From NCBI GenBank assembly GCA_026770705.1, contig JANJGN010000189.1, positions 930,001 to 986,846 on the forward strand: a DNA stretch of 56,846 nt, written 5' to 3'. Made by a program: the position numbers and the translations under genes. Origin of the DNA: Isurus oxyrinchus. Lineage: Eukaryota. Each line of letters starts with the position of its first letter. Position 1 is the first letter of the stretch. The notes under the pieces are model-generated. The model worked only from the letters and a program-made list of their open reading frames with translations. It did no database searches and was not told the origin of the DNA. Below, one piece after another: positions 1-56,846 of the stretch.

Positions 1-108
1 CTCCCTCAGTACTGACCCTCCAACAGTGCAGCACTCCCTCACTGGGAAGAGTCCGTCCGCATTTTAAGCTGAAACCTTGAGACGGTCTCAAAATCCCAAC
101 CTTCCATC

Positions 109-810
109 TCAGAGAGAGAGAGTGCGTTTATGTGAGAGAGAGAGACAATGTATGTGTGAGAGACTGAGAGTGTGTATGTGTGAGAGAGCAAAAGAGAGGT
201 AGAGTGTGTGTGCATGAGAGAGGGAGGTAGCTTGTGTGTGTGAGAGAGAGAGTGTGTGTGAGAGAAAGAGAACGTCTGTGAGAGTGAGAGAGAATTTATG
301 TGTGAGAGAGAAAGATAGAGAGAATGTGCGTGTGAGATAGTGTGTGTGCAAAACAGAGTGTGTGTCTGTGAGAGAGTGTTTGTGTATGTGAGAGTGTGTG
401 TGTGAGATCGTGTGTGTGTGTGTGTTTGAGAAAGAGGGTGTGTGTGTTTGAGAGAGGGAGTGTGCGAGAAAGAGATGGTGTGAGCGTTTGAGGGAGGGGG
501 AGATTGTGTTTTTGAGACAGGGAGTGAGAGAGAACATGTGTGTGAGAGAGAGAGTGTGTGTGTATGTGTGTGTGTGAAAGAGAAAGTGTTTGTGCAAAAC
601 AGTGTGTGTTTGAGAGTATGTGTGCATGTGTGAGTGTGTGTGTGTGTGTGCTAATGTTTGTGTCTGTGTGTGTGTGAGGGTTTGTGTGTGAGTGAGTTTG
701 TGCGTTTGTGTGCGTGTGTGTGTGCATGTGTGTGCGTGAAAGAGTGTTTGTGCAAAAGAGTGTGTGTTTGAGAGTATGTGTGCATGTGTGAGTGTGTGTG
801 TGTGCTAGTG
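109..810. repeat. Compound (TG)n/(AG)n microsatellite ending at an assembly gap
   Basis: Interspersed TG and AG runs; source of the His/Thr/Leu/Ser-rich spurious ORFs. Confidence 0.95.
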
Positions 811-955
811 NNNNNNNNNNNNNNNNNNNNNNNNNNNNNNNNNNNNNNNNNNNNNNNNNNNNNNNNNNNNNNNNNNNNNNNNNNNNNNNNNNNNNNNNNN
901 NNNNNNNNNNNNNNNNNNNNNNNNNNNNNNNNNNNNNNNNNNNNNNNNNNNNNNN
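811..955. other. Assembly gap (N run)
   Basis: Run of n. Confidence 1.
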
Positions 956-1439
956 ACAGTTACACACGTTGCTAGGGACCACTTTTCCGCCTCTCTGTCA
1001 GACTGTGTGTATCTGACAGCAGGTCAGGCAGAAATAGTCCAGAATGCGCTGTGGTTTTGTAGCATTGAAACAACGACAGGAACTAAATGAGTGCTGCACC
1101 AAATAAAGACATGGAGTTACCACACCAAAAAAACCACGTGACATCCCCAGTTTCACATCTCCCTCAAACACAGAAAAACTGAGTTAACACTGACCCTCCT
1201 CCCAGAGCCAGTTCACCTCGTGTCCGATGCAGTCAGGAGAGGAAGATCATCTCTCCTCCGATCCTGCTAAACTGAACATTTCCAGAATTAGATCAGCTCC
1301 CTGAAGTGTCTCCAGTTAGACATTCATCTGACAGGATTGGCTCTAAAACCCTGGGGACTCATTCTCCTGTAAGTAAAACACTTGCTGCTCCTGTCAAATC
1401 TCTTCTGTACAGCATGGTCTCTGGATGTCCCAGAACACT

Positions 1440-1690
1440 TTACAGTTGAGTTCACCCTTTTTTCGAAGTGTGGTTACTGTTGTAATGTAGGAAACGCAGC
1501 AGCCAATTAGCGCACAGCAAGCTCCCACAAACAGCAATGTGATCATCTGTTTTTGGTGATGTTGGTTGAGGGATAAATATTGGTGCCAGGACACCGGGGA
1601 GATCTCCCCCCTGCTCTTCCTCCAAATAGTGGCTGTGGGATCTTTCACACCCGCCCGAGAGGGCAGACGGGGGACTCGGTTTAGTGTCTA
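1440..1690 (-). mobile_element. DeuSINE-like (SacSINE1/AmnSINE1-type) fragment
   Basis: Reverse-complement match to 15860-16150 and 18200-18570 (gatcccacagccactatttggagg...ccccggtgtcctggcaccaatatttatccctca...). Family name from recall of the Deu-domain. Confidence 0.7.
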
Positions 1691-2679
1691 ATATTGGACT
1701 AATCTCCAGGCGAGGTTGGCTGGATGGTTTATTGACAAGGTCCATTCACCCTGTAAAGAGTTTCTCTGGTTTGAAATACCCGATCAAACATCGAGTTCTG
1801 TGTCTAAACCTTGTGTTGAAAAGACACCTTTCCAGCTCTTCACCTGCCATTAGCTTGTTGAGTCTTCACATGCTCCGTCTGTCCGTGGCCAACCCCTCTT
1901 AGCTCATCCTTTCCTTGTCGTACATCGAGCTGTTCATCCTGACGGGTTCCCTCCTTCCCAGTAACACTCCATCTCCGACATCAAACTAACTCCCAACACG
2001 TTGATGAATTGTATGGATTCCAGCGTCAGTTGGTTCTGTCTGAGGCTGTTTCTCTGATCGGGGACCGAGCTGTTCTGAATGGACATTGTGTTCAGTACTG
2101 ATCCTCCGACAGTGCAGCACTCCCTCAGTACTTACCCTCTGACAGTGCAGCACGCCCTCAGTACTGATCCTCTGACAGTGCAGCACTCCCTCACCACTCC
2201 CTCACTGGGGAGAATCTACCTGGGTTTTGAGCTGAAATCATGAGCAGGTCTTAAAACATTCTGTATCAGAGAGAGAGAGAGTGTCTGAGAGAGAGAGAGA
2301 GACAGAGAGACTGTGTGAGAGAGAAAAAGAGATAGAGAGTGTGCATGTGTGAGGGAGAGTGTTTGTACATGAGGGAGAGAGTGTGCATGTGAGAGTGTGT
2401 GAGAGAGAGTGTGTGGGAGAGAGCGTGTGTTTGTGACAGAGAGTGTGTGTGCGTGTGCGAGGGAGAGAAAGAGAGAGACAGCAGAAGATCGAGATGAAGA
2501 GAAATGTTAAATGTTTGAGAGAGAGAGAATGTGTGTGTCTGAGAGAGAGTGTGTGCTTGACAGAAAGAGAGATTGTGTTAGTTTTAGGGAAAGTGTGTGA
2601 GTGTGTGAGAGAGTGTTTGTGTCTGAGAGAGAGAGAGAATGTATTTGAGGGAGGGAGACAGAGAGAATGTGTGTGTGAG

Positions 2680-5600
2680 AGAGAGAGATAGAGCAGAAGA
2701 GTGCGATAGAGAGAGATTGTGAGTGTCAGAGAGAGAATGTGTGTGTGTGTGTGAGACAGATAGAGCAGAAGAGTGTGATAGAGAGAGATTGTGAATGTTA
2801 GAGAGAGAATGTGTGTGTGAGAGAGAGAGAGAGAGAGCAGAAGAGTGCGATAGAGAGAGATTGTGAGTGTTAGAGAGAGAATGTGTGTGAGAGAGAGAGA
2901 GATAGAGCAGAAGAGTGCGATAGAGATTGTGTTCGTGAGAGAGAGAGAGAGCAGAAGAGTGTGATAGAGAGAGATTGTGAGTGTTAGAGAGAGAATGTGT
3001 GTGTGAGAGAGAGATAGAGCAGAAGAGTGTGATAGAGAGAGATTGTGAGTGTTAGAGAGAGAATGTGTGTGTGAGAGAGAGAGAGAGAGCAGAAGAGTGT
3101 GATAGAGAGAGATTGTGAGTGTTAGAGAGAGAATATGTGTGTGTGAGAGAGAGAGAGAGATAGAGCAGAAGAGTGTGATAGAGAGAGATTGTGAGTGTTA
3201 GAGAGAGAATGTGTGTTTGTGAGAGAGAGAGAGAGATAGAGCAGAAGAGTGTGATAGAGAGAGATTGTGAGTGTTAGAGAGAGAATGTGTGTGTGTGTGA
3301 GAGAGATAGAGCAGAAGAGTGTGATAGAGAGAGATTGTGAGTGTTAGAGAGAGAATGTGTGTGTGTGAGAGAGAGAGAGATAGAGCAGAAGAGTGCGATA
3401 GAGAGAGATTGTGTTTGTGAGAGAGAGAATGTGTGTGTGTGAGAGAGAGAGAGATAGAGCAGAAGAGTGCGATAGAGAGAGATTGTGTTTGTGAGAGAGA
3501 GAATGTGTGTGTGTGAGAGAGAGAGATAGAGCAGAAGAGTGCGATAGAGAGAGATTGTGTTTGTGAGAGAGAGAATGTGTGTGTGTGAGAGAGAGAGAGA
3601 TAGAGCAGAAGAGTGCGATAGAGAGAGATTGTGTTTGTGAGAGAGAGAATGTGTGTGTGAGAGAGAGATAGAGCAGAAGAGTGCGATAGAGAGAGATTGT
3701 GAGTGTTAGAGAGAGAATGTGTGTGTGTGAGAGAGAGAGAGCAGAAGAGTGTGATAGAGAGAGATTGTGTTTGTGAGAGAGAGAATGTGTGTGTGTGAGA
3801 GAGAGAGAGAGAGAGCAGAAGAGTGCGATAGAGAGAGATTGTGTTTGTGAGAGAGAGAATGTGTGTGTGTGAGAGAGAGAGAGAGAGAGCAGAAGAGTGC
3901 GATAGAGAGAGATTGTGTTTGTGAGAGAGAGAATGTGTGTGTGAGAGAGAGAGAGATAGAGCAGAAGAGTGTGATAGAGAGAGATTATGAGAGTTAGAGA
4001 GAGAATGTGTGTGTGAGAGAGAGAGAGATAGAGCAGAAGAGTGTGATAGACAGAGATTGTGAGTGTTAGAGAGAGAATGTGTGTGTGTGAGAGAGAGAGA
4101 GATAGAGCAGAAGAGTGTGATAGAGAGAGATTGTGAGTGTTAGAGAGAGAATGTGTGTGTGTGAGAGAGAGAGATAGAGCAGAAGAGTGTGATAGAGAGA
4201 GATTGTGAGTGTTAGAAAGAGAATGTGTGTGTGTGTGTGAGAGAGATAGAGCAGAAGAGTGTGATAGAGAGAGATTGTGAGTGTCAGAGAGAGAATGTGT
4301 GTTTGTGAGAGAGAGAGATAGAGCAGAATAGTGTGATAGAGAGAGATTGTGAGTGTTAGAGAGAGAATGTGTGTGTGTGTGAGAGAGAGAGATAGAGCAG
4401 AAGAGTGCGATAGAGAGAGATTGTGTTTGTTAGAGAGAGAATGTGTGTGTGTAAGAGAGAGATAGAGCACAGGAGTGTGATAGAGAGAGATTGTGAGTGT
4501 TAGAGAGAGAATGTGTGTGTGTGTGAGAGAGATAGATAGAGCAGAAGAGTGCGATAGAGAGAGATTGTGAGTCTTAGAGAGAGAATGTGTGTTTGTGAGA
4601 GAGAGAGAGCAGAAGAGTGCGATAGAGAGAGATTGTGTTTGTGAGCGAGAGAGAGAGAGCAGTAGAGTGCGATAGAGAGAGATTGTGTTTGTTAGAGAGA
4701 GAATGTGTGTGTGAGAGAGAGAGATAGAGCAGAAGAGTGTGATAGAGAGAGATTGTGAGTGTTAGAGAGAGAATGTGTGTGTGTGTGAGAGAGATAGAGC
4801 AGAAGAGTGCGATAGAGAGAGATTGTGTTTGTGAGAGAGAGAGAGAGAGCAGTAGAGTGCGATAGAGAGAGATTGTGTTTGTTAGAGAGAGAATGTGTGT
4901 GTGTGTGAGAGAGATAGAGCAGAAGAGTGCGATAGAGAGAGATTGTGTTTGTGAGAGAGAGAGAATGTGTGTGTGTGAGAGAGAGAGAGAGCAGAAGAGT
5001 GCGATAGAGAGAGATTGTGAGTGTTAGAGAGAGAATGTGTGTGTGTGAGAGAGAGATAGAGCAGAGGAGTGTGATAGAGAGAGATTGTGAGTGTTAGAGA
5101 GAGAATGTGTGTGTGTGTGAGAGAGAGATGGAGCAGAAGAGTGCGATAGAGAGAGATTGTGAGTGTTAGAGAGAGAATGTGTGTGTGTGAGAGAGAGAGA
5201 GATAGAGCAGAAGAGTGTGATAGAGAGAGATTGTGAGTGTTAGAGAGAGAATGTGTGTGTGTGAGAGAGAGAGAGATAGAGCAGAAGAGTGTGATAGAGA
5301 GAGATTGTGAGTGTTAGAGAGAGAATGTGTGTGTGTGAGAGAGAGAGAGATAGAGCAGAAGAGTGTGATAGAGAGAGATTGTGAGTGTTAGAGAGAGAAT
5401 GTGTGTGTGTGAGAGAGAGAGAGCAGAAGAGTGTGATAGAGAGAGATTGTGTTTGTTAGAGAATGAGTGTGTGTGTGAAAGAGAGATACAGCAGAGGAGT
5501 GTGATAGAGAGAGATTGTGAGTGTTAGAGAGAGAATGTGTGTGTGTGAGAGAGAGAGATAGAGCAGAAGAGTGTGATAGAGAGAGATTGTGAGTGTTAGA

Positions 5601-6970
5601 GAGAGAATGTGTGTGTGATAGAGAGAGATAGAGCAGAAGAGTGCGATAGAGAGAGATTGTGAGTGTTAGAGAGAGAATGTGTGTGTGTGAGAGAGATAGA
5701 GCAGAAGAGTGCGATAGAGAGAGATTGTGTTTGTTAGAGAGAGAATGTGTGTGTGTGAGAGAGAGAGAGAGCAGAAGAGTGCGATAGAGAGAGATTGTGA
5801 GTGTTAGAGAGAGAATGTGTGTGAGAGAGAGATAGAGCAGAAGACTGTGATAGAGAGAGATTGTGAGTGTTGGAGAGAGAATGTGTGTGTGTGAGAGAGA
5901 GATAGAGCAGAAGAGTGCGATAGAGAGAGATTGTGTTTGTTAGAGAGAGAATGTGTGTGTGTGAGAGAGAGAGATAGAGCCGTAGAGTGCGATAGAGAGA
6001 GATTGTGAGTGTTAGAGAGAGAATGTGTGTGATAGAGAGAGAGATAGAGCAGAGGAGCGTGATAGAGAGAGATTGTGAGTGTTCGAGAGAGAATGTGTGT
6101 GTGTGAGAGAGAGAGATAGAGCAGTAGAGTGCGATAGAGAGAGATTGTGAGTGTTAGAGAGAGAATGTGTGTGTGTGAGAGAGAGAGATAGAGCAGAGGA
6201 GTGTGATAGAGAGAGATTGTGAGTGTTAGAGAGAGAATGTGTGTGTGTGAGAGAGAGAGATAGAGCAGTAGAGTGCGATAGAGAGAGATTGTGAGTGTTA
6301 GAGAGAGAATGTGTGTGTGTGAGAGAGAGAGATAGAGCAGAAGAGTGTGATAGAGAGAGATTGTGTTTGTGAGAGAGAGAGAGAGAGCAGTAGAGTGCGA
6401 TAGAGAGAGATTGTGTTTGTTAGAGAGAGAAGGTGTGTGTGTGTGTGAGAGAGACAGAGCAGAAGAGTGTGAAAGACAGAGATTGTGAGTGTTAGAGAGA
6501 GAATGTGTGTGTGAGAGAGATAGAGAGAGCAGAAGAGAGCGATAGAGAGAGATTGTGTTTGTTAGAGAGAGAATGTGTGTGTGTGAGAGAGAGAGTTAGA
6601 GCAGAAGAGTGTGATAGAGATTGTGAGGGTTAGAGAGAGAATGTGTGTGTGTGAGAGAGAGAGAGCAGAAAAGTGCGAGAGAGATTGTGAGTGTTAGAGA
6701 GAGAATGTGTGTGTGTGAGAGAGAGATAGAGCAGAAGAGTGCGATAGATAGAGATTGTGAGTGTTGGAGAGAGAATGTGTGTGAGAGAGAGAGAGAGATA
6801 GAGCAGAATAGTGTGATAGAGAGAGATTGTGAGTGTTAGAGAATGTGTGTGTGTGAGAGAGAGAGATAGAGCAGAAGAGTGTGATCGAGAGAGATTGTGA
6901 GTGTTAGAGAGAGAATGTGTGTGTGAGAGAGAGAGATAGAGCAGAAGAGTGCGATAGATAGATATTGTGA
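2680..6970. repeat. ~4.3 kb tandem array of a ~60-65 bp compound unit (GAGCAGAAGAGTGYGATAGAGAGAGATTGTGAGTGTTAGAGAGAGAATGTG(TG)n(AG)n)
   Basis: About 70 consecutive units with fixed cores and variable TG/AG run lengths. Confidence 0.95.
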
Positions 6971-7235
6971 GGACTAAACTCACTGAGAGAAAAATCTGGA
7001 CACCCAGCACAGGGAGTGAGGGAACAATGAATTTTTGCCGTGTTTGGTGAATCGGTTTGCGATGTCCCTTCTCAATCTCTCCTTCCTTGTCTTGACATTA
7101 GTTTATTCCCTGGGGCTGTTTAACTCACTGAAAGGTGCCATTTAACCACAAGTTGTTGTTTGAGGAAGAAACGCTGGGGACAATTTATGAAAAAGTCTCT
7201 GTCTTTATCATTTCCATTTAGATGAGGAACTGAAG

Positions 7236-7281
7236 ATGGGAGAGGTCGGTCTGATATTGATCTTCATCAGCTTGCTGCAAG
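7236..7281 (+). pseudogene. Signal-peptide exon of plus-strand Siglec-like pseudogene (MGEVGLILIFISLLQ/G)
   Basis: ATG at 7236, hydrophobic leader, phase-1 donor CAAG|GTAC at 7281/7282 in frame with the V exon at 8102. Confidence 0.75.
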
Positions 7282-7609
7282 GTACAAATTCATTACTGAT
7301 CGGAACTCAGGGAATTGGATTCTTTCCTGGAGTGAGGAAGTGAACATTTAATTTTAGAGAACAGGGTTAGTGATCACACAGAGAGTGAGTGATTAGCGAG
7401 TCAGAGAATATAGCAAAAGCAAAAGCCTCATACGGACTCGAAACACCAACTCTGTTTCTCTCTCCACAGATGCTGTCAGACCTGCTGAGTTTTTCCAGCA
7501 TTTTCTGTTTGTGCATCAGAGAGCTTGTTTCAATAGGAATGACAGTGCATTTATATAGCACCTTTAATGCAGTAAAACATCCTTATTGCTTCACAGGATT
7601 CCCCCACAA

Positions 7610-8020
7610 GGGGTAACATCACCTCAGCATCGACCCTGTCAAACCCCCCACCACCTCAGAATCTTATATGTTTCAATAAGATCACCTCTCATTCTTCTAA
7701 ACTCCAATGGATACAGGGCCCAACCTGCTCAACATTTCCTCATAAGACAAACCCCCTTCATCCCAGGAATCAGCCCAGTGATCCTCCTCTGAATTGCCTC
7801 CAATGCAGAGTCTATCCCTCCCTAAGTAAGGAGACCAGAACTGTACACACTGCTCCTGATACAATCTCACCAACGCCCTGTACAGTTGTAGCAAGACTCC
7901 CCTCCTTTTATACTCCATCCCTTTGCAATAAAGGCCAACATTCCACTTGCCTTCCTCATTCCGTGCTGTTCCTGAATGCTGACTTTCTGTGATTCATGTA
8001 CAAGGACACCCAGATCCCTC
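7610..8020 (-). mobile_element. CR1-type LINE ORF2 3' fragment
   Basis: Translates to LLQLYRALVR...CVQFWSPYL...LSYEEMLSRLG, typical of the CR1 ORF2 C-terminus. Confidence 0.85.
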
Positions 8021-8101
8021 GGTACCGCATTCTGCTGCCTCTCTCCATTGAAGTAATATTCTGCTTTTTGATGTCCTGTCCCCTCCCTTGTTGCCTTTCA
8101 G

Positions 8102-8395
8102 GAGTGACGTCAGAGGGATGGTCTATGAAGGCGCTACCTCGGAGGGCCATCAGCAGCTCTTGTGTGGTTATTCCGTGTAGCTTTGACTTTCCTTCCCACT
8201 CTTACACAGCACTGCACGGAGCTTGGTATAAATATTGGTATAGATGGAAATATACCATCACATATACCAAAGATCCCAATTATGGGGTGGCCACATTCGT
8301 GGGACGTGCTAAAATAATCAGCGACTTGGAAGGGAAGAATTGTTCGGTGAGGATTCACAGTCTCAGAGCTGAAGACAGTGACGTGTATTACACCC
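8102..8395 (+). pseudogene. 3'-truncated Siglec/MAG-like V-set Ig exon
   Basis: Acceptor ctttcag|GA; SCVVIPCSFDFP...HGAWY...FVGRAKIISDLEGKNCSVRIHSLRAEDSDVYY. Stops right after YY, with no F-strand Arg, G strand or donor; followed by Gypsy gag sequence. Confidence 0.85.
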
Positions 8396-8399
8396 AATT

Positions 8400-8790
8400 C
8401 TAAATCTTTTCACCAATTAGTCGTCCTCATGAAGATGTATTTTCAGCTGAAGCCGTGGGTAATAATGCAGAGGTTTAAGTTTAACTCCAGAGTAAGGGCC
8501 CAGGGAGAGTCCATCACAACCTATACAGTGAAGTGGAAGCAGGTGACTGAGCACTGGGACCTCGGAGACACACTCAATGACATGTTGCGGGGCCGATTGG
8601 TTTGTGTCGTTCACCCCAACGCCATTCAGAGCCGTTTACTCGCAGAAGCCGACATCGATTTGAAGCGCACCATGGAAATAGCGCCAGGCATGGAAAGTGC
8701 TGGGAGAGACTGGCGGGATTTACAGGATGTACAACATGGCACCAGTCCTCAGCTGGGACAGGAACCAACCACCGGGCGTGAGGCTCAGAC

Positions 8791-8823
<33 letters not shown>

Positions 8824-9480
8824 CCGCCAAGCGAGAGACAGTCTCTGCCGCTCCAGAAACTAAAAGGCTTCGTGGGAGTATTTCAGCAGCAACTCCGAAG
8901 TTGGCCTGTTCTCGATGTGGGGGGCATTGAGCTCGTACCGGACACCTGCAGGTTCAAGGGAGCAGAATGCCATCACTGCCACAAGAAAGGGGCGGGTAAT
9001 AAAGCAATGCAGGGTGAAATCGAGACAGCCCATCAGACAGTGCACCAACATGATGGAAGTGAATAATATCACAGAGCCTGAAGCTGCTGATACCGATGTC
9101 TATTCCCTGTCCAATGTCACAGTGGTAAAAACTGAACCTATAACCATCACAACCCAAGTGAATGGGCAGCCACTAGTAATGGGGCAGATACGGGAGCCTC
9201 AGACACAGTGGTGGAAGAGCCCACATTTAAACAGCTAAATGAAGGAACCCAGACGCTGAATTTAGAGCCAACAATGGATCAGCTGAAGACACACACTGGA
9301 GAATCCATACAGGGAAAGGACCTCATCCCAGTACCTGTGTCCTACAGGCAGCAGACAGCCCAGCTTCCAGTGATCATAGCGACAGGTGAGGGCCCTAGTC
9401 TTCTGGGCCGAGACTGGTTCCAGAAAACCAAGCTCAGCTGCTCTGAAATGTTTCACTGGAGGAGTTGCTGAGTTGCTGGG
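8400..9480 (+). mobile_element. Degenerate Ty3/Gypsy gag-protease fragment
   Basis: KPWVIMQRFKFNSR..QGES..LNDMLRGRLVC..IQSRLLAE (gag); CSRCGGH/CHHCHKKG zinc knuckles; VNGQPLVM..GPSLLGRDW (protease); frameshifted. Confidence 0.85.
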
Positions 9481-9759
9481 GGAATATGAGAGTGTATCTC
9501 GGAATGAGTTTGAAGAATTGAAGCATCCTCACAGGCTGCAAGTGTCCCTCAGGTCAGAGTTGGTTCCACTGGAAAATCCTGAAGAGAAAGAAAGCGAATT
9601 CTGTGCCGCTCTGAGCAAACTGAAGAAACAGTTGGCAGGGAAGACCCAACCATGTCCAATGTTCCAGGAGGAAGGCAAGAGATACAAGGAAGAGACTGAA
9701 GAGCTGAAGATTCAGCTGAATGAAACCAAAGAGGCAGTTACAGTATCACAACAATTTTA

Positions 9760-10215
9760 CAGAGCAGAAGGAGGCCATTCAGCCCGTCGAGCCTGTTACA
9801 CAGGAACAGGAAGAGGCCCATTCAGCCCCCTCGAGACTGTTACACAGGAACAGAAGGGGGCCATTCAGCCCATTGAGCCTGTTACACAGATACAGGAAGA
9901 GGCCATTCAGCCCCCTCAAGACTGTTACACAGGAACAGGAGCAAGCCCATTCAGCCACTGATGTCTGTTACACAGGAACAGGAGGAGGCCCATTTAGCTC
10001 CTCAAGCCTGTTACACAGGAACTGGAGGAGGCCCATTCAGCCCCCTCGAGCCTGTTACACAGGAACTGGAGGAGGCCCATTCAGCCCCCTCGAGCCTGTT
10101 ACACAAGAACAGGAGGAGGCCCATTCAGCCCCATTGAGCCTGTTACACAGAAAAAGGACGAGGCCCATTCAGCCACTGATGCCCGTTACACAGGAACAGG
10201 AGGAGGCCATTCAGC
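9760..10215. repeat. ~40-bp minisatellite (GAGCCTGTTACACAGGAACAGGAGGAGGCCCATTCAGCCCC)
   Basis: About 11 tandem copies; explains ORFs 9386..9961 and 9720..10367. Confidence 0.9.
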
Positions 10216-11449
10216 CCCTTGTAGGGTGTGGTGGTGTGTGTCAGCTTCACCTGCGACTTCTGAGCCGTCTGAATCGCTCCCACTCCCTGGGTTCTAGACC
10301 TTGGACTTATTCGGGGCTTGTCACAAAGTGCAGCAGACAACTGGTTTTGGTGCAAGACAAAAACTGAGTTTATTGAAGTCACAAATGAACTTCTAACATT
10401 AGGATGACACTGAGATTATACAGACTTACAAAGTACACTGAGTTAAGAATGGGGAACACACGGCATAACGAGGGAGAATCACGCTACTAATGCCCTTACC
10501 CTTGTCCCACCCCCCATCCCTAACTAAATTGCACTAGGAGAGGTCAGGGGTCACGCTCACCAACCCAGGGTTCCTTGACAGGTGGAAATCCAGCCAGGTA
10601 AACCGGTTGCAGTTTTGGGGGACGCTCTTAGTGTCCTCTGGGGCCTGTCATCCCCACGTGGTCCTGGTCTGTGGAATCTGTGAAGGGTCTTCAGTTGGGT
10701 GGAGGGCGCGGTTGTGGGTGGTCGATCTTCATGGAGGGCAGCGGTTGTGGCCTTGTTGTCTTCGGTTGAGCCTGCCACCCCGTGCCCCTCACCGTGATGT
10801 TGCCTGTGGGCCTGCAAACCTCCAGATCTCCTTGCTTAAACTCTGCTTCAGCCGCTCCCAACTGCTCACTGCCCTGTGTCAGCTTTCAACACTGCAACCC
10901 TTCTGCTGGCTGGTTTCTCTCCCAACTGACTGCCCAGTTATACTGCCTTTCGAGTTTCTTATCGCAATCCAAATCAAGGTTCGTTCTTTGTTTGTCTTTG
11001 GTGGGCTTCCCCAGGTGATTGATGTCTCGTTGTTGTTAATGGGCTCGCATGATGTTTATCATTGTCTTCCTGCCCAGTAACTAGTTTTGAACTGAAAGCC
11101 ATTGTATGTGTGGAGTATTGATGGGTTCGCATAATTAAATTGCCGGCCTCAGAAGTTAGGAGCGATTATTGATGCAAGATTTAGATGGGCTTCAGTTGCG
11201 TGTGAAGTGAAGTCTTTCTCTGGGTTGATTGTATTAAAGGGAAGAATGCGTATTCTGTCTCCTCTCGTTGTCTGGTTTCAGGCCAAACATTCCACACTGC
11301 TCTCAATAAGCCCGGACATGTGCAGCCCCAGGCCTTCATGGGCCCAGCCTCCTGTCTGCAGGGTTTTCCACTTAACTCAGCAGTTTAAAGGTGCAAAAGT
11401 GATATCCTTGTTGATGATATGGAAAATGTGGGAATTTTGAGAACCCTTC

Positions 11450-11775
11450 AAGGGATAGGGAGGGTTACAGGGGCTGGAGGAGGTTACAGGTATAGGGAGG
11501 GGTGTAGGGGTTGAAGGTGGTTACAGAGATGGGGAGGGTTGTGGGGGTTGGAGGTGGTTACAGATATAGGGAGGGTTGTGGGGGTTGGAGGAGGTTACAG
11601 AGATGGGGAGGGTTGTGGGGGTTGGAGGTGGTTACAGATATAGGGAGGGGTGTAGGGGTTGAAGGTGGTTACAGAGATGGGGAGGATTGTAGAGGCAGGT
11701 GGAGGCTGCCTTAGGGAGGGTTGTAGGGGCTGGAGGAAAGGGAGAGAGAGAGGAGGTTACAGAAATAGGGAGGGA
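11450..11775. repeat. 37-bp minisatellite (GGAGGGTTGTAGGGGCTGGAGGAGGTTACAGAGATAG)
   Basis: Same unit as 14424-15570 (opposite strand) and 35480-35915. Confidence 0.9.
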
Positions 11776-11914
11776 GACAGTCAGAGAGAGAGCCTCCAGG
11801 AGATAGAGAGCGATAGAGAGATTGAGAGACAGACAGAGACTGAGAGAGGGAGAAGAGAGAAGGAGAGTGAGAGAGAGAGAGAACAAGTGTGAAAGATGGT
11901 GGAAGGGAAGAGTG

Positions 11915-12272
11915 GGGAGGTGTTGGCCTGATGGTATTTCCACTGGACCAGTAATCCAGAGACCCAGTGTAATGCTCCTGGGACCCTGGTTAGAATCCCA
12001 CCACAGCAGTTGGTGGAATTTGAACTCAATAAAAACCTGGAATTAAAAGTCCGATGATGACCAGGAAACCATTGCCGATTCTTGTATTTGGGTCACAAAT
12101 GCCCTTTAGGGAGGGAAATCTGCTGTCCTTACCTGGTCTGGCCTACATGTGACTCCAGACCCACAGCAATGTGGTTCACTTTTAAAAAGTGGCCTCTGAA
12201 CAAGGGCAATTAGGGTTGGGCAATAAATGCTGGCCTAGGCAGTGATGTCCACATCACATGAAAGAATGAAAT
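11915..12272 (+). mobile_element. tRNA-derived SINE with CR1-like 3' tail
   Basis: B-box-like GGTTAGAATCCC head; 3' tail aagggcaattaggg..gggca.taa.tgctggc shared with the LINE 3' end at 53580-54045. Confidence 0.75.
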
Positions 12273-12849
12273 AAAAGGACAGAGAGGGACAGACAGAGTC
12301 GAGAGACACCCAGAATGAAAAAAACACAGTAAACACTGGAAAATAAACATTCTGGTCTGATCTGGTCTTGTATACCTTCAAATGGAACACCAGTAAAACA
12401 GGGAAATAAGAGTACTGGGCCAAACTGTTAGAGAGGGGCACATTTAGAGAGAGAGAGAGAGAGAAAGAGGGAGACACTGAAAGAGATAAGGACAAGGAAA
12501 GAAAGAGTGAGAGAGAGAGACAGACAGAGACACACAAAGAAGTAGAAAGAAAGTGATAGAGATGAAGCAGGAGAGAATGAGGAGAAAGATAGATAGATAG
12601 AGAGAGAGGATGGTAGAGAAAGAGAACGAGAGGAAAAAAGACAAAGGCAGAATGTGATGGAACACTGAATCCTTGTCTATGCGTTTTGAAATCCAGCCCA
12701 GAACTATCATTGGAAGATTCAGCGAGTGTCCAGTACAGGGGACCCAGCCCAACCTTCTCATCCTGACCTTCCCAGTGGGGCTGAAGAGGGCAGAGAGGAA
12801 ACCTTCCTCTGTTATTCTGTTGTCGAATAAACACAACAATTCTGGAACT

Positions 12850-13450
12850 CTGCCCTTTCTATCTCACGGATTAGAATATAAGGGGGCAGAGGTCATGCTT
12901 CAGTCTACATAAAGCCCTGGCTAGACCACACCTGGAGTCACTGTGAGACATTCTGGGCCCCACACCTTAGGAAGGATATATTGACCTCGGAGGGAGAGCA
13001 GTGTCAGTTTACCAGAATGAGACCGGGACTCCAAGGGTTAAATCACAAGGAGAGATTAAACACAAACTCGGCTTGTATTCCCTGGAAGTTAGAATGTTAA
13101 GCAGGAGATTTGATGAAAGTTCGCATGATAATAAGGGGAACAGATTGGGGGCAATAAAGAGAAACCATTTCCCCTGGTTGGGGGGAGTCTGGGACTCGGG
13201 GTCAGAGCCTAAAAAGGAATTAAATTAGGAAGTACAAAGGGTGGGAGAAATTTGGAACTCTCTTCCCCAAACAGGAACTGATGCACGATCAAGTTGTTCA
13301 TTTTAAACCTGTGAGACTGATAGATTTTTGTTATCCAAAGGTATTAAAGGAGATGGGACAAAGGCATATGGGGCTAGTTTGCAGATCAGCCATGAACTCT
13401 TTGAATGGTGGAGCAGGCTCGAGGGGCCAAATGGCCTCCTCCTACCCTTA
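12850..13450 (+). mobile_element. CR1-type LINE 3' fragment
   Basis: HGLEYKGAEVMLQ..KALARPHLE..LGLYSLE; tail gatcagccatga...gagcaggctcgaggggccaaatggcctcctcct. Confidence 0.8.
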
Positions 13451-14329
13451 TGTAATAGAAACTTACCTGTCAGAAGCCAGTTTATGTTGATGTGAGTCTG
13501 AGTCGATGACTGAACCCAGTTGGTGACTTGTTCCATACAAAGCAAGAACGTTCATGCCCTTCAATGTTCCTGGATAAACCATTAACAAAGCTGGTGACAG
13601 ACAGTCTCCACATGGTAAACACTGACCGATCAACACATGACATGGCTGTTAACCCCTAAACCTCAGCGTAAATCAGTTCCCCCTCGAGGCCCCTTGTCCG
13701 AAATAAAAGCAACGCACACAATTTGTAAAATAGTAAGTGTCTGGCAGGAAGGAGGAGCAATGAGAGGAGTAAGGGGTTAGGGGGCGTGCGCTTCACCTGA
13801 TTTGCCGACATAAGAACCAGCCCCTATGTTTTTGCTATGTTGTGTTGCATCAATATGAACACATATTTGCACAAGGTGAAGGGCGTTGCGGAGGGACTGA
13901 TAGTTCTCGGCGCCAGACAGTCAATGTCCCAGTGACCTTACTGCTGGTCCCAGGCCAGTGGGACAGGGAACATCGACACTGCAATATCCAGAAATGGGTG
14001 TGATACCACACAGCTACCCACCCGCGGCTGTCCCCTTCAAGTGTTTCAGGTATAAGAGCAGGAAGCTCCTCTAGTTACAAACCAAAGCATCAAAGCAGAG
14101 CCAGAAGATCAGAAGAGACAGGCAGAGATGGGAAGCTCCCAGATGAAATGGCGACTTGTCTTGTTCACTCTGACTTTGCTGCTCTCCCTGCAGCTGAGTC
14201 ACTTCTTCTCCTTGTCGAGGTTAAGCTAAGAGATGTCCCTCTGGGTGAGGTGTTTCTTGCACATGACTCTACGTCTACCACCCAGATAGACTGGTCACTT
14301 CCGCAGTTTGATATTATTATGTTCGTGCC

Positions 14330-15575
14330 TTTAATATTGTCGCCCTCTATGAATTTAACATCATTTCCTTCTGTCATTTCCCCTGAAATTCTCATTCTTG
14401 TTTTCAATTCCTCCTCAGCGACTCCCTATCTCTGTAACCTCCACCAGGCCTTACAACCCTCCCTATCTCTGTAAACTCCTCCAGCCCCTACACCCCTCCC
14501 TATCTCTGTAAACTCCTCCAGCCCCTACAACCCTCCCTATCTCTGTAACGTCCACCAGGCCTTACAACCCTCCCTATCTCTGTAACCTCCTCCAGCCCCT
14601 ACAACCCTCCCTATCTCTGTAACTTCCTCCAGCCCCTACAACCCTCCCTATCTCTGTAACTTCCTCCAGCCCCTACAACCCTCCCTATCTCTGTAACATC
14701 CTCCAGCCCCTACAACAATCCCTATCTCTGTAACATACTACAGTCTCTACAACCCTCCCTATCTCTGTAACCTCCTCCAGTCCCTATAACCCTCCCTATC
14801 TCTGTAACCTCCTCCAGACCCGACAACCCTCCCTATCTATGTAACCTCCTACAGTCCCCATAACACTCCCTATCTCTGTAACCACCCCCAGGCCCCACAA
14901 CACTCACGATCACTGTAACCTCCTCCAGACCCTACAACCCTCCCTATCTCTGTAACCTGCTCCTGACCCTACAACCCTCCCTATCTCTGTAACCTGCTCC
15001 AGACCCTACAACCCTCCCTATCTCTGTAACCTGCTCCAGACCCTACAACCCTCCCTATCTCTGTAAAATCCTCCAGGCCCCACAACCACCCCATCTCTGT
15101 AACCTCCTACAGCCCCTACACACCTCCCTACCTCTGTAACCTCCTCCAGCCCCCACAACTCCCCCATCTCTGTAACCTCCTACAGCCTCTACAACCCTCC
15201 CTATCTCTGTAACTTCCTACAGCCCTTACAACCCTCCCTATCTCTGTAACCTCCTACAGCCTCTACAGCCCTCCCTATTTCTGTAACCTCCTCCAGCCCC
15301 TACAACCCTCCCTATCTCTGTAACCTCCTCCAGCCCCTACAACCCTCCCTATTTCTGTAACCTCCTCCAGCCCCTACAACCCTCCCTATCTCTGTAACCT
15401 CCTCCAGCCCCTACAACCCTCCCTATCTCTGTAACCTCCTACAGCCTCTACAACCCTCCCTATCTCTGTAACTTCCTACAGCCCTTACAACTCTCCCTTT
15501 CTCTGTAACCTCCTACAGCCTCTACAGCCCTCCCTATCTCTGTAACTTCCTCCAGCCCCCACAACCCTACCTAAA
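14330..15575 (+). repeat. L2-type LINE end expanded into a 37-bp minisatellite (CTCTGTAACCTCCTCCAGCCCCTACAACCCTCCCTAT)
   Basis: EILILVFNS..PYLCNLHQ (L2 ORF2 C-terminus) runs directly into about 30 tandem copies of the unit. Confidence 0.9.
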
Positions 15576-15589
15576 TCACTGGTCTGAGT

Positions 15590-16155
15590 CTCACTCCAGG
15601 GAATTCAGTCCCATAATGTAGATCAACGCTCCGTGCTGAGGGAGTGCTGCACTCTCAGAGGGTCAGTAGTGTGGAAGTGTTGCACTATTGGAGGGACAGT
15701 ACTGAGGGAGTGCTATACTGTCGGACGTCAGTACTGAGGGAGCGCTGCACTGACGGAGGGACAATACTGTGGGAGTGCAGCACTATCGAAGGGTTAGTAC
15801 TGAGGGAGTGCTGCAGTGTCAAAGGGTTAGTACTGAGGGAGCACAACAATGTTGAATGAGACATTAAACTGAGTCCCCCGTCTGCCCTCTCGGGCGGGTG
15901 TGAAAGATCCCACAGCCACTATTTGGAGGAAGAGCAGGGGGTGTTCTCCCCGGTGTCCTGGCACCAATATTTATCCCTCACCCAACATCACCAAAAACAG
16001 ATGATCTAGGCCATGATCACATTGCTATTTGTGGGATCTTGCTGTGCACAAATCAGCTGCCACATTTCCTACAGTGTGAGTGCACTTCAAAAACATCCTT
16101 CAGTGGCTGTGAAATGCTTTGGGATGTGGTGAAAGGCGTTAGAGAAATGCAAGTC
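15590..16155 (+). mobile_element. DeuSINE-like element with internal 33-bp tandem expansion
   Basis: Repeats of gtactgagggagtgctgcactgtcggagggtca followed by the Deu core (gagacattaaac...gatcccacagccactatttgg...). Confidence 0.75.
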
Positions 16156-16255
16156 TGTCCTCCTCCCCCTCTCTCTCCTGTACCTCTCTCTCTCTCTCTC
16201 CCTCTCCCTCAATCCTCCTCTCACTTTCTCCCTGATAAATTCTTTCTTTTTGCAG

Positions 16256-16312
16256 GTTGACACTGCTTTAGGTTCTTCGACGATTGAGAAATCTGTGGAT
16301 TCCCCGGACACG
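16256..16312 (+). pseudogene. Orphan 57-nt phase 0-0 exon (VDTALGSSTIEKSVDSPDT), probably a Siglec cytoplasmic linker exon
   Basis: Strong polypyrimidine acceptor tctttctttttgcag and donor ACG|GTAGGT. Its downstream intron is the inverted copy of the intron preceding the tail exon at 54851. Confidence 0.55.
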
Positions 16313-16554
16313 GTAGGTGGAAATTCATTCCTTATTTTAAGGTTTCTCCCTGCTCGTTTCTTCCACAGAAAGTTTTCTGATTTCAAGCTGATTTCAGTGG
16401 CAGTCTGTCTCGGTTATACTCAGGAGGCATGTTTGAAATCGAGCCCCCCCCACCCCCCCCCCTTTTTTTGCAAAGCTGGGAAGAGGCAATTCCAAGGAAG
16501 TGAACATATCCCCACAGGAATTTTAAATGTAACCCACGCCGGGAATAGTGAGAG

Positions 16555-18060
16555 GGAGACTGATCCAGCCTGGGAGTGGGTTAAAGAGAGGCTGGGAGTC
16601 GAGAGTCGGAGAGAGGGATGGAATGGGGGAGGGAGGGATTGGAAGAGAGAGACAGAGAGTGGGACGGGGAGGGGTGAAAGGGAAAGAACATAGGTGGGAG
16701 AGAGTGACAGAGGGAGAAATTAAAGAAGAGATGCAGAGTGAGGGAAAGTGAAAAGGGAAGAGAGATTGTCCAAGAGAGAGAAATTAACAGGGAAGGGAGA
16801 GTTACAGAGTGAGCGAAAGGTACAAAAATAGTGTGAGAGAGAGGGAGAGATACAGAGTGGGAGAATGAGACAGGGAGAGAGAGAGGGAGAGAGACAGGAA
16901 AAGGGAGAGAGGAGAGAAAGATTGGGAGAGAGGGCAATTGAGAGGAAGAGTAGGAGAGAGAGACAGGGAGAGGAGGAGTGGAAGAGAGGAAGAGAGAGAG
17001 AGATATGGAGCAGGAGAACACCTCCTCCGGTCCCGATGTTCCTCCAAAATCTCTGACATTACTGCATCTCCCGGGTCCCCCTGATTCCCATCGCTCCACC
17101 ATTGGTGGCCGTGCCTTCAGCTGCCTGGGGCCCTGAGCTCCGGAATACCCTCCCTTAACCTCTCTGCCTCTCTTTCTCTCTCTCTCTCTCTCCTTTAAGA
17201 CGTTCCTTAAAAACTGACATCTTTGACCAAGCTTTTGGTCACCCATCCCTAATATCTCCATATGTGACTCAGTGTTAGACTTCTCTCTGATTTACGCTCC
17301 GGTAATGTGGGCTGGGACATTTTGCAATGCCAGAGGCGCTGTGTAAATGCAAGTTGTGAGTGTTATGTGGAAGGGAGACCCCAGGCGGCAGTCAGTGCCA
17401 GAGACTGGAGTCATTGTGTGCAGACCGTATCTAATCTCTCCGAATGCACAATCGGTTTGACTGTCAGCCAAAGCATTTTTGATATTTGATCCTTCTAACT
17501 GTTTATAACCAGGCCTACATCAAACACCGAGAGGCTGGTTAATCAACAGACACCTTAGAGGATCGAGTGAAAGACAAAGAGGACTTGCATTTCTCTAGCG
17601 CCTTCCAACACATCAGGACGTCTCAAAGTGTTTCGCAGACAATCAAGTGCTTTTTTTCTTTCATGTGAGGTCACTGATGTAATGTGGGAAAAGAATCAGC
17701 CATTGGCGCACAATAAGATCCCACAGACAGCAGCATGATAATGACCAGCGCACTCCCAGTACTTGCACTGCAAGAGTCAGTTCAGGGTGTCTGCTCGATT
17801 CTCTGCGACTCTCAGCTCTGAGTTAAAAGGACCACCAGGCGTAATTGAGGAATTACCGAGCTATCGGAGGGTCAGTACTGAGGGTGTGCTGCACTGTCAG
17901 AGGGTCAGTACTGAGGGAGTGCTGCATTGTCAGAGGGTCAGTACTGAGGGAGTGCTGCATTGTCAGAGGGTCAGTCTTGAGGGAGTGTTGCACTGTCGAA
18001 GGGTCAGTACCGGCGGGGGGATGCACAGTCGGAGGGTCAGTACTGAGGGAGTGCTGCATT
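16555..18060 (+). repeat. Segmental duplication, arm 1 (inverted copy of 55330-56846)
   Basis: Near-identical reverse complement; ORFs 17307..17489 vs 55919..56101 and 16581..17261 vs 56298..56820 match. Confidence 0.95.
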
Positions 18061-18575
18061 GTCAGAGGGTCAGTTTTGAGGGAGTGCTGCACTGTTGGAG
18101 GGTCAGTACTGAGGATGTGCTGCATTGTCAGAGTCAGTACTGAGGGAGTGCTGCACAGTCGGAGGGTCAGTACTGAGGGGGTGCTGCACTGTTGAAGGCG
18201 CTGTCTTTCAGATGAGACATTAAACTGGGGCAACCAATCTGCCCTCTCAGGTGGATATAGAGGATTCCATGGCCACAATTTAGATGAAGTGCGTCAGGAG
18301 TTGGGGGGTATGTGTGGAGGGGGTGGTGGGGGCTGGATGGGGTGGAGTTATGTCTGCTTTCCTGGGGCAAACATTTATCCCTCAACTGACATTGGTAAAA
18401 AACTGAAAATGGGGCCATTATCACATTTCTGTTTGTGGGATCTTGCTGTGCGTGAATTGCTTGCTGCGTTTCCTACATTACAGCGGTGAGCTCACTTCAG
18501 AAAAAGTCCTTCCATCAGCTGTTGAACATTTTGGGCCATCCTGAGGTGGGGAAAGGTGCTAGAGAAATGCGCCAT
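17860..18575 (+). mobile_element. DeuSINE-like element with 33-bp minisatellite
   Basis: About 10 copies of the 33-mer, then gtctttcagatgagacattaaac...ctgccctctcaggtgga... core. Confidence 0.75.
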
Positions 18576-21209
18576 CCTCCTTCCAATGACGCGCCTGATT
18601 GAAATGATGCCAGAGTCAAAGGGAGGCGGTGCCTTCTTTCTTTCCGGAATGTTCTCACCTATTGTCCTCCTGCTTTTCCAGGGCTCCTTGCTGCAGCGCC
18701 AGAAGAGAATGAGCAGACAGCAGCTCTGCAGATTCTGCTGTAACTGCTGTAATTGGAGAGAACCAAATGAGACTTGTGGTCTCTGCTGTAGATATTAGAC
18801 CCTGGCCTCATTCACGCAAGGTCATCCTGCACCATGCCACAGCCTCTCCCCTCCTTATCTACTGCTTAGCAATCTATTTCACACAGGCCCTGTTCATTAA
18901 TTCCAACTGAAACTTTACCTGCGTTTTACAGCAGGGAAAGGAGCCATTCGGCCCATCTGCTCCATGCTGGTGTTTCTGCTCCACACGAGTCTCCGCCCAC
19001 CCCTTCTCCATCTCACCCCATCACCATATCCTTCTATTCATTTCTCCCTCGTGTGTTTATCCAGCTTCCCCTTAAATACATCGACACTATTCACCTCACG
19101 TGACTGTGTTTGTGTCTGTCTTTATGAGCGTGTGTGTGTATGTGTGTGTGTGTGACTGTCAATATGTGTGTGTCAATGTGAATGAGTGAGTGTGTCAGTG
19201 TGTCTGTGTGGGTGTGTGTGACTGTCAGTGTGTGTCAATGTGAATGAGTGAGTGTGTCAGTGTGTCTGTGTGGGTGTGTGTGACTGTCAGTGTGTGTCAA
19301 TGTGAATGAGTGAGTGTGTCAGTGTGTCTGTGTGGGTGCGGGTCTGTGAGTGTGCAAGTGAATGTGTGAGGAATCTTATGACTAAGTCATTTGAATGGAT
19401 GTTACTGGGGTTAATGATAGTTAAAATTCAGAGAGATGTAAAGCGGGCTCCTGATTTTGCTGCTTTATGCTCCCGGGCACAGATTCACCCCGACAATGTG
19501 TTCATGATTCACCATTATCTTGTCGGGACTTTAATTGCAAATATTGTGCTTTGTAAAAAAAAAAATGAATAAACAACTTTTGTCTTCACAAAGTGTCTGG
19601 CTTGGTATTTCAGGCTACTTGTCTCCCCCTCACCCTCCCCCCCCACCATGCCCCCCACACCAGGGAACAATTGTCCCCCCTTCCTCTGAAGTTCTGGGTA
19701 AAGATCAGCTTTGTTCAATGCAAGCTGTTCCGACATTGAGAACGTTGTTACAAATATCTCACAAAGGGCACACGCCATGATAGCCCACTTTCAACAGATT
19801 TTACCAGTTGACCAGGTTGAAAACCTTTTCATAAACCACAACGTAGGTGTTCAATTCTTGCTGCTGTTTGCTTAATGTTCTCATAACTGCTATAACCTCT
19901 CTAGTTCCACTACATAACAACACAAACATAAATAAACAGAAGCAGGAGTAGGCCTTTTGGCCCCCCAAGCCAGCTTGTCCATTCAATTTGAACCTGGCTC
20001 CTGCTGAAAGTTATTTAAGTTGAAGCGATAAAGCCATCAGGTGCAAGGATTAAAATGTAAGCAAAGGAAAAATAATACTTAGACATGAGATTTAAAATCA
20101 GTTTCTGTGAAGAATCATACTGAGGCCATTGCTCTGGATTCCTTCTTTCCAGAGTGAAGGGTTTAAAACTAGGAGTCACATTCAGCAGCTGCGTTGTCTT
20201 CTCTAGTTGACTATTTGGAGGTTGCCTGTAGATGTGAATCAGCAGGTCAGCAGCTTTGGGGAGTGAGTGAAGGTCCCTTTTATTTACAGGATCTGCCACA
20301 GGGTGTGCAGGAATATTCCTGCTGAATTCTCCATCCTTGCATTCATGAAGGGTTTGAAACTGGAAGTCATATTCAGCAGCTGCAATGGCCTCTGTAGCCA
20401 ACTGTCTGGAGGTTGCCTGTACAGCTGGACTCAGCAGGTCAACAGCTTTGTAGGGCGGGGGTGTGCATGGGTAATAAAGGTCCCTTTACTTTAAAGGCTC
20501 TGCCAGTGCAACACTTGATGATCCTGGGTCAAAATCATGTAACTCCCTCCCCAACAGCACTGTGGATGTGCCCTATGGAGGTTCCTTGGCTTCGACAAGC
20601 AGCCTACCAGCTCTGCTCTCAATTCCTCTTCACACTTGCTTCCTTCCTCCTCTGGTCTTTACTTTGTTATAGTGTTAGTGTCCGCTCTGCCTTTTTTGTA
20701 GCTTTCTCAATTCTTCCCACCAACTCTCTCTGGCTTGATCCTTCTCTGTGCTCATCTCATTGGTTTGAGTTTCTATCCGTTCATTGACCTGGTGTAATCT
20801 GAAACTGGTGCAATCAGGTAGGGGTGGGGGGGTTGGCGCTGGCCGTGGGTGGTGATACAGGGCTACCTTTTTACCAAAATTCTTTCACGGGATGTGGACA
20901 GCGTTTGTTACCTGTTCCAGACTGAGCCCTGGAGAAGGGGGTGCTGAGCTGCCTTTTCGAAGTGCTGCAGTTCGCCTGGTTTGACTGGTCTGTGGCGGGT
21001 TTTGATATAACTCAGTAGCTTGCTCGGCCATTTCAGGGGCCAGTTAAGAGTCAACCACATTGCTGTGGGTCAGGAGTCACACGTAGGCCAGAATGGGTAA
21101 GGACGGCAGGTTTCCTTCCCCAAAGGGCATTAGTGACCCAGATGGGTTTTTGTAACAATTGGCCTTAGTTTCATGGTCACCATTACTGAGACTAGCTTCG
21201 CATTCCAGA

Positions 21210-23415
21210 TGTCACATCCAGTCGTGGACAATTAAACAACTCACTGGAGGAGGAGGCTCCACAAATATCCCCATCCTCAATGATGGAGGAGCCCAGCACA
21301 TCGGTGCAAAAGACAAGACTGAAGCATGCGCAACAATCTTCAGCCAGAAGTGCTGAGTGGGTGATCCATCTCGGCCTCCTCCTGAGGTCCCCAGCATCAG
21401 AGATGCCAATCTTTAGCCAATTCGATTAATTCCACGTGATATCAAGGAAGGGCTGAAGGCACTGGATATTGTAAATGCTCCAGACCCTGACATTATTCCG
21501 GCAATAGTACTGAAGACTTGTGCTCCAGAACTTGCTGCGCCCCTAGCCAAGCTTTTCTGGAATTTTCTAGTACAGCTGCAACACTGGCAACTACCCGGCT
21601 ATGGGGTACGTCCTGTACACAAAAAGCAGGACAAATCCAACCCAGCCAATTCCCCAGCAGTCTATTCTTGATCATTACTAAAGTGATGGAAGGGGTCATC
21701 AACAGCGCTTGCAAGCAGCACCTGCTTACCAAGAACCTGCTCACTGACGCTCAGTTTGTGTTCCACCAGGATCATTCAGCTCCTGGCCTCATTACAGCCT
21801 TGGTTCAAACATGCACAAATGAGCTGAACTCCAGAGGTGAGGTGAGAGTGACTGCCCTTGACATCAAGGCAGCATTTGACTGAGTGTGGCAAAACAAGGA
21901 GCCCGAGCAAAACTGGAGTCAATGGGAATCGGGGGAAAACTCTCTGCTGCTTGGAGTCATACCCAGCACAAAGGACGATGGTTGTGATTATTGGGGGTCA
22001 ATCATCTCAGTTCCAGGACATCACTGCAGGAGTTACTCAGGGTAGTGTCCTAGGCTCAAACATCTTCAACTGCTTCATCAATGACCTTCCTTCCATCATA
22101 AGGTCAGAAGTGGGGATGTTTGCTGATGTTTGCACAATGTTCAGCATCATTCATGGCTCCTCAGATACTGAAGCAAGTTATGTCCAAATGCAGCAAGACC
22201 TGGACAACATCCAGGCTTGGGCTGACAGGTGACAAGTAACATTCATGCCACACAAGTGCCAGGCAATGACCAGCTCCAACAAGAGAGAATCTAACTGAAG
22301 GCGCAGAAAATTTGGATTTATTTTAAAGAGCCAGCCAGGACCAGCAGCTAGGGTGACAAAGCGTACACAGACAATCACATCCTTACGTGAAAGCTAAAAA
22401 CCTGTACAAAGGGCTCAGCTGGAAATTTGCAATGAGGAAATGGGAGACACACACACAAGGACACAGGGTGACTCAATCAAGAATTGGGGAAGGTTATTTC
22501 ACACCGTCCGATGGCCTTGAACCACATCCAGTCAGCCTCCGGAAACCTTTTGTATCGAACAAACATAGATTCTTTGCTGTCTCAAAAGGACAATAGCCAG
22601 TCTCTGCCCTGTAATTACTGTACAAGAACACAATTATCAGCCCACCGGAGGGTCATTGTGCTGTGGCCTTTGTCTAACTAATACCATTACCTTGTAACTG
22701 AGAGTAAAAAATATATAAACTGTGCTCATTTGAACCTCGGTGGAGAAGCGCCTGGACTGCCCAGCGTTTGCTCCCCACATGCCTAATAAAGGAACCACTT
22801 GAATATTGCATCTGGAGTCCGAGTGTTGACATTTTGTACCAGAATATCCCACAGACCATTCATAACCATCGCCCCTTGGCATTCAATGGCATTACCATCA
22901 CTGAATCCCCCAATATCAACATCCTGGGAGTTACCATTGAGCAGAAACTGAACTGGACCAGCCATATAAACACTGTGGCTGCAAGAGCAGGTCAGAGGCT
23001 GGGAACCCTGCAGACAGTAACTCACCTCCTGACTCCCCAAATCCTGTCCACCATCTACAACGCACAAGTCAGGAGTGTGATGGAATACTCTCCACATGCC
23101 TGGATGAGTGCAGCTCCAACAACACTCAAGAAGCTTGACACCATCCAGGACAAAGCAGCCCGATTGATTGGCTCCCCTTCCACAGAGCTAGATAGATTCT
23201 TGATTAACAATGGGGTGAAAGGTCATTGGGGGTAGGCAGGAATGTGAGGTTGAGGTGACAATCAGATCAGCCATGATCTTACTGAATGGCGGAGCAGGTT
23301 CGAGGGACTGAGTGACCTACTCCTGATCCTAACTCAGATATCCAGATGTTCTCAAAGGCAAATGGGGATGGGCAACAAATACTGGCCTAGTCAGCGACAC
23401 CAACATCCCTGAAAT
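21210..23415 (+). mobile_element. CR1-clade LINE ORF2 (reverse transcriptase) fragment, degenerate
   Basis: VRVTALDIKAAFD, GVTQGSVLG..FNCFINDL, MFADV, ILGVTIEQKLNWTSHI, IYNAQVRSVMEYS; multiple stops; interrupted by a solo LTR. Confidence 0.92.
22296..22862 (+). mobile_element. Solo LTR inserted in the LINE
   Basis: TG...CA termini, 4-bp target-site duplication TAAC (22292-22295 and 22863-22866), internal TATATAAA and AATAAA; the LINE sequence resumes after it. Confidence 0.85.
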
Positions 23416-24677
23416 GAATAAGAAAAAAATGTATCAATCAATTAAATTTATTGATTAATCGAATCTAAATTCCTCCAGCTGCCGTGGTGGGATTTGAACC
23501 CGTACCTCCAAAGCATTCACCTGGGCCTCTGGATCACTGGCCTAGTGCCATTCCCATTGTGCGACTGTCTGCTATCATCATGGCTCTTTCACATCGATGT
23601 GGAAGTCCTGATAACAGAAGCATTGGACGAGGTACAGAAAGGTGTCAGATCAGGAGCTCCATTGCTCAATATGAACGGATAATAAAGATAAATGAACATA
23701 AACCTTCCAGTCGCTAATTAGGGAGTCACTGTGGAGCCCATGAGTCCCTCGCAGCGCTATTGCAACCTTCTGGATCCCCAGTAGGGGACTCGGGGTGCAG
23801 CTGTGTCTTCCTCATCATTTGGAAAAGCCGGAATTGTTCGGGTGCCCCTTCAAACAGGCCAAAGATGCAGTGGGTGATGTCTCCCACAGGCCCTGGGAGA
23901 CCTCCCCTGCCAATTTGTTTTGTAGCTTATTCTTCAACTGCGACATTGGATCAGCTTGAAAAAGGGTGAGGCTGAGGCAATACCACCAGGTAAGCGTCTA
24001 TCCCCTCCCACTTCACCCCCCCCACCCCCGTAACCATCACAGTCCCTCCCATCGTGCTGGAGGAGCATAATGTGCACATTCCCCTCCTTCCAATCAGTCT
24101 CCTCCCTTCCTCTCTAATCCTTGATCTTATTGTGTTCGGGGTTGACATCCCAGTCCTCCTCCCTAGACTGTCTGATGTTGACATCCCAATGCCCCATGTA
24201 GACCTGACCTCTCTCCAACTAGAGGCCCATTGTACTGTGACTTACAGAGACCACCGGCCCCCCTCGATTCCCACCCCCACCCCTACTCTCTATATTACCT
24301 GCTCCCCACTGACAGGCTGCAGATGCCTCCCCTGACTGGGATTGTGCCACCTGCGGCCTAGTATCAAGCCACCCACTCCCAGGACCGACGTGTGTGAGGG
24401 ACTGACCACGTCACTCACACCATGCTGGGCACCACCAACCCAGGACTGCCAGGCTGTCCCCACCACACTGGACTGGGACTAGAATAGGCGTGCCAAGCAC
24501 AGCTCTCTAAATCGTGGCGCAGACCCACAGCACTCGCAATGTTTTGTGGCCCGAATCCTTGCTGAGGAACTGCCCAGCACTAAAATCAAAACAACTGCAG
24601 ATGCTGGAAATTCAAAACAGAAACAGAAACAGAAATACCTGGAAAAACTCAGCAGGTCTGGCAGCATCGGCGGAGAA

Positions 24678-25295
24678 GTACTGAGGTAGTGCGGCACTGT
24701 CGGAGGTTCAGTACTGAGGGAGTGCTGCACTGTCGGAGGGTTTGAACTGAGGGAGTGCGGCACTGTCGGAGGTTCAGTACTGAGGGAGTGCTGCACTGTC
24801 GGAGGGTCTGAACTGAGGGAGTGCTGCACTGTCGGAGGCTCTGAACTGAGGGAGAGCTGCACTGTCGGAGGGTCTGAACTGAGGAAGTGCTGCACTGTCG
24901 GATGGTTTGAACTGAGGGAGTGCTGCACTGTCGGAGGGTCTGAACTGAAGGAGTGCTGCACTGTCGGAGGGTCTGAACTGAGGGAGTGTTGCACTGTCGG
25001 AGGGTCTGAAATGAGGGAGTGCTGCACTGTCAGAGGGTCTGAACTGAGAAAGTGCTGCACTGTCAGAGGGTCTGAACTGAGGGAGTGCTGCACTGTCAGA
25101 GGGTCTGAACTGAGGGAGTGCTGCACTGTCGGAGGTTCTGAACTGAGGGAGTGCTGCACTGTCGGAGGGTTTGAACTGAGGGAGTGCTGCACAGTCGGAG
25201 GGTCTGAACTGAGGGAGTGCTGCACTGTCGGAGGGTTTGAACTGAGGGAGTGCTGCATTGTCGGAGGGTCTGATCTGAGGGAGTGCTGCACTGTC
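24678..25295. repeat. 33-bp minisatellite, local variant GAACTGAGGGAGTGCTGCACTGTCGGAGGGTCT
   Basis: About 18 copies; source of the 270-aa and 181-aa repetitive ORFs. Confidence 0.95.
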
Positions 25296-25637
25296 TAAAG
25301 AACATTGTACAAATAGCACAAAATTTCATCTGATGCCTGTGTCTCATGCTAACATGAAGTTCATGCACACAACAGGAATATTTCTCGCTGTTTCTCTGCA
25401 GCAAGACAGCTTTGGTATCACACCACCCACTGGCAAGAGTGTGCAGTTACAATGTGACATGTTTACATTGGAAATTTCTATTATAAAGATGGACAGAGGA
25501 ATTCATCTGATTGGAAAACGTGACAACAGGAAGCTATGTCTTTGAGCCAAGTATTTTGCAGCAAAACAAGAATTTTAATCTTTAAATATCTACAGAACAG
25601 GCTGAGCATTTTAATCACTTGAGTTAATCAATGTAAT

Positions 25638-25643
25638 TTTATT
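25638..25643 (-). terminator. Candidate poly(A) signal of the activating Siglec-like gene
   Basis: AATAAA on the minus strand about 390 nt after the stop codon at 26028. Confidence 0.45.
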
Positions 25644-26027
25644 CATAAGCCAAATGCTTCTTACAATCTATCGCAGCATGAAAAAGGTGCAGCATTCAGA
25701 AAGCACATTCCAATCAGAGAACAGAGTTTAGCAACGTCACATTTCTGTTCATTCCTATTCGATGAACAATTTCAAAAGGAAATTGGACGGACACTTGGAA
25801 ATAAATTTGCAGGGATACGGGGATAGAGCAGGGGATGGGACTGAGTGGATTCCTTTACAGAGAGACAGCATAGACTCAATGGGCCAAATGTCCTCCTCCA
25901 TTGCTGGAATGACTCGATGATACGGAGATGATTATAACCAGGACACTGACCAGTTTCATTACAACTTAACACAACATCACACGTTATTTGTCCGCACTGA
26001 CTGACCAGATTGTTGCTGTACAAAGCT

Positions 26028-26167
26028 TCAAACAGTCTGTCGACTTCCTTTCACTGTTTGTCTCTCCCAGACACAGACTCCAGCGATAGTGATAACCACA
26101 GCCACAAGGAATATCACAGCTCGTATTCCCAGGATCAGGATCACGTGCAGAATCTCTCCTCCACTGT
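26028..26167 (-). CDS. Activating Siglec-like gene: TM + short cytoplasmic terminal exon
   Basis: Acceptor tgtgttctctag|AC (phase 1); DSGGEILHVILILGIRAVIFLVAVVITIAGVCVWERQTVKGSRQTV*. Hydrophobic helix with an internal Arg; frame not shown in the ORF track. Confidence 0.85.
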
Positions 26168-27288
26168 CTAGAGAACACACAGAAAGAAATCATCACTGAC
26201 TCTCCGCTTTCAATCTCTCACTCTGGCTGAACAATCAAGCTTCATATCACTGCAACATTTGCTGTAATATTGACCCATCCACTGGGATTCAATGTGGAAT
26301 GAATGTTTTCATTGTAAACACTCTAAGAGTGGACAATCGGAACTTTCTCCTTAGCGTGGAACATTGGTGAGAATGGATCATTGTGCTGTTGGACTCCCTG
26401 TCCAATGTTTCTCTCCATCGCTGTGTACAGGATTGTGCTGTAGAAAATTCTGGAAACCTTTAGTGCCGGGTGAAAATCCATCTCAGCCGTGTGTGCGAAT
26501 CGGGCAGTATCGGGATGGACTCCCCCACGGACTTACACCCCCCGCTTAATAAACAGTTCCAATCTTTACCCAGAGAGAGGGGAGAATATGGAACTCGCTC
26601 CCACAGGGAATGGTTGAGGTGAATAGTAGGAAATTAGGAAGTGAAATTGCTTGAAAAGCTTGGAGATGCAAGGGTTAAGTGTTACCATGCTACCACTGGT
26701 GGGAGAGTGTAACTACAGCGTGATGTTTACATAGGCAATCCCCATTATGAACAAGGACATTGGACATCATGTGAAAAATGGGCACTGGAAAGCTGAGAAC
26801 TTGATGTAAGCTTTTCAGCAACAGGAATTCCCTTCCTAAACCTCTCCACTTCCCTCTTACTCTCAGATACTCAAACAAAATTTCACACAAAATCACGTAA
26901 GGAGGAATTGGGACTGGTGACTGGTCAAAGAGTTAGATTTCAGGAAGGTTCTTAAAGTAGGATAGAGAGTTGGAGAGGCAGAGAGTATCTGTGAGTATCT
27001 CTGTGCATCTGAGTGTCTGTAATAGACTTTGCAATTTCCATATTCTTCCATAAATATGAAAGGGAACACAAATCCCAGAATCCAGGTCAACTCTCCGGTG
27101 CAGCACTGAGGGAGGTCAGGTAATCCACAGGGGAGTATGTGCTAGTGTGTTTGTTTGTGAGTGTGTCTTTGTGTGTGCTCATAGATGTGGGATTGTGTGT
27201 ATGCAGGTGTCTATTTAAGGCTGTATATTTATGTGTGTTTTTGTAGTGTTTCAATCTGAGAGAGATGTTGAAGTTTGTCTTAACTAAC

Positions 27289-27434
27289 GTTCCACAGTGA
27301 TGGTTATGAACCCCTCCACTGCTCCATGTTCATTCTCTGAGCACACTGATAGTCTCCAGTGTCCCTGGATGTAACGTGAGGAATCACCAACCACAGCTCA
27401 TTGTTGGAACTTGTTCTGTTCATTGTGATATTCA
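27289..27434 (-). pseudogene. Dead third Ig (C2/I-set) exon remnant
   Basis: NITMNRTSSNNELWLVIPHVTSRDTGDYQC-(1-nt deletion)-ENEHGAVEGFITITVE, donor C|GTTAGT; 5' half and acceptor missing. Confidence 0.8.
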
Positions 27435-27763
27435 GATGTCAGGACTGGACTCAACAAGACAGATTGCAGGTTTACCAACAGAAAGTGAACAACAATTTAT
27501 ATTTAAAGGGAAGAGAGTGCTGGTTAATCAGCAAGTGGTCTCTGATTGGAGGAGGTGTTGCCATGGAAAATAATGTGTGTGAGATGCAAAGTTTAGACAG
27601 CTTGTCTCTTCATTCAGCAACAATCAAATAAAGATCAGTTAACTTCTATCGACTGTGAAGCACTTTGAGAGGCATGAGAATGTGGACACTGAGAACGGGC
27701 TGCACTGTCAGACGGTCAGCGCTGAGGGAGTGCTGATGTAGAATGAAGGGTGTCCGTACTTAC

Positions 27764-28060
27764 CTTGCATAGTTAGTACGAGGGTCCGCTCCGATGAAAC
27801 AGATGGATATCTCACTCTGCAGCTGAGATTGTGTCTGTGGTGTTTGAGTGATGGGATCAGGGTCAGAACAGAAGTATAGGTCAGAGTGACACCATGCTGA
27901 GTTACAGTGTTTGAGACTGATCCAGGTACGTCAGTGGGAGTGTCCCAGGTTAAGACAGGTGCTGCTGTTCCATTGCACGTTGTGTTGAAGGTGCAGCTTA
28001 CATCCACACGCTTTCCTGCAATAATTTCAGCAGGGAATATCATGGGTTTATCTGTGAAAT
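27764..28060 (-). CDS. Activating Siglec-like gene: C2-set Ig exon (domain 2)
   Basis: Acceptor tgtctgttag|AT, donor CAAG|GTAAGT, 297 nt, phase 1-1; DFTDKP..SCTFNTTC..P.LTW..TSVLTLIPSLKHH..NLSCRV, the Siglec domain-2 pattern including the interdomain Cys. Confidence 0.92.
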
Positions 28061-28788
28061 CTAACAGACAGAGAATGGATCCTTTTAGAGAAATATAACG
28101 TGAAGCATCAGTTCAAATAGAAATCACAGTCCCACAAGAAAAAGCACTTTTACAAGGATGATATCAGATCTGAGAGGTTACAATGATTAGGAGAGAATTT
28201 CCTGCTTTGAGACTTTGGTGTTTCTGTCTCTCAGCTTAATACACGTTCACTCCGAGACACTTGAACTGATAATAGTGGGTGAGGGTGGTGGAGCAGACCA
28301 GAGTTTGGAGTGCACTAACCCATCAGTCCCTCAGCGATCTAGGCCATTTTTTACTTTGCAATTTGTGGGAGCTTGCTGTGCGCAAATTGGTTGCTGTGTT
28401 TCCCACATTACAATAGTAACTAAAATTCAGGAATCAGCTCATTGGCTGTGAAGTGATTTGGTCCGTGCTGAGGTGGTGAAAAGTGCTACAGAAATGTGAA
28501 TCTTTCTTCTGTCGCTAAGTCAGACTTCGAGACAGGATTAGAGAGATCGATGGGAGTGGATAACCTGATAACATTGATGGACACAGTCAATACATTTAAT
28601 CATTGATATTAAAGTGAGTATTAGAGGTTGCTTTAGGAGTGAACTGGAAGCTATCACCAGGTTATTGAGAATCAGACAGTGTGTTATAATAAGCTGTGTT
28701 TTGTGTTAATATGTAAACGTCACAGTTTGTGTTGTTTCCCATTGAGTGTTGAATGTGAATTGTTGAGTAATTATAACACAGCACTTAC

Positions 28789-29154
28789 CAGAAACGTGAA
28801 CCTGGGTTACAGGGTAATAGTTATAGCTCGGACCATTGTCAAATTCTATTCTGAAAAAATAAGGTCCTGCATCTTCCCATGTGATGTTGTTTATAATCAG
28901 GGAACAGTCGCCATCTTTCAGGTCTCCAGACAGCCGGGTCCGATGGTGGAACCGTGGTAACTCGTGACTGTGATCCTTGGAGTGAAAGGCTATAGACGAT
29001 GTTCTCCATTCCTCATTATTAAGCCAGACTCCACGTCGCGGTTGGTTTTCCAGACATGATGGATAACTATAATGACATGGAATCTGTACACAGGAACCTT
29101 CCTGCACTGTCACCTCTCGTGGAGTGTCACCTTTCCACTCTTGTGAGGGTTCAG
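28789..29154 (-). CDS. Siglec V-set exon V4 (nearest C2)
   Basis: ctccccag|CT...TCTG|GTAAGT, 366 nt open; GSCVQIPC..W..RTRLSGDLKDGDCSL..EDAGPYFFRIE with the essential Arg. Confidence 0.93.
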
Positions 29155-31090
29155 CTGGGGAGAGAAATCTCAATATTTAACTCTGAATGGTTTGTGGATC
29201 CACTGAACCCGATATTTACAGATGAGGCTGAATTGGGGGGATGGTCAATACTGAGGAGAATGGCAATAAATTATATTGTCAGGAAGAATAGAAAAACAGG
29301 ATATAATTTAAATGGTGACAGGCTGCAGTATGCAGTACAGAGGGATCTGGGTGTCCTTGTACATGAATCACAGAAAGTCAGCATTCAGGAACAACACGGA
29401 ATGAGGAAGGCAAGTGGAATGTTGGCCTTTATTGCAAAAGGATGGAGTATAAAAGGAGGGAAGTCTTGCAACAGCTACACAGGGCGTTAGTGAGATTGTA
29501 ACAGGATCATTGTGTACAGGCAGTTCAGAGAAGCTTCACTGGGCTGATTCCTGGGATTAAAGGGTTTGTCCTGTGAGGAAATGTTGAGCAGGTTGGGCCT
29601 GTATCCATTGGAGTTTAGAAGAATGAGGGGTGACCTTATTGAAACATATCCGATTCCGAGGGGGCTTGACAGGGTGGATGCTGGGAGGATGTTTCCCCCT
29701 CGTGGGGGAATCTAGAACCAGGGAGCACAGTTTCAGAATGAGGGCTCTCCCATTTAAGACTGAGATGAGGAGGAATTTCCTCTCTCAGAGGGGCGCTAGC
29801 CTGTGGAATTCTCTTCCCCAGAGAGCAGTGGAGGCTGGGCCATTGAATAGACTCAAGGCTGAGTGAGGCAGGTTTTTGATCGACAAGAGAGTCAAGGGTT
29901 TGGGGGACAGGCAGGAAAATGGAGTTAAGGCCACAACCAGATCAGTGAGAGCAGGCTGGAGGGGCCGAATGGCCTGCTCCTGTCCCTATTTCTTATGTTC
30001 CTACATTCTTACCTTCTTAAAATATTAAAGCTGCAGAAAAAACATGCAAGTGACTGACCCGCTCGACCCACTTTCCATCTGGGGGTCCCATGGGGAGGAC
30101 CCTTCCTGAGCCAGATCCACCAGCCAACATGGTCTGGATCCGAGCACAGGAGACACGGGGGGGGAGTGACTAACAGGCTCCTTGTGACAGGCCCCGTCTG
30201 TCCAATGGCTGGCTTTCAGCTGCCAAGGCCAGAGTTGTCCTTGCTAAAACCGGCTCAGGACAGGCCAGGACCCCTGTGCAGACCCCCTCCAGCGCTGCAG
30301 CCTCTGTACAAACCCCTCATGCGCTTGTGGAGAGACACAAACAAGGCTGCTCATTACCGAGGAGAATCCCCTCTACAGACTAAGGTGCTGACTCATCACC
30401 CTAAACTCGGCAAATGAGGAGGCTCTCGCTCGGTATCGGGGCTTGGCATTCGCTCAATAAAAATAATCAAATGACATTTTGGTCAGAAATCTAAGGAGGT
30501 TGTACATTCCCTCAAAAATAAGACTCGATCTGGGGTCGAGAGTCAAAGGGCAACAACTTATATTTTCACAACAACTTTAACATGACAAATCACCTCAAGG
30601 TGCTACACAGGAGCGTCATAAAACAAAGTATGTCACCCAGACACGTGTAGATATTAGCGACAGCTGACCAGAAGAGGTCGGTGTTATGGAGAGACAGAGA
30701 GAAAGAGACAGAGAGAGAGAGAGAGAGAGGGAGAGGAAGAGGGAGAGGGAGAGGTTTAGGGTGGGAAGTCTAGGGTGGTGAAAGGCGCTGTAGAAATGTA
30801 AATCTTTCTTCTGTCGATATGTCAGACTTCAAGACAGGATTTGAGAGATTGATGGGAGTGGATAAACTGATAACATTGATAGACACAGTCAACACATTTA
30901 ATCATTGATATTAAAGTGAGTATTAGACATTGCTTTAGGACTGAACTGGAAGCTATCACCAGGTTATTGAGAATCAGACAGTGTGTTATAATAAACTGTG
31001 TTTTGTGTTAATATGTAAACGTCACAGTTTGTGTTAATTCCCATTGAGTGTTGAATGTGAATTGTTGAGTAATTATAACACAGCACTTAC

Positions 31091-31459
31091 CAGAAACGTG
31101 AAGCTGGGTTACAGGGTAATAGTTATGGCTCGGACCATTGTCAAATTCTATTCTGAAAAAATAAGGTCCTGCATCTTCCCGTCTGATGTTGTTTATAATC
31201 AGGGAACAGTCGCCATCTTTCAGGTCTCCAGACAGCCGGGTCCGATGGCGGAACCGTGGTAACTCGTGACTGTGATCCTTGGAGTGAAAGGCAATGGGAG
31301 CCCAGGGAATCTGTTTCTCATTATTAAACCAGAGTCCACCTCGCGTTTGGTTTTCCAGACACGATGGATAACTGTAATGACATGGAATCTGTATACACGA
31401 ACCTTCCTGAGCTGTCACCTCTCGTGGAGTGTCACCTTTCCACTCTTGTGACAGTCCAA
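31091..31459 (-). CDS. Siglec V-set exon V3
   Basis: 369 nt open, phase 1-1, canonical AG/GTAAGT, YFFRIE. Confidence 0.93.
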
Positions 31460-33375
31460 CTGGGGAGAGAAATCTCAATATTTATCTCTGGATGGTTTGT
31501 GGATCCACTAGACTCAAAATTTACAGATGAGGCTGAATTGGGGGGATGGTCAATACTGAGGAGAATGGCAACAAATTATTTTGGCAGGAAGAATAGAAAA
31601 ACAGGATATTATTTAAATGGAGACAGGCTGCAGAATGCAGTACAGAGGGATCTGGGTGTCCTTGTACATGAATCACAGAAAGTCAGCATTCAGGAACACC
31701 ACGGAATGAGGAAGGCAAGTGGAATGTTGGCCTTTATTGCAAAGGGATGGAGTATAAAAGGAGGGAAGTCTTGCAACAGCTGCACAGGGCGTTAGTGAGA
31801 TTGTAACAGGATCATTGTGTACAGGCAGTTCAGAGAAGCTTCACTGGGCTGATTCCTGGGATTAAAGGGTTTGTCCTGTGAGGAAATGTTGAGCAGGTTG
31901 GGCCTGTATCCATTGGAGTTTAGAAGAATGAGGGGTGACCTTATTGAAACATATCCGATTCCGAGGGGGCTTGACAGGGTGGATGCTGGGAGGATGTTTC
32001 CCCCTCGTGGGGGAATCTAGAACCAGGGAGCACAGTTTCGGAATGAGGGCTCTCCCATTTAAGACTGAGATGAGGAGGAATTTCCTCTCTCAGAGGGGCG
32101 CTAGCCTGTGGAATTCTCTTCCCCAGAGAGCAGTGGAGGCTGGGCCATTGAATAGACTCAAGGCTGAGTGAGGCAGGTTTTTGATCGACAAGAGAGTCAA
32201 GGGTTTGGGGGACAGGCAGGAAAATGGAGTTAAGGCCACAACCAGATCAGTGAGAGCAGGCTGGAGGGGCTGAATGGCCTGCTCCTGTCCCTATTTCTTA
32301 TGATCCTACATTCTTACCTTCTTAAAATATTAAAGCAGCAGAATAAACATGCAAGTGAATGACCCGCTCGACCCACTTTCCATCTGGGGGTCCCATGGGG
32401 AGGACCCTTCCTGAGCCAGATCCACCAGCCAACATGGTCTGGATCCGAGCACAGGAGACACGGGGGGGGAGTGACTAACAGGCTCCTTGTGACAGGCCCC
32501 GTCTGTCCAATGGCTGGCTTTCAGCTGCCAAGGCCAGAGTTGTCCTTGCTAAAACCAGCTCAGGACAGGCCAGGACCCCTGTGCAGACCCCCTCCAGCGC
32601 TGCAGCCTCTGTACAAACCCCTCATGCGCTTGTGGAGAGACACAAACAAGGCTGCTCATTACCGAGGAGAATCCCCTCTACAGACTAAGGTGCTGACTCA
32701 TCACCCTAAACTCGGCAAATGAGGAGGCTCTCGCTCGGTATCGGGGCTTGGCATTCGCTCAATAAAAATAATCAAATGACATTTTGGTCAGAAATCTAAG
32801 GAGGTTGTACATTCCCTCAAAAATAAGACTCAAGCTGGGGTCGAGAGTCAAAGGGCAACAACTTATATTTTCACAACAACTTTAACATGACAAATCACCC
32901 CAAGGTGCTACACAGGAGCGTCATAAAACAAAGTATGTCACGCAGACATATGTGGAGATATTAGCGACAGCTGACCAGAAGAGGTCGGTGTTATGGAGAG
33001 ACAGAGATAAAGAGACAGAGAGAGAGAGAGAGGGAGAGGTTTAGGGTGGGAACTCTAGGGTGGTGAAAGGCGCTGTAGAAATGTAAATCTTTCTTCTGTC
33101 GATATGTCAGACTTCAAGACAGGATTTGAGAGATTGATGGGAGTGGATAAACTGATAACATTGATAGACACAGTCAACACATTTAATTATTGATATTAAA
33201 GTGAGTATTAGAGGTTGTTTTAGGACTGAACTGGAAGCTATCACCAGGTTATTGAGAATCAGACAGTGTGTTATAATAACCTGTGTTTTGTGTTAATATG
33301 TAAACGTCACAGATTGTGTTATTTCCCATTGAGTGTTGAATGTGAATTGTTGAGTAATTATAACACAGCACTTAC

Positions 33376-33744
33376 CAGAAACGTGAAGCTGGGTTACAGG
33401 GTAATAGTTATGTCTCGGACCATTGTCAAATTCTATTCTGAAAAAATAAGGTCCTGCATCTTCCCGTCTGATGTTGTTTATAATCAGGGAACAGTCGCCA
33501 TCTTTCAGGTCTCCAGACAGCCGGGTCCGATGGCGGAACCGTGGTAACTCGTGACTGTGATCCTTGGAGTGAAAGGCAATGGGAGCCCAGGGAATCTGTT
33601 TCTCATTATTAAACCAGAGTCCACCTCGCGGTTGGTTTTCCAGACACGATGGATAACTGTAATGACATGGAATCTGTACACAGGAACCTTCCTGAGCTGT
33701 CACCTCTCGTGGAGTGTCACCTTTCCACTCTTGTGACAGTCCAA
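33376..33744 (-). CDS. Siglec V-set exon V2
   Basis: 369 nt open, phase 1-1, canonical AG/GTAAGT, YFFRIE; three amino-acid differences from V3. Confidence 0.93.
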
Positions 33745-35289
33745 CTGGGGAGAGAAATCTCAATATTTATCTCTGGATGGCTTGTGGATCCACTAGACTC
33801 AAAATTTACAGATGAGGCTGAATTGGGGGGATGGTCAATACTGAGGAGAATGGCAACAAATTATTTTGGCAGGAAGAATAGAAAATCAGAATATTATTTA
33901 ACTGGAGACAGGCTGCAGAATGCAGTACAGAGGGATCTGGGTGTCCTTGTACATGAATCACAGAAAGTCAGCATTCAGGAACACCACAGAATGAGGAAGG
34001 CAAGTGGAATGTTGGCCTTTATTGCAAAGGGATGGAGTATAAAAGGAGGGAAGTCTTGCAACAGCTGCACAGGGCGTTAGTGAGATTGTAACAGGATCAT
34101 TGTGTACAGGCAGTTCAGAGAAGCTTCACTGGGCTGATTCCTGGGATTAAAGGGTTTGTCCTGTGAGGAAATGTTGAGCAGGTTGGGCCTGTATCCATTG
34201 GAGTTTAGAAGAATGAGGGGTGACCTTATTGAAACATATCCAATTCCGAGGGGGCTTGACAGGGTGGATGCTGGGAGGATGTTTCCCCCTCGTGGGGGAA
34301 TCTAGAACCAGGGAGCACAGTTTCGGAATGAGGACTCTCCCATTTAAGACTGAGATGAGGAGGAATTTCCTCTCTCAGAGGGGCGCTAGCCTGTGGAATT
34401 CCCTTCCCCAGAGAGCAGTGGAGGCTGGGCCATTGAATAGACTCAAGGCTGAGTGAGGCAGGTTTTTGATCGACAAGGGAGTCAAGGGTTTGGGGGACAG
34501 GCAGGAAAATGGAGTTAAGGCCACAACCAGATCAGCGAGGGCAGGCTCGAGGGGCCGAATGGCCTGCTCCTGTCCCTATTTCTTATGTTCCTACATTCTT
34601 ACCTTCTTAAAATATTAAAGCTGCAGAATAAACATGCAAGTGACTGACCCGCTCGACCCACCTTCCATCTGGGGGTCCCATGGGGAGGACCCTTCCTGAG
34701 CCAGATCCACCAGCCAACATGGTCTGGATCCGAGCACAGGAGACACGGGGGGGAGTGACTAACAGGCTCCTTGTGACAGGCCCTGTCTGTCCAATGGCTG
34801 GCTTTCAGCTGCCAAGGCCAGAGTGGTCCTTGCTAAAACCGGCTCAGGACAGGCCAGGACCCCTGTGCAGACGCCCTCCAGCGCTGCAGCCTCTGTACAA
34901 ACCCCTCATGCGCTTGTGGAGAGACACAAACAAGGCTGCACATTACCGAGGAGAATCCCCTCTACAGACTAAGGTGCTGACTCATCACCCTAAACTCAGC
35001 AAATGAGGAGGCTCTCGCTCGGTATCGGGGCTTGGCTTTGGCTCAATAAAAATAATCAAATGACACTTTGGTCAGAAATCTAAGCAGGTTGTACATTCCC
35101 TCAAAAATAAGACTCAATCTGGGGTCGAGGGTCAAAGGGCAACAACTTATATTTTCACAACAACTTTAACATGACAAATCACCCCAAGGTGCTACACAGG
35201 AGCGTCATAAAACAAAGTATGTCACGCAGACACATGTGGAGATATTAGCGACAGCTGACCAGAAGGGATCGGTGTTATGGAGAAACTTA

Positions 35290-36890
35290 AAAGAGGGATG
35301 AAATGGTTAGTGAGAGAGAGAGAGTGAGTGTGAGGGATGGAGAGGGCTTAAGGGAGGGTATTACGGAGCTCGGTCCCCAGGCAGCTGAAGGCATGGCCAC
35401 CGATGTTAGAGTGTTGAGATCGGGGGATGGTCAAGATACTGGAATTGGAGGAGCGCAGAGACCTCTGAAGGTTGGTGGGTCTGGAGGAGGTTACAGAGAT
35501 AGGGAGGGTTGTAGGGGCTGGAGGAGGTTACAGAGATAGCGAGGTTTGTAGTGATTGGAGGAGTTATAGCGATAGGGAGGTTTGTAGGGGCTGGAAAAGT
35601 TAAGAGAGATTGGGAGAGTGTAGGGTCTGGAGGAGTTTGCAGAGGTCGGGAGGGTTGTAGTGACTGGGGCAGGTTACAGGGGCAGGGAAAGTTGTCGGGA
35701 CTGGAGCAGGCTACAGAGATAGGGAAGCTTTTAGGGGCAGGAGGAAGTTACAGAAATAGGGAGGTTTGTAGTGGCTGGAGGAGGTTGCAGAGATTGGTAG
35801 GTTTGTTGGGCAGGATGAATTTACAGATATAGGGAAGCGGTAGAGGCTTGAAGAGGTTACAGAGAATGGGAGGGTTGTAGGTACTGGAGGAGGACAAGGA
35901 GATTACAGAGATAGTGAGGAAACAAAGATGAAAATTTGGACATTGAGACTTTGCTTGACCAGGAGCCAGTCTCGGTCATCGAGCAGAGCGGGTGATAAGG
36001 GAACGGGACTTGGTGTGAGTAAGGACGTGGTCAGCAGTTTTGGATGGCCTCAAGTTTATGGAGTGTAGAGCGTGTGTTGGAACAGTCGAGACTGGAGGTA
36101 ATGAAGGCGTGGATGAGGGTTTCAGCAGCAGATGAGCTGAGACAGGGTGACGTCGTGCGATGTTACGGAGGTGGAAATAGACGGTGTTAGTGAGGGTGCA
36201 GATAGGAGGCCGGAAGCTCATCTCAGGATCAAATGGGACAACAAAGCTGTGAACAGATTGGCTTCAATCTCAGAGAGCTGCCAAGGAGAGGAATGGAGTT
36301 GGTAGCGAGGGAACAGAGTTTGGAGCGGGGAATGAAGACAATGGCTTCAGTCTTTCCAATATTTAATTGGAGGGAATTTCTGCCCATCCAGTACTGGATG
36401 TCGGATAAGCAGCCTGATAATTTAGCAGCAGTGGAGGAGTCGAGAGAGGTGGTGGTGAGGTAGAGCTGGGCATCCTCAGTGGACAGGTGAAAACTAACAC
36501 TGTTCAGATGATGCTGCAAAGCCATTGCAAGTGATTCTCTGGCTACGATGAGATGGATAAGAATGGAGCCAGGGGAGAGCAGTCCCACCCAGCTGGACGA
36601 CAGTGGAGAGGTGTTGGAGGAGGATGGTGTCGTCGAGCGTGTCAAAGGCTGCAGACAGATCGAGAAGGACGAGGAGGGAAAGTTGACCTTTGTCACAGTC
36701 ACACAGGATGCCATTTGTGACCTTGATAAGAGCTGTTTCAGCACAGTGGCTGGGGTGGGAACCTGATTGGAGGGATTCAAACATGGAGTTCCGGGAAAGA
36801 TGGGAACAGATTCGGGAGATGGAAACAGGTTGCAGGACTTTGGAGGGGAAAGAGAGGCTGGAGATGGGACGGGGGTTTACACGGACAGTG
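35290..36890 (-). mobile_element. L2-clade LINE RT/3' fragment with internal 37-bp minisatellite
   Basis: ESLQSG..HCAETALIKVTN..LLVLLDLSAAFDT; LQLNIGKTEAIVF; frameshifted. Confidence 0.9.
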
Positions 36891-37148
36891 TGAGGGGTGG
36901 AAGGTGTAGTGGGGAGGAGACACTTCACTCAGGGGGGAGGTGTCATCACCCCTCAGCTCGGTTTATGTTACAGCTATGATGTGGATTCAATCACACACAA
37001 TAAGCTTATGGATCTGGGAGCAGAAATAGACAAATCATTAAAAATAGTGGCGCTGGTTAACACGGCCAAAAAACAAGCAAATCAAACACTATTATTTCCC
37101 ATTGAGTGTTGGATGTGAATTGTTGAGTAATTATAACACAGCACTTAC

Positions 37149-37523
37149 CAGAAACGTGAAGCTGGGTTTCAGGACGGTCGTTGTATCTATTCCTGTTGTC
37201 AAATTCTAGGCTGAATAAATAATATCCTGCATCTTCCCGTCTGATGTTGTTTATAATCAGGGAACAGTCGCCATCTTTCAGGTCTCCAGACAGCCGGGTC
37301 CGATGGTGGAACTGTGGTAACTCGCGATTATGATCCTTGGAGTGAAAGGCTATAGACCGTTCATTCCATTTTTCCCAATTCCTTCTCATATACCAGATTC
37401 CGACTGGTGATCTCGCTACTAAATATGATGGATAACTGTAATTACATGGAATCTGTACACACGAACCTTCCTGCGCTGTCACCTCTCCTGGAGTGTCACC
37501 TTTCCACACTTGTGATAGTCCAA
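37149..37523 (-). CDS. Siglec V-set exon V1 (divergent; essential Arg replaced by Ser)
   Basis: ctccctag|TT...TCTG|GTAAGT, 375 nt open; GSCVQIPC..GDCSL..EDAGYYLFSLE. Confidence 0.92.
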
Positions 37524-37926
37524 CTAGGGAGAGAAATATCAATATTTAACTCTGAATGTTTTCTCAATCCACTAGACTCAATATCCGCCCCGTCCATCAC
37601 TGGGGCACACAGGCTGCAGTCTGGATAATCCACAGGTCACACAATGAATGCCCCAAGGTTTCACAACAGATTGAAGAGAATTCCGGACACAGGAGTGGAC
37701 AAGTTCATTCTAAATTGGCTCATGACCCTCAGGTACCTATTTAGTGAAGTCAGTCTGCCACCCAACACAGTGTCTACAAGACACACTAATTGAAGTGACT
37801 TCACTGCTGATTTACAACGTAGGACAATGGATTAGGAGCCTTCAGAATTCCCCCATTATCACCATCATGAATCATGAATTGGCCTAGCTGTCCTAGATCC
37901 TCAGTGTCTAAGGCAGTGGTTCCTAT

Positions 37927-38852
37927 TGTGATGTAAGTATAATAATTTTCATAATATTTTATAGTATATTGTGAAGTAGGTTTATGGGGGTACGCGTGAT
38001 GGGTCTGCATGTGATTTAAGTACATTTGGAGTTAATTAGATTGGAAGTTTAAAATGATCAAAAGGAGCTAGGTGCTTGACATGCTATTGAGGAAACATGG
38101 ATGCTGCTTAGCATGGAAGGTATGAAGAGAATTTGCATTTTTCTATCAATGAAGGGGTTGTTGGATTTCAAAGGAATCTTAGCTTGTTTACAACTAGCCA
38201 GATAAGCAAGACTAAGGAATGTGTTTATTTTTCTCAAAGGCTCCTGGCAATATGGGCACCACGAAAGAGTTTGTTATGTGGAAGATACAGTTTCAAAAAC
38301 ATATGGAACAATAGAATTTTCATGTTACAAAGAGAGAAATATATATCTATCAGGGAGAATGAAAGGCTATGTGTCAGAATGCCATGTAAGATCTAACACG
38401 AGTGTGTGATATAGTCTTAATGAAACCTCTAGCATTTGTGCACAAGCCTGCTATCCAACAGAACTGAAGTTGGGGAAAAGCCACTTGGAATTCCTCTGTG
38501 CAGGGTATTGCTTTTATATTGTGTTAACTTGCTGGGTTTGTTTTAAATATAAAGTCTATTTTTGGACCGTTGCCTTAAAGGGAGTGTAACTGGGAGTCAG
38601 TTTAATTCAGAATTTTAAGAATTATTATAGTGGTAATTGTAGAGTTATGTATGTGCTTCAAATCATTTATTTTGAGAGCAAGTATTTTAATTTAATTTTC
38701 AAATCGCTAAAGGTCTTTGTGTAATTATTGCTTCTGAATTCAGTGCACACATCTCATAATAAATACAAATTGCAAAATCATTATGATCATGTGACCATCT
38801 TTCTCTCATGAACTTGGTCTGCCTGGCACACATCACCTGCCAAGTGATAACA
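37927..38852 (+). mobile_element. Probable solo LTR
   Basis: TGTGATG...GATAACA termini, AT-rich with AATAAA near the 3' end; TSD imperfect. Confidence 0.5.
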
Positions 38853-38856
38853 CTGT

Positions 38857-40173
38857 TGTAATACGCCTTTCAGGGATAGCAGCATGACATCACTCGAGGG
38901 GAAGTGTGTCATGTGATTTTAGGAATTGGGTATAGCTTAAGTAAGTTCTATGTGTATTTGTGTTTGTTAGGGATAAGGCATATGTTTATGTTCAAGTTTA
39001 GTTTGATTTCTGTATTTGTGTGTTAAGAAAGGGGGAAACTTCAGTTTTGGTTTCATTTTCGTTTAGCAATCTAATGGGGTTTGATGTCTCTTGAAGGGAA
39101 GTCAAAACAAACACAATGTGTAAGAAACTGTGCTATTGCTAAGCAACAGTGATCCAGAGGGACGGACCCATAGAGACAGAGAAAAACAGAAATGTGCTTT
39201 CAGTTTGGTTGAAAGGAGTTGCCAGGAGAAGCAGCAAAGGAGCGGGACAGATAGTCAGTCCCAAAGTAAAGAAGAAGCCAAAACTATCGAGTGGAACAGG
39301 AGAAAGAGCCAAGAAGACCTTCTACTCCAAAGAAGATCAGGAATCTGAAAAAGGTCCTGTTAAGTCGAGATAAGATTGAGGAGCAGAGGAGGGATCCAAG
39401 CTAAAAGAGAAAAAGCAAAAGGACACAGACCTAAAGCAAAAAAGGCTGATTAGAAGCCAGAAGATCACAGGAGACAGCGAAATGTTGATGTCTTCTTACT
39501 ATGACCATGTGAAGCCATGGTGTTCCATTGGCATGACTGAGCATTGGAGAGACAATGCGTAGAAGGAAGGCTGAATGCATGTGGCGATCCAGGGGGCAGG
39601 AACATGGGAAGGAGAGTTTGAAATCGTGGAAGTGGACCCTTGTGGAAGGTCTCTGAGTGAAAGTGTCATGTTAGAGAAGATTCCAAAGAGAGCACTTGAC
39701 GAGTAGAGATTGGAAACTCTCATGTGAAAGATACAGTTTTGTAAGACCAGTTGCCTCATGGTGAAACAAGTGTCTGGAGTCAGTTGAGCTGAAACACATA
39801 GCATTTGTTCCAATTGGGGTCTATCACTTGGTTACAGAATGTGGTGTCCCTGACACCAGGTCGTCTATTGGTTTGCATGAACTGTGTACTTAGTGTGAAC
39901 ATGAGAGTATAAGATAGTTATTGTAACTTGTATTCTACTTATGAATCTGTAAATGTATAGGTCTGGGTGAAGGAGTAATGTAATTTGGTTTGTCTTTCCT
40001 AGTTTAATAAATGTTTTATTCTTTTGTTAGAAGGTCATCAGATGATTCCTGTGACTCTGTTCAGTAGCAGCACTCCACATTCCTAAATAAAAAATAAAAG
40101 TTAGGACCTATCAAGCTGAGTTCCACCCTGGGATCTGACTTGCCCAGTAGTAACATCAGCTGGGATGATAACA
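38857..40173 (+). mobile_element. Probable solo LTR
   Basis: TGTAAT...GATAACA termini, AATAAA near the 3' end; no clean TSD. Confidence 0.5.
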
Positions 40174-40399
40174 CCATCCAGTCCAAGTTTCACTTTGGCC
40201 TGTGAGCAGAACACAGCTCACACAGTTTGGCTGCAGGTGTCTCCCAGCTTTCTATCCTTGTACATCTGTTCTCATGTCCCCATTCTAAATAACTGAACCC
40301 ACAATGTATTTACCCAATTCCGTATCAGTGGCTGGTGCCTTTATATCATTATAAAAACACAACATGGTGATCAGCGGTGGCCAAACATTCTGGCCGCAA

Positions 40400-43300
40400 G
40401 ATTCAGTACAGGTATGACATGGTGAACAGCCTGAGATCGAGCTACATGACATGAGATGACCCTCGACGCTTTGGTCAGACCACAACAGAGACACAGCATC
40501 AGAGAGGGTTGAAATCGCAGTGTACTGACTCTCAGGAAACCTTTGAAGACACAGTGACGGGAAAGAGCTCAAGTAAAGAGCTGGGGAGCAGACGGATCCC
40601 TCGTGGTGGGATTACAGCACACGGCCTGTAGGTCAGTGAGTGGGATAGTGTGTATCGCCAGGACCAGCAGCGGGTTAGCTCAGTCAGGGAAGGCGAGTGA
40701 CCAGGGTGTGGGCTGGATCGATAGTGAGCGAGGGAGAGTCAAACACACAAAAACCATTATAAAAATCAGCCCAGAGAAGTTAGTGATTATAACGGGCGGC
40801 TTCGAGATTGCTGAACAGCAAATTGAATAAAAAACAAAGACTCCATTACTCCGTGGTGTGTTCCTGCCGCAACCCATCTTCGTGGGCGGAGCTTCGGAAA
40901 AGCACGTGAAAGGGGCTAAAGCGACACTCATCCCAGGTCCTGTAGGAGAAGGAAGGTCAAAGGAATATTGTCAGAATGTCCACAAAATTCCCCAGTTTGA
41001 ACTGGGATGTAGCTGACCGACTATCTGAATTCAGAATGTTTAAACAGCGTACAGAACTCTGGTTTCCTGATTCTGGTGTGACTGAACCAGACGAACCACC
41101 CATAAAAATTCACCTCGCGATTGGGAATGAAGGTCTACACAGGCTGAACACATCAGGATTAACAGCAGAAGAGCGAAAGGATCCCCAATAGACACGGACG
41201 GTATTGGAAGACAGGTTCAGAATCAGGTGAAACTCCAAATTCATCAACTAGAGTTTATGTCATTTCATCAGACTACACAATCCATAGACCACTTCATCAG
41301 CCGATGTAGAGAAAAGGGTACGCACTGTGATTTCAAACACAGAGCCTGCAGACAGAGTTGTTGAGTTGGCGATCGCATCCACTCCCATGGAAGCCTTCCA
41401 GAAAGATCTGCTAGATAAGACCAAAACCTATAGCATTGAAGAGCTACTCAAGGATGGACATAAATACGAAGTAATCCTCGCAGGTCAACGAAGCTTACAG
41501 GTCCTCAGTACAACATCAATTGTTGACACACTCACTAGCACATCCAAACCTAGTGAGACGTGTGGCAGGCACCAAGGAAATGCCCAGCTTTCCACCAATC
41601 CTGCAAGGCTTGTAGCAGAAAGGGCCATTGACAGCGGCAGGGCACTAGAGCAAAGGCTGATGCAGCTACAAAGAGCCGTGCGCTGATCCAAACAGACCCT
41701 ACACAACGGGGAACCTTCAAGCAATAAGAATGACCATCCGCTATCCCATCAGGAACATATACATGTGGTGACTGACAAGCCAGGAAATGGCGATGATGTG
41801 CATGACGAGACGAGGTGCGGTGATCGATATTCCACCTCTCACACATATCCTGACGTGGCTTGCCAATAAATTGTGGATTGTTGTCCTTAATGATATCTCT
41901 GGGCACATCAAAGAAACTGAAAATGTCCCATAGGTGTTAGATTTTCTGGCCCCACCCACTGCCAGGATTGTCCGGTCCGGCCGAAAGCCAATGGATTTAT
42001 ATTTGTCCCAATCTCCCACGGCAGGTCCCACCATGACTGGGCCGGAAAACCCCGGCTTAGAGTTTTTGCAACACTTGTGCTCAACGTATTGTGCAACTGT
42101 TGAACAATTTCACACCTATTACACCATCAATCTCATGGAGAACAGATGCCGTCACTTCACCCGCACTATTGGCCAAGATTCCAATTATCTGCCCTGAGAA
42201 AGTTTCTACCTCCCCTTTATTGGCCAAGATTGATACAGGGACAAGTGCCAACATTCCCCTCCCCCAGCCCACCCCAGCAAATTTTCAAAGACATATATCC
42301 AAGGACATGGAAGTCCATGGGGAAACCTACTGCTGTGTACAACACTTCACCAACTCCATGTGCAGAATCCATAGTCCTAGAGTGCAAGTACAATCAATCT
42401 TCCTGGGTGTCACAGATGTTCTACATCGTGCAGAATAAAGGCTGAGCAATTGCAAGTCTACCGGCATGCGGTGACCTCACACTAGTGACAATCCATGGAA
42501 TCTGTCAGACCTCACATGGGTCAACCTCAGAAACTACCCCATCACCTCAGTTCATTGACATAACATTGAAATATGCAGAAAGTTTCAACAATATTGGCAG
42601 TTTCAAGGGAGCTGCAACATTACACCTGCAGGAGAATGCAAGTCTGTCAATTGATCCAGTATATTTAGCACAACAGAAATGACAGCAGCTACAAAAGGGA
42701 ACAGTGAAAAATTCTACAGGAACTGGGGAAATATCATTGAAAGGGTGGCCTGATTCAGCTTGACCTCATCGGGATAAGTGAGGCATCTCCCAGGGAACCA
42801 TTTTTAATGGCAGGCAGGGCATCATACCGGAGCCTTTGTGATCCTATATTCTTCAACAACTTCATCCCTCACACATGGGCACAGATCAGACAAGGAGACT
42901 CACAAGAGATATACTCCCTGGCCGGTTATGAAGAATGACCTTGAAGTCGTTGTAGGGAAGTACGAGGCTTGTCAAGAGGATGAGCCAAGTCAGCACAAAG
43001 AACCACTGATTCCACAGGAAATTCCTGCCCATTCTTAGTCCAAAATCACATCTGAATCCTTTCATGTCCATGTCACTGACTTCATCATCATCGTCGACAG
43101 CTTTACCAGATATCCCATTATTCAAAAATAGCACAACACACCAAGCACAACTGGTGCACACACTCTAAGCACTATTTTCAGTTTATTTGGTGAGCCTAGG
43201 GACATGATTACAGATAATCTGGAATATCAATCACACTATTTCTTCTCCTCATTACCCCAGATCTAACAGCCTCGCTGAATGAATGATTCACACAGTGAAA

Positions 43301-44190
43301 TCCCTAATTCTCAAATGTAGACAGGCCAAGCAAGATCCACACATTGCAATGTTACATCTGAGATCGACACCTACAACTGCAACTTTGTTAAATTCATTCA
43401 TGGGATGTGGGAGTCACTGGCCAGGCCAGGATTTATTACCCATCCCTAATGTAAGAGTCAACCACATTGACGTGGAGTCTGGAGTCACATGTCGGCCAGA
43501 CAATTTTGTTCCCTAAACGGCACTGGTGAACCAGGTGGGATTTCCAACAATGGTTTTGTGGTCATCACTAGACTTTGAATTTCATCTTTTTATTAAATTC
43601 AAATTCCATCATCTATTATGACAGGATTTGAACCCATATGCTCAGGACATTACCCTGGGTGTCTGAATTACTCATCTAGCAACAATACCACTACACCATC
43701 ACCTCACCTTATTCCATCACTGACAGAGAGCATGTTTGGTGGGCCAGTAGTGACCAATTTCGCTATTCTTACCCATTCTACTCTCTCAGAAACCAGAGCA
43801 CAACTTTTAAAACTACAAGAGAAGATAAGGAATGTTCATGATAAAAATGGAGGTGCAGAGTTGCCAAGTTTACAGTTGGGACAAGTTCACATCCAGGATC
43901 CCACAGAAGGTTCATGACCACCAGCCGAGGTGACAAGGATTTGTTCAGAACCAAGGGCCTATGGAGTCAAACACACAAGGGCACAGCGGTGAGGCGGAAC
44001 CGAGGATAAATCAGATCCATTCCCGCTCCTATTCCATCGAGGAGAAGATCCCACATGAAATCAGGAACAACATCCAAGGGTGACAATCCCACAGATCACT
44101 GTGAGCAGTTAAAGACACCTCCAGACAAGGTAACCAGCACAAGATCTGGGTGGACCAGAAGGTCAAATCCACACTTTAGAGACTCAAATA
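40400..44190 (+). mobile_element. Degenerate Ty3/Gypsy internal region (gag, protease, integrase) in the leader-V intron, with a nested SINE at ~43395-43705
   Basis: MSTKFPSLNW..F.MFKQR (gag), AKIDTGTSAN (protease), IIIVDSFTRYP / PHYPRSNSLAE / TVKSLILKC (integrase); many stops. Confidence 0.85.
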
Positions 44191-45121
44191 TTCAACAGTT
44201 CCATACACTTATGTAATTGTCAATAAATATGAACATGATATGAGAAACCGCTTGCTCCCTATCCTTCTCAAAGATCCATTCCTGCAGCAGGAGCCTGAAG
44301 AGTTATTGAAAAGGGACTTAATTTATCGGATTGTCGAATGATCCGGAACAGAAGGAAGCCATTTGGCCCATCGAGCATGTGCTGGGCCTTTGAAAGATCT
44401 GTCCAATTAGTCCCACTCTCACCTCTGATCTCTCCCCCACAGCCCTGCAAAATGTCCCCTTCAAATCAAATCAAATGTATACAACATAATAAAGCCTCTG
44501 TGGACACTATACAATTATTTTGAAATCCAGCTTTTCTAAGCTCATTAAAGCTGTTTTCAGGTTTGAACTAGAGTTAGACAATCAGCCCAATGTTGCTTCA
44601 CAGAATGATTTGAAATTCATGGTGAGAATGGACAGGAAGTGTGACACTGAACAGCCTGTCTATTCTAGGAGCTGCTGTGTTGTCTTCATGGGAAATTCTT
44701 TTTAAAATCAGCAAAAGACACAAATTTCAGATTATTGCTATCAGGATCCTAGAACCTGGATAGATTTCATCCCCCAGTTTTTATCCCTGATTTTCAGCTC
44801 AACCCATCCCTCCCCATCTCTCACTGACCAACACCCGACATCACCTGAAGTTTAAGATTCTGCTCTCGCTGCTACAATTCTGCTAACCCTGTAACCTCCT
44901 CCAGCCCCTACAACCCTCTGAGATCTCTGCTCTCCTCCAATTCTGCTGTCATACAGGGAGTCAGTGTATATCAGTGAGCACAGGGGTGATGGGTGAATGG
45001 GACTTGGTATGAGTTTGTACACTGGCTCACTGCTGAATCAGTTCCCAGTCACAGCTCAATAAGAATGATCTTTTACGAAGACTATTGACCATAAATCTGT
45101 CCAAGCTGACGATGATATTAC

Positions 45122-45161
45122 CTTGGAAAAGTGACAGGAAGAAGTAAGATTTCCCGATCAT
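45122..45161 (-). CDS. Signal-peptide exon L2 (MIGKSYFFLSLFQ); whole exon 45122-45203
   Basis: Acceptor ctttctctttcag, ATG at 45161, phase-1 donor CAAG|GTAAT; in frame with every V exon. Confidence 0.82.
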
Positions 45162-45611
45162 TGTCCACTCATAGATATTCCATCAGCTTCTAACTCTGAA
45201 GTTCTGAAAGAGAAAGGAGTTAATGAGACTTCAACTCTTGTCCGACAGCTCTCGAGAGATCAGAACTGCTTTTAGACAATGTCTTCACAGACTAATTTGA
45301 TTCTCGGTGGGATGATAGATGCTCTGCAGAGAGTTACAAGGTTTTAAGGAAGAAAAACAATGAAGGATTTGCATTTCTATACAACCTTTCACCTCCTCAG
45401 GGCATCCCAAAGCTCATGTCACTCCACTTTCCTCGCCCCTTGAGCTAGAAAGATGTTCTGTATGACAGACTTGACCCTCACACCCAGATCTCAATAATCA
45501 TTAGAAATCTTTCAAAGGCATCAATCATTGGAGTCTGTCTTTATAAAGTCACAACATCAACAAAGGACGGTGTTGGTGGTGGAAGTGAATTCCAATCGTT
45601 CCGTTACTTAC

Positions 45612-45751
45612 CCAGGACCTGTCCGACTGCTCGCCTGGGGAGGAACTGCCCACACACTCTGCTAGGGCTGAATGACCTCTTCCTGTGCTGCTCCCTCTGT
45701 GTATTTAATTAGAAAGAGCTGATGTGTCACTGTGAGACAAAAAGAGGAAGT
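45612..45751 (-). promoter_or_regulatory. Candidate promoter 2 and non-coding exon 1
   Basis: Donor TGG|GTAAGT at 45612; PU.1/Spi-type AAAGAGGAAGT at 45741-45751; AT-rich TAATTAAATA between them. Confidence 0.55.
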
Positions 45752-46888
45752 TGGAACAAAGTGAGTGAACAGCACTTTGCTGTGCACTGTCAGTAAACCC
45801 TGTGTCTGTATAAGAATATAAGAACAGAACAAGTAGGATCAGCTGGACACCCTGATATTTTCATTCCCTATATTCCATCAACTCATTTTTTTATCTACTC
45901 ACTGAAACTATTTATCTCCCTCTGCAGCCTCTTTGTGTCCTCCTCACAACTTGCTTTCCTGCCCAGCTTATATATTTCCTACCTATCTTCACCATACAGT
46001 CAGAAAATCTGTCTACAGTACAGTCAGTCCCTTCATCCAAGTCACTAATGAAGATTGTGAATAGTTGAGGCTTTGAAATATCTGTCTAATTATTCCCACG
46101 CTCAGCTCTACTCTCTCCTCCAAAGCCCTGCAAAATGTCCCCTTCAAGTATTTATCCAGTTCCCCTTCTGAAAGTTCCTGTTGAATCTGCTTCCACCGCC
46201 CTTTCAGGCAGTGAGTCAATGGTCTCTCTCTGAGCTGCAAAGTGCTCAGATTCTGTGAAATTTAAACTCTGCAGCAGATCAGAGACACTCATGATAACTC
46301 AGAATATTTGACAGTTTTACACACAGACACCTTTGCCTTCCTTCTCTCTATCAGTTATCTTGCTCCCTTATTGAAGTATCTAGCAAGGTGAGAATGGACA
46401 GGAAGTGTGACACTGAACAGCCTGTCTATTCTAGGAGCTGCTGTGTTGTCTTCATGGGAAATTCTGTCCAATATCAGCAAAAGACACAAATTTCAGGATA
46501 TTGCCATCAGAGTCCTAGCACCTGGATATATTTCATCCCCCAGTTTTTATCCCTGACTTTCTGCTCAACCCATTACTCCCCGTCTCTCACTGACCAACAC
46601 CCGACATCACCTGAAGTTTAAGATTCTGCTCTAGCTGTTACAATCCTGCCTAATTGGGTAACTGTCTCCAGCCCCTACAACGCTCTGAGATCTCTATTCT
46701 TCTCCAATTCTGCTATCAGACAGGGAGTCAGTGTATATCAGTGAGCACAGGGGTGATGGGTGAATGGGACTTGGTGTGAGTTTGTACACTAGCTCACTGC
46801 TGAATCGGTTCCCTATCAGAGCTCAATAAGAATGCTATTTTACAAAGACTATTAACCATAAATCTGTCCAAGCTGACGATGATATTAC

Positions 46889-46928
46889 CTTGAAGAAGTG
46901 ACAGGAGGAAGTAAGATTTCCCGATCAT
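46889..46928 (-). CDS. Signal-peptide exon L1 (MIGKSYFLLSLLQ); whole exon 46889-46970
   Basis: Same structure as L2; ATG at 46928, phase-1 donor. Confidence 0.82.
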
Positions 46929-47364
46929 TGTCCACTCCCAGATATTCCATTAGCTTCTCACTCTCAAACTCTGAAAGAGAAAGGAGTTAATGAGACCTCA
47001 CCTCTTGTCCGACAGCTCTCGTGAGATCAGAACTGCTTTTAGACAAGACTTACTTGATTCTCCATGGGATGATAGGTGCTCTGCAGAGAGTTACTAAGCT
47101 TTCAGAAAGAAAAACTATGTAGGGTTTGCATTTCTGTAGCACCTATCACCACCTCAGTATGTCCCAAATCTCATGACCCTGCACTTCCCTCATCCCTTGA
47201 GCTAGAAAGATGTTCTGTACAACTTGAGCCTCACACCCAGATCTCAATAATCAGTAGAAATCTTTCAAAGGCATCAATCATTGGAATCTGTCTTTATAAA
47301 GTCACAACATCAACAAAGGACGGTGTTGGTGGTGGAAGTGAATTCCAATCGTTCCGTTACTTAC

Positions 47365-47504
47365 CCAGGACCTGTCCGACTGCTCGCCTGGGGAGTAACT
47401 GCCCACACGCTCTGCTTGGGCTGAATGACCTCTTCCTGTGCTGCTCCCTCTGTGTATTTAATTAGAAAGGGTTGATGTGTCACTGTGAGACAAAATGAGG
47501 AAGT
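47365..47504 (-). promoter_or_regulatory. Candidate promoter 1 and non-coding exon 1
   Basis: Donor at 47365; AAATGAGGAAGT (PU.1-like) at 47493-47504. Confidence 0.55.
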
Positions 47505-47669
47505 TGGAACAAAGTGAGAGAACAGCACTTTGCTGTGCACTGTCAGTAAACCCTGTGTCTGTATAAGAATATAAGAACAGAACAAGTAGGATCAGCTGGA
47601 CACCCTGATATTTTCATTCCTTATATTCCATCCACTCATTTTTTTGTCCCCTCTCTGAAACTATTAATC

Positions 47670-50520
47670 TCCCTCTGCAGCCTCTTTGTGTCCTCCTCAC
47701 AGCTTGCTTTCCTGCTCAGCTTATATATTTCCTACCTATCTTCACCACACAGTCAGAAAATCTGCCTACAGTATAGTCAGTCTCTTCATCCAAGTCACTA
47801 ATGTAGATTGTGAATAGTTGAGGCCTCAGCACTGATCCCTGTGGCTCTCCACTAGTTACAGTTTACCAAGCTGAAAATCACCCATTTATCCTGGCTCTCT
47901 GTTTCCTGTCAGTTAGCCAGTCCTCTATCCATATTAATATATCCGCCCCAACACCATCCAATTTCACCCTGTGCAGTATCCTTTGATGTGGCACCTTATC
48001 GAAAGCCTTTTGGAAATGCAATGTCATGAAGAGATATTTGTGTGTAAAATGTCCTTGGAAATTATTTTTTAAAATAGAATTCTAGTGGTGGTCCATGTAT
48101 AGGTGTGTGTCTGGGTGTGTCTTAATTGGATTAAAGCCAGCTGGTCTGTGTGCTTTGATGTTTAGTAGTTTTGAGATGTTAATTGGGTGAATTGTGAGGA
48201 GAACAGTTAAGTGTTCATTTGCAATTGTTGAATAAACCATTCCAGACTGGGGGTAAAATCTTGCACCTAGTTAGAAGAAACCAAAAGATGTGTTTTTTCT
48301 TGAACTTACTAATGAAATTGGTGCTATGAAAGGGGGTTTTATTGTTCGAAGAGCTGGAGTTCAGAAGACCGAGTGATACAATGGAAAATTTACATTCAAA
48401 GGGAAAGCTAGCTATATAAAGGAAGGAGTTTGTGTGTGTGAGGCAGGAGCGTTTCAGACCTAACCAGCCTGTAGCCTCCAACCAACTTCTAAAGGAACCT
48501 CATTCGGAATTCATAATGTCAAATGTGCTTTGCCTGGTGTCTACATTATGTCAATGGTTCATTGTTGCCTTAGGAGAGATTTATGTACGGGTGATTAATT
48601 GGGGGATTTGTTAAAATGTTATTATAGTAGTTATTTGTAGCCAATGTGTATGTGTTAAATTTGTTGTTAAATTAATAAATGGTTTATTTAGTTTTATATA
48701 AAAAACCCACAATCCTCGGTGGTCTTATTCCTACTGAATTCAAAGTCTTCATCTCGACATTACAAACAGCAAAATTGGGTTATGACAGTTGTTTCAATTT
48801 TCCCTCTGGGATTTGAACAACTCAGCCTTTACCCTTGGCTGTGTCATAGTCCCTAATACACCACATCTACAGGTTCCCCTTTATCCAATCCACTTGTTAC
48901 ATCCTCGAGGAAATCTAATTATTTTTTCAAACATGATATCCCTTTCACAAACCCATGTTGACTCTGTCTGATTGAATTATGGATTTCTAAATGTCCTGCT
49001 GCTCCCTCCTTCATAATGAATTCTGGTATTTTCCCAATGACAGATATTAGACTAACTGACCTGTAGTTTCTTGTTTTCTGCCTCCCCCCTTTATTGAACA
49101 GAAGTGTTTCATTTATGTTTTTCCAATCCACTGGGACCTTCCCATAATCTAAGGAATTCTGGAAGATTACAACCAATGCATCCACCGTCTCTGCAGCCAT
49201 TTCCTTTCAGACCCTCACATTCAGGCCGTCTGCTCCATGGGACTTGTCAGCATCTGTCTCATTAGTTTTCTTAATACTTTTTCTCTGGTGATAGTGATTG
49301 TTTTATGTTCCTCCCTCCTTGTTGCACCGTGACTTTCTCCTGCTATTGGGATGGTTTTAGAGATTTTTACTGTGAAGACAGACACAAAATTCTTGTTGAA
49401 AGTCTCTGTCATTTCCTTGTTTCCCATTATTAATTCCCCAGTCTGATTTTCTATGTGTCCCATTATTACTGTAGCTTCTCTCTTATTTTAATGTACAACA
49501 TCTCACTGTCCTTGTTTATGGTTCTTGCTAGTTTACTCTCATATCATCATTTCTGCCTCCTTATATTTCTCCCCTCACTTTTCTGGTTTCTCAAATATTC
49601 CCAATCTCCAGCCTATCACTCAGCATCCCAACATTGCCGGCTTTATCTCACAATTGGATACCGTCCTTAGCTTCCTGAGTTAGCCACCGATGCTCCATCC
49701 TTTTTATAGATTCTTTCTTTCTTACTGGAAAATATCTTCATTGGAATTTATGAAACATCTCTTTAGACGCCTATTACTCCTCATCTACACCCCCCCCCCC
49801 CCGCCACTTTAACCTGCTGTCCCACTCTACTTGGGCCGACTCTACTTTTAACCCTTGTAATTGCCTTTAGTTAAGTTTATGACACTAGCTTAAGAACCAA
49901 GTTTCTAAACTGAATATTAAATTTCAACACCGTATGATTACTCTTCCCTTGAGGGTCCTTTACAATGAGATGTTAATTAGTCTTGTCTCATTAAACATTG
50001 CCAGGACTAAAACAGCCTCTTCCCTGGTTGGTTCCATGTTGGATTGTTCTAAAATACTGTCCTGAATACAATCTGTATAACCTCGCTGAAAGCTACATTT
50101 GCTAATCTGATTTGGCTAATCCATATGACGATTGAAAACTCCCATGATTAATGTGGTGCCTTTCTCATAAACCTTCTCATGTATTGATTTATAATCTACC
50201 CCTGCAGTGTAACTACATTCAGGGGGGAGTATAAACCAACCCACCAGTGATTTCTTTCCCTTGCAATTCCTTATGTTCACCCAAACTGACTGTGCATCTT
50301 GACATCTGAGCCAAAATCATTTCTCACTACTTTACAGGTCTCATCTTTTATTAAGAGAGCTACCCCACCTCCTTTTCATTTTTCCTATCCTTTCAAAGAT
50401 TCCAAATATCCTTCAATTTTCAATTTCCAACCTTGGTCACTTTGCAACCAACTCTCTGCAGTGTCCATCTTATCGTACCCATTAATCTCTATTTGTGCTA
50501 TGACTTCATTCATTTGTTCC
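47670..50520 (-). mobile_element. Degenerate CR1 LINE ORF2 fragment
   Basis: IFQNSLDYGKVPVDWK..LFNKGGRQKTRNYRSVSLISV.GK..SQHGFVKG.SCL; interrupted by an LTR. Confidence 0.85.
48022..48850 (+). mobile_element. Solo LTR nested in CR1; same family as 52473-53230
   Basis: TGTCATG start; shares aattggattaaagccagc, aattaataaatg, ggtcttattcct and tttccctctgggattt with the second copy; CR1 sequence resumes after it. Confidence 0.7.
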
Positions 50521-51289
50521 AACTTTATATTTTATATATTCATTCTTCCATGGGAAGTGGGCATCACTGGCTAGGCCAGCATTTATGGCCCATCCTTAAT
50601 TACCTTGTGAAGGTGGTGGTGAGCTGCCTTCCGGACCCTCTGCAGTCCATGTGGTGTAGGTACACCCACAATGCTGTTAGAGAAGGAAGTCCAAGATTTT
50701 GACCCAGTGGCAGTGAAGGGACGGCGATATATTTCAAAATCAGGATGATGTGTGTCTTGGAGGCGAACTTCCAGGTGGTGGTGTCTGGGCATTTCAATCC
50801 CTTGTGACAATAAATGTAATATTATAGAAAATGCAAAGGCTTCTTGTAATCTATCACAGAATAAACAAGTTGCAGAATTCAGAAAGCACTTTCTGAAATG
50901 TCAACAAAGTTCAGTGACATCACATTTCTGCTAATTACTATTCGGCCATGTTGGCTGCACGCAGTCAGGCAGTCCCTCGGTTGTGATGTGTCCACACAGC
51001 AGTACTGGGATGCATCAGCATCAAAGGACATGCTTAGTTGTTGCCGTGCAATGCATTTATTGCGAGGCTGTTGCACACACGCCCTGTCGATGGACCCTCC
51101 GAATTACCATTCTGAATCGAGGCAAATCAACTTTCCTGCAACAACTTGCATTTATATGGCACACTTAATGTAACAAACTGTCCCAAATCTCTTCAGGGGA
51201 TTGTTACCTACATATAAATCCATCTCAGAGACACATAATGAGGTATTAGGGACAGGTGACAAAAAGCTGATTTCACAAAGCCAGTTAAT

Positions 51290-51469
51290 NNNNNNNNNNN
51301 NNNNNNNNNNNNNNNNNNNNNNNNNNNNNNNNNNNNNNNNNNNNNNNNNNNNNNNNNNNNNNNNNNNNNNNNNNNNNNNNNNNNNNNNNNNNNNNNNNNN
51401 NNNNNNNNNNNNNNNNNNNNNNNNNNNNNNNNNNNNNNNNNNNNNNNNNNNNNNNNNNNNNNNNNNNNN
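51290..51469. other. Assembly gap (N run)
   Basis: Run of n. Confidence 1.
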
Positions 51470-51668
51470 ACTGAATCTCTGTCCCCAATGACTCAGCATC
51501 AAGTCGTCACTGGGGAAACATTTCATTCCAAACCACACCAACCACAGACCCATTCAGTCCCTTCCTCCCTCTCTCCCCCTGTCCCCCAGTGGGTTGTCTC
51601 ATGTTCCCAAGAATCTTCATCCCTGCCACCATCCACAAACCTCCTGACCACCTCTGCCTTTTTCACGC

Positions 51669-51917
51669 TCAGTTTCTCTTGAATCTGATCTGTGCGTATT
51701 CCGTCTGCTCTTCCCTGTGGACAGACCCATCACCACTGGGCACCCTGAAGACTTGGGGATTGGCGTAGAGAAACTCGTCAGGATTGTCGGGGTTCCCATG
51801 TCCAGCATTGCCTCCCACTGCACATTCAGAGACACCCTGGGGAGCTGGGGTCTCCCCCTCGCTAGTTGTGTCTCTGGTTGTGTTCCGGGGCTCAGTAATC
51901 AGCACGTTCTGTTTACC
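51669..51917 (-). CDS. Inhibitory-type Siglec terminal cytoplasmic exon, copy B
   Basis: Acceptor ttctctgtag|GGT (phase 0); GKQNVLITEP...EFLYANP...EQTEYAQIRFKRN*; TEYAQI matches the distal TxYxxI Siglec motif; AATAAA at 51056-51061. Confidence 0.8.
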   Translation of the reverse strand, partial: GKQNVLITEPRNTTRDTTSEGETPAPQGVSECAVGGNAGHGNPDNPDEFLYANPQVFRVPSGDGSVHREEQTEYAQIRFKRN

Positions 51918-52472
51918 CTACAGAGAAATGGAAACAGAAGGCATCCTCACATCATTTACTGGCACTGATAGGGTTAAAATATTCTGCAGCCTCGTTAGTG
52001 TCAGTCGTGGGTCAGTGGGTTTAACCCTCTCTCACATGTCTTATGAAAGAAAACACCTATGGCAGTGCAGTGCTCCCTCAGTACTGACCCTTCGATAGTG
52101 GAGCACTTCCTCAATGCTGACCATCCAACAGTGCAGCACTCCCTCAGTACTGACCCTCCGACAGTGCAGCGCTCCCTCAGTACTGACCCTCCAGCAGTGC
52201 AGCGCTCCCTCAGTACTGACCCTCCGACAGTACAGGTCTTCCTCAGTACTGACCCTCTGACAGTGCAACACTCCCTCAGTACTGACCCTCTGACAGTGCA
52301 GCACTCCCTCAGTACTGACCCTCTGTCAGTCTCGCACTCCCTCGGTAATGGCTCTGGCGAGTGTCGGCTTGGATTCTGCACTCAGGTGCCTGGTGTGAGG
52401 CTCAATAACATGAATCTTGTAATCAGAGAGAGGATGAGAGAGAGAGAGAGAGATGAAGGGTCAGAGACTGAG

Positions 52473-53230
52473 CGTTATGAATCTATTAATGTATGTATTG
52501 TAATTGGAAATTGTCTTTTTAAACAGAGGTTTAGTCTGTGGGTGTGTGTGTGTGTGTTTTAATTGGATTAAAGCCAGCCGGTCTGGGTACTTTTATGTAT
52601 AGTAGTTTTGAGATGTAAACAAAGAGGTAAAGAGGCATATTGCATTTTTAAAAGGAGGATTCAAAGCCTGGGAGTGAATTCTTAAACCAATCAATGTTTA
52701 TATTACTAATAAAATTGATACTATGAAACGGGATTTATAGTTAGAAGAGATGGAGATCAAAGGTCCTGATGATACAATGAGAATTTACATTCAAAGAGAA
52801 GAGCTGGGTATAACTTGAGCAGTTTTGTGTGTGCAGAGCAGAGGCTTGTAACATCAAAGCAGCTGTAAGCCTACACCTGTCTGCAAAGGAACCAAAGTGA
52901 AAGGAACCTCATTTGGAATTTGTGAGGTGAAAATGCTTCGCTTGGAATCTGCTTAAAGTCTATGGGTTGTCTTAGAGGACGTTAGTTTGGGAATTTGTTA
53001 AAAAGTTATGATAGTACTAGCTTGTAGCCATGTGCATATGATTAACTTGTGAAAATTAATAAATGTCTCATGTAGTTTGATATAAACCCATCTCAAGAAC
53101 TGATGGTCTTATTCCTGAATTTAGAGCTGCATCTCAAACATTCCACTGGGAAATATAGGTTATGACAGTTGTTTAAAGTTTCCCTCTGGGATTTTAAACA
53201 ACAGCCTTTACCAGTTGCTGTGACATAACA
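52473..53230 (+). mobile_element. Solo LTR
   Basis: (C)GTTATG...CATAACA inverted termini; homologous to 48022-48850. Confidence 0.7.
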
Positions 53231-53365
53231 GAGAGACAGCATGATACTGAACCATTGCTGACTCCACAGGTACAAATCAGTGGGTAACCTGGCTGGGAAT
53301 CTGGGACATGTGTTGTCTACACACTGAGATAGAAGCTTTGGAGTGAGTGTAAACAGCTCCTGTAC

Positions 53366-53447
53366 CTGGTGCTTCACAGAGAGTGGACTGGGGGTCAATA
53401 CAATGTCACTGGTCCCTGAAACTCTCTCCTCCATCGCTGTCTTTCTC
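53366..53447 (-). CDS. Siglec membrane-proximal cytoplasmic exon (R-RKTAMEERVSGTSDIVLTPSPLSVKHQ)
   Basis: Acceptor ttgttattacag|G (phase 2), donor CAG|GTACAG (phase 0), 82 nt, in frame with the 51917 exon; basic start typical of a post-TM exon. Confidence 0.65.
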
Positions 53448-53579
53448 CTGTAATAACAAAATATCACACTGTGGTTATCATATAGCAGAGAGTCAGTGTA
53501 GCACAGACACAGAGCCCACTGTAATCTTAGACCAACGACTGGGACTGTCTCTTTAAATCAGTTCTATACAAAGCACAGA

Positions 53580-54045
53580 ATCAAGAAGCTTGACACCATC
53601 CAGGACAAAGCAGCCCGATTGATCTACACCCCATCCACCACATTAAACATTCACTCCCTCCACAACGAACACACAGTGGAAGCAGTGTGTGTACCATCTA
53701 CAAGATGCACTGCAGCAACTCAGCAAGGCTCCTTCAACAGCACCTTCCAAACCCACGACCTCTACCATCTAAAAGGACAAGGGCAGCAGACACATGGGAA
53801 CACCACCACCTGGAAGTTCCCCTCCAAGCCACTCACCATCCTGACTTGGAAATATATCATCGTTCCTTCACTGTCACTGGGTCAAAATCCTGGAACTCCC
53901 TCCCTAACAGCACTGTGGGTGTACCTACACCACATGGACTGCAGTGGGTCAAGAAGGCTGATCACCACCACCTTCTCAAGGGCAATTAGGGATGGGCATT
54001 AATGCTGGCATCACCAGTGACAGCCACATTCGATGTAAGAATTAA
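53580..54045 (+). mobile_element. CR1-clade LINE 3' end
   Basis: KKLDTIQDKAARLI..IYKMHCSNS.RLLQQHLPNP; same family as 21210-23415 and 50520-50790 (reverse). Confidence 0.85.
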
Positions 54046-54366
54046 AAATCTCACAGCTCAATGTATTTATTGGGATCCTCCTGCACACACGCCCTGTCGA
54101 AGGAGCCTTTGTGGTTCCATTGTTAATCGAAGCAGATCAGACTTACTGCAACTACTTGCATTTATATAGCACCTTTAATGTAGCAAAATGTCCCAAGGCT
54201 CATCCGGGAATTGTTAGTCACATCTTCACCTGACTCTGAGGCACATGAGGAGATATAAGGGACAGGAGACCAACAGCTGAGTCAACAAAGTCAGTTATTA
54301 ACGGGCATCTTAAAGGAGGAGCTGGAGATAGAGAATGAGTGACAGACACAGAAAGAAAGACAAAGA

Positions 54367-54405
<39 letters not shown>

Positions 54406-54602
54406 TGAATCTCTATCCCCAGTGGCTCAGCATCCAGTCCTCTCTGGAGAAGCATTTCATTCCAAACCACACCAACCGCAGCCCAATCGCATCCCTTCCT
54501 CCCTCTCTCCCCCTGTCCCCCGGTGGGTTGTTTCCTGTTCCCAGGAATCTCAATCACTACCCCCACCCCCACACCTCCTCACTCTCACTCCCCATTTCTC
54601 AT

Positions 54603-54851
54603 TCAGTTATGCTCGAACCTGATCTGTGCGTATTCCGTCTCCTCTTCCCTGTGGACAGACCCATCATCACTGGACATCCTCAATACTTGGGGATTGGCGT
54701 AGAGAAGGCCGTTGGGATTGTCGATGTGCCAATGTCCAGCATCGCCTCCCAATGCACCTTCAGAGAGACCCCGGGGAGCTGGGGTCTCCCCCTCACTAGT
54801 TGTGTCTCTGGTTGTGTTCCGGGGCTCAGTAATCAGCACGTTCTGTTTACC
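54603..54851 (-). CDS. Inhibitory-type Siglec terminal cytoplasmic exon, copy A
   Basis: Same acceptor as copy B; GKQNVLITEP...GLLYANP...EETEYAQIRFEHN*; AATAAA at 54066-54071. Confidence 0.8.
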   Translation of the reverse strand, partial: GKQNVLITEPRNTTRDTTSEGETPAPRGLSEGALGGDAGHWHIDNPNGLLYANPQVLRMSSDDGSVHREEETEYAQIRFEHN

Positions 54852-55329
54852 CTACAGAGAAATGGAAACAGAAGACATCCTCACATTATTTACTGGCACT
54901 GATAGGGTTAAATTATTGAGCAGCCTCATTAGTGTCAGTCTTGTCTCAGTGGGTTTAACCCTCTCTCTCATGTCATCTGAAAGAAACCACCTATGGCAGT
55001 GCAGTGCTCCCTCAGTACTGACCCCCCCGACTGTGCAGCACATCCTCAATAGTGACCCTCTGTCAGTCTCACACTCCCTCATTACTGACCCTCTGTCAGT
55101 CTCACACTCCCTCTGTACAGTGCAGCACTTCCTTAGCACTGACCCTCTGACAGTGCAGCACTTCCTTAGCACTGACCCTCTGACAGTGCAGCACTCCCTC
55201 GGAACTGACCCTCCATCAGTGCAGCGCTCACTCAGTACTGACCCTCCAACAGTGCAGCAATCCCTTAGCACTGACCCTCTGACAGTGCAGCACTCACTCA
55301 GTACTGACCCTCCATCAGTGCAGCACTCC

Positions 55330-56846
55330 CTTAGCCCTGACCCTCTGACAGTGCAGCACTCCCTCAGTACTGACCGTCTGACAATGCAGCACCCCCTCAG
55401 TACTGACCCTCCGACTGTGCAGTCCCCCGCCGGTACTGACCCTCTGACAGTGCAGCACTCCAAGACTGACCGTCTGACAATGCAGCACCCCCTCAGTACT
55501 GACCCTCCGACTGTCCTGCCCCCCCGCCGGTACTGACCCTCCGACAGCTCGGTAATTTCTCAATTATGCCTGGTGGTCCTTTTAACTCAGAGCTGAGAGT
55601 TGCAGAGAATCGAGCACACATCCTGAACTGACACTTGCAGTGCAAGTACTGGGAGCGCGCTGGTCATTATCATGCTGCTGTCTGTGGGATCTTACTGTGC
55701 GCCAATGGCTGATTCTTTTCCCACAGTACATCAGTGACCTCACATGAAAGAAAAAAACCACTTGATTGTCTGCGAAACACTTTGGGACGTCCTGATGTGT
55801 TGGAAGGCGCTAGAGAAATGCAAGTCCTCTTTGTCTTTCACTCGATCCTCTAAGGTGTCTGTTGATTAACCAGCCTCTCGGTGTTTGATGTAGGCCTGGT
55901 TATAAACAGGTAGAAGGATCAAATATCAAAAGTGCTTTGGCTGACAGTCAAACCGATTGTGCATTCGGAGAGATTAGATATGGTCTGCACACAATGACTC
56001 CAGTCTCTGGCACTGACTGCCGCCTGGGGTCTCCCTTCCACATAACACTCACAACTTGCATTTACACAGCGCCTCTGATATTGCAAAATGTCCCCGCCCA
56101 CATTACCGGAGCGTAAATCAGAGAGAAGTCTAACACTGAGTCACATATGGAGATATTAGGGTTAGGTGACCAAAAGCTTGGTCAAAGATGTCAGTTTTTA
56201 AGGAGCGTCTTAAAGGAGAGAGAGAGAGAGAGGCAGAGAGGTTAAGGGAGGGCATTCCGGAGCTCAGGGCCCCAGGCAGCTGAAGGCACGGCCACCAATG
56301 GTGGAGCGATGGGAATCAGGGGGACCCGGGAGATGCAGTAATGTCAGAGATTTTGGAGGAACATCGGGACCGGAGGAGGTGTTCTCCTGCTCCATATCTC
56401 TCTCTCTCTTCCTCTCATCCACTCCTCCTCTCCCTGTCTCTCTCTCTCCTACTCTTCCTCTCAATTGCCCTCTCTCCCAATCTTTCTCTCCTCTCTCCCT
56501 TTTCCTGTCTCTCTCCCTCTCTCTCCCCTGTCTCCTTCTCCCACTCTGTATCTCTCCCTCTCTCTCACACTATTTTTGTACCTTTCGCTCACTCTGTAAC
56601 TCTCCCTTTTCTGTTAATTTCTCTCTCTTGGACAATCTCTCTTCCCTTTTCACTTTCCCTCACTCTGCATCACTTCTTTAATTTCTCCCTCTGTCACTCT
56701 CTCCCACCTATGTTCTTTCCCTTTCACCCCTCCCCGTCCCACTCTCTGTCTCTCTCTTCCAATCCCTCCCTCCCCCATTCCATCCCTCTCTCCGACTCTC
56801 GACTCCCAGCCTCTCTTTAACCCACTCCCAGGCTGGATCAGTCTCC
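55330..56846 (-). repeat. Segmental duplication, arm 2 (inverted copy of 16555-18060), running off the window end
   Basis: The last bases gtctcc pair with ggagac at 16555-16560; colinear back to the 33-bp minisatellite. Confidence 0.95.

Follow-up and report, generated by a model that had tools for sequence, protein, structure and literature searches.

A locus on the minus strand of the Isurus oxyrinchus genome was found to carry a receptor gene with the sequence hallmarks of a Siglec (I-type lectin, CD33-related-like), in which four V-set exons lie between the leaders and a single intact C2-set exon. With moderate confidence we take its main product to hold several V domains in series, in the order leader, (V1), V2, V3, V4, C2 and a transmembrane (TM) segment with an Arg, with minor skipped forms. 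The gene is a further multi-V Siglec of a kind that is annotated but undescribed.

Siglecs are textbook one-V receptors, with the two V domains of Siglec-12 as the odd case, and CD33-related Siglecs are usually treated as a mammalian feature. Together with its relatives, within this genome and in further sharks and rays, the locus shows that CD33-like Siglecs expanded greatly in elasmobranchs. The lectin exon itself was amplified in the process, here up to four V exons, with an activating-type anchor. The gain from the locus is incremental, namely junction-level RNA evidence and a hypothesis on the Cys pattern.

Gene layout and Siglec hallmarks

The window (the whole stretch of DNA analysed, 56,846 nt) contained, in minus-strand order, two promoter/leader cassettes, four V-set exons, one C2-set exon and one TM exon (Table 1). 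The V1 to V4 and C2 exons were all open and of phase 1-1, with AG acceptors and GTAAGT donors. Searches of the whole window by tblastn and blastn detected no additional copy of a V, C2, leader or TM exon in the introns that separate the V exons. The exon calls and these searches thus bore out the order, phases and single constant region proposed in an earlier sequence-only reading. Some details of that reading needed correction. It had each V exon start with GLSQ-xW, which does not apply to V4, and it had overlooked the decayed Ig exon between C2 and TM. Comparison with P0005 and P0006 showed this pseudo-exon to be a homologue of the third Ig domain in relatives. Runs of N occur at 811-955 and 51290-51469 of the window.

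Table 1. Features of the multi-V Siglec locus (positions in the window)
Feature	Position	Strand	Remarks
5'UTR exon 1, promoter cassette 1	47365..47513	-	GTAAGT donor; 96% copy of cassette 2 UTR exon
Leader L1	46889..46970	-	encodes MIGKSYFLLSLLQ; phase 1 end
5'UTR exon 2, promoter cassette 2	45612..45760	-	
Leader L2	45122..45203	-	encodes MIGKSYFFLSLFQ
V1, V-set exon	37149..37523	-	375 nt; older, divergent copy
V2, V-set exon	33376..33744	-	369 nt; GLSQ start, YFFR Arg kept, extra Cys (YPSC)
V3, V-set exon	31091..31459	-	369 nt; 4 nt from V2
V4, V-set exon	28789..29154	-	366 nt; (A)EPSQ start (AEPSQ / EPSQEW), YFFR Arg, extra Cys; membrane-proximal V type
C2-set exon	27764..28060	-	297 nt; CTFNTTC, the Siglec-type extra Cys
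Decayed Ig pseudo-exon	~27296..27480	-	between C2 and TM; two frameshifts
TM and tail exon	26028..26167	-	encodes SGGEILHVILILGIRAVIFLVAVVITIAGVCVWERQTVKGSRQTV*; intramembrane Arg (LGIRAV), 12-aa tail without Tyr, stop
Three tandem units of ~2.3 kb	28409..35286	.	each V4, V3 or V2 plus a transposon-derived intron

Leaders L1 and L2 were each preceded by their own 5'UTR exon, in a duplicated cassette of about 1.75 kb (period 1753-1767 nt). The L1 peptide matched the leaders of white shark and basking shark models.

The exons were searched singly, not as a joined spliced model. Every V exon matched Pfam V-set (E 3e-13 to 5e-12) and Ig_CD22 (about 1e-9), and the C2 exon matched C2-set_2 (1e-8). 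The best solved-structure matches of the V exons were Siglec-5, -7, -8 and -10, CD33, MAG and sialoadhesin. The YFFRIE of V2, V3 and V4 aligned with the YFFRVE of Siglec-5 and the YFFRME of Siglec-7, placing the Arg essential for sialic acid. V1 lacked this F-strand Arg and had YLFSLE (YLFS) in its place.

The three-Cys V pattern (C-x4-C ... C) was present in all V exons as GSCVQIPC ... DGDCSLI, and the extra-Cys pattern of C2 (C-x5-C) as SCTFNTTC. These motifs fit an interdomain Cys plus a B-E intrasheet pair, the bonds being predicted. The Siglec-type identity and the Cys motifs claimed earlier agreed with the Pfam, structure and motif evidence. We regard the identity as confirmed at the sequence level, with binding of sialoglycans as a prediction.

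The TM exon encoded ILHVILILGIRAVIFLVAVVITIAGVCVW followed by ERQTVKGSRQTV*, giving a basic residue in the helix and a short tail free of Tyr motifs. It was conserved in white shark (96% identical to P0165 and P0169) and in Scyliorhinus torazame (80% to P0006). The TM Arg and short tail are DAP12-type features, which suggests a receptor of the activating type with a predicted adaptor partner. Signalling would then pass through a DAP12-like adaptor via this Arg.

Tandem units and probable duplication of the V exons

The internal borders of the 2.3-kb units (V4/V3 and V3/V2) fell at (GA)n tracts, at 30689-30753 and 32996-33038. The V2 and V3 units were 97.5% identical over 2.86 kb, and their exons 98.9% identical (three residues apart, dS 0.012). 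The nucleotide identity of V1 and V2 was 81.7%. We interpreted V1 to be an old copy and V4 a conserved membrane-proximal V. V2 and V3 would be a very young pair, generated by unequal crossing-over of the unit bounded by the (GA)n tracts. Tandem exon duplication of this kind would have multiplied the ligand-binding V-set exon.

The dN/dS between V exons was 0.5-0.9, with no sign of diversifying selection. The exon was more divergent than its flanks only for V4 against V2/V3 (91% vs 93-97%), the differences lying mainly in the C-C' region. Between V2 and V3, exon divergence did not exceed that of the flanks.

The near identity of V2 and V3, together with intron stretches (30158-30457 and 32463-32762) that were 100% identical over 300 nt, would fit an assembly artefact, in which haplotypes or collapsed paralogues were misplaced in tandem. 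However, the units differed by 2.5-6% overall, far above usual heterozygosity, in a mosaic pattern, and the start of V4 is distinct and belongs to an old type. Arrays of this kind were also present at further loci of the genome and in the assemblies of other species, and V-to-V joints occurred in RNA (see below). We consider an artefact highly improbable.

The extra V exons, V3 above all, might also be young, perhaps polymorphic duplicates that serve no separate function, with only a part of the array being of consequence and a copy number that varies between haplotypes. V2 and V3 are too young to show decay, and the (GA)n borders favour unequal crossing-over. RNA contigs of other individuals contained mosaic V exons absent from the window, and other loci of the Isurus oxyrinchus genome hold 2 to 7 V exons. 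On the other hand, the V2-, V3- and V4-type exons were all far above intron depth in RNA run X1. V1 and V4 are old yet intact, with orthologous types in other lamniforms. This made a lack of function unlikely.

RNA joints and use of the V exons

The RNA evidence consisted of short Logan contigs, not reads or full-length cDNA, compared over 27760-33759. In run X1, exon depth was 4.5k-22k, against 0-2k in unique intron. V4 had about the same depth as C2 and as the average for V2 and V3, which is a weak measure. A V-donor overhang, TTCACGTTTCTG, was present at the V4 acceptor in three X1 contigs, representing a V-to-V4 joint. Run X5 contained a joint of V to an AEPSQ-type V, from a paralogue. Short contigs of both runs therefore carry V-to-V splicing, with paralogues as a possible source.

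Joints that skip exons were also present. An L2-type leader was spliced to a V2/V3-type acceptor in X1, bypassing V1; the overhang at the V3 acceptor corresponded to 45124-45153 of L2, with one synonymous mismatch. In X1 and X15, a V donor (1-3 type) was joined straight to C2, with V4 left out. In X1, the best run, the depth of this joint was 161 against about 14,700 for C2 (~1%). The major V4-to-C2 joint, which was expected, was absent among the 15 joints listed. This may reflect branching of the graph at the last 12 nt shared by the V exons. A length-limited search with the V2 exon for junction-spanning ORFs gave three annotated proteins, none from Logan.

All RNA runs had two C2 codons that departed from the window sequence (HHGHT vs HHRHN), and near-identical paralogues exist, one of which lies at a distance of 216 kb and shares the 2.3-kb unit. 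Paralogues, or other haplotypes, may therefore be the source of the joints. The near-identical paralogues are the main caveat, and they make the assignment of the RNA ambiguous. With that restriction, leader-to-V, V-to-C2 and V-to-V joints, the three kinds that the sequence-only reading had proposed to count, were all seen in the short contigs. Its claim that any leader can join any V, and any V can join C2, stood as to reading frame; the joints seen were L2 to V2/V3 and V to C2.

The same reading had favoured strictly exclusive use of one V per transcript in the style of Dscam or the protocadherins (L-Vn-C2-TM, about 280 aa). The compatible phases, the two skipping joints and the white shark single-V models of 280-281 aa are in line with this. 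The V-to-V4 joints are not what exactly one variable exon per transcript would give, nor is a direct V-to-C2 joint at only ~1% of C2 depth in X1. There was no promoter or leader for each V exon, only the two cassettes upstream of all of them, and no docking/selector arrangement. A search of the introns for docking/selector-like inverted repeats gave only copies of a 37-nt minisatellite; as this repeat is common in the window, it was rejected as such a mechanism. Because transcripts with several V exons keep the reading frame, nonsense-mediated decay could not impose an exclusive choice. Finally, tandem-V models are conserved across orders. The exclusive choice was thus unsupported, and we give it hardly any weight.

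A protein with V domains in tandem, which had been named as an alternative, fitted best with the V-to-V4 joints and the serial-V models of relatives. Between the leaders and C2, the gene holds at least two V-set exons in frame. The tandem product would be up to about 650 aa long. The combination of V domains within any single transcript of this particular gene is presumptive. Minor forms with skipped exons are probable, among them a receptor of about 281 aa with one V; such products, of the size predicted earlier, probably exist either as a minor fraction or from paralogues. Should the V domains be linked in series, very recent exon duplication would have produced multivalent, rod-like sialic-acid sensors, a natural experiment in the evolution of the avidity and reach of innate receptors.

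The skipping joints may, more tentatively, point to a regulated, cassette-type use, in which one gene yields receptors with differing N-terminal V and with one to four V domains, and not strictly one per mRNA. Support for this comes from the splicing of L2 straight to a V2/V3-type exon and from the V4-skipping joint in two runs. All exons are of phase 1-1, and every combination is in frame. The white shark models include a 281-aa single-V form, 404-422-aa two-V forms and a form without V, and V4 differs from V2/V3 mainly in C-C'. Against it, the V4-skipping joint is rare in X1, and the joints may stem from paralogues or from haplotypes of other copy number. V2 and V3 are so similar that choice between them adds almost no diversity, and dN/dS gave no sign of diversifying selection.

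It is conceivable, at about the same level of doubt, that the array is combinatorial: leader-to-V and V-to-C2 skipping would give one to four lectin domains with a differing outermost V (Arg-less V1, V2/V3 or V4), each non-first V being stapled to the preceding V by YPSC. A single locus would then tune both valency and specificity of an activating receptor for glycans. Alternative use of the V domains would turn one gene into a small repertoire of glycan receptors.

Extra cysteines, relatives and known systems

The sequence-only reading had assumed a single partner, in C2, for the interdomain Cys of all V domains. This failed, since V2, V3 and V4 each hold a fourth Cys (YPSC), which V1 lacks. 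The YPSC Cys lies seven residues after the B-strand Cys, and the extra Cys of C2 six. Among representatives, the extra Cys was present in 20 of 28 later V domains, compared with 2 of the 116 V domains that come first or stand alone. Two clean white shark exceptions (P0263 and P0267) led us to keep its confinement to later V domains as a hypothesis. In the tandem reading, the YPSC Cys of V2 to V4 may bond the interdomain Cys of the preceding V, acting as the C2 extra Cys does. The L2-to-V2/V3 and V-to-C2 joints, and white shark L-V-C2-TM models of 280-281 aa whose only V has the extra Cys, indicate that forms with one V are possible and weaken this argument. In an AF2 model of a natural Cetorhinus L-V-V protein, the V domains were arranged end to end, much as V and C2 are in Siglec-10 and CD33 (rmsd 5.7-6.7, TM score 0.57-0.60; rmsd about 17 against a side-by-side scFv).

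Several V domains were found in many relatives. Among 241 family proteins, 52 had two V domains, 10 had three and 3 had four. NCBI models with 2-4 V domains in series came from at least eight sharks and rays of at least four elasmobranch orders, with the caveat that gene prediction joins in-frame exons by default. Carcharodon, Cetorhinus, Scyliorhinus, Mustelus, Chiloscyllium and Hypanus all contributed multi-V models. The layout, for which other elasmobranchs had been proposed as a check, was present there as serial V domains in protein models, those of white shark having two V per gene. The multi-V Siglec layout is already in automatic annotation; no paper describing such models was found, and a literature search for shark or elasmobranch Siglecs gave nothing specific.

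V1 clustered with V domains at the first position of two-V models from lamniforms (support 100/95), and V4 with the proximal V domains of AEPSQ type found in basking shark and white shark. V2, C2 and TM had 92-97% amino acid identity to white shark models (C2 exon, 92-96%). Those models included L-V1-V2-C2-TM(Arg) forms of 404-406 aa, one with four transcript accessions, among activating two-V models of 404-422 aa; others were single-V L-V-C2-TM forms of 280-281 aa, and one went from leader to C2 without any V.

In mammals, Siglec-12 (Siglec-XII) is of CD33-related type and has more than one N-terminal V-set domain from duplicated V exons (PMC6288428). The Isurus gene likewise has more than one N-terminal V-set exon, and its V1 has lost the essential Arg, as has human Siglec-XII (R122C). 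It differs in having four V exons instead of two, only one intact C2 domain, and an activating-type TM Arg with a short tail in place of the ITIM tail of Siglec-12. We infer that the shark form arose independently in cartilaginous fish, and that the NCBI name 'Siglec 12' reflects layout and not orthology.

The Dscam and clustered protocadherin genes also have an array of similar, frame-compatible variable exons upstream of constant exons. The Isurus transcripts differ in taking more than one V, and the gene in having neither per-exon promoters nor docking/selector pairing. A likeness to the paired Siglecs (Siglec-5/14 and Siglec-11/16) was also noted: the ectodomains are near identical to those of the ITIM/ITSM-tailed white shark P0158 and P0279, but the TM is basic and the tail short.

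Close counterparts, of the same family, were the NCBI multi-V models of Carcharodon (XP_041037141.1, L-V-V-C2-TM), Scyliorhinus canicula (XP_038670873.1, three V) and Hypanus sabinus (XP_059815055.1, four V). They share with the Isurus gene the leader, both V types (GLSQ and AEPSQ), the CTFNTTC C2 and the Arg TM exon. In the Isurus locus, V1 stands in one array with a pair of V exons of the GLSQ type and one of the AEPSQ type, whereas the white shark models have two V per gene.

Exon layout and Siglec identity of the gene

The gene runs on the minus strand in the order of two promoter-side cassettes, four V-set exons (V1 to V4), a C2-set exon and a transmembrane (TM) exon. The cassettes are 1.75 kb each, and each copy contains one 5'UTR exon and one leader exon.

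Exons of the Siglec gene and a pseudo-exon within it, in window positions
Feature	Position	Strand	Remarks
Siglec gene, all exons	26028-47513	minus	5'UTR/leader cassettes (two), V1-V4, C2, TM in that order
5'UTR exon, cassette 1	47365-47513	minus	
Leader exon L1	46889-46970	minus	encodes MIGKSYFLLSLLQ
5'UTR exon, cassette 2	45612-45760	minus	
Leader exon L2	45122-45203	minus	encodes MIGKSYFFLSLFQ
V1, V-set exon	37149-37523	minus	
V2, V-set exon	33376-33744	minus	
V3, V-set exon	31091-31459	minus	
V4, V-set exon	28789-29154	minus	
C2-set exon	27764-28060	minus	
Decayed Ig pseudo-exon	~27296-27480	minus	between C2 and TM
TM and tail exon	26028-26167	minus	

The V1-V4 and C2 exons are all open and of phase 1-1, each with an AG acceptor and a GTAAGT donor, and the introns are GT-AG throughout. 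The layout and phases claimed in the sequence-only reading (four open phase 1-1 V exons, one C2, one TM and canonical splice sites) were thus borne out. Searches over the whole window revealed no additional V, C2, leader or TM copies within the array, in agreement with its claim that no leader, C2 or TM exon lies among the V exons. The GLSQ start that it gave to every V exon failed for V4, which starts with (A)EPSQEW. V2 and V3 differed by only 4 nt, and V2 was 91.9% identical to V4 and 81.7% to V1.

The pseudo-exon had been missed. Its pieces AICLVESSPD, HLNITMNRTSSNNELWLVIPHVTSRDTGDYQC and SENEHGAVEGFITITVE each lie in another frame, indicating two frameshifts, and nothing remains of its 5' half. 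The pseudo-exon is a homologue of the third Ig domain in the Mustelus and Scyliorhinus proteins P0005 and P0006, so the gene in the window has lost a domain.

In Pfam, each V exon matched V-set (E 3e-13 to 5e-12) and Ig_CD22 (about 1e-9), and the C2 exon matched C2-set_2 (1e-8). The best solved-structure matches of V2 by sequence were Siglec-5, -7, -8, -10, CD33, MAG and sialoadhesin. The three-Cys pattern of Siglecs (GSCVQIPC ... DGDCS) is present in the V domains, and the C2 exon has the extra Cys (SCTFNTTC). YFFRIE of V2 aligned on the essential-Arg motif of solved Siglecs (YFFRVE/YFFRME). The motif of V1 at this site is YLFSLE, indicating that V1 has lost the essential Arg. The TM exon encodes ILHVILILGIRAVIFLVAVVITIAGVCVW and then a Tyr-free tail of 12 residues. 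Judged by sequence, this is the hallmark of activating paired receptors.

A HMMER search across all libraries gave 293 proteins at E <=1e-10. The close matches were NCBI models labelled Siglec-5/7/8/10/12/13/14, CD33-like or MAG-like, from Carcharodon (white shark), Cetorhinus (basking shark), Scyliorhinus (two species), Mustelus, Chiloscyllium, Hemiscyllium, Heterodontus, Pristiophorus, Heptranchias, Hypanus, Hemitrygon, Mobula, Pristis, Amblyraja and others. White shark models were nearest, with identities of 94-97% for V2, 92-96% for C2 and 96% for the TM exon, which places the source of the window among close lamniform relatives of this shark. The gene belongs to a large elasmobranch Siglec family, which has been annotated automatically. 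No paper on this family was found. Siglec-12, with two V domains in series (PMC6288428), is likewise multi-V; it differs from the gene in the window, which has four V exons and whose anchor is of the activating type.

V exon splicing in RNA contigs

Logan contigs (not reads) of four RNA runs from two species were aligned to positions 27760-33759 only. In run X1, from the window's species, exon depth was 4.5k-22k versus 0-2k in unique intron stretches. The X1 signal is RNA, and V2-, V3- and V4-type exons are all present in mature transcripts.

Beyond the V4 acceptor, three X1 contigs on V4 continued upstream with TTCACGTTTCT(G). These letters are identical to the 3' end of a V exon, and they indicated that a V donor was spliced to V4. 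In a second run, X5, one contig linked a V3-like end, with 10 mismatches in 106, to a V4-like start differing by one base; this joint is a V-to-V splice from a paralogue. V4 depth was close to that of C2 and to the average over V2 and V3, contig depth being a poor measure. Serial inclusion accounts for this better than exclusive choice, which predicts V depths that sum to C2.

The sequence-only reading had favoured mutually exclusive V use (L-Vn-C2-TM, about 280 aa), with a tandem-V protein as one of its alternatives. Single-V products of the predicted size are annotated in the family: white shark L-V-C2-TM models are 280-281 aa long, representing either separate genes or skipping. Against a strict choice of one V per mRNA stand the V-donor-to-V4 joints in X1, the V4 depth near that of C2 (on the same poor measure) and the finding of no promoter or leader for individual V exons in the window. 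Exclusivity is also unenforced, since the inclusion of several V exons keeps the frame; the only intronic inverted repeats were copies of a 37-nt minisatellite common in the window. Together with the tandem-V models in relatives, the joints turned the case towards the tandem-V alternative, and we regard strict choice as very improbable.

Skipped forms were also detected. At the V3 acceptor, two X1 contigs extended by 68 letters that matched L2 at 45124-45153 with one synonymous mismatch. This indicated that L2 was spliced straight to an exon of the V2/V3 type, without V1. Another joint (GT..AG, 33376 to 28060) connected a V1-3-type donor to the C2 acceptor, skipping V4. Its depth in X1 was 161, compared with about 14,700 for C2. 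In run X15 its depth was 30.5, and the V side was just 93% like V2, so the joint there comes from a paralogue or a different allele. The V4-to-C2 joint, though expected, was not among the 15 joints listed (86 others were unlisted); we infer that it was missed through graph branching in the last 12 nt common to the V exons.

On balance, we lean towards an activating multi-V Siglec. Its main product, of about 650 aa before glycosylation, would string several V domains serially ahead of C2 and the activating TM, and minor exon-skipped forms would accompany it; a single-V form would have about 281 aa. Regulated alternative V use, yielding one to four V domains, is a possible but rather unlikely reading.

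At C2 positions 27829 and 27836, all four runs had G and C versus T and T in the window, so that the contigs encode HHGHT, as in white shark, and the window HHRHN. This reflects either a private allele in the window or RNA from a near-identical paralogue. X1 also contained mosaic V contigs absent from the window (joints 28997-31363 and 31296-33650, depths 1487 and 80). These begin as one V exon and go on as another, with a register shift of about 60 nt in the C-C' loop region. They represent V exons with other loops, indicating that additional family members are expressed. The splice joints described above may thus belong partly to paralogues or other haplotypes. They show the behavior of the gene family in this species, and only probably that of the locus itself.

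V domains in related models and the extra Cys

Among the 241 family proteins that were collected, a single V was present in 143, two in 52, three in 10 and four in 3. White shark activating models of the form L-V1-V2-C2-TM(Arg) are 404-406 aa long, one protein having four transcript accessions, and a V-V(AEPSQ)-C2-TM model is 422 aa. Another white shark model joins the leader to C2 without any V. In the V-domain tree, V1 grouped with the first V domain of two-V models from lamniforms (100/95), V2 and V3 were sisters adjoining the second V of white shark models, and V4 grouped with the AEPSQ-type V of basking shark and white shark. AEPSQEWKG also begins the membrane-proximal V in tandem models of Scyliorhinus and Mustelus. 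This start is an old interdomain linker rather than the end of a signal peptide.

V2, V3 and V4 contain a fourth Cys (YPSC), which V1 lacks. It lies seven residues after the B-strand Cys (C-HYSYPS-C), much as the extra Cys of C2 follows its own B-strand Cys by six residues (C-TFNTT-C). In the Ig topology, the B-C loop points to the lower end of the preceding domain, the site of the interdomain Cys. We hypothesize that the extra Cys of V2-V4 is a partner of the interdomain Cys of the preceding V, like that of C2. Among family representatives, the extra Cys was found in 20 of 28 later V domains versus 2 of 116 V domains in first or sole position. The V-domain tree forced at least three changes of this character. 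In two-V shark models the first V is always without it and the last V with it. As counter-examples, white shark P0263 and P0267 carry it in their sole V, and some middle V domains lack it. The sequence-only reading had argued that every V keeps the interdomain Cys and that only one partner exists. The former stood; the latter did not hold on sequence, given the extra Cys of V2-V4.

For a natural L-V-V protein of Cetorhinus, the AF2 model had V-domain pLDDT mostly of 80-93. Both domains together fitted the V-C2 pairs of Siglec-10 (rmsd 5.7, TM 0.60) and CD33 (rmsd 6.5-6.7, TM 0.53-0.57), compared with an rmsd of about 17 for side-by-side scFv pairs. The V domains are thus predicted to stack end to end, like V on C2.

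Origin of the V array and neighboring sequences

V4, V3 and V2 occupy one 2.3-kb unit each (start-to-start spacing 2302 and 2285 nt), and every unit also holds a transposon-derived intron segment. Unit identity was 97.5% over 2.86 kb for V2/V3 and 94.6% over 1.24 kb for V3/V4. An assembly artefact behind the units is unlikely, because their differences amount to 2.5-6% and are mosaic in pattern, and because the layout recurs in other assemblies. (GA)n tracts at 30689-30753 (V4/V3 border) and 32996-33038 (V3/V2 border) coincide with the internal unit borders. They fit unequal crossing-over, and would be its likely substrate in multiplying the V exon. The similarity of V1 to the other V exons was confined to the exon and about 60 nt on either side, so V1 is an older duplicate. 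The dN/dS of V-exon pairs was 0.5-0.9; selection appears relaxed, and diversifying selection is not demonstrable from these sequences.

The 37-nt minisatellite forms an array at 35470-35893 (plus strand) in the V1-V2 intron, complementary to a single copy at 44872-44943 just downstream of L2. Pairing of the two in the pre-mRNA would loop out V1, fitting the L2-to-V2/V3 joint. The same minisatellite is common elsewhere in the window (11.4-11.7 and 14.4-15.6 kb), so the complementarity near L2 may be due to chance.

White shark model P0265 begins with a match to a transposon ORF in the V1-V2 intron (35976-36221, minus strand; MSFRPPICTLTNTVYFHL...), and model P0013 begins with a match to the upstream ATG of the L1 exon (MEYLGVDNDREILLPPVTS). 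Some annotated N-termini in the family are probably modelling artefacts.

On the opposite strand, a Siglec/CD22-like V-set exon lies at 8104-8391 (plus; Pfam V-set 3e-05, just below the cut-off), sharing about 30% identity with V1-V4. Its reading frame stays open to about 8391, and retroelement-like ORFs (8378-10367) start there. It may be part of a disrupted neighboring Siglec gene. The window has assembly gaps at 811-955 and 51290-51469. Positions 1-7000 and 24479-25404 contain long low-complexity, strand-skewed repeat tracts (GC skew up to 0.88) and, downstream of the gene, a tandem array with a unit of roughly 30 nt, translated as ...PPTVQHSLSS....
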